Shown: in pieces, positions 1 through 38,628 of the stretch | How the letters are laid out: each line of letters opens with the position of its first letter | Numbering within the stretch: the first letter of the stretch is position 1 | Source of the DNA: a virus | Taxonomy: Duplodnaviria; Heunggongvirae; Uroviricota; Caudoviricetes | Virus record (IMG/VR): IMGVR_UViG_2711768037_000009 | Location: 1 to 38,628 of that record | Strand: one strand, 5' to 3' | DNA length: 38,628 nucleotides | Notes under the pieces: generated by a model | What the model was told of the DNA's origin: nothing | The model's database searches: none | The model's input: the letters and a program-made list of their open reading frames with translations, nothing else | Position numbers and translations under genes: made by a program

Positions 1-259
1 TGAAGGTTCTGACAAACTGCTACGCCTGACGCTGGATCTCGGCGGCGAAAAGCGTAATGTCTTCTCCGGCATTCGTTCTGCCTACCCGGATCCGCAGGCA
101 CTGATTGGTCGTCACACCATTATGGTGGCTAACCTGGCACCACGTAAAATGCGCTTCGGTATCTCTGAAGGCATGGTGATGGCTGCTGGCCCTGGCGGGA
201 AAGATATCTTCCTGTTAAGCCCGGATGTCGGTGCTAAACCTGGCCACCAGGTTAAGTAA
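1..259 (+). CDS. metG: 3' end of methionyl-tRNA synthetase (C-terminal tRNA-binding domain); partial, start lies outside window
   Basis: Open frame from window edge to TAA at 257-259; translation ...[85 protein letters not shown] matches my recollection of the enterobacterial MetG C-terminus. Confidence 0.85.
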
Positions 260-279
260 TTAAGCAACCATTCTTCACA

Positions 280-306
280 ATGCCCGGCAATACGCTGGGC
301 ATTTTC
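280..306 (+). terminator. Intrinsic terminator of the metG-like gene
   Basis: Hairpin ATGCCCGG-caatacg-CTGGGCAT followed by TTTT, ~20 nt after the stop codon. Confidence 0.6.
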
Positions 307-341
307 ATATAGACACAACCCCTTCTGATTTACATATGCCT

Positions 342-356
342 AAAACAATTTGTTTT
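342..356. promoter_or_regulatory. Palindromic motif AAAACAATTTGTTTT (AAACA-N3-TGTTT family), copy 1
   Basis: Perfect 15-bp palindrome ~60 nt upstream of the 419 start; same motif recurs upstream of six other genes. Confidence 0.4.
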
Positions 357-418
357 CTGCATTTTGTTAATTGAGATAATAAGCCATATAAGAAAAAAAT
401 TGTTTCGGAGTGGTTGAA

Positions 419-718
419 ATGTTGAACATTACCCAAGCCTACCAGGTGGCATTGATCAGTTCATCTCATACATCAGAGGAAGATGCTCGCCGATTCATGA
501 TCGCAAGCAATGAGCTGGATTGGGTTTCGCAAATTGACGGCGGTTGTATTGTCCACGCAGGGTTACAGGATGATGTCTGGAAAGACAACTTGCGTCGATA
601 TGGTATATCCGAAGACGCAATTGCTAACATTCAGAAAGTACTTGATGCAGGTTTTGACTCCGTACATTTTGATTGTGGTGCGCTGGTCGTTGAAGGGCTT
701 GAGAGTTGGCAATGGTGA
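419..718 (+). CDS. Hypothetical small protein (99 aa)
   Basis: ORF track 410..718; first ATG at 419 preceded by GGAG at ~407-410; no recognisable domain. Confidence 0.55.
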   Translation: MLNITQAYQVALISSSHTSEEDARRFMIASNELDWVSQIDGGCIVHAGLQDDVWKDNLRRYGISEDAIANIQKVLDAGFDSVHFDCGALVVEGLESWQW

Positions 719-860
719 TCCGGCAATGGTGTCATACAAGATAACTGAGAATTTATTCTCAAAGAAGATAGGAAATGTGCTTGTAATGCAGTATCTGCTA
801 TGTGTTTAGGTTATGTTTGCTAAATGTTGATAATATATACACGCAATTTTATGTGATGGG

Positions 861-1430
861 ATGGATGTGATGGAAACCAATAACCGACATACAAAACCTT
901 TGAATAACATTTATGCGTGGATTTTAGCTTTTATTCCAATTTGCTTCGGCATTCCGAACGAAGAGTATGCAAATTATGCTGCATTAATTGGAAGTTTAGC
1001 TGCCATCGGATTATTAGTGGCTGACAGAATGGCGATTTCGGAATCCGGCTATGAGCCACCTGCTATTTTATGGGGAATAGTTCTCATGCCAGTCTACCTA
1101 TGGAAGCGCGCGACTATAACGAAGAGCAGCAGACTACCATTTATTATAGTCGTTGCCTTGATGGCTGGTCTTGTCTTCATTGTCATACCGAAACAGGAAG
1201 ATAGTGTCATTGAGGACGCAGCCTGCCCTGTTGTGACAACTATTCTGAAAGAACATAATGGTTCTACTGCGGCAAAATGCATCAAGGTTAAAATTGACGA
1301 CAAGGTAACTGATAAGTTCTACAGAGCAACTGCTACACTGGATAATGGTAATGATATAAACATAACACTGGAGCTTGCCGGTAGAGAGAAATTGTATGTC
1401 CGTGTGCCAGGTGTTTATTTGAACGATTAA
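861..1430 (+). CDS. Predicted multi-pass inner-membrane protein (189 aa), function unknown
   Basis: ATG start; three to four hydrophobic helices (AWILAFIPICFGI, AALIGSLAAIGLLVA, ILWGIVLMPVYLW, LPFIIVVALMAGLVFIVI) followed by ~90-aa soluble C-terminal domain. Confidence 0.6.
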   Translation: MDVMETNNRHTKPLNNIYAWILAFIPICFGIPNEEYANYAALIGSLAAIGLLVADRMAISESGYEPPAILWGIVLMPVYLWKRATITKSSRLPFIIVVALMAGLVFIVIPKQEDSVIEDAACPVVTTILKEHNGSTAAKCIKVKIDDKVTDKFYRATATLDNGNDINITLELAGREKLYVRVPGVYLND

Positions 1431-1564
1431 CGGATAAAAACATTGATAATGGCGGTCACAATTTGATTCTTTTCTATAAGAATCCGTTGATCGCCACTAC
1501 TCCCCTTCCATACCTGCAATCACATCCTTAAATATCAATAGGTTAACGTTGTTTATACAAATAA

Positions 1565-1582
1565 GAAAACAACTAAATAACA
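1565..1582. repeat. Direct repeat AAAACAACTAAATAACA, copy 1 (copy 2 at ~1795-1811)
   Basis: Identical 17-bp word found twice ~230 bp apart in the ORF-poor region. Confidence 0.5.
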
Positions 1583-1794
1583 GTTCAACGAAACGTCAAC
1601 GCTTTCTCCCGATTTGGTCTAAAAATTGACGTTTTCACACATCACTTCTTATACCCGTAATCTACGCAGCAGACAGCGCCACAGCGTCCAATTTTCACCA
1701 CAGACGCCCCAACACACTACCAACAAAAACACACGCTCAAAATCTCTCCCGTTGCGTTACACAACCATATAAACAACTTATTTTCAGGCATAAC

Positions 1795-1811
1795 AAAACA
1801 ACTAAATAACA
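1795..1811. repeat. Direct repeat AAAACAACTAAATAACA, copy 2
   Basis: Identical to the word at ~1565-1582. Confidence 0.5.
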
Positions 1812-1830
1812 CATATGCCATTCCCCAAAA

Positions 1831-1925
1831 CAACCAACCTCTTTATGGCAGGCTACCGAAAAGACCCACCTCTTCTCCCAGGCTACCGGACAACCAACCT
1901 AACTTTCACAGGCAATCCGAAAACA
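1831..1925. repeat. Iteron-like tandem repeats, cluster 1 (3 copies, ~30-bp period, core CCTCTT-N5-CAGGCTACCG)
   Basis: CAGGCTACCG at ~1849 and ~1879, degenerate CAGGCAATCCG at ~1909; CCTCTT/CCTAAC at ~1838, 1869, 1898. Confidence 0.5.
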
Positions 1926-2425
1926 TTCATACGCGCGATACCCACGACACGCCATTCCCCAAACAGCGAAGCAACACCTGAACCACTGAAACCCCAACGA
2001 AGTCTGTAACCGCAAGGATTCTCTCAATCCCAAAAGACACGAAACATAACAATCACGGGAAACGCCATTACCCAATACACGAACAACTACAAAAGCCTTT
2101 CACACGCACTCCAGACAAACAACTCAAACACAATAACGAAAGGAATCGCCCACCTGCCATTACTCCACACACGGAGAAGAACAATCACCAAAACGATGAG
2201 AACACCCCATAGAAGAACCACCGCAAAACGAACGAAACCACATACACCGACAGAGAGAACAACACACCCAATTCACCAACAGAATTAGTCGCCGTATAGA
2301 ACGTTCTGGAAGGAGTGAGCATTAACGCCTATAGAGAGGTTGAGACAGATAAAACATAACATGTATAGCGAAGAAGCCAGGTATGTATAACTAAGAAATA
2401 CACAACATGTATAAGCTGGGAGGGA

Positions 2426-2449
2426 AGGAGGGGTGTCGCCTCCTTTTTC
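2426..2449 (+). terminator. Intrinsic terminator ending a rightward transcript of the A+C-rich region
   Basis: AGGAGG-ggtgtcg-CCTCCT hairpin followed by TTTTT. Confidence 0.5.
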
Positions 2450-2496
2450 GTATTTATTCAACATCTTACCATCATCCCCCGTATCCCCTACGGTCA

Positions 2497-2700
2497 TCCT
2501 TCGGTCCATACAGGGAAAAGGCTGCATCCCGCTACAAAAACGGCTGGGTTGCCTTCGGGAAACGGTCGAGTTGCCTGTGTGGATTTCGGGAAAAGGCTCG
2601 ATGCCGGTTCAGGAACGGCGGCGTACCGGTATAGCGAGAGGGAGAGTTGCGGCTGGCCACCTGCAATGTTCGGGAAGAAGAGAGGCGCTCACGTGAAGGC
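2497..2700. other. GC-rich block with repeated TTCGGGAAA(A)GGCT-type motifs; candidate structured RNA or protein-binding array
   Basis: Motif variants at ~2510, 2553, 2583, 2669 and 2793; only overlapping six-frame ORFs without RBS. Confidence 0.3.
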
Positions 2701-2955
2701 GAACCTACTTACCGCTGGATTCCCTCTGAATGCCCAGTTACAGCGTAATTGTGCCAGACAGCCAACGGGTCACAATCGATTTCAGTAGGTTTTCGGGGAG
2801 ATGATTATTCTGCCCACCAGCCATCTTCGGCCACTAAATCAGAATAATGTAAAAGTGTACTCTGTACTGAACCTGAAAACTCACTGCCAAAACCACATTC
2901 ACCGGAATAAAATCCTTTTTCGCCTGTGCGTTATTGCGATAATAACACCATTAAG

Positions 2956-2968
2956 AAAACATCTTGTT
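2956..2968. promoter_or_regulatory. AAACA-TCT-TGTTT palindrome just upstream of the RBS of the 2982 gene
   Basis: Member of the AAACA-N3-TGTTT family; coordinates +/-2. Confidence 0.35.
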
Positions 2969-2981
2969 TAAGGATTGCTTT

Positions 2982-3311
2982 ATGTTTGCAAATATCGACA
3001 TCAACCAAATTAAGAAATTGACTCAAAAAGAGTTTGACCAGTTTTATGAGCTGGAAGGTTGGTCTTCCACTCTGATTAATTCAAGATGGGTGCTGGAGCT
3101 GATGACTCGTGATGATGCACCTGCTTTGATGATTAGCGACCTGGGTGATGATGCTGACTTTATGGATATGAGCGAATTTTGTGTGGACACATACAACCGC
3201 AGCCAGAAGTACTACTTCACATGCGATAGCGAAAATGACGTGATTTCTAAGGTCTATCTTCACCTCGTCCAGCATTGGGACGTTCAGGAGTTTCTTGAGG
3301 TATTCGCGTAA
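2982..3311 (+). CDS. Small acidic protein (110 aa), function unknown
   Basis: ORF track 2964..3311; ATG at residue 7 preceded by AAGGA; about 21 Asp+Glu against 8 Lys+Arg. Confidence 0.6.
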   Translation: MFANIDINQIKKLTQKEFDQFYELEGWSSTLINSRWVLELMTRDDAPALMISDLGDDADFMDMSEFCVDTYNRSQKYYFTCDSENDVISKVYLHLVQHWDVQEFLEVFA

Positions 3312-3441
3312 CCCCAACCAAAGCCAGCATTGCTGGCTTAATTTCATCTGTAGCCGCAGGGAAGAACCTGCATATCGCTCATGCGCCTGATCAATATGCT
3401 TTGTAGCCGTTTTCTTACTGGTATTATTTACGCAATTGAGA

Positions 3442-3454
3442 AAACAAGTTATTT
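3442..3454. promoter_or_regulatory. AAACA-AGT-TATTT motif (one mismatch) upstream of the 3466 gene
   Basis: AAACA-N3-TGTTT family member overlapping the 5' leader. Confidence 0.3.
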
Positions 3455-3465
3455 ACGAGGTTGTG

Positions 3466-3777
3466 ATGGATAAGTCACTGATACTGGGGCTGGACAAAGA
3501 CCAGAAGAGAAAAGAGAAGCCTGCACTGGTTGCTCAATTAACTTTGCTGGACATCGTTGCCAATGGAACCTCTATTCGTCTGTTCCGTGAAACAGCGGTG
3601 TCTTTCGATAAAAACACTTTTACTCGTTATGTAATGAATGTTCGTCGCCAGCGTGGAAAAGGCTGGATGGCATTTCAAAGAATGTGGCCGGAACATCAGC
3701 TGGAACTGGCTTTGATGGAAGTAAACCGCGTGGCCCAGCAAGAAATTCAGAGAGCATCAGTGATGGCAATAGCCTGA
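3466..3777 (+). CDS. Hypothetical protein (103 aa)
   Basis: ORF track 3436..3777; ATG at 3466 preceded by GAGG. Confidence 0.6.
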   Translation: MDKSLILGLDKDQKRKEKPALVAQLTLLDIVANGTSIRLFRETAVSFDKNTFTRYVMNVRRQRGKGWMAFQRMWPEHQLELALMEVNRVAQQEIQRASVMAIA

Positions 3778-3811
3778 TAATGTGCAAGTGGTAATTAGTC
3801 GACAGTACGAC

Positions 3812-3839
3812 AGCCCCGCCATCCTTACGGGGCTTTTTT
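3812..3839 (+). terminator. Intrinsic terminator
   Basis: AGCCCCG-ccatcctta-CGGGGCT hairpin followed by TTTTTT. Confidence 0.7.
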
Positions 3840-3903
3840 GTATTGTAGGTGCATACCTATGACTATAAAATAGAAAAATAACTAAGACACTACGGAGAGT
3901 GAA

Positions 3904-4299
3904 ATGACCGTTAAACGCGAAAAACTGACAGTTGATGTTTACTATGCCTCTGAAACCGCCGAAGGTAAGAATGTGGCAAAAATCACCGTTGTTACGTACA
4001 ACACCGAAACTGGTGCCGAAGTACAGGCCAGTACGATCGTGCGTAAAGGTGATGCCTCCGGCGGAGAGTACGCGACTCAATACCAGTCCATTCTCGATGC
4101 AACTGACCCGCTGCTGCTGAAAATCGAGAACTACTTCCGCCAGGTTGATGAAGAGGTGTTTGAAACCATGATGAGTATGGTTAATTCCGTATTCACCTCC
4201 AGTCTGAACACCAGCACCACCTGGATTGGTCAGTACGGCCTGCGCATTACCTCTGGCATTCCTGCCGACACCTTAATCCCTGAAAGCGTATTCGCTTAA
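3904..4299 (+). CDS. Hypothetical protein (131 aa)
   Basis: ATG start preceded by GGAGAG; bracketed by terminators. Confidence 0.65.
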   Translation: MTVKREKLTVDVYYASETAEGKNVAKITVVTYNTETGAEVQASTIVRKGDASGGEYATQYQSILDATDPLLLKIENYFRQVDEEVFETMMSMVNSVFTSSLNTSTTWIGQYGLRITSGIPADTLIPESVFA

Positions 4300-4308
4300 T
4301 CCTCTTTG

Positions 4309-4336
4309 AATGGCGCGTAAACCGCGCCATTTTATT
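4309..4336 (+). terminator. Intrinsic terminator
   Basis: ATGGCGCG-taaac-CGCGCCAT hairpin followed by TTTATT. Confidence 0.75.
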
Positions 4337-4344
4337 ATGCCCGA

Positions 4345-4357
4345 TAACAATTTGTTT
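4345..4357. promoter_or_regulatory. TAACAATTTGTTTT motif, near-identical to the copy at 342-356
   Basis: AACA-ATT-TGTTT followed by the same TCTGC as at 357-361. Confidence 0.4.
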
Positions 4358-4523
4358 TCTGCCTTATCTGATTTGTGAAAATGATTTCACTGAAGCAACT
4401 TAATAAGGAAACCATCATGGACTTGATATCTATATCGAGACGCAGCCTAAAAACGATCTGAATAACGAGGCATCCAGAAAGCAGGTTGCTTACTTCCGTA
4501 AGTTCAATGCGCTCGTTGGGTGG

Positions 4524-4790
4524 ATGGAGCGCAACGTAGGTGAAGTCGAAAATTGTGAGCTTTTAGAATTAACGATGAATGACATTTGTCTTCTGAAAGC
4601 TCATTTGATGCACATAAACGAAAGCAATTGCGAAGAGTACTTGCCTACTCGGGAAGGTTTTTTCTTCGGCAGTCAGGAGTACGACGAAGGTTACTGGCAT
4701 GACGTGGATAAGCTGAAAAAACTTGTGGAAGACCTGATCAGGAACCACGACTTTCACAATAACAGACTGACCTTCTGCGCCTGGTGGTAA
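4524..4790 (+). CDS. Hypothetical protein (88 aa); true start uncertain
   Basis: ATG at 4524 with poor SD spacing; same frame is open upstream to ~4407 without an ATG; a strong RBS (AAGGA) at ~4405 serves a 14-codon ORF in another frame. Confidence 0.5.
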   Translation: MERNVGEVENCELLELTMNDICLLKAHLMHINESNCEEYLPTREGFFFGSQEYDEGYWHDVDKLKKLVEDLIRNHDFHNNRLTFCAWW

Positions 4791-4793
4791 ATA

Positions 4794-4937
4794 TGGGCGA
4801 TTTCAAGAAACGCCTGAAGGAAAGAGCCGAGATGGTCAGAAAGCAAAACGCATCTTCTGTCATCAGATACGCAAGGCTGTTTAGTCGCAACAACAAATCA
4901 GTTGAGGAAAAGATCCTTAGCGTAATCGGACGATAAT
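4794..4937 (+). CDS. Possible small basic protein (47 aa)
   Basis: ATG 4 nt after the previous stop, GGTGG upstream; below the ORF-track size cut-off. Confidence 0.3.
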
Positions 4938-4942
4938 TATTA

Positions 4943-4972
4943 AGGCCATCAGCATTGGTGGTCTTAAATGAC
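4943..4972. repeat. Degenerate copy of hairpin element AGGCCAYCAG...TGGTGGYCTTAAATGAC
   Basis: ~30-bp similarity to the perfect hairpin at ~5483-5514. Confidence 0.35.
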
Positions 4973-5110
4973 TTTTAATAACCGAAGGTTAGTTTGAAAC
5001 CTGGCTATCAACTTCCAGAACCTTTCTTGTGTATTCAGCCTGTATTAACTTCTTTTATGCCTTATCTACACTGCGATAATTACACCAACAAGAAAACAAG
5101 AGGAAAGCAG

Positions 5111-5308
5111 ATGAAAACTATTACTCAAGTCCAGCAAATCTGGGCGCAGCTGGCAAATGAGCCTGTGGATAACAATCAGCAGCTTGAGCGCGCATTTCAC
5201 CATTTTGAAGCCGGTGACAGCATCATTGACGTGTGGGTGTGGATCGACGGGCTGTGTCCAGATATCACCGTTGCCCAGTTGCAGCAGGTGGGGAGGCACG
5301 ATGACTGA
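5111..5308 (+). CDS. Hypothetical protein (66 aa)
   Basis: ORF track 4994..5308; ATG at 5111 preceded by AGGAAAG. Confidence 0.5.
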   Translation: MKTITQVQQIWAQLANEPVDNNQQLERAFHHFEAGDSIIDVWVWIDGLCPDITVAQLQQVGRHDD

Positions 5309-5350
5309 TTTCACCATTACCCCAAAAGCACAAAATGTATTCCTTGAATC

Positions 5351-5515
5351 ATGGCTGAATTTGCCGCATTAAGTGAGAGTATTACGATGGCAAAATTGAC
5401 CAGAGCGCAGGAGCATGACCTGCGACGCGCAATTTATGATCTTGAAAGAGTTCGTTGCAGCACATCGAAAGCAATGAGATATAGGCCACCAGTTAACGCT
5501 GGTGGCCTTAAATGA
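5351..5515 (+). CDS. Possible small protein (42-54 aa; ATG at 5351 or 5387)
   Basis: Open frame ending in TGA inside the downstream hairpin element; weak RBS. Confidence 0.25.
   Translation: MAEFAALSESITMAKLTRAQEHDLRRAIYDLERVRCSTSKAMRYRPPVNAGGLK
5483..5508 (+). other. Perfect 10-bp-stem hairpin AGGCCACCAG-ttaacg-CTGGTGGCCT; terminator-like but no U-tract
   Basis: Seen directly; related words at ~4943 and ~6200. Confidence 0.45.
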
Positions 5516-5527
5516 CCATCCTGTTCC

Positions 5528-5604
5528 CCGCAGGCTAAAAACACCAACCTCTTACCTCCAGGCAACCGACAAACCTACCTGTTCCCGTCCGGCTACCGCA
5601 ACTT
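5528..5604. repeat. Iteron-like tandem repeats, cluster 2 (3 copies, same family and orientation as cluster 1)
   Basis: GCAGGCTAAAA, CCAACCTCTTACCTCCAGGCAACCG, CCTACCTGTTCCCGTCCGGCTACCG. Confidence 0.5.
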
Positions 5605-5651
5605 ACCACTTTGACGCCTTATTCGTACAACGATAATTAACACCAGCAAGA

Positions 5652-5664
5652 AAACAATTTGTTA
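5652..5664. promoter_or_regulatory. AAACA-ATT-TGTTA motif upstream of the 5685 gene
   Basis: AAACA-N3-TGTTT family, one mismatch. Confidence 0.35.
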
Positions 5665-5684
5665 TTTACGATAAGGAATTAATC

Positions 5685-6167
5685 ATGAATTTTATCGCTA
5701 CTGTAAACGCACCCGCACATGGCAATATCGCAGTAACGTTCTCTGACATTGAAAAACGAGTACTTGGTGCATGGCGCGACAATGAGACGGTAGAACTGTC
5801 AGCACAAGAAAAATGCATTATTGCACGTGACATCATTGGTAATCGTCGTTACTCGCGGGTATTTGAGAAAGCGTATGTGGTAAATTCTGGATTCGGAACG
5901 TTCGTCTTTCCGGTGCGCTCCGGGCGATTCTGCCAGTCCAAGCTGATTGAGTTCGCTACGCAGATTTCTGTCTGGATTAAAACTCAATCGTCGTTCAAAT
6001 TTTCCGACGATGAAGCAGTATCGCAGGGGATGCAGATCGCCAACAATGCGATTAAATGCAAAAACATTACGTATGCCGCTGGCGTTGACACATGGAAACT
6101 GTTTTGCGCTAACTTTATGCTGAATGTATACGCAAGCAACCGCATCCACATCCTTGATGGCGTGTAA
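5685..6167 (+). CDS. Hypothetical protein (160 aa)
   Basis: ATG preceded by AAGGA at 8-nt spacing; followed by a terminator. Confidence 0.65.
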   Translation: MNFIATVNAPAHGNIAVTFSDIEKRVLGAWRDNETVELSAQEKCIIARDIIGNRRYSRVFEKAYVVNSGFGTFVFPVRSGRFCQSKLIEFATQISVWIKTQSSFKFSDDEAVSQGMQIANNAIKCKNITYAAGVDTWKLFCANFMLNVYASNRIHILDGV

Positions 6168-6175
6168 CTGAGAAG

Positions 6176-6199
6176 AGGGCCAGAAACGGCCCTTTCTCT
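6176..6199 (+). terminator. Intrinsic terminator
   Basis: AGGGCC-agaaac-GGCCCT hairpin followed by TTCTCT. Confidence 0.55.
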
Positions 6200-6251
6200 A
6201 TAGCCACCAGTTGCCGCAGGGAAATTTTCAGAAACGGCAAGGAACGCATTC

Positions 6252-6560
6252 ATGAGCCGACGGGAAACGGCCAGGATTTTTTCGGGAAACGGCGGCATTC
6301 GCCTTGATGTAGAAAAACATCGGGAAGCTGGTGGAATCCAACCAGCGGCTGTCGGACAGGTGAGCGGGGAAAATTATGATGACTTTCGTCGCCCGAGACA
6401 TCCAGATTTCTTTCGTAGCGTAATCACATACGTGATTAATTGGTGTGATTATGTGAGAAATCACGCGCACATAATACGCGAGCGGATACAGAACAAAACA
6501 AAATGCCGATCCGCGCCGACAATTAAACGCGGATCACATAGCAAGACAAAAAGCCAATGA
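6252..6560 (+). CDS. Doubtful ORF (102 aa, Arg-rich) in a region dense with inverted repeats
   Basis: ATG with AAGGA upstream, but atypical composition and overlapping palindromes. Confidence 0.25.
   Translation: MSRRETARIFSGNGGIRLDVEKHREAGGIQPAAVGQVSGENYDDFRRPRHPDFFRSVITYVINWCDYVRNHAHIIRERIQNKTKCRSAPTIKRGSHSKTKSQ
6420..6540. promoter_or_regulatory. Cluster of inverted repeats (ATCAC/GTGAT words, ATTATGTG-N12-CACATAAT, GATCCGCG-N12-CGCGGATC); candidate operator or origin
   Basis: Several dyad symmetries within ~120 bp in the convergent intergenic region. Confidence 0.3.
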
Positions 6561-6758
6561 TTAACTATGCGCTATAGCGCAATATAACGCGTTTTAAGCG
6601 CATTAATGTGTTAAGTAATGGGTATGTACTGGCAAGGATATAAAAGCGCGTCTATGGCGTTATTTTGGTGCTTGTTTTTATGTTGTTGGAGTGAGTCAAA
6701 GACAATAAAAAACGCGCTAATGATGGCGCGTTATGGTGGGAGTATTGGAAACGAAAAA

Positions 6759-6777
6759 AGCGCCCACTATGGGCGCT
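6759..6777. terminator. Bidirectional intrinsic terminator
   Basis: AGCGCCC-actat-GGGCGCT hairpin flanked by A-run upstream and T-run downstream. Confidence 0.65.
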
Positions 6778-6782
6778 CGATT

Positions 6783-7013
6783 TTATTTGTGTAAACTGAT
6801 TTTAAATCCCATTTCTACAAACGCTTTTAACATTAAAAATATATCAGCGTCGTTCACGTCTGCTTTTTTTCGCTCCTGGTCGCTCAATAAGTCAATTTTG
6901 CGCGTCGTTTCATCTATAAGCTCGACTGCGCGCCCAGCGTAACCAGCGATCCCAGCGATGCGATTAACATAATATTCATTATGGACGTTAACGCCAGCGA
7001 TAAGAACAAACAT
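6783..7013 (-). CDS. Small protein (76 aa), unknown
   Basis: ATG preceded by perfect SD AAGGAG at 8-nt spacing. Confidence 0.6.
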   Translation of the reverse strand: MFVLIAGVNVHNEYYVNRIAGIAGYAGRAVELIDETTRKIDLLSDQERKKADVNDADIFLMLKAFVEMGFKISLHK

Positions 7014-7034
7014 GATTAAGCTCCTTAAAAAAAA

Positions 7035-7238
7035 TTAAATAGAATTTTGAAGTTTTCCGATTAATGCGCTTAAACGTAAGTATTCACGTTTGCGCTTGCA
7101 ATCTCGCTTGCTGTTAAGTAAATCAGAAAACGTAAAATTTAATTGGTCGCGTTGCGCGATCAAATCATCGATTAATTCCAGTTTATAAGCGCGATACTTT
7201 GCGCGATATTCCGCGCGGATCTTGTCATAGCTGACCAT
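7035..7238 (-). CDS. Small basic coiled-coil protein (67 aa), unknown
   Basis: ATG preceded by AAGGAG; 21-nt gap to the downstream gene. Confidence 0.6.
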   Translation of the reverse strand: MVSYDKIRAEYRAKYRAYKLELIDDLIAQRDQLNFTFSDLLNSKRDCKRKREYLRLSALIGKLQNSI

Positions 7239-7254
7239 TTTAAAGCTCCTTTAA

Positions 7255-7273
7255 AGCGCCCATAGTGGGCGCT
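7255..7273. other. Hairpin AGCGCCC-atagt-GGGCGCT, inverted copy of the 6759-6777 hairpin
   Basis: Same stem, loop is the reverse complement; no U-tract. Confidence 0.5.
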
Positions 7274-7285
7274 TGATTCCATTAA

Positions 7286-7936
7286 TTACGCTTTGAAAGC
7301 ATCAGCTAAATAATTGTAGAAATCATTTTTAATGAAGCGATATTGCTGAGTACCAGCTTTTGCACTCCCAGCTCCTTTGACTTTTTCAACAAGTCCAAGA
7401 CGTTCGCAAAGATTGATCAACTGGTTGGCTTGAGTATAGCCAGCGTCCAATTTAATTTCGCACGCTTTTTTAGCTTCATTCATTAAATCGAAAACAGCGC
7501 CATTGGTGAACGTGTCGATCTCGTCGTTAATCATATCGATTAAAGCGAATACACGAGATCCAGACATATCAGCGACGGAATAAACACATTTTCCAGCTTT
7601 AATGGATTTAACCAAATAAACCAGTTTTTCCAGTGAATAACTATTAGTCATAGCGTCACGAAAAAATACTTCTGGCGCTTGTTTGCTTGCTTTAATCGCA
7701 TAGTAGAAAACAGAGCATAATTTTTCGTCTTCTACAGCGTTTACAACGTTGTTGATGAAGTAAGCAAGTTTAGTGGTCGCAGCTTGCATATTTGCTTTGT
7801 CTGCTTTAGTGTGCGTACCATTTTTATAATGTTCGTTATATGTTTGAGTTGCCAGATCTGCTTTTTCGCGCAGCTCGTCGGATACAATGGAAGCAGCTTC
7901 AATGATGGATTTTTTAGAAATGATAATGTTAGCCAT
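7286..7936 (-). CDS. Hypothetical protein (216 aa)
   Basis: ORF track 7286..7945; second ATG has AAGGA at proper spacing. Confidence 0.6.
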   Translation of the reverse strand: MANIIISKKSIIEAASIVSDELREKADLATQTYNEHYKNGTHTKADKANMQAATTKLAYFINNVVNAVEDEKLCSVFYYAIKASKQAPEVFFRDAMTNSYSLEKLVYLVKSIKAGKCVYSVADMSGSRVFALIDMINDEIDTFTNGAVFDLMNEAKKACEIKLDAGYTQANQLINLCERLGLVEKVKGAGSAKAGTQQYRFIKNDFYNYLADAFKA

Positions 7937-8197
7937 GTTGAACATCCTTACGAAAAATTAAAATGAATTTATTTTTTGCTGTCGTTAGCCAGCTCGCTTT
8001 CGACGAGTTCAATTATCGATACGTGAAAAAAGATTGCAAGTGTTTTTTTTAAATTTTTTGCAGGGGTGAAAGTCCTAGAAATAAAAGCGAGATCCTCGAA
8101 GGTGTTCCCTAAATAAATAATAAATTCCGGCTTTTGACCTTATATATTTATACGGGGAGAATTGAATGAGTGTTAAACGAAGGGCATGTAAAATAAT

Positions 8198-8215
8198 AAC
8201 CGGACTTAGCCGGTT
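8198..8215. other. Hairpin AACCGG-acttag-CCGGTT with extended AT stem; possible terminator after the 174-aa gene
   Basis: Inverted repeat seen directly; weak U-tract. Confidence 0.3.
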
Positions 8216-8231
8216 ATTATCCTTATAGAAA

Positions 8232-8756
8232 TTAAAACGGAAGGATTCGTTCAACCCAATCGAAGAAAACAAGTATTTTTCTTCCGTCTTTCAACTTAAG
8301 AGTGACCTGACAAGCATCAACGCCTCTTGATACCCCTTCTATTTCACGACCGTCTGCCATGTAGACCCTTATAGATTGGTCGTTTTGATAAGCCTTGCGA
8401 CATATCGCAAAAAAGTCACGGCGTGATGGCTGATTGTCAACATAGTCTGGATGTATTGTTAGCCTACCTTTGAACTCGCGAGCAATGCCATCGATTACAC
8501 CTGATTCAATTGTGCTAATGCGCTCAAGTGGGAGTCTTATACGATTTTCTTTATCATATGGAAGCGGGCATAAATCTAGCTTATTGCGGGAAGGCATTGT
8601 CCCCTGAACGTACATGCAAAACACCTGACCGTCTTCAAGCGTGACTCTTACAGGAATGTTGTTCTTCCGCCAGAACATAAGTATGTTTTCAGCATGTTCG
8701 TAGTCTCGCGGCCAGACTTCAGCCGGTATGCCGTAGGTGATGTCCAATGTTCTCAT
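8232..8756 (-). CDS. Hypothetical protein (174 aa) with two similar beta-rich segments
   Basis: ATG start; start overlaps the stop of the upstream gene; no domain recognised. Confidence 0.6.
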   Translation of the reverse strand: MRTLDITYGIPAEVWPRDYEHAENILMFWRKNNIPVRVTLEDGQVFCMYVQGTMPSRNKLDLCPLPYDKENRIRLPLERISTIESGVIDGIAREFKGRLTIHPDYVDNQPSRRDFFAICRKAYQNDQSIRVYMADGREIEGVSRGVDACQVTLKLKDGRKILVFFDWVERILPF

Positions 8757-9352
8757 TCTGATACTCTTAGAGGTGTTTTCAGCAACCCAAATTTAAATTC
8801 TTTGTTACCAACGACAAAGAAGGGAACCTCAACATAGATTTTTTTATCGACGGATTTAGAGTTCGCTGTTTTCTGTATGTCACGAATGATACGTTTTGAG
8901 ATATTTTCATCGATAAACAATACCTTTCCACTTGTATTCCCTTCAGCCTTGGCGTAAGTAACGATAGGCTCTTCATTGCCAACCCTAATGTTTACTTGGC
9001 AACCTGTTGTAGCCATTTCATCACAGTAAAGTGTGCCGTCTTGAACTTCTAAAACAATTCCAGATGGCTTCATGGCTTCGTCAGAGCTTACATTAACGTT
9101 TTCTGGTACAGCGGTCCCGTTAATTTGCAACCGTAATCTTTCTTTTCCTCCATTAAGTATTGTTTCTTCTGCGTTGTCTGAGAATCTGAACCAAACTGGC
9201 TGATTCAGACCTCGTGATTTGTATTCTACTACGTCTTCGGAGGTAAACATGCTGTACGTTTTTTGCATGTCAGAGACGAAATCTGATAATGCGTTGGCGG
9301 AAAACGCCGGGAGGTATATACAAGCAAGGAGTAACGAAAGTTTCATTTTCAT
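8753..9352 (-). CDS. Predicted secreted protein or lipoprotein (signal peptide MKMKLSLLLAC...)
   Basis: ORF track 8753..9367; first ATG at 9352; hydrophobic N-terminus with a lipobox-like LLAC, then AFSANA. Confidence 0.6.
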   Translation of the reverse strand: MKMKLSLLLACIYLPAFSANALSDFVSDMQKTYSMFTSEDVVEYKSRGLNQPVWFRFSDNAEETILNGGKERLRLQINGTAVPENVNVSSDEAMKPSGIVLEVQDGTLYCDEMATTGCQVNIRVGNEEPIVTYAKAEGNTSGKVLFIDENISKRIIRDIQKTANSKSVDKKIYVEVPFFVVGNKEFKFGLLKTPLRVSE

Positions 9353-9367
9353 ATCATGATAATCCAA

Positions 9368-9856
9368 TTATTTAACATCACACTTTCTAAGTTTTTCTAT
9401 TTGTTCTAATTTTTCATGATCGTCATTTAGATTTCCTTCGACTATCTCCGTTTCAAGTTTGCTGATTAGCATGTTAAGTGCGTTGTAGTTATTGCATTTT
9501 ACTTTGTAGGCGTAGTATGACCTTGTCCCTGGTTTTTGTACACCCATATCATTAAAGTTAGAGCTTAAAGTATAACCTTCAAGTTCAACCCCTTTTATTG
9601 TTGGAAGAATTATATTTAATGGTTCTAATTTAAATGGGTAGATATAAATATGTGATATGAAGTACTCTTCTGAAGAGATTTTCTTCATGTCTTTTGTGAT
9701 TGAAACTGAATATTTATGGTTGCGAGTGATATAAAATTTTGTACATTTGTACGGCTCTAAGTTGAATAGATAATATTTGTCTTTAAAAAGAACATCTTTT
9801 CCATGTGATATTTTATGTCGTAAAGAGTTAATTATTTTGTTTATAGAAATACTCAT
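9368..9856 (-). CDS. Hypothetical protein (162 aa), very AT-rich gene
   Basis: ATG start; composition visibly more AT-rich than flanking genes; own upstream regulatory region. Confidence 0.6.
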   Translation of the reverse strand: MSISINKIINSLRHKISHGKDVLFKDKYYLFNLEPYKCTKFYITRNHKYSVSITKDMKKISSEEYFISHIYIYPFKLEPLNIILPTIKGVELEGYTLSSNFNDMGVQKPGTRSYYAYKVKCNNYNALNMLISKLETEIVEGNLNDDHEKLEQIEKLRKCDVK

Positions 9857-9949
9857 CTACAGTATCCGACCTTAGTTATCAATTGAAAAGCCTACAAATA
9901 TCGTTCAGCCAATCAAGAAATTTTTTCAGCCGGAGATGTGTACTTCAAA

Positions 9950-9971
9950 AAATGTGATGAATGTCACATGC
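9950..9971. promoter_or_regulatory. CRP-like binding site AAATGTGA-tgaatg-TCACATGC
   Basis: Matches TGTGA-N6-TCACA in both half-sites; ~100 bp upstream of the 9856 start on the minus strand. Confidence 0.45.
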
Positions 9972-10001
9972 GGGTGCTCTCATACACCTGCATGTAGACT
10001 A

Positions 10002-10568
10002 TTAATTATTCAATAATCTATATTTTCTTTTGATTAAATCTTCACCTTTTTTGGTGAACGCAAAACCAAATTGCGATTTTTTGTTTAGACGAAGGACTCT
10101 GTTATCCAACGCATCGATTGATGGAATCAATGTTTGATCATCTATCCAATTAAGCAGAGTAAGAAAGTTCAGCAGCCTCAACGTTGTTGTGCGAAGCTCT
10201 TTCGATATATTTTCAATGCTGGCAATTCGTCTTTGTTTTTTCTCAGGTGGTACAGATAATTGTTCTTGAGGTTTCGAGAATAGATAATCAATTTCGTTTG
10301 CTGCATCGAATGATATGTGTGGCGTAATTTTTCTAAAAAAGCCTTTCGCTGACTCACTTGATAATAAACCAGATCTATTCATATCGTTTGTTATTCTGTA
10401 CAGGAGTGGACTGTGTTTCATTTCAGGATAACGTTGATAAAAGTTAAGCAATTCAAAAGCAGCATTAGCACCAACAAGAAAATCAGAAGGATCGCTGACT
10501 TTCCAGAAAGAATGATTTTTCTTAGCGCCAGTGGTGTCAACAAATGATAATTCTTTTAACCAACTCAT
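10002..10568 (-). CDS. Hypothetical protein (188 aa)
   Basis: ORF track 10002..10601; ATG at residue 12 preceded by AAAGGAG. Confidence 0.6.
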   Translation of the reverse strand: MSWLKELSFVDTTGAKKNHSFWKVSDPSDFLVGANAAFELLNFYQRYPEMKHSPLLYRITNDMNRSGLLSSESAKGFFRKITPHISFDAANEIDYLFSKPQEQLSVPPEKKQRRIASIENISKELRTTTLRLLNFLTLLNWIDDQTLIPSIDALDNRVLRLNKKSQFGFAFTKKGEDLIKRKYRLLNN

Positions 10569-10633
10569 GATGTGCTCCTTTCTAACAAGTGAGCACATCA
10601 TAGAATTAGTAGATAGGGGGTAAATATGAAATG

Positions 10634-10912
10634 TTACGGCAACCTGCTCAGTATTTCCTCTAAATCTTTTTTTGTCATATTGGAGTTTTCATAGATGCGC
10701 ATGATTTTCTCACGCGTCTTAGCGGAAACCCCAACGGCAGATGTGACTTTGTCAAATTCAGCCATAGTCATCGTCTCCAGAATGGCATTGATAACTTCAG
10801 CCTTAGACATCTTGATTTTTTTCTCTTTGAGTTTTATTTGAAATTTTCCAAGTTTTTCATTGGCCTTATCAGACAATGCCACTTGGCAATAAGTTGTTTT
10901 CTTTTCGCTCAT
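10634..10912 (-). CDS. Small protein (92 aa), possible ribbon-helix-helix type DNA-binding protein
   Basis: ATG start 3 nt downstream of the helicase stop; Lys-rich N-terminus; fold call is weak. Confidence 0.5.
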   Translation of the reverse strand: MSEKKTTYCQVALSDKANEKLGKFQIKLKEKKIKMSKAEVINAILETMTMAEFDKVTSAVGVSAKTREKIMRIYENSNMTKKDLEEILSRLP

Positions 10913-10914
10913 AA

Positions 10915-12474
10915 CTAATCTCGTTTCAGAACTCTAAAATCGAATGCGCCATCAATAGGCAATACACCTTCCGCAAAGCCAGGTGTGGTGTCGATGATGT
11001 GTTTTCGCTCATAAGAGTGAGACAACAGATATTTGTTGCTAATGTCAATAAAATCAGTGATAAAACATACGTTTGCCTGATTCTTCTTGGCTCGTAAGCC
11101 ACGACCGACACGCTGTCTCATTTCAACTTCTGCTTTCCCACCACCAGCAAGAATGACCGCACCAACGCTTGGCACATCAACACCAACATCCAGAATAGTC
11201 GAGCCTATTAAAACATCTATTTCACCAGATGCTAAACTGTTCAGCTTTGCTTGCCTTGTCGTCTGGTTAGATTCACCATAGATGAAATCAACTCTAAGAC
11301 CTGACTCCTTCATCATCTCCATCAGGATTTGCCCGTGGCGTTTAAGACGAACCAGAGTCATGCAGTTGAGTGAATGTTGTTTATAAAGCAATGCCTCGCG
11401 CACTATGGCCTCATTACGTCCCAAATTATACACGATCCCCAACTGATAAGCCTTTTGGTAGGCGGTGCTCATACCAACTCTAAAATTGAGGTGTTTGTTG
11501 GCAAGTTCGGCCTTGATTCTGGCCTCGTCTGGCTTGTAGGCAACTTTATGATAAAGGAAGTACGGCTTTGCCAGAATGCCTCGATCAATCAGGTACTTTT
11601 CTGTGACTTTAATTTCAATTCGCCCGGCCACAGCCATCAGACGCATGTTGGCTTCTGTAGAATCCTTCATGAACGGCGTGGCTGTAAGCGCCAGACGATA
11701 GTCTGCGTTCACACATAATCTGGCAATGTCATAGAAATTAGAACCTGAAGACTCATGCGCCTCTTCCAGAATAAGCAGAGATACACTTGAAAGGAAGCGT
11801 TTCACCAAGTCCCGACGTTTGAGGTGGTAGCTCTTCTTATCTGGAGTTGCATCGCGTGGTGGCTCTTCAAGGAAACTTGCCAGAGTTTGAACTGTAGCGA
11901 CGTTGATATGTCGTGATACCTGGAACTCACCCGAGCCAATTACTCCAACCTCTTGGTCCTTTAACCACGGTTCGCCATTTTCGGCGCGGTAGTCGATGGA
12001 TCTCTGGAAGTTTTCGGCCATTTGAAACATCAGAACAGAGCGGGTTGTTAAAAATAATGTCATTCGACCGATACGTGCAGCTGCTTTGCAGGCAACGTTA
12101 GATTTCCCGCCACCAGTAGCGATCTGCGCAATCATCATTCCCTCTCGAACCAGTGTTTCTACTGTCTGATCTTGGTACGCATAATCAGGGTTGTATGGAA
12201 ATGGGTTAACCGCCGGATTTGGTTTACCCAGCGCCGGGGCTTTGTCTTTGCGGATATGAACACATTTGATGCCCGCCTTGTTCAAATTAGCCGCCACGGG
12301 CTTGGCAAAGCCAGCAGGGAACGAGTTTTTGCTCCAGTTGAACATTGTGCTTGTGCCCTTCCAGTCGCCAGCCTCGACTTCGTAGCTCAACATTTGCTGC
12401 ACCAGTTGCTTTACCTTGTCATCTGCGCCAGAAATAAGCGCATTTACTGCGTTAGATACAATCCGAACAGTCAT
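10915..12474 (-). CDS. Superfamily-2 (DEAD/DEAH-box type) helicase, 519 aa
   Basis: Walker A ATGGGKS, motif II LILEEAHE, motif III LTATP, motif VI QRVGRGLR; GAGG SD before the ATG. Confidence 0.85.
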   Translation of the reverse strand: MTVRIVSNAVNALISGADDKVKQLVQQMLSYEVEAGDWKGTSTMFNWSKNSFPAGFAKPVAANLNKAGIKCVHIRKDKAPALGKPNPAVNPFPYNPDYAYQDQTVETLVREGMMIAQIATGGGKSNVACKAAARIGRMTLFLTTRSVLMFQMAENFQRSIDYRAENGEPWLKDQEVGVIGSGEFQVSRHINVATVQTLASFLEEPPRDATPDKKSYHLKRRDLVKRFLSSVSLLILEEAHESSGSNFYDIARLCVNADYRLALTATPFMKDSTEANMRLMAVAGRIEIKVTEKYLIDRGILAKPYFLYHKVAYKPDEARIKAELANKHLNFRVGMSTAYQKAYQLGIVYNLGRNEAIVREALLYKQHSLNCMTLVRLKRHGQILMEMMKESGLRVDFIYGESNQTTRQAKLNSLASGEIDVLIGSTILDVGVDVPSVGAVILAGGGKAEVEMRQRVGRGLRAKKNQANVCFITDFIDISNKYLLSHSYERKHIIDTTPGFAEGVLPIDGAFDFRVLKRD

Positions 12475-12513
12475 AAACCTCTTTCCTTAGTGCCTTTTGT
12501 ATGTTATTTGGCT

Positions 12514-12527
12514 ATTATAATAAGTAA
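12514..12527. promoter_or_regulatory. TATAAT -10-like element within the ATAATAAGTA motif, in the divergent region between the helicase and ParB-like genes
   Basis: GCTATTATAATAAGTAAGTAACTACTTAG; TATAAT readable on both strands. Confidence 0.4.
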
Positions 12528-12556
12528 GTAACTACTTAGTGGAATGTAGCAATAAA

Positions 12557-13237
12557 ATGGACGTAAAAATCACGATTTTGCAGGTTGATGTTGCCAACCT
12601 TCGCCCGAATACCTGGAACACCAATTCGGTTGGTGCGCAGAATTTCGAAAAACTGAAAGGTTCTATCGAAAAATTGGGCTTTTTTAAGCCAATTTTGGCT
12701 CGTGAGCTTGAAGATGGATTTTTTGAAATCCTCGGCGGCGAACATCGCTGGCGTGCTGCTATTGAGCAAGGAATTTCAACGGTTCCTGTGCTTTCTGTGG
12801 GCAAAATTAGCGATGTCGTGGCAAAACAGATGTCACTGGTGGACAACGAGCGATACGGTGAAGACGACCAAATCGCATTGCAACGCTTCATTGAAGAAAT
12901 TCAGTCAGAACTTGACTATCAACTGTCTGAAATCGCCCCGTATGACGACGAAATCTCGATGGTTTTAGCAAAAGAGGCGGCAATCGACCTTGAAGCACTG
13001 GAGGCGTTGTCTCGTGGTAGTGATGAGCCTGTCGATACCGACAAACGAGAGAAAACCGAACGTGTGGGTGCGGAACATCAGACCATGCGCTTCAAAGTAA
13101 CTTTCGATGCGTCAGATCGTGTTGCAGAAACCATAAAAAACATCATCAAAGAGCAGGCTATTAACACCGGTAATGAAATGGAGAACGCTGGTGAGGCTCT
13201 GGTGTGGCTGGTCGACTACTACAAGGAGCGTATGTAA
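12557..13237 (+). CDS. ParB/Srx-superfamily (ParB-like nuclease domain) protein 1
   Basis: ORF track 12539..13237; ATG at 12557; ParB-box-like GGEHRWRAA. Confidence 0.7.
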   Translation: MDVKITILQVDVANLRPNTWNTNSVGAQNFEKLKGSIEKLGFFKPILARELEDGFFEILGGEHRWRAAIEQGISTVPVLSVGKISDVVAKQMSLVDNERYGEDDQIALQRFIEEIQSELDYQLSEIAPYDDEISMVLAKEAAIDLEALEALSRGSDEPVDTDKREKTERVGAEHQTMRFKVTFDASDRVAETIKNIIKEQAINTGNEMENAGEALVWLVDYYKERM

Positions 13238-13905
13238 TGACCAAAAAGTTTGAAATCGTATATCGCGACCCGGCAGATCTTATTCCCTATGAGATGAATG
13301 CCAAAAAGCATGATGAACAGCAGATCCGAGATCTAGCCGCAGCCATTAAAAAGCGCGGATTTGACCAGCCAATTACGGTCGATAAGAACGACGTAATTAT
13401 TACTGGCCACGGCCGCCGTGAGGCTGCAATTTTTGCTGGACTTGAGCGCGTACCGGTTATTGTTCGCGATGATCTCAGTGATGACGAGGTTCGTGCGAAG
13501 CGCCTTGAAGATAACCGACTTGCCAGCATTGATTACGATGCAATTAAGCTACAGAAAGAGCTTGAGTCGCTTGTTCTGGACGATATCGAGGTTTTCGGCT
13601 TTGAAGAGCGTGAGTTGAATGTTCTCGTTGGCAGCATGACAGAAGAAATGGACACCGACTCGCTAGTTATCGATCTTGGCGAAGAAACTAAACGACAGAA
13701 GGATGAACACACCGAGATCAGTCGCGAAGTTGCAGCGGAAGAAGTACGTGTTGTCGACGTATTGGGCTTTAAAACGCTTCCTGCTGGCTCTGCCATTGTT
13801 GTTGGTGATTTGCTTGCCCACATGGAAGAAATGACGGGAGAAAGCGGGGTAGACGCATTTGTGGCATATGCGGAGAAGATCTCTTCCGGGGAGATGGCTG
13901 CATGA
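13237..13905 (+). CDS. ParB/Srx-superfamily (ParB-like nuclease domain) protein 2
   Basis: ATG overlaps the upstream TAA; AAGGAG at 9-nt spacing; ParB-box-like GHGRREAA. Confidence 0.7.
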   Translation: MTKKFEIVYRDPADLIPYEMNAKKHDEQQIRDLAAAIKKRGFDQPITVDKNDVIITGHGRREAAIFAGLERVPVIVRDDLSDDEVRAKRLEDNRLASIDYDAIKLQKELESLVLDDIEVFGFEERELNVLVGSMTEEMDTDSLVIDLGEETKRQKDEHTEISREVAAEEVRVVDVLGFKTLPAGSAIVVGDLLAHMEEMTGESGVDAFVAYAEKISSGEMAA

Positions 13906-14540
13906 GCAAATACATCATCAACGTATCGTTTCAGACTCGCGTAAATAAAACCACGCGCACGCTGGAAATCGCCGAGTCGTTCGGGCTTGGCTTGGACGAA
14001 AAAGAGTGGACGCTTTACGACAATCTGGAGCTGGAAGTGAAGCAGGGCGATGTGGTGTACATCACCGGCCAATCCGGTTCCGGCAAATCCGTTGTGCTGC
14101 GCGAGTTGCAACGACAGATGAAGGATGAAGGGCTGTCTGTAGCCTCCATCGATGATTTTACCTTCGATAATGAGGTTAACGTCATCGATCAGTTGGGCAA
14201 AACGACCAGTGGTGCGCTTGGGTTGTTATCTATGGCTGGTCTGAACGATGCATATCTGTTTGTTCGCAAGCCTTCTGAAATGTCAGACGGTCAGAAATAT
14301 CGTCTCAAGATTGCCAAACTGATTGAGTCAGGCGCTAAAGTGTGGGCTGCTGACGAGTTCGGGGCTGTTCTAGACCGTGTAACCGCTCAGGTTGTGGCAT
14401 CTAACCTCCAGCGTGCCGCTCGAAAGGTTGGTGCGACGGTAATGGTGGCGACGACTCACGAAGACCTGAAGAACGCGCTGCGCCCGGATATGCAGATCAC
14501 CAAGCACTACAAAGAACGCGTGAAGGTGGAATATGCCTGA
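13902..14540 (+). CDS. Minimal ABC-type ATPase (212 aa)
   Basis: Walker A GQSGSGKS, signature-like SDGQK, Walker B VWAADEF, H-loop TTHE; start overlaps upstream stop. Confidence 0.7.
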   Translation: MSKYIINVSFQTRVNKTTRTLEIAESFGLGLDEKEWTLYDNLELEVKQGDVVYITGQSGSGKSVVLRELQRQMKDEGLSVASIDDFTFDNEVNVIDQLGKTTSGALGLLSMAGLNDAYLFVRKPSEMSDGQKYRLKIAKLIESGAKVWAADEFGAVLDRVTAQVVASNLQRAARKVGATVMVATTHEDLKNALRPDMQITKHYKERVKVEYA

Positions 14541-14787
14541 TTTGAAGATCGTAGAGCTGAAGCCATCGAAAGAGACTGATAACAACAACGTGGAAGTCAT
14601 CCGCCTGCTGGAAGAAGCACTTCAGCACGCCAGAGAAGGAAAAAGCCAGAGCCTAGCGCTGTTGATGATCAACAACGACGGCAGTGTTCTTGATTGCTGG
14701 CATAACGGCGGGCGCCCGTATGTCATGGTAGGGGCGATGGAGTCTCTTCGCCTTGATTTCATCAATGCCAATATCGAGCGCAGGTGA
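14533..14787 (+). CDS. Hypothetical protein (84 aa)
   Basis: ATG overlapping the upstream stop (translational coupling). Confidence 0.55.
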   Translation: MPDLKIVELKPSKETDNNNVEVIRLLEEALQHAREGKSQSLALLMINNDGSVLDCWHNGGRPYVMVGAMESLRLDFINANIERR

Positions 14788-14792
14788 TCGAC

Positions 14793-15683
14793 ATGGCAGA
14801 TATCATCATCAAACGCTACCGCCCTGAAGAGTTTCCGCGTCATCTGGACTTTCTGGAGCGAATGACTGTCACAAAGGGAACTGTAGAGGACTGGCACGCT
14901 CTTAAGTCGCTTCACTACAAAACAGACGGCAAACCTTTCGCGCCAACATACTATCGCTGCGAACTGGATGACCGTCTGGTGGGCGTCGTGGTTATGGCTT
15001 ACCCGAAACTTCTGCTGGCACCTCGCCATCGCATGTTTCCTAAGTTGAAACCAACCACCAATACCACCGTGGCTAACCAGTACTGGGGCCGGTACGTGAA
15101 TAACAACTTTGCGGTGATCAGCCGCTCAGTTGTGGATACTCAGTACCGTGGCGTAGGCGTCTCTTATCGAATGATTAACCTAGTTAGCAGGATGCATGAC
15201 CGGCCAATCATTGAGATCCAGTCCTCGATGAGCAAATACAATCCCTTCGCCATGAAAGCAGGGTTCAAGTTCATCCGCCCTGAGCGACCGAAGAGCTATG
15301 AAAGTGCACTGCGTGTGTTCCAGCGCCATTTCCGTTCCGACCCGGGTGATAACGAGGCGATCGTCAAAGAGTTGTTCGCAATGAGCGAGTCCCGTCGTCG
15401 CCGTGCACTGCGAGATCTGGTGGCGGACTACCACAAGAACAGTTCCCTGGCAAAAGCTGGGAGGAATCGTGGAACGACAATTCAAGACATTGCCGACAGT
15501 CTGGTGGACGAGGCCAGCATTGTGAAGCTGCTCAAGGACATTCACAACCTGAGCTTTACGTCCCCGCTGTATGGTGTGTACCGAAACCCTGACTTTGGTC
15601 GTCGACTGCCTGACACGCTGCCACTGCTGGCATTCGACAAACAACCTTTGGATAAACCGTTAGAAATTGCTTTACCGGCATAA
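14793..15683 (+). CDS. Hypothetical protein (296 aa), possible GNAT-like acetyltransferase fold in the N-terminal half
   Basis: ORF track 14784..15683; ATG at 14793 after AGGTGA; segment RSVVDTQYRGVGVSYRMINLV resembles GNAT motif A (weak). Confidence 0.55.
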   Translation: MADIIIKRYRPEEFPRHLDFLERMTVTKGTVEDWHALKSLHYKTDGKPFAPTYYRCELDDRLVGVVVMAYPKLLLAPRHRMFPKLKPTTNTTVANQYWGRYVNNNFAVISRSVVDTQYRGVGVSYRMINLVSRMHDRPIIEIQSSMSKYNPFAMKAGFKFIRPERPKSYESALRVFQRHFRSDPGDNEAIVKELFAMSESRRRRALRDLVADYHKNSSLAKAGRNRGTTIQDIADSLVDEASIVKLLKDIHNLSFTSPLYGVYRNPDFGRRLPDTLPLLAFDKQPLDKPLEIALPA

Positions 15684-15692
15684 GGATTTGCC

Positions 15693-15959
15693 ATGATGTT
15701 AACCAATAAACAAAAGGACATCATCAAAACGCTCAATCTCGGTTATGAGCGAGGTCATCTACTTGATCTGGACGAATTGCTTGAAGTTTTGCCGTACAAG
15801 ACAACAAAGCAAAGTATCCAGTTCTCAATTCGCGCTCTGATAAAAAAGGGGCTGGTGGAGAAAGGGCATACGCGCCAACGCAGTGACAATCGCTATCACC
15901 GCCGGACTCTTGGGTTAACCACTTTAGGTCGAGCCAAAGCGAAGTTACTGGTGATGTAA
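15693..15959 (+). CDS. Small basic protein (88 aa), likely winged-helix DNA-binding
   Basis: ATG after AAGGA at 6-nt spacing; basic helix-turn-wing-like sequence. Confidence 0.55.
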   Translation: MMLTNKQKDIIKTLNLGYERGHLLDLDELLEVLPYKTTKQSIQFSIRALIKKGLVEKGHTRQRSDNRYHRRTLGLTTLGRAKAKLLVM

Positions 15960-15961
15960 TC

Positions 15962-16060
15962 GGTCTGGGACCTTATTTAAAGACCTGCTTCTGTATATAT
16001 AAATAATAAGTAACTTATTAAATATATACAGAAGCAGGCTTAAAAAGACATGCCCAGACC
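15962..16060. repeat. Large quasi-palindrome (inner arms ~15984-16000 / 16022-16038, outer arms GGTCTGGG / CCCAGACC)
   Basis: 17-bp perfect inverted arms CCTGCTTCTGTATATAT / ATATATACAGAAGCAGG around an AATAATAAGTA core; lies between the wHTH gene and terS. Confidence 0.55.
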
Positions 16061-16077
16061 TAATTAAACACCCCAGA

Positions 16078-16090
16078 AAACAAGTTGGTT
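16078..16090. promoter_or_regulatory. AAACA-AGT-TGGTT motif upstream of terS
   Basis: AAACA-N3-TGTTT family, one mismatch. Confidence 0.3.
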
Positions 16091-16102
16091 AGCAGATGCA
16101 GT

Positions 16103-16115
16103 AAACAAGTTGTTT
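16103..16115. promoter_or_regulatory. AAACA-AGT-TGTTT perfect palindrome, followed by hairpin AGAGCGC-atggac-GCGCTCT just before the terS RBS
   Basis: Seen directly. Confidence 0.4.
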
Positions 16116-16155
16116 TAGAGCGCATGGACGCGCTCTGTGTGTTTTAGAGGGATCT

Positions 16156-16788
16156 ATGACTGTCGAAAAAGACGAGGTAAAAACTCGCCTGACACCAGCG
16201 GAGTGGGCCGAAGCTGAAGCCAAATGGACGTCAGGCGAATATACACTCTCAAAGCTGGAGGAAGAGTACGGCATTCGTCGTGAAACACTCTCCAGACATT
16301 TCAAAAAGCGAGGATTAGAGAAAGGCGCGGACTCTGTTGGGAAGATGGTTCGTGAGTCTCTTAAATCTGACGCAGAGCTTCGCGCTAAAGCCCGTGCGGA
16401 AAAGATAGAAGAACGTCGTACACGTTATGACGGCTGGGCGTATGCGTTGGGGCAGATGGTGATGGTCGAAGTCACTACGGCCAAACGTGAGAGAAAGCCT
16501 TTAGGGGCGATTGAGGATTCTCTCAAGAGCTTACAGAGAGCCAGTAATACCCTTGCAAAATGCTTTGAAGTTTCGTCCAAAGCATTGGGCATGGATCATG
16601 CGGAAAATGACGAGGAAGAAATTCCGAACCTGGTATTTGGTGAGCTTACGCCTTCCCAGGTGGCGAAATTACGTCAGGAAGACGACGAGCCTGAAATCAT
16701 CGATGACGAATTGCTTGAGACGTTGGAAGAAGAAGCTCTAAGCGAATTTGATGCGACAGATGATGGAAGTGAAGGGGAGGACGAATAA
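16156..16788 (+). CDS. Terminase small subunit (210 aa)
   Basis: N-terminal HTH-like segment, acidic C-terminal tail, immediately upstream of and overlapping the large terminase; AGAGGG SD. Confidence 0.65.
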   Translation: MTVEKDEVKTRLTPAEWAEAEAKWTSGEYTLSKLEEEYGIRRETLSRHFKKRGLEKGADSVGKMVRESLKSDAELRAKARAEKIEERRTRYDGWAYALGQMVMVEVTTAKRERKPLGAIEDSLKSLQRASNTLAKCFEVSSKALGMDHAENDEEEIPNLVFGELTPSQVAKLRQEDDEPEIIDDELLETLEEEALSEFDATDDGSEGEDE

Positions 16789-18044
16789 TGGCAATCCCGT
16801 CCTCGCTCAGTCTTGTGCAACTGCATTCTGGACAGATGAAAGTCTTCCAGTCTCCGCATCGATTTAAAGTTGTTTGTGCTGGTCGACGCTGGGGAAAATC
16901 CCGGTTGTCGATCTCCACTATTATTCGTGCGGCGGCAAAGGAAAAAAAGCAAAGGGTCTGGTATGTCGCTCCTACTTACCAGATGGCTCGCCAGATTTTG
17001 TGGGACGACCTACAGGAAGTTCTGCCTCGTAAGTGGGTTAGGAAAAAGAACGACACCACGATGACAATCGTGTTGAAGAACGGTTCGGAGATCGCCCTCA
17101 AAGGTGCTGATAAGCCTGACACGCTGCGCGGCGTAGCGTTGCATTTTGTAGTGCTTGATGAATTTCAGGATATGAAGGCTGACACCTGGTACAAGGTGTT
17201 ACGACCTACTCTTTCATCGACACGCGGCGGCGCACTGATCATTGGTACGCCAAAAGGCTTCTCGGAATTTCACAAACTGTGGACTATAGGCCAGAACGTA
17301 GAGCTGCAAAGAAAGGGACAGTGGAAGAGCTGGCAGTTTGTAACTGCCGATTCTCCGTTTGTACCTACGGCGGAAATTGAAGCTGCTAAGAACGATATGG
17401 ACCCCAAATCGTTCGCTCAGGAGTACCTAGCCAGCTTTGAGAACATGTCCGGGCGCGTTTACTACCCGTTCGATCGTAACGTGCATGTAAAACCGCTTCA
17501 GTTCAACCCTCGGTTGCCTATATGGGTAGGGCAGGACTTCAACATTGACCCGATGTCTTCCGTAATTTTGCAACCTCAGCCAAACGGTGAGCTATGGGCA
17601 ATTGATGAATTGGTGCTCTTTTCCTCTAACACGGCAGAAGTGTGTGATGAGCTGGAGAGACGTTTCTGGCGATGGAAATCACAGATAACGGTATTTCCTG
17701 ATCCGGCTGGTGCTTATCGTCAACATGCTCGCGGTGAGTCTGACGTCGACATATTCAAAGAGAAGGGATTCTTGCGTGTCGATTATTCAAAAAAACACCC
17801 GCCAATTGCGGATCGTGTTAATGCAGTTAACCGAATGCTGATGACCGCATCTGGGGATATCAGGCTGTATATCGATCCGAAATGCAAGCATTTGATTGAT
17901 TCGCTGGAAAAGGTCATCTACAAGCCTGGAACACGAGATATGGATAAGACAGGTGGCATTGAGCATAGTGCAGACGCATTGGGCTATCCAGTACATCGTA
18001 GGTATCCAGTAAAAAACCGTGTTATTCTTGGTGGTTCAAGATAG
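16788..18044 (+). CDS. Terminase large subunit (418 aa)
   Basis: Walker A KVVCAGRRWGKS near N-terminus; ATG overlaps terS stop; followed by portal. Confidence 0.85.
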   Translation: MAIPSSLSLVQLHSGQMKVFQSPHRFKVVCAGRRWGKSRLSISTIIRAAAKEKKQRVWYVAPTYQMARQILWDDLQEVLPRKWVRKKNDTTMTIVLKNGSEIALKGADKPDTLRGVALHFVVLDEFQDMKADTWYKVLRPTLSSTRGGALIIGTPKGFSEFHKLWTIGQNVELQRKGQWKSWQFVTADSPFVPTAEIEAAKNDMDPKSFAQEYLASFENMSGRVYYPFDRNVHVKPLQFNPRLPIWVGQDFNIDPMSSVILQPQPNGELWAIDELVLFSSNTAEVCDELERRFWRWKSQITVFPDPAGAYRQHARGESDVDIFKEKGFLRVDYSKKHPPIADRVNAVNRMLMTASGDIRLYIDPKCKHLIDSLEKVIYKPGTRDMDKTGGIEHSADALGYPVHRRYPVKNRVILGGSR

Positions 18045-18070
18045 GTGTGTGGTTATTTAAGGGTATTCAA

Positions 18071-19603
18071 ATGGAATTGAACGACAAACAAATTAAGGAT
18101 CTGGTGGCGCGACGCCACCCGGAATACGAAAAGAAAAAAGAACATTGGGACTTTCTCGCTAGCACCTATGCTGGCGGGCGTGGTTGGTTTAGCGAAAATA
18201 TATTTAGGTACTTTAAAGAGGGCGACCAGGAATTTAAGGAGCGAGTTGAGCGTGCTTATCGATTCAACCACACCCGTGAAGTGGTAAATCTCATTAACAA
18301 GTATCTTTTTAAAGAAGATATTCATCGAAATATTGAAGAATCGCCAGAGCAGATCCGCAATTTCTGGAAACGAGCGACTCGCCAGAATGCCTCTATTGAT
18401 TCATTTATGGCCGCGATTGATTTGCAATCGTCTATATACGGTCGTATCTGGGTTGTTGTCGATAGCACGATGAGTGGTGATGTTGAATCAGTCGCTGACG
18501 AGAAAAAGAAAGATGCTCGTGCCTACGCCTACTGGATTTCACCGCAGCAAATGCTGGATGTGGCATGGGACGACGACGGGAATATGTTATGGGCGTTAAT
18601 TGTGGAAGTCGCTCGTGATGACGCAGATCCTTTTACTTCTACAGGTCAGGAATACCAACGTTATCGTCTTTGGACACAAAACGAGTGGTATTTGTTCCGT
18701 GAGGAAGTGAAGAAGGGCGCTAGTGGAGCAGCTCGTCGTCAGGCAAAAGTTATTTTAGAGGATAGCGACGAGCATAATCTGGGCGTAGTTCCTGTGTTTC
18801 CTGTTGATTGTATTGGAGAAAGTGAATCACCGTATTTCAGCCCATCGTTGATCGATGATATCGCTTATCTTGATCGTGCGGTTGCAAACTATCTGTCAAA
18901 CCTTGATGCCATTATTCAGGATCAGACATTTAGCCAGTTGGCCATACCGGTGCAGTCACTTTTACCTGGTGATGATAATCACACTAAAGTTCTTGAAATG
19001 GGGACAAAACGTGTCTTTACCTACGATTCTGAAGGTGGAAACCAGCCGTTTTATTTATCACCAGACCCTAAACAAGCTCAGATGATCATCACTACGATTA
19101 AGACGGTGATTAACGAAATCTACCATTCAGTTGGTGTAGCTGGCGAGCGAACGAAGCAGGACAACGCACAGGGAATAGATAATTCATCTGGTGCTGCAAA
19201 AATGTATGACTTCCAGCGTGTAAATAGCTTGCTTGTCACAAAAGCAGATCGTCTTGAAAGGGCTGAACGCCAAATCATGCAACTGGTTGCTAAATGGATG
19301 GGGGTAGATCTGGACGAAGATCACTCTCTAATAGCATATCCAGAAAGTTTTGATATTCGCGGGCTTACTGATGAATTTTCTGTTGCGGAGAAACTATCGT
19401 TACTTCAGGCACCGGACTCTGTACGTCGTCAGCAGATGGAAATGCTGATTGAGAAGATTTTCCCTAATATCACTGAAGCGATGAAAAAGGAATTTGATAA
19501 AGATCTCTTGAAATTTCCGCCAAAAAATGATCTTAATGCTCTTGAAAATAAGTCTGTACTTACCTATGATCGCAGTGCTGTCCAAGAAAGCGGACAAAAT
19601 TAA
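18071..19603 (+). CDS. Portal protein (~510 aa)
   Basis: ORF track 18047..19603 (GTG); first ATG at 18071 after AAGGG; size and position between terminase and scaffold. Confidence 0.75.
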   Translation: MELNDKQIKDLVARRHPEYEKKKEHWDFLASTYAGGRGWFSENIFRYFKEGDQEFKERVERAYRFNHTREVVNLINKYLFKEDIHRNIEESPEQIRNFWKRATRQNASIDSFMAAIDLQSSIYGRIWVVVDSTMSGDVESVADEKKKDARAYAYWISPQQMLDVAWDDDGNMLWALIVEVARDDADPFTSTGQEYQRYRLWTQNEWYLFREEVKKGASGAARRQAKVILEDSDEHNLGVVPVFPVDCIGESESPYFSPSLIDDIAYLDRAVANYLSNLDAIIQDQTFSQLAIPVQSLLPGDDNHTKVLEMGTKRVFTYDSEGGNQPFYLSPDPKQAQMIITTIKTVINEIYHSVGVAGERTKQDNAQGIDNSSGAAKMYDFQRVNSLLVTKADRLERAERQIMQLVAKWMGVDLDEDHSLIAYPESFDIRGLTDEFSVAEKLSLLQAPDSVRRQQMEMLIEKIFPNITEAMKKEFDKDLLKFPPKNDLNALENKSVLTYDRSAVQESGQN

Positions 19604-19666
19604 CCCCGAGGGAATGGGGACTCATCTACTCAAGAGAACGAGTGATAAGTAATAAAGGGAACTTTT

Positions 19667-20554
19667 ATGAATTTGTGGCAAATGCTTATGGCCCGTCGTG
19701 GTCTGATGAATGTTGCTGAAGCGCATGAGCGTGGGGGCGCTGGCGGTGTAGCTGCTGATAATGAGCAGAGTACACAAGATCCTGACAAGCAGGGTGAACA
19801 AAAAGAGCAGCCGAAGGGTGATGGCGAATACGCTGGCATGACTCATGAAGAGTTACTGGCCGAACTTCGCAAAACCAAGAAAGCTGGTGCTGAACTGCTG
19901 AAAGAGAACATGAAGCGCAAAGAGAAAGAGCGCACATTGGCCGATCAGCTTGCTCAGTACGGTGATATCGACCCGGCGCGTGCTCGCCAGCTTTTAGAGG
20001 CTGAACAGGCCGCAGAAAACACACGTCGTGAGGCGGAGCAAGCTGAACTGGAGCGTCGTGGTGAGTTCGATGCTGTTAAAAAACAGATGATCGAAGCACA
20101 CCAGGCAGAGCTGGCACAGCGTGACGAACGTTATGCAGCACTGGAAAGTGAAAACGCATCACTGAAATCTCAATTAGTTGAGATGACCGTTGGCGCGTCA
20201 TTTAGTAATTCTGCCTTCCTTCGTGACAAAGTTCTAATGACTCCCGCGAAAGCTCGCGTGATCTACGGTTCTCATTTTGAAGTCGGTGATGACGGTAACG
20301 TAGTGGGTTATGACAAACCGGCAGGCCACAAAGATCGAGCTGTTCTGGTTGACGGTGAAGGAAACACGTTGTCATTTGAATCTGCGATTGAACGCATTGT
20401 GCGGGCAGATCCAGAGGCTGACGCAGTCATGCGCAGCGAAGCCAAACAGGGTGCTGGTTCTAATAGCAAACCAACCCATAAGGTAGTCCAACAGAAGTCT
20501 AAGTCGACGATGGATAAGTTGACCTCTGGTCTTGGGAAAATTGGACTTAAGTAA
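19667..20554 (+). CDS. Scaffolding protein (295 aa)
   Basis: Charged coiled-coil-rich sequence between portal and major capsid gene. Confidence 0.6.
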   Translation: MNLWQMLMARRGLMNVAEAHERGGAGGVAADNEQSTQDPDKQGEQKEQPKGDGEYAGMTHEELLAELRKTKKAGAELLKENMKRKEKERTLADQLAQYGDIDPARARQLLEAEQAAENTRREAEQAELERRGEFDAVKKQMIEAHQAELAQRDERYAALESENASLKSQLVEMTVGASFSNSAFLRDKVLMTPAKARVIYGSHFEVGDDGNVVGYDKPAGHKDRAVLVDGEGNTLSFESAIERIVRADPEADAVMRSEAKQGAGSNSKPTHKVVQQKSKSTMDKLTSGLGKIGLK

Positions 20555-20579
20555 CATCTAAATCAAAGGGAATTGATAG

Positions 20580-21500
20580 ATGCCATTACTGCGTGAAGAA
20601 GCTGAAAAGCTATCCAATAATGAACTTGAACAGGGTGTGATCGAAACTATCATCGATCGCGATGACCTGTTTGCGATTCTGCCTTTTATGAAGATTAACT
20701 CGAAGGCATATCTTTATAATCGCGAAGCAACGCTTAGTGAAGCGACCTTTATTGATGTAAACGATACTATTGCGGAAGGCGCAGCAACATTCAGCGAACA
20801 TGTTGCAAAACTGCGTATTCTGGCTGGTGACGTTGACGTTGATAAATTCTTAGCAACAACTATGTCCGATACTAACAATCAGTTGGCTGTTCAGGTTCGC
20901 CAGAAAGTTAAAGGTCTGGCTCGTGCATTCCGTCGAAATCTGATCTTGGGTAATTCTGAAACTAATACCAAAGCGTTTGATGGTATTCCGCGTCTGATGC
21001 ACAAAGATCAGAAGATCGACATTGCTGGTGCATCTATGACTTTCTCTATGTTCGACGAGCTGGTCGATGCGGTGAAAGATTTGGGTGCTGACTGCATCAT
21101 GATGCGTTCAGAGCACCTGCGTGCTTACCGTGCGCTGCTGCGTACAGTAAACGTAGGCCCGTCTGAAATCATGATGGAGAACTTCGGTCGTCCTATGCTG
21201 TGCCATAATGGCATTCCATTTATTGTTAACGACTTCATTCCTAAAAATGGGGTTAAAGTTACTGAAGATTCAGAGCAGAAAACGGAAGGCCAGGAAGGCA
21301 CTGCTAACATTTATTGTCTGCATTTGTCAGAAGAAAATGGTCTTACCGGTCTGTATGGCGGTGACAATGCTGGTATCGTTGTGGAGAACATTGGCACGGT
21401 ACAGAATAAAGATGCAGTACGTACTCGTGTGAAATGGTACTGCTCTCTGGCGAATAAGCACGATAAGGCTATCGCTGCACTGAACAATGTAAAAATTTAA
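20580..21500 (+). CDS. Major capsid protein (306 aa)
   Basis: Position after scaffold; AAGGGAA SD; followed by a very strong terminator. Confidence 0.8.
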   Translation: MPLLREEAEKLSNNELEQGVIETIIDRDDLFAILPFMKINSKAYLYNREATLSEATFIDVNDTIAEGAATFSEHVAKLRILAGDVDVDKFLATTMSDTNNQLAVQVRQKVKGLARAFRRNLILGNSETNTKAFDGIPRLMHKDQKIDIAGASMTFSMFDELVDAVKDLGADCIMMRSEHLRAYRALLRTVNVGPSEIMMENFGRPMLCHNGIPFIVNDFIPKNGVKVTEDSEQKTEGQEGTANIYCLHLSEENGLTGLYGGDNAGIVVENIGTVQNKDAVRTRVKWYCSLANKHDKAIAALNNVKI

Positions 21501-21533
21501 CTAAAATAATAGGTATGTAATTACCTATGCTTA

Positions 21534-21562
21534 AGGGTGGGCTATACGCCCACCCTTTTTGT
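21534..21562 (+). terminator. Strong intrinsic terminator after the major capsid gene
   Basis: AAGGGTGGGC-tatac-GCCCACCCTT followed by TTTTT. Confidence 0.8.
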
Positions 21563-21597
21563 AGGTTTTAAATATGCCTGTATAGCGAGAAAGCGTA

Positions 21598-22032
21598 ATG
21601 AAACCAGCAAAAATTCGTTTATTGGAACCGCAATTTTCTGATTATTCGGGAATGTTGTGTGGAGTTAAGTTTGAGAATGGGGTATCCGTTTCCGAGTTAC
21701 CTTTTATCGACCAGCAGAGGATTTGTGCATCAATGCGCGCATCAACTGTTGAGGGTAAAAACGTTTCTCCATCTGCTGCATATGGCGAACGTAATGATCT
21801 GAACGTAGATCAGATTGTTGAGCCATCAGCACCTGACATTGTTCCAATGAAGCGCGGAACGGCAGATGAACCAGCTAAACCAATTCAAACTTTCACACGG
21901 GAAGAACTGGAGTCAATTGCTGATAGTGAGGGTATTGCCGGTTTACGTTTAATTGGGAATAAGATTGGTGTTAAGGCGAAAGGAATTGTCGAAATGATTG
22001 ACGGCATCCTGAAAGCACAAGGCGGTGAGTAA
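21598..22032 (+). CDS. Hypothetical head-associated protein (144 aa)
   Basis: Position in head module; C-terminal segment resembles a Rho-N/HeH-like motif (weak). Confidence 0.55.
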   Translation: MKPAKIRLLEPQFSDYSGMLCGVKFENGVSVSELPFIDQQRICASMRASTVEGKNVSPSAAYGERNDLNVDQIVEPSAPDIVPMKRGTADEPAKPIQTFTREELESIADSEGIAGLRLIGNKIGVKAKGIVEMIDGILKAQGGE

Positions 22033-22865
22033 TGGCGCAGATCGACTCGTATCGTAGCGGTGAAGCTGTTTCTCTTTCATTTGCCTTCAACGTGCTGGAT
22101 ATCGAATCTGCCACCTACACAGTAAAGGACAGCACCGGGGCTATTGTCGTTGATGGCGAGCCGCTAGAAATTACCAGCGGTCAAATGTCGATTCCGGTTG
22201 TCGTGTCGGCTGAATATAACCAGCTCTCTGAGAAAGAGCGAGATCTGCGGTACGTCATTGTGAAGGCTGTTGCATCGGGCCTGACGCATGAAGAGCGTCA
22301 AATGTATGTTCTGCTGAATACTTTTGAACTGTCGATACCAGAACAGTCGTTTGCAACTGTCGCTGATGCTCAAATGCAGGCGATCGATATGCTGAATGGG
22401 GACACTTTGCTGTCGGATGGTGAAGGCTTAATGCGCAAGCGTCTCATTGAGGCTACAAGACGTATTAAAACTTTACCGTTCTCAATCCGCAAAATTCTAC
22501 GTATCGACTTTGACCGATACGATCGCCCTCAAAATATGCTGAATGTGTATGACATTCCGTGGGGAGCAGATGGAGCGTACCGGCATGATTTAGTCGATTG
22601 GGAAAAGATGACGCAGGAGAAGTTTGAAGAGTTCCCTGACTACTTCAAAGAAGCGTTAATGCTAGCCGTTGTCAATGAAGCGTGTGAGATAGCAAATGGC
22701 AATGACATCGTCGCAGCACGAGAGGATGGCATTTTGTCAGAATCTATCGGTGAAACGACCAACATGTATCGTACCGGTAAATCAGCAAACGTGCATGTTG
22801 CTCGCAGCACCTGGCGTTTACTGATCCGTTATATAGACAATCGTATGATTGTCCGACGTTCGTAA
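22032..22865 (+). CDS. Hypothetical structural protein (277 aa)
   Basis: ATG overlaps the upstream stop; function unknown. Confidence 0.55.
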   Translation: MAQIDSYRSGEAVSLSFAFNVLDIESATYTVKDSTGAIVVDGEPLEITSGQMSIPVVVSAEYNQLSEKERDLRYVIVKAVASGLTHEERQMYVLLNTFELSIPEQSFATVADAQMQAIDMLNGDTLLSDGEGLMRKRLIEATRRIKTLPFSIRKILRIDFDRYDRPQNMLNVYDIPWGADGAYRHDLVDWEKMTQEKFEEFPDYFKEALMLAVVNEACEIANGNDIVAAREDGILSESIGETTNMYRTGKSANVHVARSTWRLLIRYIDNRMIVRRS

Positions 22866-22936
22866 TGTCTTTCTCATTATTTGGTTTTGGAAGCAATAGT
22901 TTTGGCTGGCAATGAGATCGACAACAGGGAGAGAGC

Positions 22937-23281
22937 GTGAATATTTCATGGCAAACAGAAATTGCGATCTACCGCTTTGGCACAAAGAACGTCTACGGTG
23001 AAGCGCAATTGCAGTTCGTCAGGAAGACGAATGTCGGTGTAGTTAAATTCGAACAGAGTAATGAGAAATCGTCAGTTCGTGCTGATAGCTCTGGTAGTCG
23101 TGGCAAGGCGAGCCTGGAATTGTTTGATGCTGTATTAGTTGTCCCTTTAGAAGCGGCTGTACAACTTGATGATGTGCTGATCCTTGAAGGTCAAAAATTA
23201 AAGGTGTCCAGTGTTCATCGCCGCTGGGGGCTACGAGGAAGACCAGGGCATCTTGAAGTGGGGGCGAATATATGGGTCTGA
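22937..23281 (+). CDS. Putative head-tail connector / head closure protein (114 aa)
   Basis: GTG start preceded by GGGAGAG; position between head and tail genes. Confidence 0.5.
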   Translation: MNISWQTEIAIYRFGTKNVYGEAQLQFVRKTNVGVVKFEQSNEKSSVRADSSGSRGKASLELFDAVLVVPLEAAVQLDDVLILEGQKLKVSSVHRRWGLRGRPGHLEVGANIWV

Positions 23282-23745
23282 AATACGATGCGCATCAGTT
23301 CAAACGTGCGGGTAATAGACTCAACAACAGCCAGAAAGCATTCAAGCGGTATCTTATTCGGGACATGGAAAAGCTGGCGCGCTTGGTTGAGCGTCTCAGT
23401 CGAGCAATGGCCCCGCTGGAAACCGGATCTCTGGAGACTGCCATCTTTGCCAGGGTCATTAAAGAAGGGTATTCAGGGCTACGCATTGAGCTTTCTGTGT
23501 CTGGGGCAAAACCACGTCAGGGCCATCCGGGCGTAGAAGTGGGTGACTATGCTAAGTACATGGAGCTGGGTAAATACCGTCTCGGTTATCTTTCTCGAAT
23601 GAAGAACGTGACAAATCCACCAATTGAAGGTGTAAAACCTCGTGTTGGTCCACACTTTCTGGAAAGAGCGGTGGAAATTAGCGAGAAGCAGTTCTCCGAA
23701 GCGATTATTGAGGCTGCCAGAAAAGCCGGATTTACGAGAGGTTAA
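23272..23745 (+). CDS. Putative neck / tail completion protein (157 aa)
   Basis: ATG overlapping the upstream gene end; position. Confidence 0.55.
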   Translation: MGLKYDAHQFKRAGNRLNNSQKAFKRYLIRDMEKLARLVERLSRAMAPLETGSLETAIFARVIKEGYSGLRIELSVSGAKPRQGHPGVEVGDYAKYMELGKYRLGYLSRMKNVTNPPIEGVKPRVGPHFLERAVEISEKQFSEAIIEAARKAGFTRG

Positions 23746-23746
23746 T

Positions 23747-24130
23747 GTGTTTATTGAAGCATTTGCAAATTTGATGCAGAAGGCAAAAATTGGCACGGTA
23801 GGGACAGACATTTTCTGTCATTACTTACCTGCCAATGTCAAATCCGGTGTCCTGCTTATTAACCCAAATACCGGTATCAGAATCGATCATGAGTTACAAG
23901 GCTTTTATCATGAGTCGTTCACAATCATTGTGCGTGGCTCGTCAATTACAACGACTATTGAGAAAGCGCGTAAGATCATTGATATGTTTCCCGTAGAGGA
24001 AACGGAATCTGGCGGGGTCTATTTTCGACTTGTACGGCCTATGGCTATGCCGGTCGTTTATCCGAACGATGATGGATCGTTAATAGAAGCCGGTATTCCA
24101 GTTGAATTTGCTGGCTATTTATTGAATTAA
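23747..24130 (+). CDS. Putative tail terminator / tail completion protein (127 aa)
   Basis: ORF track 23642..24130; GTG at 23747 after GAGAGG, 2 nt past the upstream stop. Confidence 0.5.
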   Translation: MFIEAFANLMQKAKIGTVGTDIFCHYLPANVKSGVLLINPNTGIRIDHELQGFYHESFTIIVRGSSITTTIEKARKIIDMFPVEETESGGVYFRLVRPMAMPVVYPNDDGSLIEAGIPVEFAGYLLN

Positions 24131-24203
24131 ATAAATAGGTGAGTATATACTTAAATATAGCGCAATGAATGCGTGAAATTAACGGAAAAAGGAGTTTCCA
24201 TCA

Positions 24204-24944
24204 ATGTCTAATACCCATGTAAAAAACATCAAGCTTGGTGCCTGCAAGGTATCATTTGGTGGTGTGGATCTGGGTTACACCAAAGGTGGTGTTCAGGTTG
24301 AAGTAGCCACTGAAACGCTTAAAGTTACAGTCGATCAACAAGGTCAGACTGTAATCTCTGAATTGGTTCAGGGGCGTAACATTACCATTACCGCACCTCT
24401 GGCCGAGTCTGTGCTCAAAAATATGGTCGATCTTATGCCTGGTTCTACTTTGAGCGAAGATGACAACTCCGTCACCATCACATCTGCACAGGGCGTAAAT
24501 CTGATCAACGTGGCGAAGGAACTCGTACTGACACCGCAGGACACCACCGACTATGTGTTGACGCTCCCGAAAGCGGCAACCGCTGGCAACTTCACTATGT
24601 CCTACCAGTCTGATGATGTTCGTGTGTTCTCTGTTCAGTTCAACGCGTACCCTGATGATGAGGGAGTTCTTGGCAAAATGAGTGGCCCAAAACCGGTGAA
24701 AAACGTGACGATTACACCTGAATCTCCGACTGTTAAGGTCGGTTCGACAGTTCAACTGACTGCTAATTTCACCCCAGATGATGCCGGTGATAAAACTGGT
24801 GTATGGGCGTCAGAGGATGATAAAAAAGCCACTGTTGATCAGACTGGTCTTGTGCGTGGTGTGGCACAAGGTTCTGCAAACATATCATTCACCAGCAATA
24901 GCGGTAGCAAGAAAGTAACCAAATCAGTGACGGTTAATCAATAA
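24204..24944 (+). CDS. Major tail protein with C-terminal Ig-like (Big_2-type) domain
   Basis: AAAAAGGAG SD; C-terminal ~80 aa (VTITPESPTVKVGSTVQLTANFTP...) looks like a Big_2 Ig fold, as in lambda gpV. Confidence 0.8.
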   Translation: MSNTHVKNIKLGACKVSFGGVDLGYTKGGVQVEVATETLKVTVDQQGQTVISELVQGRNITITAPLAESVLKNMVDLMPGSTLSEDDNSVTITSAQGVNLINVAKELVLTPQDTTDYVLTLPKAATAGNFTMSYQSDDVRVFSVQFNAYPDDEGVLGKMSGPKPVKNVTITPESPTVKVGSTVQLTANFTPDDAGDKTGVWASEDDKKATVDQTGLVRGVAQGSANISFTSNSGSKKVTKSVTVNQ

Positions 24945-24970
24945 TCAAGCAACTTATTAATCTATAAATT

Positions 24971-24996
24971 GAGGCTCATGATGGGCCTCTCTTTTA
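24971..24996 (+). terminator. Intrinsic terminator after the major tail gene
   Basis: GAGGCTCAT-g-ATGGGCCTC hairpin followed by TCTTTT. Confidence 0.6.
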
Positions 24997-25011
24997 AAAG
25001 GATTTTAACAA

Positions 25012-25329
25012 ATGACAAAATTACTCGATCTCGACTCAATCCTACCTCCTAAAAAAAGTGTCAAATTTTGCGGCCAGGAATATCCTATCGTTGAAATGAC
25101 GGTAGGTCTGTTCGTTTCCATTAAGCAGATGGAAGGTAAAGATCTGACCAATATGTCTCCTGTTGAGCAAGTGACAGCTTATGCAGATCTGGTTCGCAAG
25201 ATTATCCCTTCAGTGCCCGACGAAGTTCTTGAAAAACTGACTGTTCCGCAACTTCAGCAGATCTTCACCTTCGCTATGGAAGTGATTGATGAAGAAAACG
25301 AAAAAGCGGCTGGCGAAGGGGCAAAGTAA
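25012..25329 (+). CDS. Tail assembly chaperone (lambda G-like), 105 aa
   Basis: Small acidic protein immediately upstream of the tape measure gene. Confidence 0.7.
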   Translation: MTKLLDLDSILPPKKSVKFCGQEYPIVEMTVGLFVSIKQMEGKDLTNMSPVEQVTAYADLVRKIIPSVPDEVLEKLTVPQLQQIFTFAMEVIDEENEKAAGEGAK

Positions 25330-25679
25330 TTTCCCGCGATGAATCCGGGACAAGGACCGTCTCAATAGATCTCGGATTCTATTTCAGTCGTGTAGTTGCT
25401 CACTACGCCGTGTCGCCGTTAGAACTACTGAACATCCCTCTCACGATGTTCTGGATGCTCAGTCGCAACATCGACCGTCTACGTGCGGAAGAGGATGTCC
25501 GCAACCTGCAAGTTGCTCGCGCTGCTCAGGCAGATGGCGAGGGCGTGAAGGCGTTCATGGAGGGTTTGCAACTCAGGATTGGAAGACCAGTCGTAACAGA
25601 TAAAGTCTACGATCCAAGCCAGGACAGGGCAGACCCTGACGCCAAAGAGCAACTGATGCAAATATTTGGCAGAGGATGA
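25293..25679 (+). CDS. -1 frame extension ORF (lambda T-like part of a G-T fusion chaperone); no own start
   Basis: Frame opens at ~25293, overlaps last 36 nt of the G-like gene, ends 8 nt before the tape measure ATG; A-rich GAAAAAG at ~25300-25306. Confidence 0.5.
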   Translation, partial: RKRKSGWRRGKVISRDESGTRTVSIDLGFYFSRVVAHYAVSPLELLNIPLTMFWMLSRNIDRLRAEEDVRNLQVARAAQADGEGVKAFMEGLQLRIGRPVVTDKVYDPSQDRADPDAKEQLMQIFGRG

Positions 25680-25686
25680 CAAGGGA

Positions 25687-28600
25687 ATGTCACAAAACGT
25701 AGAGTTTATCCTGTCGCTGGAAGACAAACAGTTTACAGCGTCAATCGATCGTGCGGGAAAACTGCTTACTCGATTTGGTGAGCAGGTAACAAAGCCTGCT
25801 CAAAAAATCCAAACCTTTGAACGCTCTTTGGGTTCGGTCGCCCGTATCATTGGCGTTCTGGAAAGCAAGCTCGATTCTACGGCAGATAAACTACAGGATG
25901 TAGCTGTCGGTTTTGAGCTTGCTTCAGATGCTACGCGTAAAATGCGTGGCAACATCACCAGCCTCAATTCTGGTCTTAAAGCTCTGATTGAGCGCGTCGA
26001 TACGACAACTTCTTCAGTAGGTAAACTCACCGCGTCATTACGTAAAGTGCAATCAGAGCTAAATGATTTCTCTGATTGGGCGACGTATGCAAGCAAAAGC
26101 GCAAACCGCTTTGGTACGGAGGTCAAAGAAGCCTCTGCGTCCGTGAGTGGCATGAATACGCGCCTTAATACCACGACGAAGCGACTCAGTAATTGGGGTG
26201 TCACAACGAGTCAGGCTGCCGAGGGACTGAAAAAGGTTCGTGAGCAGATGGACGAAGTTATCGGACGTCAGCAACTGATTAGCAAGCCGGTACGCGTTCG
26301 TACATCTGGAAGTGGCGATGGTGGTAGCGGTAGCGGGCAGCGTAGCGGCGCTTCTGGCCATAACGGTAAAAATAACGAAGGAGGTATGTTCTCTGGCCTT
26401 CGTGGCAACATTTTCCTGCTTGGCGAGATCGGAGATGCAGCCAGAACGGTTACTGACATCATGTTTGGGTGGCAGAAGCCTATTGTTGAAGCTGCGGCCG
26501 AAATGGAACGTATGCGGGTGATGCTTCGAGGGTTGAATAAGGAGAAGTCCAACCCTGGCCAGGCTGCCGCTGATGATATGAAGTACATCGTAGACATGGC
26601 TCAAAATGCGCCGTTCGCGATGCAGGCGTTAACAGACTCCTTCGTGAAGTTTCGTTCTGCTGGCTTAGATCCAACCGATGGTTCTCTGAAGGCGCTGGTG
26701 GACTCCGTTGCTCGTTTTGGTGGTGATAGTGAGCTGTTGAAGCGTGCATCCATTGCGATCCAGCAGATGTCCGGTAAGGGCGTCGTATCTATGGAAGAGC
26801 TTCGCCAGCAATTAGGTGAAGCTGTTCCTAACGCGATGCAGGCAATGGCAGACGCCGCAGGCATCACTATGGGGGAACTTACTAAAGCCGTTGCCAGCGG
26901 TACGGTTGAGGCAAAACATGCCTTGTCTCTGATGTTTGTTGGTCTGCGTGCGGAGAATGAGAACGCAGCGAAAGACATGATGCAAACCTACACAGGTTCG
27001 CTGGCGCAACTTCAGACGTCATTCACGTTATTTGCTGATCGGGTTGGTCAGGCCGGATATCTGGATTCTCTATCGAAGGGGATGAAAGAACTGGCTTCAA
27101 TCATGAATAGCGCCGAAGGGATTTCGTTTGCCAATTCTTTAGGTTCGGGGTTAACGACGGCAATCGATGGGTTGCGTCAGCTTGCTCAATGGTTAGCAAA
27201 GAACCAAGAGCTGGTAATTAATCTCGGTAAGGTCGTGGCTGCGATGGTTGCGTTCAAACTGATGCGAGCAGGGATCATGGGGGTAGTTGGCGCAGGCAGC
27301 CAGATGGTTAGCACCTTTGCCACGATGGCGACCGCCATACAGACTCCATTTAACCTCGGCGCTACAGCAGTAACTCGATTCAATCGTGCGGCACGTATGG
27401 GGCTGGCTCCGATCCCCTCTCTTATTTTCGCCATCCGTGGGGCGATTACGGGGCTTAAAGGCGCTTTTGCTGGATTAACGGCGTTCATTGCAGCAAACCC
27501 TATAGGGGCAGCATTTACAGTTGCCACTGTAGCTGTTGCTGGCCTAATCACGTACATGACCATGCTCCGCAGCGAAACTTCAAAGGTCGTTGACGAGATT
27601 AGGAAAATACCAGAAGCGATGACAGCGGCCAAACGTGCACAGATGGCGGAGTATAAAGCGCGTCTTGAGCAACAAATCACGCAAAAGGAACAAGAGTTAA
27701 AATCTGGCGAAAAGGTGGTTTATGGGCCGGGTATGGCCGGAACTACAGTAAAGATTAATCAGGATGAACATAAGCGTATAGAAAATGAGCTAAATGACCT
27801 TCGTAAGAAACGCGATAAAACTACTGGGGCAATTGAACGCGGAGACATTGCCGTAGCCAAACGTCTTGCAAAAGATGCGGCAGAATCACAGATAGAGAAA
27901 ATACGGGAAGAGAATAGAGACTTTGCGGCAACATTCGCTAAAGCTCGTCAAGAGGCTCTGGAGAAGATCCAAAAAATCAATGATGACGATTCACTTTCTG
28001 ATGACGAAAAGAACAAACTATTGGCACCGTTACGTGAAACGGTAAACAAAAGCTATCTGAAACCAGCGCAAGAATGGGTTGATTCACTTTCTTCTCGTAA
28101 GAATGCTGTCGAGGGGCAAATAGCCACTCTTAATGATCAGCTTGAAAAAGCGAAAAAGGAAGGAAACACCGAGCAGATCAAGAAACTGCAAGGAAGTATT
28201 CGTGGTTATCAGGAGAATTTGGAAGTCGTCGCTCAGGAACTGACTCAGGCAGAGTTCGAGAGAGATAACGCTGCCAAAACTGGTAAGGGCGTAATGTCAA
28301 ACCAGGGGACTGTTCTTGGGTTAGGTACAACTGATAAAGCTGCTCAGAAGGCGTTGGCGCAATATATGCGAAACCAGATGGATTCTGCGACTTATCAGCG
28401 TACTTTGCCTGACGGCACTCCGATGATGGACTTCGAAGGTAAGCCGATTATTGGGCCTAAACAACTCAAGACGCAGCTTAATTTGCAGAAAGCATCCAGT
28501 GCCAGCTCTCTGGAGAAAATGAGCGATGAAGAGCGTGCCGCAGCCATTGCCGCACTGACTAAAGCTCGTGAACAGGATGCCGCAGCCGCCGAGAAAGCAG

Positions 28601-30258
28601 CCCAACGATCAGCTAATGCCTCGCAGCGTGCGGCCAAGAAAGAACAGGCAGCGCAACAGAAACTGGCAGCCGGATACCAGAAGGCTCTGGACAAAGCCGA
28701 TCAGCTTATGGGGCAAATGGGTGAAAGCTCTAAGGCTACGGTATCGTTTGATCAGTCTCTTCGCGATACAACGAAATCGCTGACAGATTTGGCTAATGCG
28801 GTTCCTAACGAGTTCATCACTCAAGAGATGATCGACAAGGCGAAAAAACGTCTTGAAGACCTCAAAAATGCGACACCTGAATATCGCGAGATGTTTAATC
28901 GCCGCAATGTTGAGCAGATGATCTCCTCTTGGGCACCGGAGGCGGATTCCATTATTAGTGCTGGCTATACGCCGTCTCGTGAAGAGAAAGTTGCTGATTT
29001 CGAAGACACTTACAACCGCAATCTCAAAGCGTTGATAGAACTTCGTGATGAGGCGTCTGATCCTAAAGTCGTGGCGCTTTATACAAAGAAAATCAATCAA
29101 CTTATTGCTGCTGGCAATACCGCACTTATTAAAGAGACTGGTACTGCGACGCAGAAGTTGGCACTGGAATACGAAAACCTGGCAGAGCAGATCGAAAGCA
29201 CCTGGACTGATTTGTTTAGTGGCTTAACTGATGTCCTGACTGATTTCGTTATTAACGGGAAGATGAGCTTCTCCAGCCTGTCTCAGTCCATTTTGAAAGA
29301 TATCACCAATATGGTCGTGAAGTCGCAGATCACGCTGCCTCTAATGAACATGTTGGGGATGGGAACTACCGCAGCTGGTAGTTCACAGAGTGGTAATTTC
29401 CTAACCGGGGTTGCCAATCAAGGTGTGCGCATAAGCAACACTGTTAATGGCGACAAGTCGGTAGGAGAAGCCACGAAGGAGACGTCCAGTTCGGTAACTG
29501 GATTGGGGCAAACGACACAGCAGACCACCAGCGCAATTGGCACAGCAACAAATGCGATTGGTAGCTGGGTATCAGGGCTATTTGATAGCACCGAAGCCAA
29601 AGATGCCGAGACAAAAGCAGTGAAGGATTCCATCTTCTCGATGCAGAACCTCAGCTCTGTTACCGGCGCGCTGTCTGCCGCTTTTGCAATGCTTGGGGCT
29701 AATGCTTCAGGCTCAGGTAATAAGTGGTTAAATTTTGGCGCGACAGTTGCGTCTGGTTTGGTGTCTGTGTGGGCTGGTGGCGGATTCGATGGATTGATGT
29801 CTGGTGCTTCTGGTTCATCTTCTGGATTCAATAATCTTACTGGCCTTGCTGCTGATGGCACGAAAGGCATTCCAGCAATTCCGAAGTTTGCAAATGGTGG
29901 CATATTCGGAAAAGACGGCGTGATCCCGCTCCGGGCATACCAGAAAGGCGGTATTGCTAACTCGCCTCAATTAGCGTTGTTTGGGGAAGGTTCTATGAAT
30001 GAGGCGTATGTTCCATTGCCTGATGGCCGAACAATCCCTGTAACGCTCAGTACCGATGGTATGAGTGGAGGCGGAAATGTTCTTTCTCCTGTATCAATTG
30101 AGATCAACGTCCATAGTGACGGTAGCACAACTGAATCCGGCGATACAGAAAGCATATGGAACAATGCCGCTCAACGGATGAAAGCAATCGCGCTTGAGAC
30201 TATCGCTCAAGAGAAACGTCCTGGCGGATCACTCAACCCAAACACTCAACGTAACTAA
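25687..30258 (+). CDS. Tail tape measure protein (~1524 aa)
   Basis: ORF track 25666..30258; first ATG at 25687; very long, coiled-coil and Gly/Ala/Ser-rich. Confidence 0.85.
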   Translation: MSQNVEFILSLEDKQFTASIDRAGKLLTRFGEQVTKPAQKIQTFERSLGSVARIIGVLESKLDSTADKLQDVAVGFELASDATRKMRGNITSLNSGLKALIERVDTTTSSVGKLTASLRKVQSELNDFSDWATYASKSANRFGTEVKEASASVSGMNTRLNTTTKRLSNWGVTTSQAAEGLKKVREQMDEVIGRQQLISKPVRVRTSGSGDGGSGSGQRSGASGHNGKNNEGGMFSGLRGNIFLLGEIGDAARTVTDIMFGWQKPIVEAAAEMERMRVMLRGLNKEKSNPGQAAADDMKYIVDMAQNAPFAMQALTDSFVKFRSAGLDPTDGSLKALVDSVARFGGDSELLKRASIAIQQMSGKGVVSMEELRQQLGEAVPNAMQAMADAAGITMGELTKAVASGTVEAKHALSLMFVGLRAENENAAKDMMQTYTGSLAQLQTSFTLFADRVGQAGYLDSLSKGMKELASIMNSAEGISFANSLGSGLTTAIDGLRQLAQWLAKNQELVINLGKVVAAMVAFKLMRAGIMGVVGAGSQMVSTFATMATAIQTPFNLGATAVTRFNRAARMGLAPIPSLIFAIRGAITGLKGAFAGLTAFIAANPIGAAFTVATVAVAGLITYMTMLRSETSKVVDEIRKIPEAMTAAKRAQMAEYKARLEQQITQKEQELKSGEKVVYGPGMAGTTVKINQDEHKRIENELNDLRKKRDKTTGAIERGDIAVAKRLAKDAAESQIEKIREENRDFAATFAKARQEALEKIQKINDDDSLSDDEKNKLLAPLRETVNKSYLKPAQEWVDSLSSRKNAVEGQIATLNDQLEKAKKEGNTEQIKKLQGSIRGYQENLEVVAQELTQAEFERDNAAKTGKGVMSNQGTVLGLGTTDKAAQKALAQYMRNQMDSATYQRTLPDGTPMMDFEGKPIIGPKQLKTQLNLQKASSASSLEKMSDEERAAAIAALTKAREQDAAAAEKAAQRSANASQRAAKKEQAAQQKLAAGYQKALDKADQLMGQMGESSKATVSFDQSLRDTTKSLTDLANAVPNEFITQEMIDKAKKRLEDLKNATPEYREMFNRRNVEQMISSWAPEADSIISAGYTPSREEKVADFEDTYNRNLKALIELRDEASDPKVVALYTKKINQLIAAGNTALIKETGTATQKLALEYENLAEQIESTWTDLFSGLTDVLTDFVINGKMSFSSLSQSILKDITNMVVKSQITLPLMNMLGMGTTAAGSSQSGNFLTGVANQGVRISNTVNGDKSVGEATKETSSSVTGLGQTTQQTTSAIGTATNAIGSWVSGLFDSTEAKDAETKAVKDSIFSMQNLSSVTGALSAAFAMLGANASGSGNKWLNFGATVASGLVSVWAGGGFDGLMSGASGSSSGFNNLTGLAADGTKGIPAIPKFANGGIFGKDGVIPLRAYQKGGIANSPQLALFGEGSMNEAYVPLPDGRTIPVTLSTDGMSGGGNVLSPVSIEINVHSDGSTTESGDTESIWNNAAQRMKAIALETIAQEKRPGGSLNPNTQRN

Positions 30259-30299
30259 CTATAGACGGCCCCAACGGGGCAGTCTCACAAGGATGTGAG

Positions 30300-30635
30300 A
30301 TGGAAAGACTGACTTTTAATTGGTATCCAGATTACGAATCTGAAAAAAGCGTAAAACCGAATGTAACGGTACTTAATTTTGGTGATGACTACGAGCAGCG
30401 ACAGGCTCAAGGTCTTAATCGCATTAAGGAAGAGTGGTCGTTAACTTTTAGCAGACAATACAACGAAATTAATGCCATTGATGATTTTTTGACTGATCGA
30501 GCTGGTGTTGAGTCATTCTATTGGGTAAACCCACGAGGTAAACGGATAGTGGTTGTGTGTGACAGCCATATGGTCAAACGCTATCAAGGTTACTGCGTGT
30601 TAACTGCTACATTCAGACAAGTGTTTGAGGTTTAA
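30300..30635 (+). CDS. Minor tail protein, lambda gpM-like (111 aa)
   Basis: Shares remembered gpM landmarks (FGDDY..Q...GLN, FYW, VVC, F.QV) at similar size. Confidence 0.8.
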   Translation: MERLTFNWYPDYESEKSVKPNVTVLNFGDDYEQRQAQGLNRIKEEWSLTFSRQYNEINAIDDFLTDRAGVESFYWVNPRGKRIVVVCDSHMVKRYQGYCVLTATFRQVFEV

Positions 30636-30669
30636 GTGTCTGGATAAGTAAATGCTAATTTACTATCAT

Positions 30670-30705
30670 GATGGTGATGGTGATGGTGATGGTGATGGTG
30701 ATGGT
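30670..30705. repeat. Hexanucleotide microsatellite (GATGGT)x6 in the M-L intergenic region
   Basis: Six perfect tandem units ~35 nt upstream of the L-like ATG. Confidence 0.8.
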
Positions 30706-30740
30706 GTCCTGCCAGCACCACTTATTTCAAGGATGAAACA

Positions 30741-31439
30741 ATGGGAATTAAAGCTGATATTCAGAGCTTATCTCCCTCTGCACTCATTGAGTTGTTCGAA
30801 CTGGATATGTCGAATACAACTTCAGGAGGGAAACTATTCTTCCACGCCGGAACAAACGAACTTATTCAGCCGGTCGTCTGGCAAGGAGTTACATATGAGC
30901 CGTGGCCAATCAAAGCATCAGGCTTTGACAAAACGGGCCAGGGGACGTTGCCACGTCCAAAAATTCAGGTATCGAACTTTGCCGGAACCGTCTCTGCGGA
31001 AGTTCAGGCAAACGACGATCTTGTTGGCTGTCGCATTATTCGCAAGATGACTCTGGCTCGCTTCCTCGATTCCGTTAATTTTAAAGATGGCAACCCAACA
31101 GCAGATCCAAACCAGCACTTCCCGGATGAAATGTGGTTTATCGAACAGAAAACACTCGAAACGCATCAGGTTGTCGAGTTTGAGTTGTCCAGTGTGTTCG
31201 ATTTGATGGGGGTGCAACTGCCGTATCGTCAGATCATTAAAAACACCTGCCCGTGGAAATACCGAGGGCCAGAATGCGGCTATACCGGTCCATATTTCGA
31301 CAAAAATAACCAGCAGACGTCTATGTCTGGTGCGGATTACTGCACAAAACGTTATGACGCCTGTAATGCACGTCGGAATTATTTTGCCGACGGTGTGATC
31401 CATTTTGGCGGATTTATTGGAGCTACGCGGTATGGGTAA
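30741..31439 (+). CDS. Minor tail protein, lambda gpL-like (232 aa)
   Basis: VSN...RFLD.VNF, NTC.W.YRG.ECGY.GP and C-terminal Cys cluster resemble the gpL Fe-S region. Confidence 0.85.
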   Translation: MGIKADIQSLSPSALIELFELDMSNTTSGGKLFFHAGTNELIQPVVWQGVTYEPWPIKASGFDKTGQGTLPRPKIQVSNFAGTVSAEVQANDDLVGCRIIRKMTLARFLDSVNFKDGNPTADPNQHFPDEMWFIEQKTLETHQVVEFELSSVFDLMGVQLPYRQIIKNTCPWKYRGPECGYTGPYFDKNNQQTSMSGADYCTKRYDACNARRNYFADGVIHFGGFIGATRYG

Positions 31440-32229
31440 TAAAGCAATCCCTGAGCTTGGCTCTGACGTTATGCAGCAAATCTATCTCTGCGCCATAAAT
31501 CGCTACCCTAATGAAGCGTGTGGCTTTCTGGTTAGAACTAATGGCGACAAATATCGCTTTATGGAAGCGCGGAATGTTTCGGAGAACCCGCAGAACACTT
31601 TTGTAATGCACGTTGACGACATTATGGCGGCAGAGGATGCGGGTGATGTTATCGCAATCTGGCATTCACATACAGATGAATCAGCAGAAGCATCTGATGC
31701 CGATCGTGCAGGCTGCGAAGCGACGGAAGTTCCGTGGATGATTCTGGCTATTCGCAAGAATGTTGAGGGAGATGCCCCTTTCCATTTTAGCGAGATGAAT
31801 GTGATCACACCTGATGGTTTCGAAATGCCATACCTGGGTAGACCGTATGTATTTGGCGTATTCGATTGCTGGATGTTGTGTCGGGACTATTTGAAGCGTG
31901 AGTTTAACGTCGAGCTTAACCCGAACGCACACCTGCATATTCCATCGTGGTACACCGGCGATAACGACATTCTCGACCAGAACTACCGAAACGAAGGATT
32001 GGTACGGCTTGCGCCTGGAACAGAGCCTCAACGTGGGGACGTCTTCTTTATTCAATACGGGAAAATGCCAGATCACTGCGCGGTTTATATCGGCGATGGA
32101 ATGATTCTTCATCACCAGATCGACCGTCTTAGTTGTCGTGCTTATTACGGCGGAATGTATCAGAAACATACGACGCATCACTTGCGTCACAGAGACTTGC
32201 TCAAGGGAGATGAGACGTGTCTGAGTTAG
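31432..32229 (+). CDS. Tail assembly protein, lambda gpK-like (MPN/JAMM + NlpC/P60 domains)
   Basis: ORF track 31405..32229; ATG at 31432 overlaps the L stop; JAMM motif HSHTDESAEASDAD; Cys/His NlpC/P60-like C-terminal half. Confidence 0.8.
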   Translation: MGNKAIPELGSDVMQQIYLCAINRYPNEACGFLVRTNGDKYRFMEARNVSENPQNTFVMHVDDIMAAEDAGDVIAIWHSHTDESAEASDADRAGCEATEVPWMILAIRKNVEGDAPFHFSEMNVITPDGFEMPYLGRPYVFGVFDCWMLCRDYLKREFNVELNPNAHLHIPSWYTGDNDILDQNYRNEGLVRLAPGTEPQRGDVFFIQYGKMPDHCAVYIGDGMILHHQIDRLSCRAYYGGMYQKHTTHHLRHRDLLKGDETCLS

Positions 32230-32807
32230 TTCATGTGCAGCTTGGCGGACCTATGGCCAAACATTTTGGCCGCCACTGGCATCTAAAGGTGCGCAATACA
32301 AAACAGGCTCTGGATTTAATTGAGGCCAACAAGCCTGGTTTTAAAGCATGGATGAAGCGCAATATCAAAACCTATGACAGATACCACATCCAGATCACCA
32401 ATAAACAGGGCCACAAGTGGTCTGTGGACGAGAGTGAATATCAGATGATGGGGCAGTCTGACAACATTGCCAAAATCCGCATTACACCTGTTCCGCGAGG
32501 AAGCGGTGGATCTGCTTTTGGGTGGTTTCAGACGGTTGTTGGAGCAGTATTAATGGTTGCCTCGATATGGGTGCCCGCTCTTGCGCCTCTCGGTTTGTCA
32601 CTGATGATGGGCGGTATAGCGCAAATCATATCTCCACAAGCCACTAACGAAAGTGTGAGACAGGCTGATAATTCGAACTCTTTTTACTTTGATGGGCCTC
32701 AAAATACAACAAACCAGGGCAACCCTGTACAGCTTATCTATGGCGAGGAAATTTTAGTTGGCTCGCAAGTTGTAAGTTCTTCTATCACCATCGATCAGCT
32801 TATGTAA
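32217..32807 (+). CDS. Tail assembly protein, lambda gpI-like (196 aa)
   Basis: GTG start after AGGGAG; hydrophobic Gly-rich central segment and C-terminal YGEEILVGSQVVS resemble gpI. Confidence 0.7.
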   Translation: MSELVHVQLGGPMAKHFGRHWHLKVRNTKQALDLIEANKPGFKAWMKRNIKTYDRYHIQITNKQGHKWSVDESEYQMMGQSDNIAKIRITPVPRGSGGSAFGWFQTVVGAVLMVASIWVPALAPLGLSLMMGGIAQIISPQATNESVRQADNSNSFYFDGPQNTTNQGNPVQLIYGEEILVGSQVVSSSITIDQLM

Positions 32808-32823
32808 TCAAGGATTTTTGGAC

Positions 32824-35800
32824 ATGGAACAGTTCAAGAAGAAAAAGTTACCTCTATTAATTGCAGGTTCAGGTGGCAAAAAAAGTAGCAAAAGCTCTAG
32901 TCGCACACCAGTTGAAGCAGACGATACCGTAAATTCTCGTGCTATGGCCTCTATTCTCGATCTTCTTGGTGAAGGCGTAATTGGCGGCCTGGTAAATGGC
33001 GCAAGATCTATTTTTGTCGACGATTTGCCCATAGTAAATGAAGACGGCTCTTCAAACTTTAGCGGAATTTCATGGGATTTTCGAGACGGCTCACAAGACC
33101 AGACACCAATGTCTGGCTTTGATTTCGTCGAAACACCTAAATCGATCAATATCCAACTAAAGAAATCTCATTATGTGACGGTTTCAATAGATAACGATGA
33201 GGCCGATCGCGTTCGAGTCATCATGAAGTTCCCTTCTCTGCGAAGAATAGACCAAAAAACGGGTGATACGAACGGCACTACCGTTGAGTATAAGTTCCAG
33301 ATCTCAAATGGAGATTCGACATTTGTAGATGTGGTTGCAGAAGGTGAAAAAAACGTTGGTATTAAGTTAACAGCGAAGAAAACAGGTGTTTATTATCGTA
33401 GTTATGAGCTGAAGTTACCCAAGCCAGGTCGGGCATACAGTATTCGAGTAGTTCGTATTACTGATGATAACAACGGTCAGTATCTTTATAACGATACATG
33501 GGTGGACTCAATTGGTGAGATCGTTGATACACCGATGAACTACCCAAACTCTGCGTTGGTGGGACTGAAGGTTAATTCTGAGCAGTTTGGCGGCTCTATG
33601 CCTTCTCGTTCCTATCTGGTGCGGGGATTAAAAATTCGCGTACCATCAAACTACAACGAGGCTAGCAACACTTATGATGGCGTATGGGATGGCTCTTTTA
33701 AGCCGTTGTCTTCTTCAAACCCTGCGTGGATTCTCTTCGACTTGCTTACCAATTCTCGATATGGGCTTGGTCAGTATGTGTCGGAATCTATGATTGATCT
33801 CGGCCAACTGTACCAGATCGGTCGATATTGTGACGAAGAGGTTGATGATGGCTTTGGTGGTAAAGAGAAACGCTTTGCAATCAATACGCAGATCACCAGT
33901 CGACAAGACGCATACCGATTAATTCAGGATATTGCCGGTGCATTCCGCGGCATGGTGTTTTGGGCTGGTGGCATGGTTAATATCATGCAGGATAGCCCGT
34001 CAGATCCGGTAATGATGTTTACTAACTCCAACGTCAAAGATGGATTGTTTACATATAAGGGGTCTGCGCGTAAAGATCGCCCATCCGTTGCGCTCGTAAC
34101 CTACAACAACAAGGAGGACGGTTATAAGCAAAACATCGAGTATGTTGAAGATCAGGACGCAATGCGCCGTTATGGTGAGCGTAAAACAGAAGTCGTAGCA
34201 TTTGGATGTACGAGCCGAGGCCAGGCTCACCGAGTTGGTTTGTGGCTGTTGTATACCGCCAGAATGGAGTCGGATGTAATTACATTTACTGCTGGCTTAG
34301 ACGCGTCATTTCTGATGCCTGGTGAAACCGTTCTGATTCAGAACAAATATCGTGCAGGCAAACGTAACTCCGGTCGAATTGTGGAGTTTACCAAAAATAG
34401 CATCACTCTCGATGCGCCTGTGTCGTTAGCTAAAAGCGGCAGCTTTATTCGGATATTGAATCAGAAAGGCAAAATCGTTGAACGCGATGTTCTTGAAACT
34501 GGCGAAAACATAACAAAGGTTACGTTTTCAAAAGCCCTGTCGTCGGCGGAAACGCCAGTTTTGAACGGTGTCTGGACAATTACAGAACCAGATCTCGAAC
34601 CTATGCGCGTTCGCATCGTTAACATCGCGCAGGGGGAAACGCCGGGTAGCTTTGACATCACCGCTGTTGAGAACAATCCGTCTAAATATGAGGCGATCGA
34701 CAATGGTGCAACGCTTATCCCGCAAAATACGACGGTATTGGACCCGACTTACTCCAAGCCGTCTAATTTGCAAATCACCGAAGGGACTTATCTCTCAAGC
34801 CCTGGCAATCTGTCAGTAAAACTGACTGCAACATGGGAAGGGAAATCTCCAGTGTATTGGATCAGTTGGCGACGTTCTGATGAAAACAATGTATCGAACT
34901 GGCAATCGGCGCGTGTAACCGAAGAGCAATACGAAATCGTTAATGTTGCAGAGAATGGACGTTACGACTTCCAGTTGTATGCGGTTTCATTCAACGGTAA
35001 AAAAACAGAGATTATCAGTACCGTTTATCAGGTGCTGGGTACAATGACGCCGCCTGATGCGCCCATGTCATTAACGGCAGTTGGGGACTATCGTAATGTG
35101 ATACTGAATTGGGTCAATCCAGATTCGGTAGACCTTGATCACATTAATGTTTACGCATCCCAGACCAACAATCTGGATACAGCGAAACTGATCGCAGAGT
35201 CAGCGAGTACAACCTTTACACATGCTGGTCTTGGTGATAACGAAACTTGGTATTACTGGGTTAGATCAGCAAATAAGCGTGGCATGTTGAGTCGTCCAAA
35301 CTCAAATCTTGGTACAGAGGCCACAACGCGAGATGTTCTTTCATTTTTAGCCAATAAAATTACCTCGTCAGAACTTGGCCAGGCTTTAAATGAGGAAATT
35401 GACAGTAAGGCTTCTCAACAAGCTGTTGATGAAATCAATAATCATATCGTTCAGAGCGTTGAATCTCTGGAAGGTGAAATTTCCGCATTAAATAAGGAGC
35501 TAATGAGTAGTATCGATGAGTTTAAAACATCGTTTACTGAACGCAGCGATACACTGGAGAATGCGCAAAGCGAGCTTAGGACGGAAGTTTCTAGCACTCG
35601 GGAAAAAGTAGATGATGCATTACAACAGGTTGAAAATTCAAATGCAGCACTTATTGAACTACGCAATACAGTATCAGAACAAGGTGATTCTGTTGCAGGT
35701 GTCGTAGAAGCAGCAAATGCGGCACTTGAAAATGCATCATCTTTAATTGCCGAAGAGCGTGAAGCTCGTGCACAAGCAGAACTGGCGAATGCTAAAAAGA

Positions 35801-37431
35801 TAGAAACGATAAAATCATCGGTTGATGAAAGTGTTGCGGCTGTAGAAGAAATGCAGAGAACAGTTGCTGAGGTAGGAAGAGTAAGTTCAGAAATCACAAC
35901 TAATCTTGAAGCAATTTCTAAGACAAATATCGATCTTGCGTTGCGGCAGGACGAAGATCAGCACAGACAGCTGGTAAATAACGCGAAAATTGCAACGACT
36001 CAAAAGATTCTTGTCGATGATGTGTCCGCAATGGCATCTAAGGTTGAAGAGATACGAGCCGAGATTGGTGACAACATTCGAGCATCTATTCTCGAAGAAA
36101 CGACAGCAAGAACCGACGCTGACAATGCGTTAGCCAGTAGCATGACACAATTACAGAGTAAATTTGAAAATGATATTAGTGCTGCTATAAGGTCAGAACA
36201 ATCCACTAGGGCATCAGCGAATGAAGCGCTTTCAACTCAAATTACTCAACTGGAATCTAAAGTCAATACAGATCTTTCCACTGCAATTAGAGAAGAGCGA
36301 CAAACAAGAGTCACTCAAAATGAAGCGTTATCAAGACAAATCAATCAATTGCAGGTAAAAATGGATGATGACATATCCGCTGCTATTAATGAGGAAAGAG
36401 AAGCCAGAGCATCAGGCGATAGTGCGCTATCAAGAGAAGTTAGTAGTTTAAAAACAAAAACAGGTAAAGACATTGCAGCGGCAGTAGCAGTTGAAACCAA
36501 AGCAAGAATTGACGCTAATGATGCATTATCCAGACAAATATCCTCGCTTACTACAAGGGCCAATGAGCTTGAGTCCTCGATAGAGCGAGAATCGACATCT
36601 CGTACAAGTCAGGATTCTGCCATTGCAAAAGACTTGACGAGTTTTAAAACAAAAACTGCTAAGGATATAAGTGCAGCTGTTGCGGTAGAAACCCAGGCAA
36701 GAACTGACGCTGATACCGCATTGACGTCGCAGATTAACTCACTAAAGACGCAAACTGGTAAAGATATAAAGGCTGCTGTGGCAGAAGAGACAAAAGCAAG
36801 AACTGATGCTGATGCGGCGCTTGCGACAAGAGTAACTAATCTCCAGTCGCAAACAACAAATGATATCAATGCAGCGATTACGTCAGAGTCAAAGGCCAGA
36901 ACAAGTGCAGACAACGCTCTAGGAAAACGAATTGATACACTGAAAGCGTCTGTAGATGGAAATGTTGCCGTTATTCAACAGCAGGCTTCTGCTATAGCTG
37001 ACGCAAATAGAAAAGTATCCACCTCGTACACATTGAAGATGGAAACTTCAACGAGTGGAGGGCAGAAGTATGTAGCGGGCATTGCGCTTGGTATTGATAC
37101 AGCGGGGCTTTCTCAGTTTTTGGTGCGGGCAGATCGATTTGGTTTGGTCAACAATGTTAATGGGAAGATCACAACGCCATTTGTTATCGAAAACAGCATT
37201 GCATATATGAACGGTGCTTATATCAAAGATGGCACTATCACAAACGCAAAGGTAGGTGACTTGCAATCAACAAACTTCGTAAGCGGACGAGCCGGATGGA
37301 GATTTGGCAAAAACGGAACGCTTGAGATTAACGGTAACAGTGGCGGAAATGGGAGATTAGTTATCAATGGGCAGAGGATCGACGTTTACGATGACAATAA
37401 TGTACTCCGGGTAAGAATTGGTCGGCTTTGA
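32824..37431 (+). CDS. Tail tip / host-specificity protein, lambda gpJ-like (~1535 aa) with C-terminal tandem-repeat coiled-coil region
   Basis: ORF track 32818..37431; ATG at 32824 after AAGGA; N-terminal half shares gpJ landmarks (RGLKIRVPSNY...WDGSFKP...PAWILFDLLTNSRYGLG...YCDE). Confidence 0.85.
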   Translation: MEQFKKKKLPLLIAGSGGKKSSKSSSRTPVEADDTVNSRAMASILDLLGEGVIGGLVNGARSIFVDDLPIVNEDGSSNFSGISWDFRDGSQDQTPMSGFDFVETPKSINIQLKKSHYVTVSIDNDEADRVRVIMKFPSLRRIDQKTGDTNGTTVEYKFQISNGDSTFVDVVAEGEKNVGIKLTAKKTGVYYRSYELKLPKPGRAYSIRVVRITDDNNGQYLYNDTWVDSIGEIVDTPMNYPNSALVGLKVNSEQFGGSMPSRSYLVRGLKIRVPSNYNEASNTYDGVWDGSFKPLSSSNPAWILFDLLTNSRYGLGQYVSESMIDLGQLYQIGRYCDEEVDDGFGGKEKRFAINTQITSRQDAYRLIQDIAGAFRGMVFWAGGMVNIMQDSPSDPVMMFTNSNVKDGLFTYKGSARKDRPSVALVTYNNKEDGYKQNIEYVEDQDAMRRYGERKTEVVAFGCTSRGQAHRVGLWLLYTARMESDVITFTAGLDASFLMPGETVLIQNKYRAGKRNSGRIVEFTKNSITLDAPVSLAKSGSFIRILNQKGKIVERDVLETGENITKVTFSKALSSAETPVLNGVWTITEPDLEPMRVRIVNIAQGETPGSFDITAVENNPSKYEAIDNGATLIPQNTTVLDPTYSKPSNLQITEGTYLSSPGNLSVKLTATWEGKSPVYWISWRRSDENNVSNWQSARVTEEQYEIVNVAENGRYDFQLYAVSFNGKKTEIISTVYQVLGTMTPPDAPMSLTAVGDYRNVILNWVNPDSVDLDHINVYASQTNNLDTAKLIAESASTTFTHAGLGDNETWYYWVRSANKRGMLSRPNSNLGTEATTRDVLSFLANKITSSELGQALNEEIDSKASQQAVDEINNHIVQSVESLEGEISALNKELMSSIDEFKTSFTERSDTLENAQSELRTEVSSTREKVDDALQQVENSNAALIELRNTVSEQGDSVAGVVEAANAALENASSLIAEEREARAQAELANAKKIETIKSSVDESVAAVEEMQRTVAEVGRVSSEITTNLEAISKTNIDLALRQDEDQHRQLVNNAKIATTQKILVDDVSAMASKVEEIRAEIGDNIRASILEETTARTDADNALASSMTQLQSKFENDISAAIRSEQSTRASANEALSTQITQLESKVNTDLSTAIREERQTRVTQNEALSRQINQLQVKMDDDISAAINEEREARASGDSALSREVSSLKTKTGKDIAAAVAVETKARIDANDALSRQISSLTTRANELESSIERESTSRTSQDSAIAKDLTSFKTKTAKDISAAVAVETQARTDADTALTSQINSLKTQTGKDIKAAVAEETKARTDADAALATRVTNLQSQTTNDINAAITSESKARTSADNALGKRIDTLKASVDGNVAVIQQQASAIADANRKVSTSYTLKMETSTSGGQKYVAGIALGIDTAGLSQFLVRADRFGLVNNVNGKITTPFVIENSIAYMNGAYIKDGTITNAKVGDLQSTNFVSGRAGWRFGKNGTLEINGNSGGNGRLVINGQRIDVYDDNNVLRVRIGRL
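36050..36960 (+). repeat. Tandem ~99-bp coding repeats (33-residue units, ~8-9 copies) inside the J-like gene
   Basis: Units such as DISAAIRSEQSTRASANEALSTQITQLESKVNT and DISAAVAVETQARTDADTALTSQINSLKTQTGK; coordinates approximate. Confidence 0.7.
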
Positions 37432-37525
37432 TTATGGAAAAAAATATTTTCATCGATAATAATAAGTAGCTACATACTTAACTGTGGGCGAGGATAGCCC
37501 ACCTTATTAAAGGAGCAGATTCAAC

Positions 37526-38628
37526 ATGTGGTACAGGGAAGGTACTATCACATTTACACAAGGCAGCAATACTCTGGTTGGTGCTGGGACAGCATGGAAC
37601 GTTACGGCCAATGGTGTGTTGCCTGGCATGATTGTCGTCGCACCTGATAATAAATTGTATGAAATTAAAAGCGTAACAAATGACACAACCTTAACGTTGG
37701 TTGAAAACTATACTGGTGAAACGCAAAGTAATATCCCATGTAGGATCATAACTACATACGAAGGAGATTTGACTCAGTTTAGTGCTCGATTTACTGCGCT
37801 TTTATCGAGAATGGCCGGTGATGCTAAAACTGTGCGTAATTGGCTAACGGCTGTAGATGAAATAACACTTGAGCGTGAAGATGGTACAAGTATTAATGTT
37901 AAACCTCTTGCGAAGATTATTGATGAGCATAATAAGCACGTAGAATGGTACGAAAATAATACGAATGTAATCGATGAAGCCAACACCAGAGTAAAGCAAG
38001 CTGCGGCAAGTGCTGCGGCAAGTGAAGAACTTGCCGCAGAGATTCTATTGCGAGCAGAGAATGCGACAACACGAGCAGAAGAGGCTGTATCAAGAGCTGC
38101 GACAGCATACGGGCCACAGGGACCAAAGGGCGATCGAGGAGAGAAAGGCGATAAAGGCGAGCAGGGGATTCAGGGCAAGACTGGTCCACAAGGGCCACGT
38201 GGTCTTCAGGGGGATACTGGTCCTGTTGGACCTCGTGGAGTTCCAGGACCTCAAGGGGAAATAGGCCCTCGTGGAGAAACTGGACCAAGAGGAGAAAAAG
38301 GTGATCCTGGTGGTCCACAGGGACCAAAGGGTGACACAGGACCAAGAGGGGAACAAGGACCTCAAGGCCCAAGAGGAGCTACTGGAGAGAGGGGACCACA
38401 GGGTTCCCGAGGACCGGCAGGTAGCGCCGGTCCAAAAGGGGAAAAAGGCGATCCAGGATCACAGGGTCCGAAAGGTGAAACGGGAGCAACAGGCCCAGCT
38501 GGTCCGCGGGGAGCGCAGGGACCGAAAGGGGAGAAAGGAGACCCCGGTCCCAGAGGTGAGCGTGGAGAAACCGGGCCGATGGGGCCAAAGGGCGAGAGAG
38601 GCGAGAGAGGCGAGAGAGGGGCGCAGGG
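37526..38628 (+). CDS. Tail fibre protein with collagen-like Gly-X-Y repeats; 3' end beyond window
   Basis: AAGGAG SD 10 nt upstream of ATG; open to the window edge; uninterrupted Gly-X-Y triplets from ~38100 (GPQGPKGDRGEKGDKGEQG...). Confidence 0.75.
   Translation, partial: MWYREGTITFTQGSNTLVGAGTAWNVTANGVLPGMIVVAPDNKLYEIKSVTNDTTLTLVENYTGETQSNIPCRIITTYEGDLTQFSARFTALLSRMAGDAKTVRNWLTAVDEITLEREDGTSINVKPLAKIIDEHNKHVEWYENNTNVIDEANTRVKQAAASAAASEELAAEILLRAENATTRAEEAVSRAATAYGPQGPKGDRGEKGDKGEQGIQGKTGPQGPRGLQGDTGPVGPRGVPGPQGEIGPRGETGPRGEKGDPGGPQGPKGDTGPRGEQGPQGPRGATGERGPQGSRGPAGSAGPKGEKGDPGSQGPKGETGATGPAGPRGAQGPKGEKGDPGPRGERGETGPMGPKGERGERGERGAQ

Follow-up and report, generated by a model that had tools for sequence, protein, structure and literature searches.

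A variable gene slot framed by copies of a resident terminator hairpin in an SSU5-type phage-plasmid

Introduction

Two small genes lie side by side on the minus strand of this viral DNA, each behind the same Shine-Dalgarno (SD) context and together enclosed by two copies of one hairpin that face in opposite directions. Does such an arrangement mark a functional gene pair, or a place in the genome where genes come and go? The earlier note on this DNA had thought of a highly expressed two-protein cassette, toxin-antitoxin (TA)-like or a small regulator pair, and had seen in the inverted flanks either transcript-stabilising hairpins or traces of cassette mobility. The comparison of related loci described here points to a variable accessory-gene slot behind a conserved gene, in which copies of that gene's terminator border genes that occur independently of each other.

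Results

The element, the region and the loci compared

Judged by its sequence matches, the window (the whole 38.6-kb stretch of DNA that was analysed) comes from a phage-plasmid of the SSU5/pHCM2/pMT1 type, a group described previously (PMC7969092). In the sequence search the Escherichia phages PhiR41_1, CMS-2020a and Cyrano are 95-96 % identical to the region, and Klebsiella phage-plasmids and Salmonella phage SSU5 are its more distant relatives. The region is matched by 780 PLSDB plasmid records, including Y. pestis pMT1 and S. Typhi pHCM2, and by 237 of 5,426 complete E. coli genomes, where all matches are plasmid-borne. Three sets of loci were compared: 93 IMG/VR loci from an exact scan for the hairpin 19-mer; IMG/VR loci anchored on p219, the gene upstream of the slot, a set unbiased as to the hairpin of which 82 were sampled; and five loci from a scan of species-representative genomes, which added little. 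Together these give about 180 related loci on contigs that are neither dereplicated nor placed on a tree, so that counts of loci do not equal counts of independent events.

The features of the region, all on the minus strand, are the following:

8012..8039 (-), candidate promoter upstream of p219, sigma-70-like TTGCAA-16-GATAAT, weak (9/12 matches)
7286..7945 (-), p219, ORF of a conserved 216-219-aa gene upstream of the slot, with a hairpin after its 3' end
7255..7273 (-), internal hairpin copy, AGCGCCC-ACTAT-GGGCGCT on the coding strand, the default loop of the family; 12 nt past the p219 stop
7236..7251 (-), SD linker and start codon of p67, AAGGAGCTTTAAAATG; exact match to the N4 pattern described below
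7035..7238 (-), p67, 67-aa basic protein, phrog_6145; apparently an independent accessory gene
7014..7034 (-), p67-p76 spacer of 21 nt, TTTTTTTTAAGGAGCTTAATC on the coding strand; no hairpin
7011..7026 (-), SD linker and start codon of p76, AAGGAGCTTAATCATG; exact N4 match and 5' breakpoint of the p76/p76' replacement
6783..7013 (-), p76, 76-aa protein, phrog_1585; apparently an independent accessory gene
6748..6778 (-), terminal hairpin copy (stem 6759-6777) with its TTTTTTCGTTTC tail; loop flipped, ATAGT on the coding strand
6711..6732 (-), second, back-up terminator hairpin, AACGCGCC-ATCATT-AGCGCGTT followed by TTTTTATTG

The ORF list confirms the two genes of the earlier description, one of 67 aa (7035-7238) and one of 76 aa (6783-7013) with a 21-nt gap between them (7014-7034). 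Upstream of them, p219 (phrog_1513, function unassigned in PHROGs) is found in every related locus at 48-100 % amino acid identity; translation probably begins at Met4 (position 7936), which would make the protein 216 aa long, since the homologues are aligned from the fourth residue onwards and carry annotated lengths of 651 nt. Beyond p219 on the same strand, two genes upstream, lies an FljA-family regulator gene with weak Hfq/LSM similarity, and on the opposite side of the slot lies p160, a convergent gene of 160 aa. Both flanks, p219 and p160, are highly conserved among relatives. The promoter scan found no sigma-70-like site in the interval between p219 and p67, and a promoter proper to p67 or to p76 was rejected on the same scan. 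The site at 8012..8039 is the sole candidate promoter for a p219-p67-p76 unit, and is graded a mere candidate because promoter-like sites are fewer in the region than in shuffled sequence. One further minus-strand promoter match, TTTACA-18-CATAGT, overlaps the lower hairpin and points out of the unit.

The hairpins as copies of a resident terminator

The two 19-nt hairpins reported earlier are real: AGCGCCCACTATGGGCGCT at 6759-6777 and AGCGCCCATAGTGGGCGCT at 7255-7273 (in plus-strand letters AGCGCCC-ACTAT-GGGCGCT and AGCGCCC-ATAGT-GGGCGCT, respectively) are exact reverse complements of each other. The 19-mer has only these two matches in the whole window, even when up to two mismatches are allowed (expected 0.06; 0 of 100 shuffles reach two). 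The outer A and T of the five-nucleotide loop also pair, so that folding with ViennaRNA gives a stem of 8-9 bp and a loop of three nucleotides, CUA or UAG.

The two copies differ in what follows the stem. On the coding strand the terminal copy (6759-6777) has an 8-9-bp GC-rich stem followed by UUUUUUCG, that is, the stem and the U-tract (about five or more) of an intrinsic terminator; the terminator scan gave a minus-strand match at 6778..6758 with the tail TTTTTCGTTTC, and the fold has a z-score of -3.8. We infer that this copy is the intrinsic terminator of the predicted p219-p67-p76 transcript. The earlier note had called it bidirectional, and a consensus scan does find it terminator-like on both strands; the strong tail, TTTTTTCG, lies on the minus (coding) strand, while the plus-strand tail is merely the complement of the p76 3' end and is missing in empty slots. 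The internal copy (7255-7273) folds at a centroid energy of -15.1 kcal/mol, and just TTT follows it before AAAGGAG. With the stem present and UUU in place of a full U-tract, it drew no call from the terminator scan, and it is probably an attenuator or 3'-end stabiliser, not a full terminator. Rfam gave no family match anywhere in the window.

Nearly all p219-anchored loci, those with an empty slot included, have the hairpin behind the p219 stop codon; in empty slots it is one canonical terminator with a TTTTTT tail (L026, L034, L035, L046 and others). Across IMG/VR the exact 19-mer lies in this slot in 91 of 93 stretches. The possibility that it is a generic genome repeat was rejected, the exact 19-mer being confined to the slot in phage-plasmid contigs of about 100 kb. 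The remaining two matches (L006, L092) belong to an unrelated phage and have the appearance of a usual terminator behind a small gene. Because it is present in empty slots, lies in this slot in nearly all exact matches and has no more than two copies in the window, the hairpin is to be assigned to the slot and not to the cassette, and on these comparisons it is the intrinsic terminator of p219. Its tail varies with its position. In hairpins with a gene behind them the T run is at most four in 61 of 66 cases, the stem being followed by TTTAAAGGAG, TAGTTTTAAGGA or TTTTAAGGAG, so that the shortened T-tract runs into the SD linker; hairpins that close the slot have a T run of at least five in 80 of 88 cases, with the tail TTTTTT(C/G).

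Contents of the slot in related phage-plasmids

The 82 sampled p219-anchored loci hold every combination of the genes. About 13 slots are empty, about 28 contain p67 only, about 21 contain only p76 or p76' (a p76 paralogue of the relatives, 45-51 % identical to it), about 18 combine p67 with p76 or p76', and about two have the order p76'-hairpin-p76. Among named elements, SSU5 and pJN2-26 carry p67 alone, Cyrano the 76-aa gene without p67, pMT1 and pHCM2 p76' alone, and PhiR41_1 both genes. Slot content differs even between backbones whose p219 is 97-100 % identical, and in distant relatives (p219 48-62 % identical) the slot holds either a divergent p67 homologue or tandem hairpins only. Relatives with p67 alone, with p76 alone, with both genes and with neither are all frequent, a pattern incompatible with an obligate pair (a TA module, for example), and the comparison identifies p67 and p76 as independent, swappable passenger genes in a variable slot. 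The comparison of homologues for presence or absence of the cassette, which the earlier note had suggested, revealed variable content; the hairpin is present in empty slots too, and the two genes are not an obligate pair. The GC content of the cassette is 36-43 %, like that of the neighbouring genes; a foreign composition was looked for and not seen.

SD linkers and swap breakpoints

The SD context that the earlier note had described is indeed common to both genes, but the spacing to the start codon is four nucleotides and not five. The N5 form has no exact match; the real pattern, AAGGAGCTT-N4-ATG, has two, at 7011-7026 (-) and 7236-7251 (-) (expected 0.30; 3 of 100 shuffles reach two). The motif T(T)TTAAGGAGCTTAATCATG stands upstream of p76 and of p76' wherever these are found, either after a hairpin or after the p67 stop codon. 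In CP057560 p76' and p76 stand behind one and the same linker sequence and are separated by a slightly mutated hairpin, and in L100 p76' and p76 are likewise each preceded by an identical linker. In SSU5 and the Klebsiella relatives p67 is preceded by AAGGATAAAAATCATG instead; given this different context, AAGGAGCTT before p67 in the E. coli clade is most simply explained as a copied p76-type linker, gained as the two-gene arrangement formed. From the distribution of these sequences, the identical SD contexts are a linker common to the cassette joints and not the outcome of independent convergence on a strong ribosome-binding site. The middle hairpin is missing in all loci that combine p67 with p76 or p76' and present in the p76'-p76 loci. 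Its simple deletion was considered for the hairpin-less p67-p76 junction, but a clean loss of 19 nt does not match the sequences.

Linker and hairpin are also where related slots part. Aligned with two relatives that carry p76', the window is about 97-99 % identical in the flanks and about 55 % in the cassette, and the change between p76 and p76' has its end points exactly at AAGGAGCTTAATCATG and the terminal hairpin. In L142 an SSU5-like p219-hairpin-TAGTTTTAAGGA is joined to a Cyrano-like GCTTAATCATG-p76, the junction being chimeric within the linker (TTTTAAGGA|GCTTAATCATG). Unequal exchange between hairpin copies does occur, as L054 and L023 contain gene-less tandem hairpin units with a 44-bp period. 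Allelic swaps that break at linker and hairpin, a coincidence resting on a few pairwise cases and not a genome-wide statistic, suggest modular shuffling by short homology like that of the T4 PeSLs, here without a promoter.

Inversion of the hairpin loop

The inverted orientation of the two hairpins, to which the earlier note had given meaning, is not upheld by the relatives, most of which have them as direct repeats. Two E. coli plasmids are closest to the window, at 99.1 % and 98.8 % identity over 561 bp; in them both loops have the default orientation, which marks the inverted configuration of the window as recent and private: from these alignments it is a flip of the three-base centre of the loop. 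On the coding strand the p219-anchored sample has 125 loops of the default ACTAT, 15 of the flipped ATAGT and 13 others, most of which come in reverse-complement pairs (ACAAT/ATTGT, ATTAT/ATAAT, ATCAT/ATGAT). Eight flips lie at the first copy and seven at the last, and they are found in single-copy slots as well (L037). pMT1 and pHCM2 differ by one flip; in PhiR41_1 the upper copy is flipped, in the window the lower. The terminator at 6711-6732 behaves alike, with ATTGTT 26 times vs AACAAT 8, AATGAT 8 vs ATCATT 8, and another reverse-complement pair at 3 and 1.

Hairpin-loop inversions are familiar from chloroplast non-coding DNA. As in such small palindrome inversions, an asymmetric centre has here repeatedly turned into its reverse complement while the stem stayed unchanged, and mutated loops occur in reverse-complement pairs; the difference is that these lie in the terminators of a phage-plasmid. 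That a three-base change is about as frequent as all point mutations of the loop together points to a dedicated mechanism of flipping, for which template switching within the palindrome, established for quasipalindrome mutagenesis in E. coli (PMC7202029), is the candidate.

The proteins p67 and p76

p67, with about 15 basic and 9 acidic residues, is predicted to form a helical hairpin in which two long helices are joined by a short one (AF2 pLDDT of 87.8, five models alike; helices 4-32, 37-41 and 47-66). Foldseek found no significant structural neighbour for it in PDB or BFVD, and its match to DUF6899, a domain for which no literature was found, is below threshold (E ~0.01-0.02). The label 'MIT family metal ion transporter CorA' that it bears in PHROG/SSU5 was rejected, as a soluble helical hairpin of 67 aa cannot be a CorA channel. 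p76 belongs to a family of stand-alone proteins of about 75 aa for which an HMM search of 1.8 billion representatives gave 33 clusters (50 % identity), with N12, an IAGxAGY motif and a C-terminal GF conserved. Its predicted ferredoxin-like fold (beta-alpha-beta-beta-alpha-alpha-beta) is confident in one of five models (pLDDT 81; the other four 48-60), and Foldseek returned weak, generic PII/Cas2/ACT-like matches only (E >= 5e-3, TM ~0.5).

The two proteins have no similarity to each other, so that the candidate of diverged paralogues was dropped, and neither matched a TA, defence or regulator family in Pfam, PHROGs, NCBIfam, PADLOC or the PDB sequence profiles. With the genes apart in many relatives as well, the proposal of a TA-like or otherwise obligate two-protein or regulator pair is not supported. 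Both families are confined to phage-plasmids of the Enterobacterales and are annotated as hypothetical everywhere. Each protein most likely acts alone, by binding to a macromolecule of the host or the phage, like moron products.

Discussion

A probable turnover of genes between terminator copies

We consider it probable that the region is, as a whole, a hypervariable slot after p219 in which independent genes sit as cassettes between terminator copies, turn over by short homology and are accompanied by a neutral loop flip. On this view a transcription unit on the minus strand, p219 to p67 to p76, would have its 3' end in the region, with the accessory-gene slot directly downstream of p219. In its ground state the slot would hold one intrinsic terminator, made up of AGCGCCCACTATGGGCGCT and a TTTTTT tail; ORFs that are small and promoter-less (p67, p76, p76') would be placed between hairpin copies, each behind a short conserved linker, T(T)TTAAGGA(GCTT), that supplies its strong SD sequence. 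Hairpins before a gene appear to have lost most of their U-tract, which would let RNA polymerase read through, protect the 3' end of the upstream mRNA, or both, and the last copy, with its full U-tract, is predicted from its sequence to end the unit. Hairpin and linker together offer about 20-35 bp of identity at every cassette border, and unequal or homeologous recombination between co-resident phage-plasmids could add, delete or replace cassettes at these borders; recombination at the repeated hairpin-plus-linker would also explain why two genes have the same SD context. The loop inversion would be recent and neutral: in a near-perfect palindrome the three central nucleotides would have flipped, presumably by template switching within the palindrome during replication.

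The part of the earlier note that concerned the hairpins is therefore partly supported, in a modified form: they probably act at the transcript level, as terminator or attenuator, and they mark the borders of cassette gain, loss and replacement, but they are copies of the resident terminator and normally stand in direct orientation.

Three points speak against this reading. Homologous recombination of the ordinary kind in the conserved p219 and p160 could suffice to exchange the whole slot, in which case crossovers need not lie at hairpin and linker. Selection for intact genes would likewise leave breakpoints at gene borders. The hairpin-less p67-p76 junction is an exception to the rule that every cassette ends in a hairpin and requires secondary loss.

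Alternative explanations

Ordinary morons with terminators of their own, exchanged through the conserved flanking genes while hairpin and linker take no part in recombination, are an unlikely, if credible, account. The canonical GC-rich stem and the U-tract of the terminal copy would fit it, as would the strong conservation of p219 and p160 and the undistinctive composition of the cassette; however, one 19-mer common to all copies, loop included, is unexpected of independent terminators, and against this account also stand the variable number of cassettes in backbones 97-100 % identical, the gene-less tandem hairpin units and the swap breakpoints exactly at linker and hairpin. Going further than the preferred reading of short-homology turnover, one could take the hairpin-SD linker for an active, promoter-less counterpart of the PeSL, a dedicated joint that excises and captures small ORFs, maybe through mini-circles or structure-specific processing of the palindrome, with p67 and p76/p76' as rotating anti-defence or host-takeover effectors and the loop flips as a by-product of that same processing of the hairpin; this we hold to be improbable. 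Dedicated hairpin-specific recombination of an integron-attC-like or MITE/transposon-like kind, with the hairpins as recombinase or transposase sites, would account for promoter-less ORFs bounded by a folded repeat and for the exact 19-mer in an unrelated phage context (L006, L092), but it is very improbable: a 19-nt hairpin with a perfect stem of 8-9 bp has neither the length nor the bulged bases and core sites of attC, no recombinase or transposase match was found among the four screened proteins (p219, p67, p76, p160), the orientation of the copies is unfixed (mostly direct, with sporadic flips), and in empty slots the element is a plain terminator.

Two further alternatives place the function in the genes or in the RNA. 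Against a TA module or obligate two-component regulator pair, expressed highly between functionally inverted hairpins, the evidence is such that this is exceedingly improbable. In its favour, the two small genes are neighbours on one strand and each stands behind a strong SD sequence; yet the genes occur independently across relatives, with no obligate adjacent co-inheritance among them, no autoregulated promoter or operator was found upstream of the pair (a hairpin stands between p219 and p67, where there is no sigma-70-like site), no partner resembles a known toxin or antitoxin family or fold (Pfam, NCBIfam, PADLOC, PDB sequence; Foldseek) or other defence families, each gene has its own SD sequence across a 21-nt gap, and the closest relatives lack the inverted orientation. 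A regulatory RNA hairpin, the loop being a binding or processing site (for an FljA-like/Hfq-like repressor or RNase III) in the post-transcriptional control of p67 and p76, seems decidedly improbable. The loop is kept in most copies even where p219 is about 50-60 % identical, the FljA-family gene, weakly similar to Hfq/LSM, is close by (two genes upstream, same strand), and no more than 4-8 nt separate the SD sequence from the stem. Both positions nevertheless tolerate flips (CUA to UAG in RNA) and point mutations of the loop, in about 18 % of copies; Rfam yielded no match; and as the distant relatives were found by exact match, the conservation of the loop is partly ascertainment.

Comparison with known systems

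Morons, in the Juhala/Hendrix concept, are accessory genes of lambdoid and other temperate phages with their own promoter and terminator, often of deviant composition. The slot resembles them in its small accessory genes, which some relatives have and others lack between conserved neighbours, and in the terminator behind these genes; it differs in that its genes have neither a promoter of their own nor deviant composition, and that the terminator is a copy of the resident one and not foreign. Integron attC sites are imperfect palindromes of 57-141 nt with conserved core sites and extrahelical bases, served by an adjacent IntI integrase. The slot shares with integron cassettes the promoter-less ORFs, each with a hairpin-forming repeat, downstream of a fixed point, whereas its hairpin has 19 nt, a perfect stem and neither extrahelical bases nor R/L boxes, its copies appear to act as terminators, and no integrase was found near the slot among the four neighbouring proteins screened. 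The fixed inverted ends and target-site duplication that define a transposon or MITE are not what is seen here, where copies are mostly direct, flips are sporadic and single copies exist. With intrinsic terminators and the attenuator or stabiliser hairpins inside operons the hairpin shares the GC-rich stem of 8-9 bp, the short loop and, on the terminal copy, the U-tract; it departs from them in that the internal copy has three U and passes straight into the SD sequence, and that one 19-mer recurs at each border between cassettes.

In the PeSL (promoter-early stem-loop) of T4-type phages, a stop codon, a promoter, a stem-loop and an SD sequence form a repeated unit that flanks ORFans, and genes are shuffled by recombination between PeSLs (Arbiol et al. 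2010, PMC2839356; Comeau et al. 2014, PMC4122927). As there, a repeated stop/stem-loop/SD/start unit borders small ORFans in a hyperplastic region (PMC2839356, PMC4122927), and insertion-deletion and replacement ends between close relatives lie at the repeated unit, here in a few pairwise cases. The strong early promoter of the PeSL (PMC2839356) has no counterpart in the slot unit, in which no sigma-70 promoter is present, so that the slot genes would depend on read-through from p219. The slot is moreover a single one with 1-3 copies per genome, in contrast to about 50 dispersed PeSL copies, and it belongs to a siphovirus-type phage-plasmid where the PeSL host is a T4-like myovirus. Genome plasticity of this PeSL- or moron-like kind is known from phages, and the slot is a promoter-less form of it.

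Significance

No major paradigm is altered by these findings. The recurrent loop flips provide a clean, countable case of palindrome-mediated micro-inversion outside organelles, and they caution against taking the orientation of a hairpin as a functional signal. Phage-plasmids like SSU5, pHCM2 and pMT1 are widespread in clinical Enterobacterales, and the family includes plasmids of Y. pestis and S. Typhi; in them the slot is a convenient natural system for the gain and loss of accessory genes by short-homology recombination, and a source of candidate host-interaction proteins.

Inversion of terminator loops

Loop inversion is a general property of the palindromic terminators of this region, since both loop orientations are also present among relatives (loci L102-L185) in the second terminator hairpin, which lies beyond the terminal copy of the 19-mer hairpin, the putative terminator of p219, the conserved minus-strand gene upstream of the accessory-gene slot:

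6711-6732 (-), second terminator hairpin, AACGCGCC-loop-GGCGCGTT

Among these loci, the loop ATTGTT occurs 26 times versus 8 for its inverse AACAAT, AATGAT and ATCATT occur 8 times each, and ATTGAT is found 3 times versus once for ATCAAT. One of the loci, L102 (JAEWTL010000044.1), is labelled 'MAG: Bacillota bacterium' and contains this enterobacterial phage-plasmid region with a p219 that is 85 % identical; the contig is probably a binning contaminant.

The 19-mer hairpin also occurs in other settings. In distant relatives, where p219 is ~48 % identical, the slot is filled by two to three tandem copies of a 44-bp unit consisting of the hairpin and TTTTTTGTTTCCGCTATAAAGCCACCA, with no intervening gene:

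L054 1498-1603, tandem 44-bp hairpin units
L023 8081-8142, tandem 44-bp hairpin units

An unrelated phage carries the identical 19-mer (L006 12915-12933; L092 1472-1490) 3' of a 65-aa gene, which is preceded by two ORFs without an assigned function, 229 and 255 aa long. There the hairpin has the appearance of an ordinary terminator.

The p219 start and a second variable slot

The longest ORF for p219 in the window starts at 7945 and encodes 219 aa. Alignments with its homologues, mostly annotated as 216 aa, begin at residue 4, and AAGGA lies 6-7 nt 5' of an ATG at 7936, which is therefore probably the actual start codon. A 37-nt stretch at this start (7934-7970) shares 78 % identity with the linker that takes in the end of p67 (the 67-aa gene, 7035-7238 on the minus strand) and the start of p76 (the 76-aa gene) at 7011-7047. 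Upstream of p219 lie the following features:

7946-8231, gap of 285 nt separating p219 from the FljA-like gene
8232-8756 (-), FljA-family protein (Flag1_repress, E = 6e-81)

The gap is a second variable slot, holding an extra gene of ~100 aa in some relatives (L004 4985-5284; L100 3264-3572). The FljA-family gene, two genes upstream of the accessory-gene slot and on the same strand, encodes a protein with weak Hfq/LSM matches in its C-terminal part (residues 123-165), consistent with an RNA-binding regulator.

Direct repeats upstream of the 160-aa gene

A set of repeats, 74-78 % identical with a spacing of 28-30 nt, closely precedes this gene (start 5685) and could be an operator or an iteron-like array:

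5515-5595, three direct repeats of ~23 nt, ACCATCCTGTTCCCCGCAGGCTA-like

The p67 family

The p67 family (phrog_6145; SSU5_119) bears the label 'MIT family metal ion transporter CorA', which looks like a propagated mis-annotation, the protein appearing small, soluble and helical. P0077, a 92-aa protein from an ENA metagenome, is a chimera in which ~29 p67-like N-terminal residues (MISYDQIRAEYRAKYRAYKLELIDDLKAQ) are joined to an unrelated C-terminus, suggesting that recombination can also break within the cassette ORF.

Follow-up and report, generated by a model that had tools for sequence, protein, structure and literature searches.

On balance, and with a confidence slightly above even, we favor a model in which the four minus-strand genes studied here belong to a layered exchange slot of an SSU5-like phage-plasmid: a FljA-family anchor, an optional promoter module with a CRP-type box, and swapped promoterless cargo that would be modulated by CRP in lysogeny. 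The first layer, the conserved anchor, is the FljA-family gene and its invariant terminator. The second is an optional module comprising a 188-aa ORFan gene, a covarying hairpin, the CRP-type box and a putative weak sigma-70-type promoter. The third is cargo lacking a promoter, exchanged by recombination with the -10 element on one side and the opening codons of the FljA-like gene on the other. In the present case the cargo encodes a protein of 162 aa, predicted to be cytoplasmic, together with a periplasmic one that is probably exported by Sec and disulfide-bonded. The latter is probably translationally coupled to the FljA-like gene, the stop codon of the one and the start codon of the other overlapping as ATGA. 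In the plasmid (lysogenic) state, host cAMP-CRP would bind the box and modulate the weak promoter, and the operon running from the 162-aa gene through the exported-protein gene to the FljA-like gene would follow the carbon and energy state of the host. The cargo would probably serve lysogenic conversion or exclusion, acting at the envelope and against incoming DNA.

An exchangeable cassette between conserved flanks

The window, by which we mean the whole stretch of 38,628 nucleotides analyzed, is by homology an SSU5-like phage-plasmid of Escherichia; the region considered here is 96% identical to the Escherichia phages CMS-2020a, PhiR41_1 and Cyrano and 79% identical to SSU5. The SSU5-like group includes S. 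Typhi pHCM2, Y. pestis pMT1 and E. coli O104:H4 p09EL50. Neither a tRNA gene nor an Rfam match was found anywhere in the window. The four consecutive minus-strand open reading frames that had been predicted are present (Table 1), and all four can be taken as real genes given dN/dS values of 0.13–0.31. The AT-richness attributed to the 162-aa gene is likewise borne out: its GC content is 29.0%, against 45.5% for the window, and no other 489-bp stretch in the entire 38.6 kb is as poor in GC. The cassette that contains it is therefore atypical in composition, as had been supposed.

Table 1. Positions of the features of the slot within the window.
Feature	Position	Strand	Basis or remark
Intrinsic terminator, closing the operon after the FljA-like gene	8190..8223	-	14-bp stem and U-run; dG -15.8, z -3.3
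FljA-family (PF03614) gene, 174 aa	8232..8756	-	Full-length Pfam match
Swappable cargo cassette	8745..9887	-	Breakpoints against Cyrano and PhiR41_1
199-aa exported protein	8753..9352	-	Open reading frame; 204 aa from TTG
162-aa AT-rich cytoplasmic protein (predicted)	9368..9856	-	Open reading frame; first position after the promoter-like block
-10-like hexamer TAGGCT, within conserved TTTGTAGGCTT	9889..9894	-	Invariant
-35-like hexamer TTGATT, within conserved TCTTGATTGGCT	9911..9916	-	Invariant in L016, L017 and L022
Near-invariant block CTCCGGCTGAAAAAA	9921..9935	-	A-tract at its end abuts the -35-like hexamer; UP element-like
CRP-type box TGTGA-cattca-TCACA	9953..9968	.	Sole perfect core match in the window
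GC-rich hairpin	9966..9995	-	Directly 3' of the 188-aa stop codon; dG -20 kcal/mol, z -3.8
188-aa ORFan gene	10002..10568	-	Open reading frame with good RBS at ATG

The original prediction recognized no replication or structural function in any of the four genes. This stands for the 188-, 162- and 199-aa proteins, which, a sub-threshold YmgB/AriR signal excepted, have no match in Pfam, NCBIfam or PADLOC and fall only into PHROGs families of unknown function. It does not stand for the 174-aa gene, whose product matches PF03614 from end to end (E 5.7e-81). Searched by sequence against the PDB, none of the four proteins gave a match, and among 5.8 billion proteins the homologues recovered belong solely to narrow families bound to SSU5-like elements.

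Alignment with relatives that carry different cargo reveals homology from position 13000 down to 9888, just past the -10-like hexamer, where it stops to return at 8744. Thus the island proposed as accessory is so in its two middle genes, the segment between these breakpoints being replaced among phage-plasmids that are otherwise 95–97% identical, but not in the 174-aa gene, which is core. The cassette occurs only on plasmids of about 110 kb; among 5426 complete E. coli genomes the exported-protein gene is present in 81 and both cassette genes in 35, with no chromosomal copy. At least five different cargo sets were found behind the same promoter block, across 38 loci. Some plasmids carry true lipoproteins in the same slot and another allele encodes a McrA-like HNH nuclease; the second position is occupied by an exported protein or lipoprotein in every case. 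Cyrano-type plasmids retain only a gene remnant after the promoter-like block. The slot as a whole turns over rapidly, leaving remnants, and is in places disrupted by IS elements. A search around the cassette for repeats or att-like sites revealed none that were meaningful.

The cassette is not an autonomous unit: the exchanged segment does not include the promoter-like block, and the terminator follows the core FljA-like gene. It does behave as a moron or hotspot, combining presence/absence polymorphism between near-identical phages with a deviant composition. Compared in this way, the region is a variable accessory slot of an SSU5-like phage-plasmid and a fairly ordinary phage accessory locus.

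The CRP-type box and the promoter-like block

The near-consensus CRP site proposed for this region is exactly there. The palindrome TGTGATGAATGTCACA has a perfect core (10/10), and a perfect TGTGA-N6-TCACA occurs once in the 38.6-kb window. With a chance expectation of 0.08 per window and presence in 8 of 100 shuffles, the box by itself is mildly unusual; its conservation is what makes it convincing as a putative CRP site. Agreement with the 22-nt CRP consensus, counted by eye, is 16/22 in the window and 18/22 in lineage L016. None of the 11 representative sequences departs from GTGA or TCAC; they are drawn from about seven lineages that were retrieved without the box, by the promoter block alone or by protein, and every locus so retrieved has the box 45–50 nt (mostly 50) upstream of that block. 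The 6-nt spacer shows at least 10 variants among the 11 sequences, the flanks vary too, and positions 6 and 11 of the box lean to T and A, like the CRP consensus. Since synonymous sites are saturated between lineages (pS ~0.78 against L017), the invariance of these non-coding blocks points to selection.

The cassette does, as predicted, sit behind a conserved CRP-type box. The box had also been assigned to the AT-rich gene's own cassette, and this assignment has to be given up: it falls within the homology that continues to 9888, outside the exchanged segment. By comparison across relatives, the box travels with the 188-aa gene and not with the AT-rich gene. It is missing from relatives that lack the 188-aa gene, which argues that it is not needed for expression of the FljA-like gene in general. 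The 188-aa gene, its downstream hairpin, the box and the promoter-like block are thus best described, from their shared distribution, as one mobile module. The gene itself (199 aa if started at an upstream ATG) is present in 87 of the 5426 complete E. coli genomes, plasmid-borne every time, and is missing from SSU5, pMT1 and S. sonnei plasmids. Its dN/dS is 0.13 against L016.

In several lineages the palindrome can also fold into a small hairpin with a U-run after it. It lies directly downstream of a stop codon and might, together with the GC-rich hairpin, form a two-hairpin terminator of the 188-aa gene, its likeness to a CRP site being coincidental; we consider this unlikely. Four lineages do fold into two tandem hairpins with the palindrome as the second, and 5–6 U follow it in the window, L016, L017 and L035. 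A structural stem should, however, drift with compensation, as the neighboring GC-rich hairpin does: there, compensatory double changes affect 3/7 pairs across lineages, a covariation reached in 0 of 500 shuffles, and that hairpin is probably a terminator or RNA-stabilizing element of the 188-aa transcript. In the palindrome, four of the five ‘pairs’ never vary and the 11 sequences contain no compensatory change. The single changes that do occur, CGTGA in L017 and TCACG in L042, both disrupt pairing and are uncompensated. The contrast with the neighboring hairpin argues for a constraint on sequence rather than structure. Furthermore, a U-run of at least five follows in only about 4/7 lineages and is reduced to TTT in L022, L034, L055 and L062, where the half-sites are intact, and a stem of 5–6 bp with only 2 G-C pairs would make a weak terminator.

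It is also conceivable, though quite improbable, that the palindrome is an operator for a regulator of the phage-plasmid itself, the likeliest being the linked 188-aa protein, which would act on the promoter of the cargo or govern its own read-through. The box is found only alongside the 188-aa gene, whose product has not been assigned a function; searched exhaustively with HMMER against 1.84 billion proteins, it recovers its own family and a single 43%-identical relative only. Nevertheless, the protein diverges to 41–44% identity between lineages while the half-sites stay at the CRP consensus, and a co-evolving pair should drift. A Pfam search detects no DNA-binding domain in it, and the single copy of the palindrome in the window disfavors a set of phage repressor operators. 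A CRP-type box remains the reading that we prefer.

Between the box and the cassette lies a block that would constitute a weak sigma-70-type promoter, consisting of an A-tract, TTGATT, a spacer of 16 nt and TAGGCT. In CTCCGGCTGAAAAAA most columns, those of CT.CGGC and the A-run, are invariant in the alignment, and this block lay outside the search pattern; the lineages in which the -35-like hexamer is invariant (Table 1) were found by protein and not by pattern. The start codons of five different first genes are placed 27–39 nt downstream of the -10-like hexamer. The hexamers are weak, matching the consensus at 7/12 positions, and were missed by a generic consensus scan; the -10 block taken alone occurs elsewhere in the window at chance frequency. 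Sigma-28 and sigma-54 promoters were considered for the conserved block and rejected, as the matching bases, compared by eye, are not conserved between lineages.

Cargo proteins and the FljA-family gene

Distant homology and gene order place the 162-aa protein in a family that diverges fast and is found at the first position without exception. It is represented by three clusters only among the 5.8 billion proteins; of the nine loci inspected, all but one have an intact open reading frame, with a dN/dS of 0.31. Distant homologues are a 191-aa protein of PhiR41_1 (E 2e-5) and a 180-aa protein of L035 (E 2e-4), and the latter connects the family to the N-terminal domain of a 377-aa HNH protein (E 2e-5). 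This link to the HNH protein comes from pairwise BLASTP only (E 1e-4 to 1e-5), with an hhalign probability of 8%. The HNH domain, confined in this slot to the 377-aa allele of L015, is C-terminal and 43% identical to that of McrA; the same sister allele gives weak PADLOC mREase_IV and HNH matches. Pfam finds no HNH, nuclease or other effector domain in the 162-aa protein itself, a profile of its family finds nothing in the PDB, and its AF2 model is poor (pLDDT 48). The YmgB/AriR signal on residues 6–28 was taken as noise.

The predicted signal peptide of the neighboring protein is confirmed by MKMKLSLLLACIYLPAFSANA at the N-terminus. The lipobox-like LLAC is literally present as well, but its cysteine is absent in Klebsiella, Citrobacter and other homologues (P0013, P0016, L017, L022 and L034). 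In a lipobox, tested here as [LVI][ASTVI][GAS]C, an invariant cysteine is expected at about residues 15–35; the cysteine of LLAC is residue 9–11 from either ATG. Conversely, an A-x-A signal-peptidase-I site is kept in all full-length homologues (SANA|LSD, SVNA|VSD, SAYA|LSD, STFA|ISD and SSHA|VSD), and two cysteines of the mature protein are invariant. The product is therefore probably soluble and periplasmic, exported by Sec and signal peptidase I; an envelope-targeted product was rightly predicted for the cassette, whereas a lipoprotein is unlikely. The protein is probably a beta-sandwich. Its likeness to the IalB-like periplasmic beta-sandwich of PDB 3dtd, at 9% identity and with no Pfam IalB match, is unconfirmed by Foldseek and based on a model of moderate confidence.

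It is tempting to speculate that the 162-aa and exported proteins, perhaps joined by the 188-aa protein, make up an anti-phage system acting by superinfection exclusion or abortive infection, a reading compatible with CRP control that we regard as possible but rather doubtful. The turnover, remnants and IS disruption of the slot are typical of such a hotspot, the 162-aa family diverges fast in a fixed position, and one of its alleles is fused to the McrA-like HNH domain. The constant presence of an exported protein or lipoprotein in second position is also reminiscent of known exclusion systems, among them T5 Llp, phi80 Cor and T4 Sp/Imm. Against this, none of the four proteins of the window has a match in PADLOC-DB 2.0 at E <= 0.1, no characterized exclusion protein is matched, the 162-aa allele carries no effector domain and the HNH link is the pairwise one described above. 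The cargo of the window bears no resemblance to characterized conversion, exclusion or defense proteins; given the lack of such matches, a defense or exclusion role is a guess. Moreover, alleles of the exported protein and the FljA-like protein reassort freely, which argues that the two are not a co-adapted pair.

The 174-aa protein matches PF03614 (repressor of phase-1 flagellin, FljA/Flag1_repress) with 270.8 bits against a cut-off of 24, over profile positions 1–170 of 170, and also matches phrog_1444 (E 5e-98). It is 34% identical to genuine Salmonella FljA over its full length (BLASTP, E 3e-34), and residues 123–165 give a weak Sm/Hfq-like signal. By homology, then, it would be an Sm-like RNA-binding post-transcriptional repressor. 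Its gene was found on 835 SSU5-like plasmids in PLSDB, and from this distribution it is core, not accessory, throughout the SSU5/pHCM2/pMT1 group. The sequence of its terminator does not vary across E. coli, SSU5 and Y. pestis pMT1.

An FljA-family protein invites the idea of an anti-flagellar conversion module, in which flagellin mRNA translation would be blocked and CRP would co-express the repressor when the host would build flagella. We consider this very unlikely. The gene is kept, at 67–78% identity, on plasmids of two non-motile hosts, 345 from Klebsiella and 62 from Y. pestis. Genuine fljA adjoins hin and fljB, whereas no flagellin or hin is linked to the 174-aa gene, whose neighbors are the exported-protein gene and a 219-aa ORFan. 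A search for sequence like the E. coli fliC 5' UTR in the window, which addresses a phage-borne target only, gave nothing beyond chance 9–12-mers, and the fold match is not significant by Foldseek. We found no published link between SSU5-like elements and FljA or flagellin. Because the gene is kept in non-flagellate hosts, flagellin by itself is a less likely target than a phage-plasmid mRNA or a general mRNA of the host.

It is a more adventurous and quite unlikely prospect that the promoter-anchored exchange site, cAMP-CRP-driven two-gene modules and the FljA-type repressor make up an unrecognized nutrient-gated system of defense or host manipulation. Each interchangeable module would pair an exported partner with a cytoplasmic protein that serves recognition, evolves fast and in some cases carries a McrA-type nuclease as a fusion. 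The FljA-like protein, common to the whole group, would switch the system post-transcriptionally or, in flagellate hosts, silence host flagellin.

Comparison with known systems

SSU5-like phage-plasmids are common in clinical Enterobacteriaceae and most of their genes are unannotated. A variable slot probably tied to the catabolite state of the host indicates where conversion or anti-phage functions may be sought, with a defined candidate promoter. Replacing ‘lipoprotein’ by ‘periplasmic protein’ alters which experiments make sense, and the core FljA homologue raises the question of what an FljA-type repressor regulates on the plasmids of non-flagellate hosts.

In its arrangement the putative control region is akin to class I CRP promoters of the lac P1 and malT type: a perfect core flanked by TTT precedes a weak sigma-70-like promoter that has an A-tract. 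Canonical CRP positions are -61.5, -72.5 and -82.5 for class I and -41.5 for class II. Here, the box is centered ~44.5 bp upstream of the -35-like hexamer, or at about -79 from a start site that is predicted only, and thus between canonical -72.5 and -82.5. The spacing is about 2 bp off the 46.5 bp that would match -82.5, and in one sublineage it is 4–5 bp shorter.

The 174-aa protein shares with Salmonella FljA, a post-transcriptional repressor of fliC, its size, a full-length match and a weakly Sm/Hfq-like C-terminal half; it differs in being unlinked to hin-fljB and core to phage-plasmids also found in non-flagellate hosts. E. coli McrA, the type IV restriction enzyme of prophage e14, has the order of an N-terminal domain followed by HNH in common with the 377-aa allele, of which the 162-aa protein is the counterpart of the N-terminal domain only, with no nuclease; hhalign finds no similarity between the N-terminal domains of the 377-aa type and McrA. 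Exclusion proteins such as T5 Llp, phi80/N15 Cor and T4 Sp/Imm are likewise small, phage-encoded, envelope-targeted and accessory in position. The 199-aa protein has no sequence or confident fold similarity to them and, unlike the lipoproteins Llp and Cor, has no conserved lipobox.

The closest parallel is with morons and hotspots, such as lambda bor/lom, those of HK97/HK022 and the P2/P4 loci. With these the slot shares small genes of deviant GC content, presence or absence between near-identical phages, conserved flanks, likely expression from the prophage and a turnover that leaves remnants. It departs from them in that the allele here holds no known defense gene, the promoter and host-factor box reside in a conserved scaffold, the 188-aa module, with the cargo promoterless, and the operon is closed by a conserved core gene and not by a terminator of its own. 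Current ideas are not overturned by these differences, and the slot can be regarded as a well-behaved phage accessory hotspot.

Setting and reality of the four-gene region

Nucleotide comparison of window positions 7000-13000 gave 96% identity with Escherichia phage CMS-2020a, approximately 95-96% with PhiR41_1 and Cyrano (pLF82) and 79% with Salmonella phage SSU5, and these matches identify the window as an SSU5-like phage-plasmid. The four minus-strand ORFs of the original prediction, which was made from the sequence alone, are all present. Their dN/dS values against the copy in a diverged related locus, L016, are 0.13, 0.31, 0.17 and 0.16, and all four are therefore real genes, held under purifying selection; in the comparison with the Citrobacter copy (L017), synonymous sites are saturated.

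Features of the four-gene region and its surroundings (window positions)
Feature	Position	Strand	Remark
DEAD-box helicase gene	10915-12474		four-gene region lies downstream of this gene and a 92-aa gene, within the minus-strand block
188-aa gene	10002-10568	minus	
CRP-type box	9953-9968		
Promoter-like block	9889-9916		16-nt spacer; preceded by an A-tract
-35-like hexamer	9911-9916		TTGATT
-10-like hexamer	9889-9894		TAGGCT
Exchanged segment (cassette)	8745-9887		162-aa and exported-protein genes
162-aa gene	9368-9856	minus	
Exported 199-aa protein gene	8753-9352	minus	
Stop/start overlap	8753-8756		ATGA, exported-protein and FljA-like genes
FljA-like 174-aa gene	8232-8756	minus	
Strong terminator	8190-8223		3' of the FljA-like gene; unchanged in sequence from E. 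coli through SSU5 to pMT1
Conserved non-coding stretch	7946-8231	minus	about 290 bp, between FljA-like and 219-aa genes
Promoter-like TTGCAA-16-GATAAT	8039-8012		within the conserved non-coding stretch
219-aa gene			four-gene region lies upstream
67-aa gene	7035-7238	minus	
ParB, ABC-ATPase, terminase and virion genes		plus	after the minus-strand block
One-mismatch CRP-like sequence	18968-18983		virion-gene block

The 162-aa gene is AT-rich as described, being the lowest-GC stretch in the entire window (29.0% GC and 27.6% GC3, against 45.5% GC for the window), and the 188-aa gene has 34.7% GC. The 162-aa ORF is intact in eight of nine loci examined; plasmid p09EL50 (NC_018651.1, 4124-4612) carries it in full, the '106-aa' call of RefSeq reflecting an internal Met chosen as start. 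A frameshift lies near its 3' end in locus L011, and only about 30 N-terminal codons remain in L022, L030 and L055. The 188-aa gene is optional: it occurs in 87 of 5426 complete E. coli genomes and is missing from SSU5, pMT1 and the Kluyvera, Buttiauxella and S. sonnei plasmids. An exhaustive HMMER search with its product returned its own family only, and as judged from its sequence this protein is a true ORFan.

Two database labels in this material deserve comment. The 67-aa protein, which PHROGs (phrog_6145) and RefSeq (SSU5_119) name 'MIT family metal ion transporter', is highly charged and has no hydrophobic segment, and the name looks like a propagated annotation error. The 29.6-kb contig of L022 (JAEWTL010000044.1, 'MAG: Bacillota bacterium') is an enterobacterial SSU5-like phage-plasmid fragment whose helicase shares 93% identity with the window's; its Bacillota assignment is almost certainly binning contamination.

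A conserved CRP-type box and promoter-like block

The predicted CRP site, TGTGATGAATGTCACA, is the sole perfect TGTGA-N6-TCACA in the window, where 0.08 are expected by chance and eight of 100 shuffles contain one. It had been assigned to the AT-rich gene as that gene's own, but sits outside the AT-rich cassette, in the conserved tail of a module comprising the 188-aa gene, a hairpin, the box and the promoter-like block. A second CRP-like sequence with one mismatch, GGTGATGATAATCACA, is consistent with chance (1.6 such matches expected per window).

Two diverged copies of the complete four-gene arrangement, L016 (162-aa protein 80% identical) and L017 (57-58%), were retrieved through their proteins, as was a third lineage, L022. 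All three have the same non-coding order, in which the hairpin is followed by TGTGA-N6-TCACA, an invariant CTCCGGCTGAAAAAA and then TCTTGATTGGCT, with a variable stretch of about 9 nt separating the last of these from TTTGTAGGCTT; the hairpin stem differs in sequence and keeps its pairing. To avoid circularity, viral and metagenome contigs were also searched with the promoter block alone, and all genuine matches carry the box, which in most cases precedes the block by 50 nt and in one sublineage by 45-46 nt. These boxes have at least ten different spacers (CATTCA, CACTCA, CATTCG, CATCCA, CATTTG, TATTGA, TCATTA, TTTATA, TCTACA and TATATA), while the promoter-block loci aligned from about seven lineages have only two half-site changes, each single and at the outermost base.

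That the palindrome is only a terminator is unlikely, because four of its five positions never vary and compensatory changes are absent, unlike in the adjacent upstream hairpin, where three of seven pairs have compensatory double changes and the observed covariation was reached by none of 500 shuffles. An almost invariant palindrome beside a covarying hairpin points to recognition of the sequence rather than of a stem, and the box is thus under sequence-specific constraint. It would be rather improbable for the reader to be a phage-encoded protein, since there is one such palindrome in 38.6 kb and the box remains at the CRP consensus although the linked 188-aa protein falls to 41-44% identity. 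Host CRP is therefore the most economical reader. No CRP-like box was found upstream of the exported-protein and FljA-like genes in loci that lack the 188-aa module.

The promoter-like block agrees with the sigma-70 consensus at only seven of 12 positions and was missed by a generic scan, yet it is invariant where synonymous sites are saturated; purifying selection thus extends to the non-coding blocks. Homology between plasmids with different cargo stops 1-2 nt after the -10-like hexamer, and five first genes, unrelated or very diverged, have their start codons 27-39 nt downstream of it. From this arrangement we infer a weak promoter, dependent on an activator, which is part of the scaffold and drives whichever cargo follows. 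The box is centred about 44.5 bp from the -35-like hexamer (4-5 bp less in one sublineage), roughly at position -79 from a start predicted from sequence.

An exchangeable slot and its cargo

The middle two genes are accessory, as originally proposed. In the comparison with Cyrano and PhiR41_1, the homologous stretch extends from 13000 down to 9888 and begins again at 8744, and these breakpoints delimit the exchanged segment. The cassette is confined to plasmids of about 110 kb; among 5426 complete E. coli genomes the exported-protein gene occurs in 81 and both cassette genes in 35, with no chromosomal copy.

We compared the slot downstream of the promoter in 38 loci. The order 162-aa gene, exported-199 gene, FljA-like gene occurs in 19, and a 377-aa HNH protein or its N-terminal remnant, followed by a convergent 266-aa lipoprotein and the FljA-like gene, in 10. 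Three loci encode a 191-aa protein, a 117-aa secreted protein and the 266-aa lipoprotein ahead of the FljA-like gene, one has a 180-aa gene and a gene for a 139-140-aa lipoprotein before it, and one an IS-disrupted relative of the 180-aa gene. A further arrangement, 162-aa gene remnant, exported-196 gene, FljA-like gene, includes two loci without a BLAST-detectable remnant and two copies that BLAST scored under the 162-aa/exported-199 architecture. A grammar therefore recurs, in which a fast-evolving cytoplasmic protein is followed by an exported protein and the FljA-like gene. Turnover of the slot is frequent and leaves remnants.

The first-position proteins are, by pairwise comparison, distant homologues of one another (162 versus 191 aa, E 2e-5; 162 versus 180 aa, E 2e-4; 191 versus 180 aa, E 2e-10). 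A collinear alignment (E 2e-5) also links the 180-aa protein to the first 189 residues of the HNH protein, for which hhalign against the small first-position family profile gave only 8% probability. The HNH domain is closest to E. coli McrA (PDB 6ghc, E 6e-4; BLASTP 43% identity over 44 residues, E 4e-8), the type IV restriction enzyme of the e14 prophage, and there are weak PADLOC HNH and mREase_IV matches. We regard the 377-aa protein as a candidate type IV restriction enzyme whose N-terminal domain is new. It occupies the slot, with its McrA-like domain C-terminal, in L015 (GCA_053096905.1, 6708-7841) and L025; Cyrano-type plasmids keep just the first 80 or so codons (about 5560-5680 in Cyrano).

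A defence or exclusion function of the cargo, compatible with the regulatory model set out below, is possible but doubtful. Slot turnover and remnants are behaviour expected of arms-race cargo and lend it indirect support; against it, the window's 162-aa allele has no effector domain and PADLOC matches none of the window's four proteins.

The exported protein was predicted to be a lipoprotein with a signal peptide. The signal peptide stands, the protein beginning MKMKLSLLLACIYLPAFSANA|LSD; the lipoprotein assignment is unlikely, the lipobox Cys being missing in Klebsiella, Citrobacter and other diverged members. Where present, this Cys is residue 9-11 from either ATG start, whereas a lipoprotein signal would need it farther from the N-terminus. 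The family is narrow, its 14 clusters all being carried by SSU5-like elements, and neither the A-x-A site (SANA|LSD or a variant of it) nor mature cysteines C110 and C118 are lost in it; the AF2 model has a beta-rich core (pLDDT 70-85). The protein is best read as periplasmic and disulfide-bonded, with a predicted Sec/SPase I route of export. Relatives have true lipoproteins in this position (SSU5_122, LITAC|Q; Cyrano CYRAN_115, LLTGC|D).

A core FljA-like gene and a model for the locus

The 174-aa gene, originally held to be accessory and of no recognisable function, is neither. It matches the whole profile of Pfam PF03614, repressor of phase-1 flagellin (E 5.7e-81), and phrog_1444 'transcriptional repressor', and its product is 34% identical to genuine FljA (E 3e-34). 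By tblastn it is present on 835 PLSDB plasmids, nearly all non-mobilizable and of about 105-115 kb (Klebsiella 345, Escherichia 229, Enterobacter 92, Yersinia 62, Salmonella 60), and 12 of 14 phage records with the gene are SSU5-like, the other two being short fragments that match only in part. The gene therefore belongs to the core of the group. The family annotation is already in databases (SSU5_121, 'putative repressor of phase 1 flagellin'), and we found no paper discussing such a gene in SSU5-like elements.

Genuine fljA has hin and a flagellin gene as neighbours; the phage-plasmid version has no linked flagellin gene. Klebsiella and Y. pestis are non-motile, so flagellin alone is unlikely to be the target, and anti-flagellar conversion as the purpose of the locus is very unlikely on the same grounds. 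FljA binds the fliC mRNA leader, and weak Sm/Hfq-like matches in the C-terminal part of the phage-plasmid protein would fit this RNA-binding mode; no fliC-leader-like sequence was found within the window.

The non-coding stretch beyond the FljA-like gene is unusually conserved in E. coli, Citrobacter, SSU5 and Y. pestis pMT1. The long blocks that do not vary are the terminator, a promoter-like sequence, the palindrome TATCGATA, TATAAGG-N8-9-CCG motifs in repeated copies, TTTATTTAGGnAACACCTTCGA and ATCGAAAGC..GCTAACGA. The stretch may be a regulatory leader, and possibly what the FljA-like protein targets. The region 3' of the gene also serves as a minor insertion point, since L035 and L042 have an additional 98-102-aa secreted protein (MKSILL...SVAANA|) immediately after it and L010 a 99-aa ORF with a weak ValRS_modifier match. 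Alleles reassort by recombination inside the locus: the FljA-like protein is 98.8% identical to that of Cyrano and only 87% to that of CMS-2020a (SCU-175), though the flanking DNA of the latter is about 96% identical to the window, and in S. sonnei plasmids an exported-protein gene of 96% identity stands beside an FljA-like gene of 75%.

Taken together, our preferred model is that cAMP-CRP would bind the box and modulate the weak promoter, from which one transcript would span the 162-aa, exported-protein and FljA-like genes and end at the terminator. Expression would occur in the plasmid state and respond to carbon status, with cargo acting at the envelope or on incoming DNA. We consider this composite somewhat probable as a whole.

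The locus belongs with accessory hotspots such as morons and the P2 hotspots, which bears out that part of the original prediction; a PADLOC match for its suggested defence role did not emerge. New here are the conservation of the CRP-type box, exchange anchored at the promoter-like block and the family of first-position proteins, all of them observations of a familiar type. It differs from a textbook moron in that the putative promoter belongs to the scaffold and the predicted operon ends in a core gene.

Follow-up and report, generated by a model that had tools for sequence, protein, structure and literature searches.

A conserved palindrome dispersed over SSU5-like phage-plasmids as a candidate operator of a CI-like repressor

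An enriched palindromic family

What is the function of a palindrome that recurs in the intergenic gaps of a phage genome? The window analysed here, a stretch of 38,628 nucleotides taken at its full length, is part of an SSU5-like phage-plasmid and is 97% identical to Escherichia phage PhiR41_1. A preliminary description listed six such sites upstream of late and structural genes as one family, and read them as a late-promoter element or activator binding site distinct from an AAACA-N3-TGTTT motif. We define the family by the 18 bp consensus TA(A/G)GTAAGT|ACTTAC(C/T)TA, with the following members in the window:

12521..12538, family member TAAGTAAGTAACTACTTA, exact match, 21.9 bits
18042..18059, decayed member TAGGTGTGTGGTTATTTA, overlapping the terL stop just 5' of the portal start, 12.3 bits
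19549..19566, family member TAAGTCTGTACTTACCTA, within the 3' end of the portal gene, 22.8 bits, kept in all relatives
21510..21527, strongest member in the window TAGGTATGTAATTACCTA, 9 nt past the major-capsid stop codon, exact match, 27.9 bits, conserved
24136..24153, family member TAGGTGAGTATATACTTA, 5' of the major tail gene, one mismatch, 19.2 bits
30645..30662, family member TAAGTAAATGCTAATTTA, flanked by the gpM-like and gpL-like genes (5' of the latter), 17.4 bits
37463..37480, family member TAAGTAGCTACATACTTA, 5' of the tail-fibre gene, exact match, 21.0 bits, also seen in alignment

The pattern TARGTA-N6-TACYTA is matched exactly at 12521-12538, 21510-21527 and 37463-37480 and with one mismatch at 24136-24153 and 19549-19566. 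These five matches compare with 0.13 expected, and five or more were reached in 0/100 shuffles, so that the enrichment on which the preliminary description wished to be checked is strong. Its own definition, built on AATAATARGTA, performs less well (4 matches with at most one mismatch vs 1.13 expected, equalled in 4/100 shuffles). Four of its six sites (12521, 21510, 24136 and 37463) belong to the family; those at 16001 and 24941 do not, and the members at 19549-19566 and 30645-30662 and the decayed copy at 18042-18059 had been overlooked. Alignment places a perfect consensus site, TAAGTAAGTACTTACCTA, at the position of this decayed copy in the relatives.

We built a position-weight matrix on 46 intergenic sites taken from three related genomes. 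At a threshold of at least 10 bits it gave 8 hits in the window (0.45 in shuffled sequence), 28 in PhiR41_1 (0.85), 33 in SSU5 (0.35) and 34 in pJN2-26 (0.35). Approximately 86% of profile hits are intergenic, although the non-coding share of the DNA is only ~11%. Six of the eight window hits are intergenic vs ~12.6% non-coding sequence (binomial p = 9e-5). The motif is specific and non-random, and putatively a promoter-associated protein-binding element separate from the AAACA-N3-TGTTT family.

Conservation and distribution of the sites

Whole genomes of SSU5-type relatives carry ~18-20 strong sites in short gaps separating lytic genes, at positions that are orthologous across E. coli, Salmonella and Klebsiella relatives, genomes with only ~79% identity included, and the palindrome is also retained in a distant relative whose proteins are only 30-55% identical. 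The family is not confined to late and structural genes, since in complete relatives it precedes DNA-metabolism genes too; genes behind sites there include those for ribonucleotide reductase, thymidylate synthase, a DNA methylase, a gp32-like SSB and an SbcD-like nuclease, as well as a helicase-operon gene. One sequence at many unlinked loci, far above chance and conserved in position, is what dispersed operators would look like. Early as well as late operons have sites in their short intergenic gaps, many at some distance from a promoter, which is also true of stoperators.

Outside SSU5-like elements the exact consensus was nowhere found in multiple copies, and matches in bacterial genomes (a set without E. 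coli host chromosomes) were scattered singletons from unrelated phyla. No publication found by literature search mentions the motif. These scans bear on the idea that the binder is a host (enterobacterial) transcription factor and not a phage-plasmid protein. The motif is indeed identical in Escherichia, Salmonella and Klebsiella elements, and its half-site GTAAG presumably resembles NarL/FixJ-type half-sites such as those of UvrY/GacA. However, exact-consensus scans show multiple copies in SSU5-like elements only, and a host factor would not be expected to be tied to the element's own repressor promoter (see below). We regard a host binder as very unlikely.

Duplex DNA or RNA hairpin

A self-complementary sequence could also act at the RNA or single-strand level, as a terminator, processing site, mRNA stabiliser or target of an RNA-binding protein. 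Sites lie 0-30 nt past stop codons, several are followed by a second hairpin, and the element encodes a FljA-like protein; FljA is an RNA-binding repressor. The halves of the palindrome are, however, free of base-pairing constraint: mirror positions 3/16 pair as GC 11, AT 11, AC 10 and GT 11 times, i.e. in full independence and with no covariation, and 10 of the 46 sites have an A/C mismatch in mid-stem. The stems are AU-rich and weak, with RNA hairpin energies of -1 to -7.7 kcal/mol, and 3 of 6 window sites fold no better than shuffles. The palindromes are followed by no consistent U-tract and match no Rfam family, so that the covariation, stable stem and U-tract of a terminator or structured RNA are all missing. 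Their centre (GTAC) is itself palindromic, for which a hairpin loop has no need, and the FljA-like protein fits another motif better, AAAACAAnTTGTTT, which adjoins ribosome-binding sites. An RNA-level role thus appears hardly credible.

Because mirror positions are independent and RNA hairpins weak, we interpret the palindrome as a duplex-DNA site for a symmetric dimer. The flanks of the sites are symmetric as well, without bias toward gene direction, and the asymmetric, transcription-oriented character of stoperator sites is not found.

Position relative to predicted promoters

About half of the sites overlap predicted sigma-70-like core promoters pointing in gene direction, the remainder having no convincing promoter. 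These promoters are predictions of approximate matrices, and the AT-rich palindrome itself resembles -35/-10 hexamers. Promoters above the 95th percentile of random windows occur on the plus strand at 8-9 of 15-17 sites per genome and on the minus strand at 1-4, a modest difference (Wilcoxon p = 0.13, 0.017 and 0.004 for three genomes that are not independent of one another). The predicted registers conserved in three genomes place the palindrome at -28..-11, -31..-14, -22..-5, -7..+10, -4..+13 or -17..0, and several of the overlapped promoters are near consensus (e.g. TTGAAA-17-TATGAT). In the window, the relevant features are:

12513..12521, both strands, overlapping -10-like hexamers, inferred from sequence, promoter scoring and the relatives' alignment
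19542..19570, + strand, predicted promoter TTGAAA-17-TATGAT, 10/12 consensus matches, palindrome forming the spacer at -28..-11
21535..21561, + strand, intrinsic terminator GGGTGGGC-TATAC-GCCCACCC-TTTTT, directly 3' of the 21510 palindrome
24122..24151, + strand, predicted promoter TTGAAT-18-TATACT, its -10 within the palindrome, which lies at -22..-5

The 12521 site lies where the uvsW-like helicase operon (-) and the ParB-like operon (+) diverge, in a gap of 82 bp. Its hexamers are TATTAT (12513-12518) and TATAAT (12516-12521) on the plus strand and TATAAT (12519->12514) on the minus strand, so that the palindrome falls at approximately -4..+13 of the predicted ParB-like operon promoter (+) and at -31..-14 of the predicted uvsW promoter (-). 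The Salmonella and Klebsiella orthologues of this site share a conserved left half, next to a degenerate right half. The 24122 promoter has the identical register in SSU5 and pJN2-26, and after the 24136 site and promoter comes a hairpin (~24161-24175) maintained by compensatory changes. The 30645 site (orthologues at SSU5 15590 and PhiR41 60232) lies inside a predicted promoter TGGATA-17-TATCAT (30641-30669), at -31..-14. A GC-rich hairpin (~37485-37505) is found downstream of the 37463 site.

No conserved asymmetric element accompanies the palindrome at a fixed distance. As the palindrome is moreover symmetric, including its flanks, it is itself no promoter element, and the late-promoter interpretation is not borne out: a late promoter or its activator site would keep a fixed distance to the -10 and serve one temporal class, and here both register and gene classes vary. 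Registers from -31 to +13 over predicted core promoters point instead to repressor geometry, since a repressor bound there would exclude RNA polymerase.

The positions likewise argue against an activator that is made in the lytic cycle, for example the winged-helix protein encoded in the window, and switches on middle or late promoters poor in -35 elements, as at P1 Lpa and T4 MotA promoters. There, an upstream element replaces the -35, and a subset of our sites is similar. Some promoters lack a -35 to accompany their good -10 (TATAAT at 12516-12521 (+) and 12519->12514 (-)), and 3-4 orthologous groups share a conserved TGTAnnAAT/TGnCATAAT 6-9 nt 3' of the palindrome, which is then centred at ~-30. 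Unlike P1 Lpa and T4 MotA sites, however, which keep a fixed -10 distance within a single temporal class, the sites here range from -45 to +24 and serve mixed classes, late genes being only some of them. At many sites, predicted near-consensus promoters with an optimal 17-bp spacer are overlapped at -10, spacer or +1, where an activator would be unworkable and unneeded. Some sites directly adjoin a start codon or lie ahead of a terminator, flank symmetry shows no gene-direction bias, and the copy over the +1 of the repressor promoter described below is in a repressive position. An activator role is therefore less likely than repressor operators, and in our view improbable.

Expression in lysogens of phage Cyrano

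Published RNA-seq data for lysogens of phage Cyrano, which is 93% identical, show genes behind sites at the detection floor, including those with near-consensus promoters, and site-linked units rising most when the switch flips partly (PMC9928086 Table S1). The top-rising units on partial induction that start at sites are CYRAN_4/5, 12/13, 56/57 and 60-62; CYRAN_4/5 are the two genes downstream of the equivalent of the 19549 promoter, and CYRAN_12/13 form the unit of the 24136 site (PMC9928086 Table S1). Past the capsid gene, expression drops by ~3 log2 (PMC9928086 Table S1), in keeping with the terminator at 21535-21561. Other units follow a different pattern: the site-linked CYRAN_34 is expressed in lysogens, as is the uvsW-like operon despite the 12521 site at -31..-14 of its only obvious -10 (PMC9928086 Table S1). 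Across all Cyrano sites there is no net upward expression step (Mann-Whitney p = 0.6).

Transcripts of the winged-helix gene and of the two ParB-like genes stay at background in these lysogens (2.3-3.5 log2), and the winged-helix transcript peaks in the partial-induction condition (PMC9928086 Table S1). That the most-rising units start at sites in the very condition in which this transcript is highest would suit an activator, but its level does not track target expression, and the proposal that the winged-helix protein is a late activator is not sustained.

A CI-like repressor as candidate binder

A gene for a CI-like (XRE-type helix-turn-helix) repressor adjoins the integrase gene outside the window (PhiR41_1 87738-88124; CYRAN_45 in Cyrano) and is expressed in Cyrano lysogens (PMC9928086 Table S1). 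In Cyrano, PhiR41_1 and pJN2-26 its promoter, TTTACA-16-TAATAT, is followed by a 14-bp core of the palindrome, tcRGTAAGnnCTTACCag, ~31 nt 5' of the start codon and over the predicted +1. The core lies over the predicted start site of the repressor promoter at every locus examined (79/79 IMG/VR loci, with repressor relatives 56-100% identical). A lysogen-expressed repressor whose own promoter bears the site is what a cognate repressor should be, with the qualification that the gene is outside the window and its copy is without the outer TA...TA, which is what the dispersed sites conserve most strongly. The putative recognition block of the repressor, GYKNxNNLSLIKSGKIPLP, is almost invariant while the protein otherwise diverges. 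No palindrome covers the promoter of the Cro-like gene beside the repressor gene, and in SSU5, where no repressor homologue is detectable, 19 sites are nevertheless intact.

We infer from these observations both the identity of the binder and the sign of its regulation. The CI-like repressor is most likely the binding protein, and we hold with even confidence that the sites are dispersed operators of the phage-plasmid's own immunity repressor. A symmetric dimeric repressor would dock on the duplex 18-mer and keep promoters silent genome-wide during plasmid life. At about half the sites the 18-bp palindrome covers the spacer, -10 or start site of a predicted sigma-70-type promoter; at others it closely follows a stop codon, with a terminator or hairpin immediately downstream, and bound protein may serve as a roadblock or insulator. 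The weaker copy over the repressor start site, with the same 14-bp core and altered outer bases, could provide negative autoregulation. On loss of the repressor, scattered DNA-metabolism, structural and lysis promoters would fire simultaneously.

A wider version of the model is more tentative, and we consider it doubtful. Here, a single operator family would combine ~10 occluded promoters, palindromic roadblocks and a choice between divergent -10 elements at 12513-12538 into direct genome-wide control by the CI-like repressor. Orientation-independent roadblocks closely preceding terminators within the structural operon would amount to a Gram-negative palindromic 'stoperator' system. At 12513-12538 the ParB-like/terminase operon would be shut and the lysogen-expressed uvsW-to-FljA-like operon on, and early, late and lysis genes would be freed together without a regulatory cascade.

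The same operators might be bound by a protein encoded in the window, for which there are two candidates:

12557..13237, + strand, ParB-like protein 1, ParB_N and part of the ParB DNA-binding region
15693..15959, + strand, winged-helix protein of 88 aa with a MarR/PadR-like fold, AF2 pLDDT 84.6

The fold assignment made earlier for 15693-15959 holds up: best PDB matches of the model (Foldseek, TM 0.7-0.77) are MepR, MarR, FabT and PadR. MarR-family proteins among these are dimeric repressors of palindromic operators overlapping -35/-10, and the geometry of our palindromes at predicted promoters is compatible with MarR operators. All relatives have the winged-helix gene, among them SSU5 and a distant contig that retains both the TKxxIQFxxR recognition helix and the palindrome, and in the window this gene lies 3.1 kb downstream of the 12521 site in the same operon. 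This operon starts at the 12521 site with ParB-like protein 1, which matches Pfam ParB_N (E = 3e-13) and aligns to Spo0J residues 23-171. Proteins of the ParB/KorB/Noc group recognise palindromes of 13-16 bp. The winged-helix protein or the ParB-like proteins (12557-13905) could belong to a 'central control operon' that regulates itself at the 12521 site, on the pattern of korA/korB of RK2. Against this, the background level in lysogens is too low for ~20 sites on ~5 plasmid copies, the winged-helix level, higher in B6 than in MB1, fails to follow target expression across conditions, and the core over the repressor start at 79/79 loci goes unexplained unless the protein shuts off the repressor gene. 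A binder from the window is possible but unlikely.

Relation to known systems

Bacteriophage P1 has more than 14 operators of its C1 repressor dispersed over the genome. The CI-like model resembles P1 in that a plasmid prophage of ~100 kb repeats a recognition sequence at unlinked lytic promoters and places its repressor gene under such a site too. P1 operators, however, are asymmetric 17-mers bound by monomers, the C1 fold is unrelated, and binding in our case is predicted. P1 also controls its late genes separately through Lpa, whereas here a symmetric 18-mer precedes DNA-metabolism, structural and lysis genes.

The repressor stoperators of mycobacteriophages L5/Bxb1 (cluster A) likewise number ~20-30 copies, placed in the short gaps within early and late operons and in many cases off promoters, as may be so at 21510 and 37463, which lie after a stop codon and before a terminator. 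In contrast to these asymmetric 13-mers of one orientation, our sites are symmetric, about half overlap predicted core promoters, and a block to elongation is hypothetical. KorA/KorB of RK2/IncP offer a third parallel, with palindromic operators spread plasmid-wide at varied promoter positions and a control operon that encodes a ParB-family protein and a small helix-turn-helix repressor behind an operator. The RK2 operators have no sequence similarity to ours, though, KorB uses CTP and KorA acts at a distance, and lysogens keep the ParB-like and winged-helix genes of our element silent.

Clinical E. coli, Salmonella (Typhi among them) and Klebsiella commonly harbour phage-plasmids of the SSU5/pHCM2 type, which can carry resistance genes and whose lysis-lysogeny control is essentially undescribed. 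If the CI-like model is correct, it would supply a candidate repressor together with the sequence of its operator and ~20 mapped promoters under its control, making immunity groups, induction strategies and curing strategies directly testable. The same would hold for the lytic behaviour of SSU5, which has kept the operators without the repressor gene. The element would represent a third independently evolved 'one repressor, many dispersed sites' design, beside P1 and L5-like mycobacteriophages.

Listed sites outside the family

Two sites of the original six were rejected as members. The one at 24941-24960 gives no profile hit and lies just 5' of an ordinary terminator (24971-24989). The one at 16001-16022 scores only 12 bits, has an offset symmetry centre and forms the middle of a separate palindrome:

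15950..16072, large imperfect palindrome of ~123 bp, not a family member, 5' of terS, arms 15950-16000 and 16022-16072

Further copies of this large palindrome occur in complete genomes, at PhiR41 45596 and 75131 and at SSU5 33474.

Source element and gene layout

Over 20 kb the window shares 97% identity with Escherichia phage PhiR41_1 (108 kb, circular); identity is 93% with Cyrano, a phage of E. coli LF82, and ~79–80% with Salmonella phage SSU5 and several Klebsiella phage-plasmids, which identifies the window as a 38.6-kb piece of an SSU5/pHCM2-type phage-plasmid. Its genes are arranged as follows:

Upstream of 12.5 kb, minus strand: UvsW-like helicase, small unknown genes, FljA-like protein
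From 12.5 kb onward, first block: two ParB-like genes, two ATPases, small winged-helix gene
After the winged-helix gene: terS, terL, portal and capsid genes
Up to the window end: tail genes, then the start of the tail fibre

An 18-bp palindrome conserved between genes

The pattern TARGTA-N6-TACYTA matches the window exactly at 12521, 21510 and 37463 (sites are named by their window start) and with one mismatch at 24136 and 19549; five matches compare with 0.13 expected, and five were reached in 0 of 100 shuffles. A profile built from 46 intergenic sites of three complete relatives gave eight window matches of at least 10 bits (0.45 in shuffles), adding a member at 30645 and a decayed copy at 18042. 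The family, whose 18-mer takes the palindromic form TAGGTAAGTACTTACCTA and the variant tcGGTAAGCACTTACCag, is real and strongly non-random. The preliminary description had delimited it in part. Four of its six sites (12521, 21510, 24136 and 37463) belong, while 19549 is among the members it lacked; 16001–16022 is the centre of another element, a ~123-bp imperfect palindrome with an offset symmetry centre, and 24941–24960 has no profile match and lies just upstream of an ordinary terminator (24971–24989). The left flank by which it defined the family, AATAATARGTA, is enriched with weak significance only (4 matches, 1.13 expected).

Sites from PhiR41_1, SSU5 and pJN2-26, a Klebsiella phage, share a consensus that is perfectly palindromic over 18 bp, TA(A/G)GTAAGT·ACTTAC(C/T)TA, with AT-rich, symmetric flanks (aaaaWRA ... 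TYWtttt). Each genome carries 28–34 matches of at least 10 bits against fewer than 1 in shuffles, ~18–20 of these matches being strong. The motif is not equally dense in coding regions: ~86% of matches fall in the ~11% of DNA that is non-coding (binomial p = 4e-19), a bias whose p is still 1e-10 once the motif's stop codons in two of three frames are allowed for. Sites occupy orthologous gaps of genomes only ~79% identical, though adjacent bases diverge, and the same palindrome is kept in a far more distant relative (proteins 30–55% identical). They precede capsid-scaffold, tail, tail-fibre and holin genes, but the proposed restriction to late and structural genes does not hold, as they also precede ribonucleotide reductase, thymidylate synthase, DNA methylase, a helicase-operon gene, a gp32-like SSB, an SbcD-like nuclease and a number of small genes. 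None lie in the accessory and maintenance regions.

Scanning bacterial genomes with the exact consensus gave, among the matches listed, scattered singletons in unrelated phyla, which is uninformative on host chromosomes. Viral matches beyond the SSU5 group were all TAAGTAAGTACTTACTTA, frequently within (TAAG)n/(CTTA)n runs; we judged them unrelated, low-complexity or multi-frame-stop palindromes. This sequence, often extended to (TAAG)n...(CTTA)n, occurs as single copies in unrelated marine and environmental phage contigs (loci L012, L014, L021, L072, L083 and others) and in scattered bacterial genomes. The searchable literature yielded no description of the motif, nor of SSU5 promoters or operators.

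The palindrome as duplex DNA

An inverted repeat could act as an RNA hairpin or terminator, and the sites that no predicted promoter overlaps do sit 0–30 nt past a stop codon, immediately ahead of a terminator or conserved hairpin; for example, site 21510 is followed by terminator 21535–21561 and site 37463 by a hairpin. However, the variable arm positions 3 (R) and 16 (Y) combine as independence predicts (GC 11, AT 11, AC 10, GT 11), and base-pairing is therefore not selected. Predicted RNA folds are of low stability, between -1 and -7.7 kcal/mol, and at three of the six window sites they do not surpass those of shuffled sequences. The centre also reads as a palindrome, and a search of Rfam gave no matching family. 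We rejected the hairpin or terminator reading because covariation is absent and the folds are weak; together these sequence properties argue that the palindrome is a duplex-DNA site read by a symmetric dimer.

Predicted promoters around the sites

The palindrome had been proposed as a late-promoter element, yet we found no asymmetric element at a fixed distance from it, and the flanks are equally strong upstream and downstream; the palindrome is therefore not itself a promoter. Nor does a strict extended -10 (TGnTAnnnT) follow the motif at a constant offset; only the looser TGTAnnAAT occurs, at 3–4 orthologous groups. Predicted sigma-70-like promoters in the gene direction nevertheless overlap about half of the sites, and their register is kept per orthologous group in the three genomes.

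Position of the palindrome relative to predicted promoters
Window 19542–19570, also gp32 and CYRAN_56 sites: TTGAAA-17-TATGAT, palindrome at -28..-11
Ribonucleotide reductase: TTGATA-17-TAACAT, palindrome at -31..-14
Window 30641–30669: TGGATA-17-TATCAT, palindrome at -31..-14
Window 24122–24151: TTGAAT-18-TATACT, palindrome at -22..-5
CYRAN_60 group: palindrome at -17..0
Methylase and tail fibre: palindrome at -7..+10
ParB-like operon: palindrome at -4..+13

Per genome, 8–9 of 15–17 sites have a predicted plus-strand promoter scoring above the 95th percentile for random windows, compared with 1–4 on the minus strand. Because the strands differ only modestly and the palindrome, being AT-rich, supplies hexamer-like sequences of its own, we regard these promoters as inferred. 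A protein sitting over the spacer, -10 or +1 of near-consensus promoters with optimal 17-bp spacers would, if those promoters are real, be a repressor and not the activator envisaged in the preliminary description. The sites lack both defining features of a late-promoter or activator element, fixed spacing and a single temporal class.

Three local features adjoin these promoters. At 12513–12521 the -10-like hexamers of divergent operons overlap next to the palindrome (TATTAT/TATAAT on the plus strand, TATAAT on the minus strand). Just after the major-tail site, compensatory changes preserve the stem of a hairpin at 24161–24175 across three lineages (GCGCA..TGCGT, GCACC..GGTGC, GTGTC..GACAC); mRNA started at the predicted promoter would carry this hairpin at its extreme 5' end and may be stabilised by it. 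Between site 30645 and the hairpin ahead of the gpL-like gene is a perfect tandem repeat, (TGATGG) x 6.3 (30669–30706), which is not present at the matching PhiR41_1 position.

Expression in Cyrano lysogens

RNA-seq values for Cyrano in LF82 (Table S1 of PMC9928086) are population averages for a relative 93% identical to the window. Genes lying directly behind sites have values at or close to the floor (2.3–4.3 log2) in lysogens grown overnight in LB, including CYRAN_4, 56 and 60 with their near-consensus promoters; CYRAN_34 is the exception (PMC9928086). After 6 h in macrophages, when the Cro-like gene is ~90-fold up (PMC9928086), the largest upward steps along the genome coincide with the site-linked units CYRAN_4/5, 12/13, 56/57 and 60–62. 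Expression drops at terminator-followed sites (after the capsid gene, after gpM and ahead of ribonucleotide reductase) and also at junctions between a lysogenically expressed operon and silent lytic genes (CYRAN_30 to 31, 64 to 65). Taken over all sites, the steps show no net rise (p = 0.6), because some sites coincide with a rise and others with a fall. The sites mark boundaries of regulated units rather than simple 'on' switches; the data are compatible with strong but silent promoters held off in the lysogen, the sign of regulation not being proved thereby.

Two further transcribed regions stood out. The 92-aa protein of unknown function encoded at 10634–10912, minus strand (CYRAN_117, phrog_1466), is expressed in Cyrano lysogens at 12x background, above the uvsW gene upstream. 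Outside the window, a GC-rich region that appears to be non-coding separates a 76-aa gene from RNase H (PhiR41_1, locus L002, 13830–14400; CYRAN_81 region) and has a highly expressed counterpart in lysogens, annotated there as a 44-aa ORF. It may be a non-coding RNA, and matches no Rfam family.

Candidate binding proteins

Three kinds of protein were considered:

15693–15959: 88-aa winged-helix protein; predicted model pLDDT 84.6, best PDB matches MepR, MarR, FabT and PadR
First block from 12.5 kb: ParB-like proteins with a ParB N-terminal domain, one aligning into the ParB DNA-binding region in sequence comparison with solved structures
Outside the window, adjoining the integrase: CI-like helix-turn-helix repressor, 128 aa (CYRAN_45; PhiR41_1 87738–88124)

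The winged-helix protein, proposed earlier as the activator, has a fold supported by its predicted model and PDB matches, and is conserved even in the distant relative. In Cyrano lysogens, however, its gene stays at background, and across conditions the gene's level does not follow that of the targets. Depending on the condition, this gene (CYRAN_123) is up by as much as ~13-fold, with no change in the two ATPase genes directly before it; a separate promoter within the adjoining upstream gene is probable. The ParB-like genes are silent in Cyrano lysogens.

The CI-like repressor is expressed in Cyrano lysogens (PMC9928086), and has the strongest motif link of the three. About 31 nt before its start codon, right behind a conserved predicted promoter (TTTACA-16-TAATAT), lies tcRGTAAGnnCTTACCag, the family's 14-bp core with the outer bases changed. 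This arrangement recurs in Cyrano, PhiR41_1, pJN2-26 and 79 of 79 IMG/VR loci encoding a 56–100% identical relative. The protein's block GYKNxNNLSLIKSGKIPLP is almost invariant and the remainder diverges. A weaker operator over a repressor's own start site is the classic layout of negative autoregulation, and since the predicted one here fits it, we consider the CI-like repressor the most likely binder. The distant relative (IMGVR_UViG_2713896750_000003) is not among the 80 loci listed in the search for this repressor. Pfam gave almost no matches for 20 further small PhiR41_1 proteins searched for other DNA-binding candidates.

Three observations bear on this assignment. First, SSU5 has no detectable homologue of the CI-like repressor, yet keeps 19 sites, and would have to be a recent lytic immunity-deletion derivative if this protein is the binder. 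Between the tRNA genes and a CobT-like gene, Cyrano (39.4–43.1 kb), PhiR41_1 and pJN2-26 have a block of integrase, CI-like repressor and Cro-like genes; SSU5 is without this block, an absence that would explain its lytic behaviour. Second, no palindrome lies over the promoter of the neighbouring Cro-like gene. Lastly, the minus-strand uvsW operon (CYRAN_117) is on in Cyrano lysogens, the plus-strand ParB-like operon being silent, though site 12521 covers -31..-14 of the only clear -10 of the uvsW operon. This could reflect weak occupancy of 12521, whose right half-site is degenerate in relatives, or a switch between the two overlapping divergent -10 elements at 12513–12521.

Comparison with known systems

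One repressor sequence repeated ~20 times over a large temperate genome recalls the P1 C1 operators and the L5/Bxb1 'stoperators', with the dispersed KorA/KorB palindromes of RK2 as a further analogy. The present family differs from all of these in sequence and symmetry, and in spanning both DNA-metabolism and structural genes; it lacks the asymmetry of L5-type stoperators. We regard it as quite probable that the sites serve some phage-encoded dimer as repressor operators; that they are dispersed operators of the element's own immunity repressor is the best-supported specific reading, with about an even chance of being right. The preliminary interpretation was partly correct, its binding site standing and its activator giving way to a putative repressor. 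The family is of moderate interest because this clinically widespread phage-plasmid group is without a described regulatory circuit.

Two other repeated elements

The ~123-bp imperfect palindrome (15950–16072; arms 15950–16000 and 16022–16072, 51 nt, 73% complementary) separates the winged-helix gene from terS. Its core recurs ahead of the helicase-operon gene (PhiR41_1 75131; SSU5 33474) and in part at PhiR41_1 13445, and a Cyrano copy after the parA operon coincides with a 6-log2 expression drop. Possible roles include that of a terminator or insulator working in both directions, or of a site for packaging or replication.

The motif described earlier as 'early', AAAACAAnTTGTTT, is found at 343–355, 2957–2969 and 16103–16115, and in 11 copies in PhiR41_1. 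It lies 8–30 nt before start codons, immediately 5' of the Shine-Dalgarno sequence, resembling an mRNA leader hairpin. Salmonella FljA is an RNA-binding translational repressor of fliC, and these hairpins may be targets of the window's FljA-like protein (8232–8756, minus strand; Pfam Flag1_repress, E = 6e-81).

Follow-up and report, generated by a model that had tools for sequence, protein, structure and literature searches.

What is the long quasi-palindrome that immediately precedes the putative small terminase gene (terS) of this element for: the start of DNA packaging, control of the late operon, or some other task? These options go back to a sequence-only reading of the locus, which had named a cos or pac site comparable to lambda cosN, a regulatory site for the late operon and a replication-associated cruciform as candidate roles. 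We take up the question here for the window, by which we mean the whole 38,628-nt stretch of DNA that was analysed, and for its relatives.

The window derives from an E. coli SSU5-like phage-plasmid. The region around the palindrome is 98-99% identical to the E. coli SSU5-like phage-plasmids CMS-2020a, PhiR41_1 and Cyrano/pLF82 and ~80% identical to Salmonella phage SSU5 and Klebsiella relatives, and 836 PLSDB plasmids match the locus (from Klebsiella, Escherichia, Enterobacter, Yersinia, Salmonella and other genera). SSU5-like phage-plasmids include relatives of pHCM2 and pMT1 and the IncFIB(pKPHS1)-type Klebsiella elements, and some of them carry resistance genes (PMC9600943). A terS search of genome contigs returned four loci, all of the SSU5 type.

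Structure and surroundings of the dyad

The features of the locus are listed below in window coordinates; c1 denotes the copy of the palindrome in the window, and c2 and c3 two further copies described in the next section.

15693-15959, + strand: 88-aa ORF, phrog_900, DNA-binding according to the annotation of relatives
15962-15969, + strand: outer left arm GGTCTGGG, pairs with 16053-16060; family consensus GGTCTGGGAG
15970-15983, + strand: left spacer, partly paired (TTTAAAG with CTTAAAA), ~50% identity to SSU5
15984-16000, + strand: inner left arm CCTGCTTCTGTATATAT, perfect complement of 16022-16038
16001-16021, + strand: AT-rich apical region with the AATAAGT/ACTTATT stem; the symmetry centre is base 16012
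16022-16038, + strand: inner right arm ATATATACAGAAGCAGG, the part with the highest conservation
16039-16052, + strand: right spacer CTTAAAAAGACATG, the position of the T-tract in c2 and c3
16053-16060, + strand: outer right arm CCCAGACC, pairs with 15962-15969; family consensus CTCCCAGACC
16071-16078, + strand: CCAGA-type direct repeat CCCCAGAA, from a right-flank comparison of c1, c2, c3 and the extra copy of p3RM15114
16078-16090 and 16103-16115, + strand: two 13-bp palindromic boxes, AAACAAGTTGGTT and AAACAAGTTGTTT, neighbours and not parts of the palindrome
16116-16149, + strand: second hairpin, GAGCGCATGGACGCGCTC then TGTGTGTTTTAG, directly 5' of the terS ribosome-binding site
16156-16788, + strand: putative terS, 210 aa, phrog_867, small terminase subunit according to the annotation of relatives
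16788-18044, + strand: TerL, its start overlapped by terS

The c1 dyad is genuine. Its two 17-bp inner arms are perfectly complementary and 21 nt apart, and they enclose a small stem formed by 16005-16011 and 16013-16019; between them and the outer stem the spacers pair in part, and the extended dyad comprises 51+51 nt at 73% complementarity. The perfect arms and the inner and outer complementary segments are thus as the sequence-only reading had described them, and its placing of the dyad among the longest of the window can be sharpened, as c1 ranks first among the inverted repeats of all 38.6 kb. In 100 first-order Markov versions of the window the best perfect inverted repeat reached 9-13 bp, compared with the 17 bp observed. 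Folding of 15950-16075 gives -30 kcal/mol as single-stranded DNA (z -10.6) and -51.8 kcal/mol as RNA (z -9.7), and in either case 0 of 200 shuffles folded as well. The predicted RNA stem of c1 consists of 17 bp, a 3x1 internal loop and 7 bp, plus the outer stem, and the tail that follows the hairpin, CTTAAAAAGAC, contains no T-tract.

The dyad sits just upstream of terS, as had been stated, between the stop codon of the 88-aa ORF (15957-15959), 2 nt upstream of the outer arm, and the ATG of the putative terS, 96 bp beyond the end of c1. For the putative terS itself we found no Pfam match, and a sequence search of the PDB was also without matches. Two ParB-family genes, encoding ParB domains, lie upstream of c1. 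On the other side, the two palindromic boxes belong to a family (motif AAACAAGTTGKTT; box AAACAANTTGTTT) whose dispersed members, ~22 in SSU5 and ~10 in the window, almost all stand just 5' of start codons and before the ribosome-binding sites of many early genes. The second hairpin, conserved at every c1 locus, is the sole terminator-like site within 15600-16400; it ends ~6 nt before the terS ATG, with a T-rich tail that enters the ribosome-binding site.

A sigma-70 scan of 15600-16400 found no promoter. Matches resembling -35/-10 elements can be picked out by eye in the AT-rich palindrome on both strands and were judged uninformative, and inspection by eye showed neither an IHF consensus in the centre nor the core geometry of a tyrosine-recombinase site. 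The TATA followed by GGAAG or GGAG in the right arm was also weighed as a promoter of a T7-like single-subunit RNA polymerase; this explanation was dropped, because the SSU5 annotation contains neither an RNA polymerase nor any uncharacterised protein of similar size.

Three copies at syntenic positions

Every SSU5-like genome examined has three copies of the palindrome in the same synteny: c1 precedes terS, c2 precedes the helicase/primase operon, and c3 follows the gene for an N6-adenine methylase. In SSU5 these are at 103263-18 (c1, across the ends of the record), 33458-33513 (c2) and 78303-78360 (c3), and in PhiR41_1, a close relative of the window of 107,998 bp, c3 is at 13435, c1 at 45582 and c2 at 75115. 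The conserved c2 and c3 loci are 30-45 kb from c1, and because they fall beyond both ends of the window, c1 had looked unique when the window was read by itself.

A degenerate pattern scan of IMG/VR gave at least 119 matches, and all the matches listed are at c1, c2 or c3. Loci retrieved by synteny, independently of the sequence pattern, gave the same picture, the element being present upstream of terS in 73 of 73 scorable loci and upstream of the phrog_2500 gene in 78 of 78; 13 of the former and 8 of the latter deviate from the search pattern, mostly by one base. The order palindrome, phrog_2500, helicase, primase was found in every SSU5-like phage record, and some otherwise unrelated-looking PLSDB plasmids share the palindrome alone, 5' of a phrog_2500 gene, a DnaB-like helicase and a primase. 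By these comparisons, the element is specific to the SSU5 family and not to terS.

The copies separate the late block (terS to the lysis genes, plus accessory genes), the replication and nucleotide-metabolism block and the early/regulatory block, in all three of which nearly all genes are on the + strand. In SSU5 they start ~5-25 nt from the stop codon of a + strand gene, and from their centres it is ~143-148 nt to the start codon that follows. To the left of c2 the sequence is hypervariable, occurring in at least 10 different versions; parA and a small parB-like gene are located 1-2.3 kb upstream of c2, in some lineages directly before it. In the 62-kb derivative p3RM15114, from which terminase and structural genes are absent, c2 is retained and an extra copy borders a 2.2-kb insertion that carries a RelE/ParE toxin-antitoxin system.

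Conservation and covariation

All copies share one order: GGTCTGGGAG, 10-21 nt, CCTGCTTCYGTATATA, an AT-rich centre, TATATACRGAAGCAGG, 12-28 nt and CTCCCAGACC, after which come one or two more CCAGA(A/C) motifs, so that a CCAGA motif stands 3' of the palindrome at every copy. Across ~93 unique sequences from the three copies and several genera, 12 of the first 14 positions of the arms are invariant. Variation at arm positions 5, 6 and 9 is mostly on the left arm (at position 9 the commonest state is a T opposite G), and the 17 perfect pairs of the window are for this reason a best case. The outer arm GGTCTGGGAG is conserved at c1, c3 and many c2 copies. The spacers between arms and outer motifs are poorly conserved in sequence, and the AT-rich centre differs between c1, c2 and c3, its length (21-27 bp) changing by (TA)n slippage between close relatives.

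In the c1 alignment 97.3% of cells are paired, 10 of the 19 pairs never vary and 2 show double changes. The pair just outside the arm covaries, with A-U in 15 sequences and G-C in 9, and in one lineage the outer stem of c1 has gone from GTCTGG/CCAGAC to AACTGG/CAGTT by two local compensatory double changes, the c3 of that genome being standard. Such compensatory changes argue for real base pairing, which they fit better than they fit protein half-sites with altered specificity. Changes on one side only are mostly to G.U (G.T) when read on the + strand, in 112 cells against 21 with A.C; the excess shrinks to only 14 against 8 when distinct states are counted and is absent at c3, and since it shrinks in this way once non-independent sequences are discounted, the + strand as the folding strand is suggestive only.

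Pairing does not account for everything. Distant lineages retain the right arm also at copies whose left arm has decayed and which cannot form the hairpin. For instance, in STEFF_14 (K. pneumoniae, rep_cluster_2469) the palindrome of c2 has decayed, with a separate canonical terminator immediately upstream, and c3 retains a right arm only, which is identical to the derived right arm TATAGGAGCCAGGCT of c1 in the same genome. The right arm would accordingly seem to be under a constraint on its sequence beyond hairpin formation, and the near-invariant stem suggests sequence-specific recognition, which a plain terminator would not need.

T-tracts

The copies differ in what follows the hairpin. The 9 nt after it contain on average 3.1 T at c1 (31 unique c1 sequences), 5.7 at c2 and 5.5 at c3. 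On the + strand TCTTTT(T/A) comes after the c2 hairpin, where GGTCTTTT is conserved to 90% or more, and CTTTTT or CTGTTTT comes after that of c3; these tracts have no counterpart on the - strand. The c1 tails are CTTAAAAAG, CTTAGTAAG, TTCTGAATA or CTCTCAAAC, and long T-runs after c1 occur in two distant lineages, STEFF_14 and K. oxytoca (rep_cluster_2470). The extra copy of p3RM15114 has no U-tract. Folded as RNA, the full structures give -42.8 kcal/mol for c3 (z -7.2) and -30.6 kcal/mol for c2 (z -5.1).

From their sequences c2 and c3 look like terminators and c1 of this clade does not. Of the marks of an intrinsic terminator c1 has the stem-loop directly 3' of a gene on the same strand and lacks the U-tract; the sequence-only reading, in saying that there was no U-tract and hence no canonical terminator, was right for c1. 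The predicted c1 stem would offer at least ~20 bp of double-stranded RNA with an internal loop, as is looked for in an RNase III site.

A proposed boundary stem-loop

The account that we prefer, and hold tentatively as one that could well prove wrong, is that c1 is a copy of an SSU5-family boundary stem-loop that acts on the + strand transcript, by termination or by processing. It fits the position after stop codons and ~145 nt from the next start codon, the T-tracts of c2 and c3, the two-stem fold and the local compensatory changes. The repetition of the element, its synteny, its conservation pattern, the T-tracts and the predicted structure are observations; from them we infer action at the RNA level, termination or processing as its outcome, and binding by a specific factor.

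On this account the element would be a composite stem-loop of ~100 nt, in which an asymmetric internal loop separates the outer stem GGTCTGGGAG/CTCCCAGACC from the inner stem CCTGCTTCYGTATATA/TATATACRGAAGCAGG and the apex is AT-rich, and its copies would be borders between the late structural, the replication/nucleotide-metabolism and the early/regulatory blocks of the + strand. At c2 and c3 the inner hairpin with its conserved U-tract might terminate much of the incoming transcription, and in the RNA that reads through, the full two-stem structure could lead to RNase III-type processing or to protection of the 3' end. A specific factor may also recognise the near-invariant stem. At c1 the U-tract would have been lost in the clade of E. 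coli, Salmonella and Klebsiella, leaving a leaky or purely structural border between the operon of the ParB-like, ABC and 88-aa genes and the late operon, and the control region proper of the late operon would be the second hairpin at 16116-16149 together with the two leader boxes. The late-operon regulatory option of the sequence-only reading comes close to this, our best explanation.

Several observations sit badly with a boundary stem-loop. Since c1 and the extra copy of p3RM15114 have no U-tract, termination is not a function common to all copies. The stems of terminators normally drift by compensatory change, and here 10 of 19 pairs are fixed and two show double changes; the right arm persists in distant lineages where no hairpin is possible; and the G.U excess, at 14 against 8 by distinct states and nil at c3, is no more than suggestive of a folded + strand transcript. 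In E. coli-type genomes, moreover, c2 has a - strand gene on its left and so ends no + strand operon there. In favour, the canonical terminator of STEFF_14 stands immediately upstream of precisely the c2 copy that has decayed.

DNA-level alternatives

The main rival, which we regard as unlikely, is that the element works as DNA, with an element-encoded protein binding its inverted repeats, both inner and outer, along with the CCAGA direct repeats, or with the whole extruding as a cruciform. It might then be a dispersed centromere or silencing site, a site for a global repressor or activator of the three lytic blocks, or an origin-like AT-rich core. The conservation of the arms and outer motifs as sequence, and not of the spacers between them, is what would be expected of such a site, and the derived TATAGGAGCCAGGCT shared by the right arms of c1 and c3 in STEFF_14 points the same way. 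So do the surroundings: c2 is near parA and the small parB-like gene and directly 5' of the helicase/primase operon, two ParB-family genes precede c1, CCAGA(A/C) direct repeats follow every copy, and p3RM15114, with its structural genes gone, keeps c2 and has an additional copy. This has to be set against the compensatory changes, limited to the outer stem of c1, which favour base pairing over half-sites, and against the conserved + strand T-tract of c2 and c3, which would be without a role. The variable centre of 21-27 bp, with its (TA)n changes, would alter both the spacing and the phasing of half-sites, and the element resembles no recognised parS, operator or iteron. With regard to an origin or centromere, GC skew was uninformative (the cumulative skew of SSU5 rises monotonically, with no origin signal), and the region upstream of parA in L005 showed no obvious repeat array.

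A more far-reaching version of this idea, to which we would attach decidedly little probability, is that the copies are hairpin or cruciform sites in DNA, read by an element-encoded protein, that divide the 100-110 kb plasmid prophage into silenced and activated domains and serve as points of cargo exchange. The reader may be a ParB/KorB-like clamp, the 88-aa DNA-binding protein or the SbcCD-like nuclease. If this were true, one motif would connect the silencing of the prophage with the start of lytic replication and with mosaic evolution in a clinically widespread family of phage-plasmids.

Alternatively, the hairpin might form in single-stranded DNA of the + strand, which would be the lagging-strand template if replication and transcription are co-directional, and act there as a signal for priming or helicase loading or as the programmed target of an SbcCD-like nuclease; the latter version would seed recombination-dependent replication and explain the exchange of modules at the copies. 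We consider this very doubtful. In its favour, the + strand tolerates G.T mismatches, the helicase/primase operon adjoins c2, genes of the SbcCD-like, RecA-like and exonuclease kinds occur in the family, and both the hypervariable left flank of c2 and the extra p3RM15114 copy at the edge of the 2.2-kb toxin-antitoxin insertion are consistent with exchange. The proposal is wholly inferential, however, and leaves the T-tracts of c2 and c3 unexplained; mosaic junctions are frequent at any intergenic boundary, and a palindrome of this size is short for SbcCD-type cleavage in vivo.

The possibility of a packaging site

That the terminase cuts in or beside c1, be it at a cos with staggered nicks, a pac or the boundary of a terminal repeat, is highly improbable in our judgement; such a site would draw its specificity from the terS-proximal neighbours of c1, with c2 and c3 unused. 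The idea has its attractions. Only 96 bp separate c1 from the putative terS, the linear virion-derived GenBank record of SSU5 starts at the equivalent of window position 16021, 9 nt right of the dyad centre, and the two palindromic boxes between dyad and terS bring to mind cosB, between lambda cosN and Nu1. A lambda-type cos is a single site per genome, however, and here there are three or four copies, including those of the terminase-less p3RM15114, of which only c1 adjoins terS; the cosB-like AAACAAGTTGKTT boxes, for their part, belong to a family that is scattered in ~20 copies ahead of many genes.

The terminase itself also speaks against a cohesive-end site, as TerL is not of the cohesive-end families (lambda gpA/Terminase_GpA or HK97 type). 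Its best Pfam match is Terminase_6N (T4 type) at 37 bits, with TerL_ATPase below the cut-off, its closest solved relatives are the ATPase domains of P74-26 and T4 gp17, and among phages TerL comes nearest, at 25-28% identity, to Jersey-like, Kagunavirus and T5-like ones. The kind of DNA end that a phage has goes with its TerL clade, and those that can be placed here (T4, T5, Jersey-like) presumably package by headful or terminal repeats, not by cohesive ends.

The ends of database records must be read with care in this connection. The end-to-start junction of the SSU5 record rebuilds the palindrome of the plasmid form exactly, with no bases gained or lost, and this is weak evidence against cos because annealed cohesive ends can ligate during library preparation. 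Two unrelated IMG/VR contigs end within c2, which indicates that contigs stop at these palindromes for technical reasons. The Cyrano record begins one base after the SSU5 start, and it is plasmid pLF82 re-annotated and made colinear with SSU5 (PMC9928086), so that its start is not independent evidence. The searchable literature yielded nothing on SSU5 termini or packaging mode. Taken together, the copy number, the type of TerL, the seamless junction, the assembly breaks at c2 and the dispersal of the boxes make the lambda-cosN-like site proposed by the sequence-only reading unlikely.

Relation to known systems

With intrinsic terminators the element shares a stem-loop with a G+C-rich base right after a stop codon and, at c2, c3 and the c1 of distant lineages, a T-tract. 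It differs in the c1 without a U-tract and in size, the hairpin being ~55 nt for the inner part and ~100 nt with the outer stem; and intrinsic terminators drift, whereas the SSU5-family stem hardly varies between its three paralogous sites or among several genera. Phage T7 (R0.3 to R1.3 and others) and lambda (sib and the N leader) have RNase III sites that are two-stem hairpins between genes of unidirectional transcripts. Like them, the element occurs as multiple related two-stem copies with an internal loop and more than 20 bp of predicted double-stranded RNA; unlike them, it is unrelated in sequence and is found in three copies at the borders of blocks, not between single genes. Lambda cos (cosQ-cosN-cosB, with Nu1) is comparable as a partly symmetric site 5' of the small terminase gene with short repeats in between, and is set apart by the non-unique site, the TerL outside the gpA family and the genome-wide occurrence of the adjacent repeats here.

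Dispersed conserved repeats are familiar from the four centromere sites of N15, the KorB OB sites of RK2 and the stoperators of mycobacteriophage L5. By analogy, the element may be compared with these as a conserved inverted repeat in copies at regulatory or intergenic positions of a plasmid-prophage, but they are contiguous palindromes of 13-16 bp or asymmetric 13-mers, and here the site is a composite of ~100 bp with a variable centre of 21-27 bp. It is thus not the short contiguous palindrome of constant geometry (13-16 bp) that marks ParB- and KorB-type sites. REP/BIME and attC repeats likewise are imperfect palindromes at 3' ends with conserved stems, variable centres and variable neighbouring cargo; the difference lies in the 3-4 copies at fixed syntenic positions, and no RAYT transposase or integron integrase was identified.

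No Rfam 15 family reached its gathering score, the best hits being generic miRNA-precursor hairpins at 27 bits or less against cut-offs of at least 46 bits, and no description of the element was found in Rfam or the searchable literature, where there is also little on the regulation, lytic replication or packaging of SSU5-like elements. The three-copy boundary element of a widespread phage-plasmid family thus appears to be undescribed so far.

Implications for SSU5-like phage-plasmids

In practical terms, assemblies break because of the element, and the position at which the SSU5 reference record opens is not to be read as a mapped genome end. SSU5-like phage-plasmids are common in Enterobacteriaceae, and the element offers a concrete entry to the silencing of lytic blocks, their expression and their exchange in SSU5-like prophages.

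A dispersed box family and entry into the late operon

A 13-bp palindromic box, AAACAANTTGTTT, is scattered through the window and through the genome of phage-plasmid SSU5 (L009-L011), the latter carrying approximately 22 sites; the chance expectation for the box is about 1-3 sites. The window sites are as follows.

Window 343, 393, 1771, 2957, 3442, 4345, 5652, 16078 and 16103: stronger sites of the box
Window 8267 and 10887: weaker sites of the box

Directly 3' of nearly all copies there is a Shine-Dalgarno sequence and a start codon (..AAGAAAACAAnTTGTTTaaGGAG..ATG), while 8-12 nt upstream of each box lies a conserved promoter-like cassette composed of TTGACGCC or cgCCTTTTc, a gap of about 17 nt, and then tGcGATAATAAcACCAAcAAG. 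The box may serve as the operator of a global regulator or, alternatively, as an element of the leader RNA. Both boxes preceding terS, the putative small terminase gene, are members of this same family (window 16078 and 16103).

Also before terS is a conserved hairpin at window 16116-16149 (GAGCGCATGGACGCGCTC, then TGTGTGTTTTAG), with the terS ATG about 6 nt past its end. As the tail of this hairpin overlaps the terS ribosome-binding site there is no room for a promoter between the two, which suggests that the late operon is reached via read-through or antitermination. In STEFF_14, a distant K. pneumoniae lineage, the stem is retained with other bases (GGCGTC...GATGCC) and without the T-tract.

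Other promoter and leader motifs

Further elements are associated with the operons around the three syntenic palindrome copies, c1 (before terS), c2 (before the helicase-primase operon) and c3 (after the adenine methylase).

Window 12539-15683: operon ending at c1
Window 12516-12532; 3143-3160 of the c2-bearing E. coli-type sequence L005; SSU5 ~33600: motif ATAAGTAAGTAAC(TAC)
SSU5 33530-33600 and 78429-78446, outside the window: promoter-like element downstream of c2 and c3

Two leaders contain the motif ATAAGTAAGTAAC(TAC) with a TATAAT- or GATAAG-like hexamer upstream: that of the ParB-like operon (ORF 12539-13237) and, downstream of c2, that of the phrog_2500/helicase operon. The motif could be the signature of a second class of promoters or leaders. 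The operon ending at c1 has genes for two proteins with ParB/Srx N-terminal domains, an ABC-type ATPase, a small protein and another ATPase-like protein (phrog_886), and is distinct from the ParA/small-ParB-like pair near c2. Common to c2 and c3, about 72 nt past the palindrome, is the element CTCCAGNCGCT followed by TATGAT or TAGAAT, its -35 being poor; c1 has no clear counterpart.

Variable flanks and palindrome instability

To the left of c2 the flank is hypervariable: at least 10 distinct upstream sequences occur there, against a conserved right flank.

L005 2122-2889, - strand; 74232-74999 of PhiR41_1, an annotated close relative: GIY-YIG (LEM-3-like) nuclease gene
E. albertii p3RM15114 19403-19457: fourth palindrome copy

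The nuclease gene, an insertion present only in some E. coli-type genomes, abuts c2 on the left and probably encodes a homing endonuclease. The fourth copy borders a 2.2-kb insertion with a RelE/ParE toxin-antitoxin pair, which stands in place of the equivalent of window 4896-5482; p3RM15114 is a 62-kb derivative without any structural or terminase genes.

In an alignment of c1 with its relatives, near-identical genomes carry different numbers of TA repeats where the arms meet the centre (window 15994-16004 and 16022-16028), and TA units move between sides, changes that indicate replication slippage within the palindrome. Two IMG/VR contigs, 2602041547_000006 and 3300045988_148600, terminate within the c2 palindrome. 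The repeated palindromes are thus assembly breakpoints, a point relevant to taking record starts as genome ends.

Follow-up and report, generated by a model that had tools for sequence, protein, structure and literature searches.

The window (the whole 38,628-nt stretch of DNA analyzed here) carries a lambda-type tail-tip operon, in which the genes around the array described below follow the order tape measure, M, L, K, I and J with matching Pfam domains for M (PF05939), L (PF05100), K (PF14464 and PF00877, JAB and NlpC/P60) and J (TipJ/PF13550/PF09327). On the plus strand, the gene for an M-like minor tail protein of 111 aa (30300–30635; PF05939, Phage_min_tail; annotated as “phage tail protein” in an identical plasmid region) is followed by the gene for an L-like minor tail protein of 232 aa (30741–31439; PF05100, Phage_tail_L; annotated as “phage minor tail protein L”), and the 105-nt intergenic gap between them holds a tandem array of the hexamer GATGGT. 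The Shine-Dalgarno (SD) sequence of L, AAGGA (30729–30733, plus strand), is located 7 nt before the ATG, and CAAGGA is invariant across 43 relatives. The preliminary description portrayed the operon as otherwise compact, which is roughly right: no gap in the structural operon is larger than this one, although some others measure 60–100 nt. At the tape-measure/M junction (30282–30301), a hairpin (GTCTCAC-AAGGA-TGTGAGAT) has the SD of M as part of its loop and extends into the M start codon, where it ends; it may control translation.

Sequence similarity places the window in the SSU5/Cyrano group of phage-plasmids. Over 1.3 kb, it is 92–93% identical to Escherichia phages Cyrano, CMS-2020a and PhiR41_1; Salmonella phage SSU5 shares 80% identity with the window region, and 425 plasmids from Escherichia, Enterobacter, Yersinia, Salmonella and Citrobacter match. 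Plasmid pOkiPb01698_2 is 100% identical across the 501 nt around the repeat; its annotation includes four tRNA genes, metG, dfrA51 (a trimethoprim-resistant DHFR), nrdAB, thymidylate synthase, the DNA polymerase III alpha subunit and RecA. The repeat-bearing lineage is marked by a divergent mosaic patch of ~500 bp (30400–30900) that reaches from the 3′ half of M across the spacer into the first ~150 nt of L, with 69–91% identity to Cyrano per 100-nt bin and flanks at 95–100%. Possession of the repeat goes with the exact M and L proteins, whereas the exact K protein is common to the repeat-less allele as well (9,484 index blocks versus 748 for the exact M protein).

The array consists of six uninterrupted GATGGT units on the plus strand (30670–30705, read from the window sequence), in the order TTTACTATCAT, (GATGGT)x6, GTCCTGCCAGCACCACTTATTTCAAGGATGAAACA and the ATG of the L-like gene (30741), which begins 35 nt after the end of the last unit. 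TRF called the repeat at 30669–30706 with a period of 6, 6.3 copies, 100% matches, no indels and a score of 76, higher than that of any other TRF tandem repeat in the window. Sequence and TRF thus confirm the perfect (GATGGT)x6 array that the preliminary description had placed at 30670–30705, about 35 nt before the L start. The longest period-6 run measures 38 nt, compared with a maximum of 17 nt among 200 shuffles, and a regular-expression search of the 38.6 kb for perfect arrays with three or more copies and a length of at least 14 nt turned up just one more, a 9-mer present three times at 38591. By TRF, regular expression and shuffling, the locus is therefore made of head-to-tail perfect copies of a short (1–9 bp) unit. 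The other TRF repeats comprise the 9-mer GGCGAGAGA (x3.2, perfect, 38591–38619, close to the contig end), a perfect 12-mer (x2.1, 38000–38024), an 18-mer (x2.5, 38316–38361) and a 30-nt period (x3, 1833–1923). A Chi-like sequence in the repeat unit (GATGGTGA versus GCTGGTGG, 6/8) was dismissed as irrelevant by inspection.

We counted units in 22 assemblies, which comprise 19 distinct contigs, the window, pOkiPb01698_2 and a plasmid of E. coli 2014C-3307, from a lineage whose carriers number in the hundreds. The lineage was found by exact-protein look-ups (the M protein occurs in 748 index blocks and the L protein in 555), and all 19 distinct contigs returned by these look-ups bear the array. 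Unit numbers are 2 (five assemblies), 3 (two), 4 (one), 5 (two), 6 (five), 7 (five), 8 (one) and 11 (one), a broad spread with neither preferred states nor on/off classes. The flanks are near-identical in all 22 carriers, so that close relatives differ by whole units within conserved surroundings; for example, the plasmid of E. coli 2014C-3307 has three units in a spacer that is identical otherwise. Unit numbers differ even on identical 1,068-nt flank haplotypes (2/5/5/6/7 on one, 6/6/7 on a second and 6/7/8 on a third), and thus length has changed repeatedly and far faster than by point substitution. The preliminary description had considered the array prone to slipped-strand copy-number change and proposed counting units in related genomes; the result, 2–11 whole units, is the opposite of an identical copy number and reveals the anticipated variation directly, with slippage as its probable mechanism. 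Two carriers of one flank haplotype (L115, 1337–1452; L127) have arrays of a variant unit, (GATGTT)6 and (GATGTT)2, each followed by one GATGGT. In both, a point mutation has come to occupy the array except for its loop-proximal unit, which is still GATGGT.

The curated phage, plasmid and complete-genome sets yielded two carriers only (pOkiPb01698_2 and the E. coli 2014C-3307 plasmid). A pattern scan of IMG/VR for the 3′ junction of the array gave 0 matches, and the same scan of JGI metagenomes gave 20 chance matches, 0 of them in phage context. An exact look-up of the tape-measure protein returned only the window’s own contig (CXWY01000047.1 of draft assembly GCA_001269305.1, which the window covers in full) and did not enlarge the sample. 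The reverse complement of the array, (CACCAT)n, is a common His-tag primer sequence and literature matches to the string are cloning primers only, so we considered whether the array could be an assembly error or synthetic His-tag contamination. Such an origin has practically no probability: the array is found inside phage sequence in 22 independent assemblies, and no vector sequence flanks it in the window. Assembly error is not credible given that the arrays, at 12–66 nt, are shorter than sequencing reads and that two of the carriers are finished, complete plasmids. We therefore regard an artefactual origin as refuted on sequence grounds by the independent assemblies. As a side note, the (CACCAT)6 reverse complement could make contamination screens wrongly flag the locus as synthetic.

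We then asked whether a small protein could be encoded across the array in any of three open frames. On the plus strand, an Asp-Gly ORF (MLIYYH(DG)6...) starts with an ATG at 30652, extends for 132 aa and overlaps L out of frame, and a (Met-Val)n frame runs from 30668 to a TGA stop at 30734–30736, 4 nt before the L start, so that its end adjoins L and coupling would be possible. On the minus strand, antisense to the tail operon, a GTG start opens a 29-aa ORF with 13 His (VVLAG-His13-DSKLAFTYPDT). The absence of stops from the array in each of these frames could be taken to favor coding, but with a unit of 6 nt the frames stay open by construction. None of the three candidate ORFs has an SD, none is present in repeat-less relatives, and the 132-aa ORF conflicts with L over its out-of-frame overlap. 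Furthermore, in the peptides of the GATGTT arrays His-His becomes His-Gln and Asp-Gly becomes Asp-Val, which speaks against a coding role. We thus rejected the His13 micro-ORF and the Asp-Gly ORF (no SD, unconserved, altered by GATGTT arrays) as well as the (Met-Val)n upstream ORF (no SD, open only by construction), and the comparison of sequences leaves the coding interpretation largely refuted and very improbable. In the L frame itself, every GATGGT unit contains a TGA, and thus the L start cannot be further upstream. The array is non-coding, is situated in the leader of L and changes by whole units, in line with the earlier expectation that it would have no effect on reading frame. Hexanucleotide SSRs are rare in phage genomes and biased to coding DNA (PMC6426759), which bears out the rarity claimed for such arrays in the preliminary description and makes a non-coding, highly polymorphic phage hexamer unusual.

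At the same spacer, the repeat is absent from 80 of 80 IMG/VR loci and 4 of 4 GTDB loci. The region is matched by 203 E. coli complete genomes, 201 of them in the 80–90% identity band, and among the matches listed in that band all span 23 fewer bases, like the repeat-less allele. Thus, the repeat appears to be confined to one minor lineage. In the common layout of the M–L spacer, an AT-rich palindrome (for example, AGATAAGTA-AG-TACTTATCT) comes after the M stop and is itself followed by TATTAT; next come a GC-rich hairpin and a T-rich stretch, and then CAAGGA before the L ATG. The hairpin, GGCGCUGAC-AGGAU-GUUAGCGCC, occupies the same place as the stem-loop formed in the window by the end of the array (hairpin 2, below). 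It is located ~25–50 nt upstream of the L start in relatives (L001, L005, L028–L111), and the AGGAU-loop form is absent from the window.

A loop-anchored set of 47 sequences yielded 21 distinct GC-rich hairpins with stems of 9–10 bp and predicted stabilities of −14 to −20 kcal/mol. Two-sided compensatory changes occur at 6 of the 9–10 pairs (e.g., GGCGCUGAC/GUUAGCGCC versus CAACGUCAC/GUGACGUUG), the loop AGGAN is nearly invariant (AGGAU in 16/21 hairpins), and the closing C-G and A-U pairs are invariant (ACAGGAUGU). Canonical U-tracts follow the hairpin in some lineages (L071 and L082; TTTGTTTTTC and AGTTTTTC, as RNA GUUUGUUUUUC and AGUUUUUC), E. coli and SSU5 alleles have a weaker tract, UUAUUUC, and two lineages (L074/L103 and L106) have no U-tract. 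Together, these features suggest an intercistronic terminator/attenuator or a stabilizer of mRNA ends with an additional loop-specific function, and the nearly invariant AGGAU loop points to a sequence-specific partner, which might be either a protein or, through the SD-like AGGA, the ribosome. Searches against Rfam 15 covariance models gave best matches with E = 4–8, far below gathering scores. We also considered whether AGGA-loop hairpins form a genome-wide family and rejected the idea, as the 9 found versus 4.3 (maximum 10) in shuffles are not significant.

In the window, hairpin 2 (30696–30720, plus strand) has the sequence UGGUG-A-UGGU [GUCCU] GCCA-G-CACCA and folds at −11.1 kcal/mol. Its 5′ arm (30696–30705) is made of the last 1.5 repeat units, its loop is GUCCU and its 3′ arm covers 30711–30720. 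It was flagged as terminator-like. The stem-loop is stable and GC-rich, albeit weaker than in relatives. A T-rich tail (CTTATTTC, 30721–30728, plus strand) that is kept in E. coli and SSU5 alleles follows directly; the tract after the hairpin, CUUAUUUC, has 5 U in 8. The window arms, UGGUGAUGGU/GCCAGCACCA, retain the 9-bp/5-nt geometry of the conserved hairpin and the same distance to the T-rich tail and the SD. Pairing in the stem is imperfect at two positions only (A.G and U.G), precisely where the repeat unit departs from the 3′-arm complement: an idealized 5′ arm, GGUGCUGGC, would fold at −19.9 kcal/mol versus −11.1 kcal/mol as found, and the hairpin of the variant (GATGTT) arrays at −6.5 kcal/mol. 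In the window lineage, the AGGAU loop has been replaced by GUCCU, and this new loop shows complementarity to the SD core AGGA. As a source of GUCCU we checked loop inversion by template switching (reverse-complement match 15–16/23 versus forward 12–13/23; core 5/9 versus 2/9); this is suggestive only and we do not claim it.

The alleles at the low end of the size range connect the array with the conserved hairpin. The spacer of the 2-unit allele is 81 nt long versus 82 nt in the common repeat-less allele, and the two are collinear through a 12-nt 5′-arm region, a 5-nt loop and an 11–12-nt 3′-arm region. The array and the 5′ arm of the conserved hairpin are thus homologous, and in view of this collinearity, and of the weaker hairpin to which the last units contribute the 5′ arm, we infer that the repeat grew from the hairpin arm by slippage. 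In one minor lineage, the hairpin would have diverged until its 5′ arm read GATGGTGATGGT, that is, two units, and slipped-strand mispairing during replication would then have added and removed whole units to give the 2–11 of today. The whole spacer looks degraded in this lineage, with a weaker hairpin 2, loss of AGGAU and a degenerate upstream palindrome, and whole-spacer z-scores range from −0.3 to −1.8, compared with −3.2 to −4.2 in relatives. This suggests that constraint has been relaxed in the repeat lineage.

That upstream palindrome, hairpin 1 (GATAAGTAAATGCTAATTTACTAT, 30643–30666, plus strand), is conserved in 43 of 43 aligned relatives, across which its changes are one-sided and all preserve pairing. 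It sits between the promoter-like hexamers TGGATA (30641) and TATCAT (ending at 30669), which match at consensus level only. It occurs once in the window, so we rejected it as a repeated element at that scale; it is a degenerate copy of a family that becomes visible only across a whole plasmid. In the 108.5-kb plasmid pOkiPb01698_2, which is 87% coding, the pattern TA[AG]GT[AGT]-N2-8-[ACT]AC[CT]TA has 19 matches (~16 sites: 2401, 6440, 15547, 23352, 26869, 30303, 37339, 50666, 53292, 62281, 70957, 86021, 90993, 93211, 98044 and 107437), all 19 intergenic, versus a mean of 2.4 and a maximum of 6 in shuffles. Flanks are common to the sites and oriented (aataa / palindrome / tctttgtg), half-sites are spaced by 2 or 6 nt, and start codons follow 13–178 nt downstream. 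Possible roles of these palindromes in SSU5-type phage-plasmids include those of promoter, operator or RNA-processing elements, and we found no description of the family. In the J-to-fibre spacer of pOkiPb01698_2 (37317–37356), a palindrome, a hairpin with an AGGA-containing loop (GTGGGC-aaggata-GCCCAC), CTTATT and an SD repeat the M–L layout; the window counterpart is found just after the end of the J-like ORF (37431).

A palindrome of this kind next to a variable array raises the possibility that the repeat acts at the DNA level, altering the distance or helical phase between the palindrome, as a candidate protein-binding site or part of a promoter, and downstream DNA and hence binding or transcription initiation. 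The restriction of the family to intergenic DNA and the conservation of the palindrome beside −10-like hexamers in relatives are compatible with such a role. Spacing does not look critical, however, given that the palindrome-to-start distance varies from 13 to 178 nt across the family. Every length from 2 to 8 units occurs even though each 6-bp step would rotate the helix by ~205 degrees, and the window’s own copy of the palindrome is degenerate. We therefore consider an effect of DNA spacing quite unlikely.

To describe the predicted effects of unit number on RNA, we computed ViennaRNA partition functions for constructs of 0–12 units; these represent equilibrium folding, which ignores co-transcriptional kinetics, pseudoknots and proteins. 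The terminal hairpin is predicted for every construct of at least two units and lost at zero or one, and pairing of the 3′ arm is correspondingly 0.79–0.87 for all unit numbers of at least two and 0.55 at zero or one. The one-unit construct folds at −7.2 versus −11.1 kcal/mol, with the hairpin lost. The smallest unit number observed, two, is thus also the minimum that retains the predicted hairpin. The L SD has an unpaired probability of 0.92–0.97 at every unit number. From ~4 units, the surplus units are predicted to pair with the upstream UUACUAUCAU and to displace hairpin 1 in the MFE structure, a change of possible consequence should hairpin 1 work at the RNA level, and at six or more units the 3′ arm samples several pairing registers. 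A G-quadruplex from the GG-N4 runs never appeared in the MFE structure, with or without context, and was rejected.

These models bear on whether unit number is a heritable and reversible rheostat that tunes L, K, I and J, as the preliminary description proposed, and also the downstream fibre genes, be it through termination or pausing at hairpin 2, sequestration of hairpin 1 in RNA, or a changed 5′-UTR length, the last presuming a transcript that starts at the promoter-like site ending at 30669. The array is hypervariable, lies between two conserved regulatory-looking elements and has the terminator-like hairpin and the L ribosome-binding site directly downstream, and the models include both a leader-repeat helix that displaces hairpin 1 from about four units and alternative 3′-arm registers at six or more. 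On the other hand, SD accessibility and 3′-arm pairing are independent of unit number once there are two units, the array is neither between −35/−10 hexamers nor in an ORF, its lengths spread broadly without on/off classes, and the degradation of both flanking elements in the lineage resembles relaxed rather than refined control. On balance, we regard such tuning as rather doubtful. A true contingency locus, in which reversible unit changes would shift the balance among the palindrome hairpin, the leader-repeat helix and the terminator-like hairpin (or the anti-SD-like GUCCU), seems to us unlikely. If it existed, tail-tip and fibre protein levels would differ among lysogen subclones, bet-hedging virion production in an E. 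coli phage-plasmid.

Instead, we consider it reasonably probable that the array is a non-coding, slippage-driven and largely neutral VNTR that grew from the 5′ arm of a hairpin. Length changes would be tolerated because they fall on the 5′ side of the hairpin, spare the loop-adjacent unit and 3′ arm as well as the T-rich tail and L ribosome-binding site, and affect no reading frame. Judging from equilibrium folding, copy number may thus mostly drift above a floor of two units, the minimum for the hairpin, although this floor could reflect mutational dynamics instead of selection.

SSU5-type phage-plasmids, which bear resistance genes, are often found in E. coli of clinical or livestock origin, and (GATGGT)n offers a high-resolution length marker for one of their lineages. 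The locus is also an unusually clear natural case of a microsatellite born from one hairpin arm, in which the putative founder (2 units), the expansions and the unit-variant sweep are all still present in the population, and it draws attention to two conserved intergenic elements, the AGGAU-loop hairpin and the genome-wide palindrome family. To our knowledge, there are very few perfect, polymorphic SSRs in E. coli and its phages, and very few functional SSR switches in E. coli. If copy number affected tail-gene expression, the structural operon of a coliphage would hold an SSR switch, which would be a rarity. We found no description of the locus in the literature, where the string appears only as His-tag primers.

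Among known systems, the 13 consecutive His codons on the minus strand recall his-operon leader peptides and His-tags; unlike these, the stretch has no SD, is antisense and unconserved and is broken in variant arrays, and the likeness appears to be a by-product of the repeat unit sequence. Intercistronic terminators and stabilizing stem-loops offer a closer parallel, as hairpin 2 is GC-rich, precedes a T-rich stretch and lies between co-directional genes, and the hairpin of the relatives has a covarying stem with canonical U-tracts in some lineages. Generic terminators, however, are not characterized by an invariant AGGAU loop; moreover, two lineages lack the U-tract, Rfam has no match, and the window lineage has the loop replaced and the stem weakened. 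Contingency loci, such as the phase-variable SSRs of Haemophilus and Neisseria in ORFs or promoter spacers, share with (GATGGT)n a slippage-prone perfect short repeat upstream of genes for surface or host-interaction structures. In contrast to them, (GATGGT)n keeps frame and has no on/off length classes, and folding does not predict an expression effect. Its position does not match theirs either: it is intergenic and downstream of the sole promoter-like hexamer pair, hence outside any ORF and not flanked by promoter hexamers. The hexanucleotide VNTRs used in MLVA of enterobacterial prophages and plasmids, e.g., in Salmonella Typhimurium the 6-bp STTR6 (Gifsy prophage) and STTR10pl (pSLT), are similar in having perfect 6-bp units on a mobile element, conserved flanks, no demonstrated function and whole-unit changes far faster than point substitutions. 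They differ in that (GATGGT)n lies between genes of a phage tail operon and can be traced back to a hairpin arm. The locus is thus a microsatellite/VNTR by definition, unusual in its setting yet not a new kind of element.

Follow-up and report, generated by a model that had tools for sequence, protein, structure and literature searches.

By cryo-EM, the central-fibre shaft of the F2 and F7 pyocins is a three-stranded coiled coil. On cell contact, the F7 shaft was observed experimentally to convert from this coiled coil into a β-prism (He et al. 2026 preprint, PMC12874032), in which, for both F7 and F2, the motif SxSxxMxxLxS marks the successive antiparallel strands (He et al. 2026, PMC12874032). 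Mutations at the S positions of the F7 pyocin abolish killing and leave assembly unaffected. The same work predicted a switch for 21 of 24 siphophage CFPs, with lambda and T5 lacking an equally extensive one, and the word "repeat" is absent from its main text (He et al. 2026, PMC12874032); the pyocin papers considered here do not describe the switching region as a repeat array. Lambda gpJ has a short α-helical shaft, of which the AHS residues 841-861 turn into β-strands upon LamB binding (PMC11101478). In the T1 central fibre gp33, residues 821-1172 were unresolved by cryo-EM (PMC11945409).

Here we analysed a stretch of 38,628 nucleotides (hereafter the window), which is an SSU5-like E. coli phage-plasmid. 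Its J-like gene is organized as follows:

32824..37431, + strand: J-like central fibre/tail tip protein gene, 1535 residues plus stop (ORF, Pfam, PHROGs, homologues).
32824..35400, + strand: hub domains and two FNIII domains (residues 1-859), collinear with lambda gpJ 3-834.
35401..36066, + strand: non-periodic, heptad-type helical shaft (residues 860-1081; hydrophobicity period, AF2 helix).
35929..36009, + strand: near-invariant patch TNIDLALRQDEDQHRQLVNNAKIATTQK (residues ~1036-1062) inside the otherwise variable shaft (alignment).
36067..36954, + strand: array of nine tandem 33-residue units (residues 1082-1377; unit 6 has 32 residues), from the lag-33 peak, unit HMM and motif scan.
36067, 36166, 36265, 36364, 36463, 36562, 36658, 36757 and 36856, + strand: first nucleotides of units 1-9.
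36406..36423, + strand: predicted helix break RASGDS (residues 1195-1200, with Gly1198) in unit 4 (AF2).
36955..37056, + strand: 33 residues plus one linker residue that keep the array register and are predicted to be β (residues 1378-1411; AF2 model 1).
36973..37374, + strand: Phage_Tail_Tip (PF09327, former DUF1983), the central straight fibre (residues 1384-1517; Pfam E 6.5e-40).

The open reading frame spans 32818/32824-37431 and, with the ATG chosen as in annotated homologues, encodes a protein 403 residues longer than lambda gpJ (1535 versus 1132), which agrees with the excess of ~400 residues given by the first-pass annotation. Pfam analysis of J revealed FNIII-A_GpJ (2.8e-29), Phage-tail_3 (1e-34) and Phage_Tail_Tip, with fn3 below Pfam's cut-off, and the PHROGs label is "central tail fiber J". 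The "tail tip host specificity protein J" of PhiR41_1 is 96.7% identical to it. As for the gpJ/TipJ genes, the J gene comes after homologues of the tape measure, M, L, K and I genes, the homologues being annotated as M, L, K, I and J. The upstream genes match Phage_min_tail, Phage_tail_L and a JAB plus NlpC/P60 protein, whereas Pfam gave nothing for the I-like ORF. A collagen-like fibre gene, from position 37526 onward, follows J. Matches of J to ApoLp-III and betaPIX_CC fell below the Pfam cut-offs and were dismissed as generic matches to amphipathic helices.

Similarity search against the PDB using phmmer demonstrated that the N-terminal part of J resembles the F2 pyocin fibre (E 1e-131, residues 18-772), lambda gpJ (8iyk, E 2e-116, query residues 19-858 to chain residues 3-834) and T1 gp33 (E 3e-106). 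The PF09327 region matches residues 984-1168 of T1 gp33 and 825-942 of lambda gpJ. Foldseek search with the monomer model of J retrieved the lambda gpJ central tail fibre (8xcj/8xci) at E 9e-8 for the β domain only, and nothing useful for the long helices. The alignment covers lambda gpJ only up to residue 942 of its 1132, so that a lambda-type receptor-binding domain is absent, and J ends 18 residues past PF09327.

The whole helical shaft (residues ~860-1370, ~510 residues) makes up one third of J. Its upstream segment, residues 860-1081, has a hydrophobicity period of 3.55 (power 174 versus 64 ± 16 in shuffles), and AF2 predicts a helix at residues 863-1049. The corresponding segments of relatives differ in length from that of the window by +7, -11, -18 and -22 residues, all sums of 7 and 11. 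Inside this segment, the patch at residues ~1036-1062 is conserved in all 12 aligned J proteins of the SSU5 family. A helix break with low pLDDT at residues 1050-1066 of AF2 model 2 overlaps partly with the patch, and model 1 is helical there.

Self-comparison of residues 1080-1400 revealed a sharp peak at lag 33, where the mean BLOSUM62 score is 1.72 and the identity 38%; peaks at 66 and 98/99 come next. The 230 residues preceding the array have no lag-33 peak. With the unit HMM, all nine units score 46-55 bits, and their consensus is DISAAI..E..AR.DAD.AL....L. These units and their consensus correspond to the eight to nine tandem 33-residue repeats placed at 36050-36960 on first pass. Nine core positions per unit (4, 8, 11, 15, 18, 22, 26, 29 and 33) constitute three hendecads, and the within-unit hydrophobicity has an α (3.65) and a β (2.05) harmonic, each about twice the shuffled maximum. 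The periodic units had been described as the C-terminal third of J; the periodic part is in fact 19% of the protein, and it is the helical shaft as a whole that amounts to a third. Past the array, residues 1378-1411 are not detected by the unit HMM; their homology to the units is not demonstrable, and only the register continues. AF2 model 1 has strands at residues 1372-1377, 1380-1392 and 1398-1409, and residues 1378-1411 might be a β-prism seed. In the F-type pyocin study, non-switching regions start with three β-prism strands (He et al. 2026, PMC12874032).

The periodicity of the array is confined to the protein level. DNA identity between units ranges from 45 to 72% (mean 54%), and the longest exact shared stretch is 11 nt. 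Over 30000-38628, TRF did not detect the array as a tandem repeat, and the periodicity therefore had to be established from the protein. A DNA repeat search over the array gave only families of 60-70% identity, at spacings of 99, 195, 198 and 396 nt. The ~99-bp DNA repeats proposed earlier are hardly repeats in their nucleotide sequence; variable-number tandem DNA repeats have high identity between adjacent units, which here does not exceed 72%. The first-pass annotation had also raised the possibility that the unit count results from repeats collapsed or expanded during assembly. We found no evidence in support of this, and it is excluded both by the divergence of the units, whose longest exact repeat is far below read length, and by the same count in two independent plasmid assemblies, NZ_AP042587.1 (100% nucleotide identity over 35344-37428) and NZ_CP027369.1 (J 99.7% identical in amino acids). 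PhiR41_1, which propagates on MG1655, also has nine units. An assembly artefact thus has a negligible probability.

Unit counts among SSU5-like relatives, drawn from phage and plasmid records found by tblastn plus a representative library, are 4, 5, 6, 9 or 10: SSU5 gp020 has five units, Cyrano CYRAN_20 ten, YPA_RS21790 of Yersinia pestis pMT1 six, and the S. Typhi plasmid LT904853 four. A homologue search with the C-terminal 486 residues of J yielded mainly truncated sequences and not a single full-length J. Every array indel among these relatives is an exact multiple of 33 residues (33, 66 or larger), so that fibre length does vary between isolates, as anticipated on first pass. Since such multiples are expected from unit-register recombination anyway, they alone provide no argument for a hairpin constraint. 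CT01 and Cyrano are one unit apart, and the near-identical phages PhiR41_1 and CMS-2020a are separated by 16 substitutions and a single 99-nt indel. The suggestion that the repeats are recombination-prone fares less well: with a longest exact match of 11 nt, the units share too little DNA identity for slippage or for homologous recombination of the ordinary kind. The single recent unit loss that could be mapped used an 11-nt microhomology. Beyond the SSU5-like arrays, other J-like proteins have up to ~21 contiguous units. Some SSU5-like J proteins possess an extra C-terminal domain of 150-200 residues, and the Klebsiella versions diverge past residue ~950 into a 4045-residue protein without these units. 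Of 5426 complete E. coli genomes, 165 contain SSU5-like phage-plasmids, always on plasmids.

Single-chain AF2 prediction gave long helices over the array with a pLDDT of ~85; the monomer models of the shaft contain helix only, never a β-prism. The second model was computed from an alignment of the window and search-derived sequences only. Both models break the helix in unit 4, with pLDDT below 50 and no helix at residues 1195-1200 in model 1 and 1191-1214 in model 2. The break at Gly1198 could be an artefact of folding a monomer, and it might be likened to the G955 kink of the F2 pyocin. A pseudo-trimer, with Gly-Ser linkers between the three copies, was dropped, because a 25-residue linker cannot span the parallel arrangement. 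Altogether, the predicted helices and the homology to the F2/F7 shaft solved by cryo-EM support the long coiled-coil fibre of the first-pass annotation, which is probably trimeric in the window J as well. Such a shaft might be static, that is, a rigid trimeric coiled coil that undergoes no fold change and simply sets the projection of the tip domain, for instance through O-antigen or capsule. The predicted helicity and coiled-coil periodicity of the array would agree with this, as would the resolved coiled coil of the pyocin homologue, the tolerance of 4-10 units in the family, expected if length alone matters, and the upstream-shaft indels, all of which keep the coiled-coil register.

Residues ~1233-1507 of the window J align to residues 914-1193 of the F2 pyocin CFP (phmmer, E 1e-22), and T1 gp33 matches the C-terminal part at E 1e-32. 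The unit HMM matches F2 residues 1034-1061 at 1.5e-8. The F2 sequence in the alignment holds all residues named in the pyocin papers (A987, A995, V1010, A1017, A998 and A1011, in addition to E1039, R1043, G955, L1050 and I1054), and the mapping of the register can therefore be trusted: in the unit, E11/R15 correspond to E1039/R1043 of F2/F7, and L22/I26 to L1050/I1054. The array contains 20 matches to SxSxxMxxLxS, compared to 4.4 ± 2.1 (maximum 11) in 2000 shuffles, at a density of 6.8 per 100 residues; the density is 1.8 for the tape measure protein and 0.6-2.7 for other parts of J. Each unit has two oppositely oriented copies, one at unit positions 6-16 and one at 21-31; the reverse and the forward copy are each found in eight of nine units (16 of 18 expected positions), with one motif position broken in each of units 5 and 6. 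The motif spacing is 15/18 in the array versus 15/17 in F2. Across 62 distinct units from 11 relatives, the S positions of the motif are small in 98-100%, E11 and R15 are invariant (62/62), and D/N19 follows at i+4. The nine modules correspond position by position to the segment of F-type pyocins that switches its fold.

A static shaft gives no account of six exposed positions per unit that are 98-100% small and uncharged, nor of a motif orientation that alternates exactly as in the strands of the pyocin β-prism; moreover, the pyocin, whose shaft is homologous, needs the switch for killing. We consider a purely static role unlikely and favour, with some reserve, an expanded modular coiled-coil shaft that probably switches its fold, a likely function that the first-pass annotation had missed.

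The units might otherwise bind side fibres or accessory proteins, in which case their number would set the accessory load. In the F2/F7 pyocins, the side fibres attach where the coiled-coil shaft has a Gly kink and an acidic patch; in the window, the break at Gly1198 is predicted reproducibly, and the gene downstream of J encodes a collagen-like fibre. However, the pyocin fibres bind one short segment only rather than every repeat, and the best candidate docking site in J would be the near-invariant patch at residues 1036-1062, which is not part of the repeat. We regard such a role of the units as improbable.

The favoured fold-switching shaft suggests how the array may function. We propose that the array is the distal part of the α-helical shaft in a trimeric, lambda-J-like central fibre protein, with the PF09327 straight-fibre domain at the shaft tip. 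In the virion, the three chains would most likely form a parallel coiled coil; at 0.148 nm per residue, the array would measure ~44 nm and the whole shaft ~77 nm. The Glu11-Arg15 pair, invariant in the unit, would be buried, and each unit would represent one hairpin-forming module of a metastable shaft. By analogy with the pyocin, once the tip engages the receptor, β structure would spread upward from the permanently β seed, and the shaft would collapse from ~44 nm to roughly 9 nm. This collapse would draw the tail tip to the membrane and free the FNIII closure, the release of which would permit the exit of the tape measure protein and DNA. The number of units (4-10 in SSU5-like phage-plasmids) would then determine both reach and stroke.

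Several points count against a fold switch. The experimental demonstration comes from a single system, in a preprint, the authors of which note the less extensive switch of lambda and T5, and the monomer AF2 models of the window J gave no β-prism. The period of the window array is 33 residues, whereas relatives, like F2/F7, more often have 32, and units 5 and 6 each deviate at one motif position. The small exposed residues could serve otherwise, for example in the docking of accessory fibres, and no receptor-binding domain is obvious in the window J, the end of which lies directly behind PF09327. More tentatively, we suggest that siphophage fold-switching shafts may be built from quantal 32/33-residue hairpin modules, the copy number of which evolves freely (4-10 in SSU5-like phage-plasmids, up to ~21 contiguous units elsewhere) and tunes the infection trigger in its reach, the length of its stroke and the energy that it stores; we consider this possible, but somewhat doubtful.

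If the array acts like its pyocin homologue, nature offers tail tips that are otherwise similar but have shafts of 4, 5, 6, 9 and 10 modules, a series with which one could ask how shaft length influences host reach and, in non-contractile phages, the energetics of opening the tail. SSU5-like phage-plasmids are common, and Y. pestis pMT1 and plasmids of S. Typhi are among their relatives. Annotators also gain a specific interpretation of the sequence between FNIII and DUF1983, which is featureless in entries named "phage tail protein".

The closest orthologues, SSU5 gp020, CYRAN_20, YPA_RS21790 and the J protein of LT904853, share the gene order and unit type of the window. Among structurally characterized proteins, T1 gp33 (PDB 9l9p) is the best PDB match to the C-terminal part of J; it has 33-residue repeats of its own (REVIATETEALSREIDQLKAQIGDDIQASLTDI) and the same C-terminal ending ...LRVQIGRL, but is a protein of 1172 residues with far fewer units. 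Lambda gpJ (PDB 8iyk, 8xci/8xcj) is collinear over the hub and FNIII domains and has the PF09327/central straight fibre in common with J, whereas its shaft comprises ~50 residues compared to ~510, and its further ~190 residues of fibre and Ig-like LamB-binding domain are absent from the window J. The F-type pyocins of P. aeruginosa (F2 PA0641, PDB 25vf; F7 CFP) share the J-like hub with two FNIII domains, the helical shaft followed by a PF09327-type β domain, and the alternating SxSxxMxxLxS with a Glu-Arg i/i+4 pair at matching positions. They differ in that the switching coiled coil of the pyocin has 163 residues in about five hairpin periods of ~32 residues, with only four clean motif copies in our scan of F2 (1002, 1017, 1034 and 1049), whereas the window J has nine clean 33-residue units and ~220 residues of heptad-type helix upstream. 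The downstream fibre genes also differ, being collagen-like in the window, and the window protein belongs to a phage on a phage-plasmid rather than a tailocin. Overall, the array is a real yet ordinary, enlarged example of the known pyocin-type shaft.

The J gene of the window encodes a lambda gpJ-like protein, assigned as 'central tail fiber J' by PHROGs and preceded by M-, L-, K- and I-like genes. It has the following features.

32818/32824-37431, + strand: J reading frame, 1535 aa if the ATG of annotated homologues is taken as the start
J aa 102-236: FNIII-A_GpJ (Pfam)
J aa 358-521: Phage-tail_3 (Pfam)
J aa 645-728: fn3 (Pfam, below threshold)
J aa 1082-1377, nt 36067-36954: array of nine tandem 33-residue units, of which unit 6 has 32 residues
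J aa 1384-1517: Phage_Tail_Tip/PF09327 (Pfam)

The J protein is 99.7% identical to that of E. coli plasmid NZ_CP027369.1, and shares 96.7% and 72% identity with those of Escherichia phage PhiR41_1 and SSU5, respectively; window 35344-37428 has 100% nucleotide identity to NZ_AP042587.1. Judged by its sequence, the window is part of an SSU5-like phage-plasmid. The fibre gene 3' of J (37526-38628, off the window end) encodes an N-terminal domain of ~190 aa followed by long Gly-X-Y repeats (Pfam Collagen, 7.6e-29), of which the GDK/GER triplets correspond to 9-nt TRF matches at 38129-38160 and 38591-38619. 'Side tail fiber' genes are annotated at its place in PhiR41_1, and a collagen-like protein downstream of J in NZ_CP027369.1.

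As the first-pass annotation had stated, J is ~400 residues longer than lambda gpJ (1132 aa). Residues 3-834 of gpJ align with J aa 19-858, and residues 825-942 with J aa ~1364-1479; therefore, an insert of ~500 aa separates FNIII-2 from the central straight fibre, offset by the absence from J of the distal ~190 aa of gpJ, including its receptor-binding domain. Self-comparison of J aa 1080-1400 peaked sharply at a lag of 33 residues (mean BLOSUM62 1.72, 38% identity), and secondary peaks followed at 66 and 98/99; the 230 aa upstream gave no such maximum. Each of the nine units scored 46-55 bits against the unit HMM, and the coordinates, consensus and unit count reported earlier are thus confirmed.

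At the DNA level the units are old, with a mean identity of 54% (maximum 72%) and a longest exact repeat of 11 nt, so that an assembler could not collapse or expand them; TRF detected no tandem repeat in the array. As the unit count also agrees among independent assemblies, an assembly artefact is excluded. By comparison, a perfect (TGATGG)x6 microsatellite at 30669-30706, in the intergenic stretch that separates the M-like tail gene from the L-like one, is, unlike the array, a genuine tandem repeat of variable number in the DNA: NZ_CP027369.1 has three copies, whereas it is missing from PhiR41_1, SSU5, pMT1 and others, where a GC-rich inverted repeat, GGCGCTGACAGGATGTCAGCGCC, takes its place.

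Counting of units by HMM in the J proteins of phage and plasmid records revealed a natural series.

Units per J protein among relatives
4 units: S. Typhi plasmid LT904853; Buttiauxella plasmid
5 units: SSU5; pTB212
6 units: Y. pestis pMT1; one E. hormaechei plasmid
9 units: window; NZ_CP027369.1; PhiR41_1; CT01
10 units: CMS-2020a; Cyrano

In alignments of these proteins, all indels within the array are exact multiples of 33 aa. Over the whole J gene, PhiR41_1 and CMS-2020a (SCU-175) differ by 16 substitutions and a single 99-nt indel flanked by the 11-nt microhomology GCTGCTATTAA. As the extra unit of CMS-2020a does not duplicate the units next to it, it is the 9-unit form that seems to have arisen by deletion. 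The best-fitting breakpoint of the window lies 43 nt off that of PhiR41_1/CMS-2020a, and CT01 and Cyrano differ by another unit; therefore, unit loss seems to be recurrent. Upstream of the array, the shaft of the relatives departs in length from that of the window by +7, -11, -18 and -22 aa. Each value is built from 7 and 11, the pattern expected for a coiled-coil register that is maintained.

Several further differences were observed among the relatives. Compared with PhiR41_1 and CMS-2020a, window ~36120-36420 (J gene nt 3300-3600, units 1-4) is a hot-spot of 43-53 mismatches per 300 nt vs 4-20 elsewhere in the gene, which suggests mosaic exchange inside the array. The 4-6-unit orthologues of pTB212, the S. 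Typhi plasmid, pMT1, E. hormaechei and Buttiauxella possess an extra, mutually divergent C-terminal domain of 150-200 aa after PF09327, which is absent from the 9/10-unit alleles and SSU5; thus distal specificity modules appear to be swapped. Shaft length is not strictly tied to the ending, because SSU5 combines five units with a short one. The J of Klebsiella (MZ779062.1 55798-67935, and other SSU5-like plasmids) has no more than aa 1-~950 in common with the window J and runs to 4045 aa without 33-aa units, so its distal fibre is of quite different build. The tail of Cyrano measures 259+-12 nm vs ~230 nm expected from its tape measure protein (PMC9928086), an excess to which the tip and the central shaft may contribute.

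Monomer AF2 models of the insert, built from alignments of 86 and 63 sequences, predicted long helices with pLDDT of about 80-90: J aa 1051-1194 and 1201-1367 in model 1, with β-structure from aa 1372, and aa 863-1049, 1067-1190 and 1215-1365 in model 2. J aa 860-1081, without internal repeat, have a hydrophobic period of 3.55 residues (power 174 vs 64+-16 in shuffles), whereas in the array components of 3.65 and 2.05 are strong (116 and 124 vs 58+-13); these are the 9th and 16th harmonics of the unit. The shaft is very probably a coiled coil of helices within the virion. Both models break at RASGDS (Gly1198; J aa 1195-1200, window 36406-36423) in unit 4, which could be a hinge or merely an artefact of monomer folding; ARASGD is retained in every 9- and 10-unit allele. 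In addition, a near-invariant patch with an acidic centre, TNIDLALRQDEDQHRQLVNNAKIATTQK (window 35929-36009, J aa ~1036-1062), stands in a variable shaft in 12 SSU5-family J proteins and partly overlaps a stretch (aa 1050-1066) where one model interrupts the helix at low confidence. By analogy to the acidic kink of F-pyocins, it may be a side-fibre docking site.

When the C-terminal 693 aa of J were searched against the PDB with phmmer, residues 914-1193 of the F2 pyocin tail fibre matched J aa ~1233-1507 (E 1e-22). In the pyocin central fibre protein, residues ~907-1085 form a three-stranded coiled coil, with side fibres docked at the Gly955 kink (three 2026 papers). When the particle meets a cell, this coiled coil turns into a β-prism (He et al. 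2026 preprint). Gln at its buried small residues (A987, A995 and others) abolishes killing and leaves assembly unaffected. The fold-switch motif SxSxxMxxLxS recurs per strand, in the orientation of the strand, and Arg at i+-4 is the partner of Glu/Asp at M. In the F2 sequence read from the alignment, each of the thirteen residues that these papers name stands at its published number, so the register is transferable: F2 E1039/R1043 and L1050/I1054 correspond to unit E11/R15 and L22/I26. The F2 motif lies at 1002 (reverse), 1017 (forward), 1034 (reverse) and 1049 (forward), with a hairpin period of 32 aa; the window array carries it in reverse at unit positions 6-16 and forward at 21-31, each in 8/9 units. 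The array has 20 matches vs 4.4+-2.1 (maximum 11) in 2000 shuffles, at a density of 6.8 per 100 aa; the tape measure protein has a density of 1.8, and other parts of J have 0.6-2.7.

Among 62 distinct units of the SSU5-like family, E11 and R15 never vary, the L positions hold hydrophobic residues in 100% of cases (I/L/V, two Phe), and the six S positions are 98-100% A/S/T/G/V with 0% charged. These S positions would be exposed to solvent in a plain coiled coil; we therefore take the fact that they are so strictly small as the best indication in the sequence that a second conformation is selected for. The monomer AF2 runs never produced a β form of the array. The full fold-switch reading is moderately favoured, and we consider its main rival, a static spacer, rather unlikely. 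Under the fold-switch reading, each unit would most likely be a module in a trimeric coiled-coil shaft that is metastable, and would form a two-strand hairpin in the β state, by geometry shortening the array from ~44 nm when helical (296 aa at 0.148 nm each) to ~9 nm as 18 stacked strands. The earlier interpretation is supported in part: the long coiled-coil fibre and its variation in length are supported, recombination-prone DNA repeats weakly so.

HMMER, run over the full set of 1.84 billion representatives, gave 2967 matches at E <= 0.001. The best 150 of these, biased towards unit-rich proteins, have 0 to 25 units, with a median of 8 in proteins >= 1000 aa, 21 contiguous units in one 2138-aa protein, and a 32-aa spacing commoner than 33. 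The window array is not very unusual: it is of middling size within a type of modular shaft that is widespread. Novelty may lie in seeing the switching region explicitly as a repeat of variable copy number, and in the natural range of 4-10 units among SSU5-like phage-plasmids; He et al. do not use the word 'repeat' in their main text (PMC12874032).

The PDB search also recovered T1 gp33 (E 1e-32), which has its own 33-aa repeats and whose C-terminal 350 aa are unresolved by cryo-EM (PMC11945409). Lambda gpJ matches over the β domain only. A fold switch has been predicted for 21/24 siphophage central fibres, and lambda gpJ undergoes a small-scale one, in which AHS residues 841-861 turn into β-strands upon LamB binding (PMC11101478).

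Follow-up and report, generated by a model that had tools for sequence, protein, structure and literature searches.

A probable chimeric side tail fibre gene with a collagen-like stalk in an SSU5-like phage-plasmid of Escherichia coli

The window analysed here is the whole of a 38,628-nt stretch of viral DNA (IMG/VR record IMGVR_UViG_2711768037_000009, positions 1 to 38,628). The gene that runs off its end very probably encodes the side tail fibre of a temperate, SSU5-like E. coli phage-plasmid, with its 5′ three-fifths inside the window; the fibre would be chimeric, homotrimeric, collagen-stalked and variable in length. The feature is of a known and experimentally characterised kind, the collagen-like prophage side tail fibre. 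The gene and its surroundings are as follows.

32818 to 37431, + strand: J/TipJ tail-tip (central fibre) gene, 1537 aa, with Pfam FNIII-A_GpJ, Phage-tail_3 and Phage_Tail_Tip.
37510 to 37515, + strand: Shine-Dalgarno sequence AAGGAG, with the start codon 10 nt downstream, from direct reading of the sequence.
37526 to 38628, + strand: side tail fibre gene, 5′ 1103 nt (367 codons), an open frame truncated by the window end.

From the ATG at 37526 to the last base of the window the frame contains 367 codons and no stop, and the remaining five frames of the same stretch have 6 to 32 stops each. The intergenic region 37432-37525 gave weak promoter-consensus matches only, and no terminator was found in it. 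Upstream of the gene are those for a 1530-aa tape-measure protein and the 1537-aa J/TipJ tail-tip protein. The best PDB match of J was the F2-pyocin central fibre (25vf_A, E = 6.9e-154), and lambda J was matched at 1.6e-124. Residues ~841-1400 of J (~560 aa) are Pro-free and repeat-rich by composition and repeats, and look like a long helical shaft. A preliminary description had called the truncated gene a tail fibre gene, and this was borne out by its place directly after J/TipJ, by matches of its N-terminus to PHROG tail-fibre families (E ~ 1e-88) and by the 69-93% identity of its first ~150 aa to annotated (side) tail fibres of Salmonella phage SSU5 and Escherichia phages Cyrano, PhiR41_1 and CMS-2020a.

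Positions 1-25000 of the window aligned with the 108.5-kb circular plasmid pOkiPb01698_2 from a bovine E. coli in one collinear alignment at 98.8% identity, and the fibre region also matched the DNA of SSU5, Cyrano, PhiR41_1 and CMS-2020a. This collinearity and these matches identify the window, at the level of sequence, as part of an SSU5-like E. coli phage-plasmid. The SSU5/pHCM2-like phage-plasmids, among them a plasmid of E. coli O104:H4 2009EL-2050, have the same type of genome and the same gene position. Their fibres, however, typically measure 900-1070 aa and lack collagen; they combine a long coil rich in Ala and Ser with PF03406 repeats and a PF07484 or PF13884 end. The typical SSU5-family distal part is missing here and a collagen module stands in its place, a version that was found on only two of the ~170 matched E. 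coli plasmids.

The part of the protein that precedes the collagen-like tract had been put at about 190 aa; we counted 195 aa, in which the following segments were recognised.

37526 to 37750, + strand: aa 1-75, small beta domain, putative OB-like virion-attachment domain (profile match; AF2).
37526 to 37975, + strand: aa 1-150, segment common to the fibres of SSU5-like phage-plasmids (identity to the SSU5-type fibre P0080).
37907 to 38110, + strand: aa 128-195, long alpha-helix, a PCoil-like and presumably trimeric coiled coil (AF2 pLDDT about 64-84).

An hmmsearch with a profile of SSU5-family N-termini found the F2-pyocin side fibre 25ve_A (residues 3-73, E = 1.2e-6) and 23gd_B (E = 5e-6). 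When the N-terminal domain was searched as a single sequence, the OB domain of PyoF13 was matched at E = 7e-4. The AF2 monomer of the N-terminus, calculated from a shallow alignment of 21 sequences, had a pLDDT of 70, with beta strands in aa 1-75 (about 60-87 per 10-residue block) and helices at 82-108, 128-144 and 146-194. Foldseek with this model gave no match in the PDB below E = 1e-3, and the best matches were weak ones to tailspike N-termini and generic beta-barrels. Some of them, such as that to the N-terminal domain of the phi92 endosialidase (E = 4e-3), might suggest that the gene encodes a tailspike, or a central or terminal fibre, instead of a side fibre. We rejected this reading as highly improbable: the role of central fibre is already taken by J, which has its own Phage_Tail_Tip C-terminal domain, an enzymatic beta-helix domain of the tailspike kind is absent, and the N-terminus matches the side fibre of the F2 pyocin.

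A side fibre is also what the comparison with PyoF13, the side fibre of a Pseudomonas F2-type pyocin (PDB 25VE/25VJ; PMC13455828), suggests. The N-terminal ~75 aa of PyoF13 are homologous to the fibre, its partner central fibre is the best PDB match of J, and its RBD resembles R-pyocin fibres, as does the receptor-binding tip in the relatives of the window gene. PyoF13 differs in being a protein of 363 aa with stem, HTH and tower and in having no collagen tract. Three PyoF13 trimers dock on the helical shaft of the central fibre in the F2 pyocin, through their OB domains and stem helices (PMC13455828), and by analogy the helical shaft of J might, speculatively, be the docking site of the fibre described here.

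The anchor and coil are followed by the collagen-like tract, which has the following parts in the window.

38111 to 38628, + strand: collagen-like (Gly-X-Y) tract, 172 aa seen (Gly periodicity; Pfam Collagen).
38300 to 38323, + strand: register break GEK-GDP-G-GPQ-GPK, with one additional residue, aa 259-266, after 22-23 triplets.

The tract starts at aa 196 (nt 38111) and has 57 triplets up to the window end, arranged as 23 triplets, one extra residue and 34 triplets. The window protein scored 99.7 bits (E = 7.6e-29) with Pfam Collagen (PF01391), whose cut-off is 27.2, and a chance origin of the Gly-X-Y tract is therefore excluded. The preliminary description had the tract as uninterrupted for at least 170 residues. 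The length stood, at 172 aa, but the continuity did not, given the one-residue break at aa 259-266. This break, GDPGGPQG (aa 259), is present in the window and in most relatives with longer tracts, and the sequence GPQ-GPK-GD at aa 196 and aa 263 starts both segments of the tract. Pro occupies 40% and Asp/Glu 39% of X positions, while Arg/Lys occupy 46%, Gln 21% and Thr 14% of Y positions. The GC content is 62% in the collagen tract versus 43% in the N-terminal part. A perfect threefold repeat reported at the very end was recovered with Tandem Repeats Finder (TRF) as 3.2 copies of GGCGAGAGA with 100% identity at 38591-38619. The tract is almost finished there: the closest full-length relative adds only GPA-GPA-GKS, so the window contains nearly the whole tract, which in that relative ends three triplets past the window stop.

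The tract closely resembles those of the E. coli prophage collagen-like proteins EPclA-D described by Ghosh et al. 2012 (PLoS One 7:e37872; PMC3368898), in which a PfN domain is followed by PCoil, by Col and lastly by a C-terminal domain. EPclA proved to be a trimer, with a triple helix by CD and a dumbbell shape by EM (PMC3368898). EPcl collagen favours Pro or Asp/Glu in the X position and Arg/Lys/Gln/Thr in the Y position, it has a recurrent GP(Q/P)-GPK-G(D/E) motif and lengths that differ by multiples of three residues, and the long tracts have a single GxPGGPxG interruption (PMC3368898). The X and Y preferences, the motif and the interruption are all present in the window tract. A predicted coil followed by a collagen domain, a gene that adjoins J and, in relatives, a globular C-terminal domain are further points of likeness. 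The post-collagen part of the relatives is near-identical in protein to that of PfN-bearing lambdoid members, with which the terminal 702 nt also agree in DNA at an identity of at least 99%. Residues 164-195 are 47-60% identical to the segment just before the collagen domain in lambdoid EPcl-type fibres; the predicted coil (~45-65 aa) is shorter than the PCoil of EPcl proteins, 88-116 aa. From the homology to the experimentally studied EPclA, we infer that the chains form a homotrimer and a collagen triple helix.

The fibre differs from the EPcl proteins in other respects as well. The PfN domain (PF08400), which heads all EPcl architectures, is replaced by the SSU5-family anchor, and Pfam found PF08400 in neither the window protein nor the full-length relative; the fibre would be EPcl-like in its working but is not a canonical EPcl member. 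The C-terminus of the relatives is Mu-S-like plus gp53-like_C and not the PfC (PF06820) of EPclA/B, which places them closer to the rarer EPclC/D types. Finally, the gene is carried by a phage-plasmid, whereas EPcl genes are carried by integrated lambdoid prophages. Short Gly-X-Y runs also serve as trimeric stalks in the PRD1 spike P5 and in the streptococcal phage hyaluronidase HylP, but these tracts are far shorter than that of the fibre and the flanking domains are unrelated.

The rest of the gene could be followed in relatives. Near-full-length matches to the fibre gene were sought among 5426 complete E. coli genomes and were found in two. One is on pOkiPb01698_2 (L001), 98.7% identical over the fibre gene, with an intact product of 612 aa (WP_197732694.1; P0034). 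The other is on NZ_CP027369.1 (L002), a plasmid of strain 2014C-3307, 97.3% identical, where the gene is annotated as a pseudogene with a frameshift. Up to aa ~350 the window protein and P0034 do not differ, and P0034 represents 43 member sequences. It had been stated that the receptor-binding C-terminus lies outside the window, and by homology this agrees with the 245 further codons of the 612-aa relative. That protein has the Pfam architecture Collagen + Gp53-like_C, and its 233 C-terminal residues consist of a Mu-S-like domain followed by a gp53/R-pyocin-like tip. Residues 379-518 matched the Mu fibre S (PDB 8ju3) at E = 1.3e-14, and P2 H and P7 S were also homologous. The tip matched Gp53-like_C (PF21882) at E = 1.9e-11, and residues 515-604 matched the R1 pyocin fibre 6cxb at E = 6.7e-8, with matches to R2 pyocin fibre tips as well. 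Two small ORFs downstream in the relative belong to PHROG 188 and 136 (tail-fibre assembly), with DUF4376 and, weakly, Caudo_TAP. We infer a similar content for the distal 40% of the window's own gene, beyond 38628.

Weak PDB matches of the full-length relative were to BclA (1wck) and to a hyaluronoglucosaminidase (6x3m). Collagen-like tracts are known in bacterial surface proteins, and with BclA among the weak matches the product might be taken for a surface adhesin of lysogenic conversion, comparable to Scl of streptococci or BclA of Bacillus, rather than for a part of the virion. This is almost certainly wrong, and we rejected it. The protein starts with MWYREGTITF, followed by the beta domain, and has no signal-peptide-like N-terminus; the gene lies within a tail operon, directly after J, with tail-fibre chaperone genes downstream; and homology links the N-terminus of the protein to side fibres of phages and pyocins and the C-terminus to fibres of Mu, P2 and pyocins.

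The frameshifted annotation of the NZ_CP027369.1 copy, which has two 1-nt deletions, and the rarity of the chimera (2 of the 5426 complete E. coli genomes) might point to a gene in decay, now a pseudogene or a non-functional chimera. The window copy, however, has no stop or frameshift across its 367 codons, the copy on pOkiPb01698_2 and P0034, with its 43 member sequences, are intact at 612 aa, and the indels between alleles are all multiples of 3. Moreover, the two frameshifts are in homopolymer runs (G5, C3), as is typical of sequencing errors. Decay was thus rejected as very unlikely.

The gene is a mosaic, and the features that bear on its origin are listed below.

37973 to 38023, + strand: mosaic junction, aa ~150-166, in an Ala/Ser-rich helix (crossing of the identity profiles to SSU5-type and lambdoid-type fibres).
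38000 to 38024, + strand: 12-nt tandem repeat GCTGCGGCAAGT, 2.1 copies, overlapping the mosaic junction (TRF).
38013 to 38039: 11-bp hairpin, overlapping the mosaic junction.
38427 to 38586, + strand: 160 nt with 94-96% identity to fibre genes of chromosomal lambdoid/Stx prophages, in their second collagen domain.
38580 to 38628, + strand: start of a module common to lambdoid prophage fibres, including the 3.2 copies of the 9-nt terminal unit (GER-GER-GER).

Compared with the SSU5-type fibre P0080 in blocks of 15 aa, the window protein was 93-100% identical, apart from blocks of 73% and 87% at aa 121-150, and identity fell below 35% after aa 166. The tblastn and megablast matches to SSU5-type fibres ended at aa ~150-155. 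Homology to P0080 and P0087 stopped at aa ~150-166, and homology to PfN-bearing lambdoid prophage fibres began at aa 164. At the relative's locus, the 1.7 kb from the last dozen triplets through both chaperone genes shared 98.9% identity with a lambdoid prophage that the relative's own host strain carries in its chromosome. The C-terminal 702 nt of the relative were found at an identity of at least 99% at 64 chromosomal places (45 genomes) but on only two plasmids. The identity profiles and the prophage-identical distal DNA thus point to a fusion, with an SSU5 anchor joined to a module of lambdoid type that comprises collagen, tip and chaperones, and judged from these alignments the gene is a chimera, SSU5-type in its anchor and lambdoid EPcl-type distal to about aa 164. 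By the same alignments the collagen DNA is itself a patchwork. We searched the literature for collagen-like fibres encoded by phage-plasmids and found nothing relevant. The chimera of SSU5 anchor and lambdoid EPcl module on a phage-plasmid, with clean evidence of a very recent exchange with resident prophages, appears mildly new.

Repeats of the tract at which its length may change are given here.

38129 to 38160, + strand: 9-nt tandem array (TRF).
38147 to 38161, + strand: GGCGATAAAGGCGAG, 15 nt, within the 9-nt array; the window has no second copy of it.
38316 to 38361, + strand: 18-nt tandem array, 2.5 copies, 82% matches (TRF).

Among alleles with the SSU5-type N-terminus, the tract has 61 triplets in P0034, 59 in P0038 and 10 in P0037, this last a kind of shortening that short-read collapse could mimic. 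It has 64 in NZ_CP027369.1 once the two homopolymer frameshifts are corrected, and at least 57 in the window, or 60 if the tract ends as in pOkiPb01698_2. In lambdoid partners that share the C-terminus, the tract has 22, 31, 42, 45, 64, 66 and 68 triplets.

All indels between close relatives map to TRF arrays or to direct repeats of 6-15 nt. The largest is found between P0034 and P0037: two copies of GGCGATAAAGGCGAG in pOkiPb01698_2 lie 462 nt (154 aa) apart, exactly the gap between 612 and 458 aa. NZ_CP027369.1 has one additional perfect 18-nt unit, GGACCAAAGGGTGACACA, encoding GPKGDT, in the array at 38316-38361. Compared with pOkiPb01698_2, the window is without 18 nt (GPQGAT) between two GGGGCC repeats. 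The terminal 9-nt units number two in pOkiPb01698_2, three in NZ_CP027369.1 and three in the window (GER-GER-GER), and at this site the two relatives read GDK-GER and GDK-GDK-GER, respectively. The earlier proposal that the tract varies in length by repeat slippage, which was to be checked by comparing relatives, is in line with the series of 10, 59, 61 and 64 triplets with the same flanks, in which each indel falls at a tandem or direct repeat. These alignments support slippage or short-repeat recombination behind the changes in tract length. The length series from 10 to 64 triplets is likewise mildly new.

The last ~45 nt of the window differ from both close relatives and need separate consideration. 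The host of the closest relative has the shared module twice, on the plasmid and in a prophage, and the window stops 45-75 nt inside this module. At the opposite end the window has 260 nt that resemble metG, with 92-94% identity to the metG genes of the sampled chromosomes. The window stop is probably an assembly break in a repeat, and most likely the window represents a complete contig of a short-read assembly, with a repeat at either end. A search with the N-terminus only gave nearly all truncated, 'partial' proteins, many of them on contigs of 34-39 kb. Exact scans of genome, viral and metagenome contigs with the terminal 44-50-mer gave no match, and the exact 367-aa partial product was absent from the protein collection searched.

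The last ~45 nt, including the three terminal units, might accordingly be an artefact or chimera of the contig end, made where a short-read assembler passed from unique plasmid DNA into the fibre module that resident lambdoid prophages also carry. The window stops inside a block at 98.9% identity on plasmid and chromosome in the host of the closest relative, its other end is in a metG-like repeat, homologues on contigs of similar size are often 'partial', and the terminal allele is matched nowhere else. The terminal sequence is, however, in frame and keeps a proper Gly-X-Y pattern; the loss of 18 nt between GGGGCC repeats together with three 9-nt units has the pattern of genuine slippage; and the relatives differ from each other at exactly the same spot. 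We consider an artefact unlikely, and it would leave the gene call unaffected. The terminal GER allele, with its three units, may instead be a genuine product of recent slippage.

Taken together, the fibre could be built and work as follows. The N-terminal OB-like beta domain and helices, common to SSU5-family fibres, would anchor the fibre at the tail tip, and the short Ala-rich coiled coil would nucleate trimerisation. The stalk, thin and semi-rigid, would be a collagen-like triple helix that has about 60 triplets, measures about 50 nm and contains one register break. Beyond the window, the Mu-S/P2-H-like domain and the gp53/R-pyocin-like tip would bind the receptor, speculatively LPS, and the products of the downstream chaperone genes would assist in folding of the fibre. 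The lambdoid EPcl-type module would have been gained by recombination in the low-complexity DNA of coil and collagen, and slippage or recombination between short direct repeats would change stalk length, in units of 9 or 18 nt and at times by hundreds of nt.

With a rise of collagen of about 0.29 nm per residue (PMC3368898), the stalk would span about 9 nm at 10 triplets and about 50-53 nm in the long alleles, including that of the window. It is conceivable, if rather doubtful, that the stalk acts as a fast-evolving 'length dial', in which repeats, together with swaps of the distal fibre and chaperones with prophages, retune host range in the manner of a contingency locus. If this were true, the reach of the fibre would change at high frequency, from ~9 nm to >50 nm, inside a polylysogen, and could be tuned, for example, to the thickness of O-antigen or capsule.

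The importance of the gene is modest. It offers a clear and datable case of a phage-plasmid that would have acquired a distal fibre, a collagen stalk and chaperones from co-resident lambdoid prophages, including those of the Stx type, and it is relevant to the way in which host range and gene flow connect integrated phages with plasmid-like ones in pathogenic E. coli. Alleles with identical flanks and tracts that range from 10 to 64 triplets occur naturally and would be handy for relating stalk length to adsorption. The structure of repeats and shared modules would also account for the frequent contig breaks at the fibre gene and for the common 'partial' annotation. Near-identical proteins at NCBI are already named 'collagen-like protein' or 'gp53-like domain-containing protein'.

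The side tail fibre ORF of the SSU5-like phage-plasmid (window 37526-38628, + strand, cut by the window end) is mosaic. As listed below, the boundary between SSU5-type and lambdoid-type sequence within this ORF coincides exactly with a short tandem repeat and a hairpin.

Within 38000-38039: 12-nt tandem repeat GCTGCGGCAAGT (x2.1), which codes for AAASAAAS
Within 38000-38039: hairpin with an 11-bp stem, CTGCGGCAAGT…ACTTGCCGCAG

The DUF4376 tail-fibre-assembly-like protein was compared between the pOkiPb01698_2 plasmid (L001, 8199-8864) and a lambdoid prophage (L003, 4488-5159). The two are 90% identical over their full length despite the different C-terminal tips of the plasmid and prophage fibres, and therefore the chaperone does not follow the tip domain, contrary to expectation. 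A Hok/Gef-family toxin gene is located between the J tail-tip gene and the fibre gene in the lambdoid prophages that have the distal fibre module in common with the phage-plasmid (L003, 2430-2570; L004, 3715-3855); in the phage-plasmid this gap consists only of a 94-nt spacer (window 37432-37525).

In the second close relative (L002, plasmid NZ_CP027369.1), the fibre gene (6127-7990) is annotated as a frameshifted pseudogene. It contains two 1-nt deletions, one in a G5 run and one in a C3 run, equivalent to window positions 38209-38213 and 38406-38408. Apart from these deletions, the three pieces of the reading frame are all intact, which suggests homopolymer sequencing errors rather than decay of the gene.

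The majority of the database homologues of the fibre N-terminus (P0001-P0033) are truncated 'partial' proteins which end within the Ala/Ser-rich coil, and several of these are located on contigs of 34-39 kb. The fibre gene is a systematic break site in short-read assemblies of SSU5-like plasmids. At the other end, window 1-260 shares 92-94% identity with the metG gene (methionine--tRNA ligase) of the chromosome. A match was obtained in all 5426 complete E. coli genomes, and the sampled chromosomal hits corresponded to this metG-like segment. The segment also belongs to the phage-plasmid, since window 1-25000 and pOkiPb01698_2 are collinear; with it at the window start, host-genome repeats therefore lie at both window ends.

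J (window 32818-37431, + strand) is 1537 aa long versus 1132 aa in lambda and contains the following segment:

35338-37017 (J residues ~841-1400): Pro-free, Gly-poor segment of ~560 aa with ~30-aa repeats, DISAAxxxExxARxxADxALxxQIxxL

These residues presumably form a very long alpha-helical shaft. Among PDB entries, J matched the central fibre of the F2 pyocin best (25vf_A, E = 6.9e-154), ahead of lambda J.
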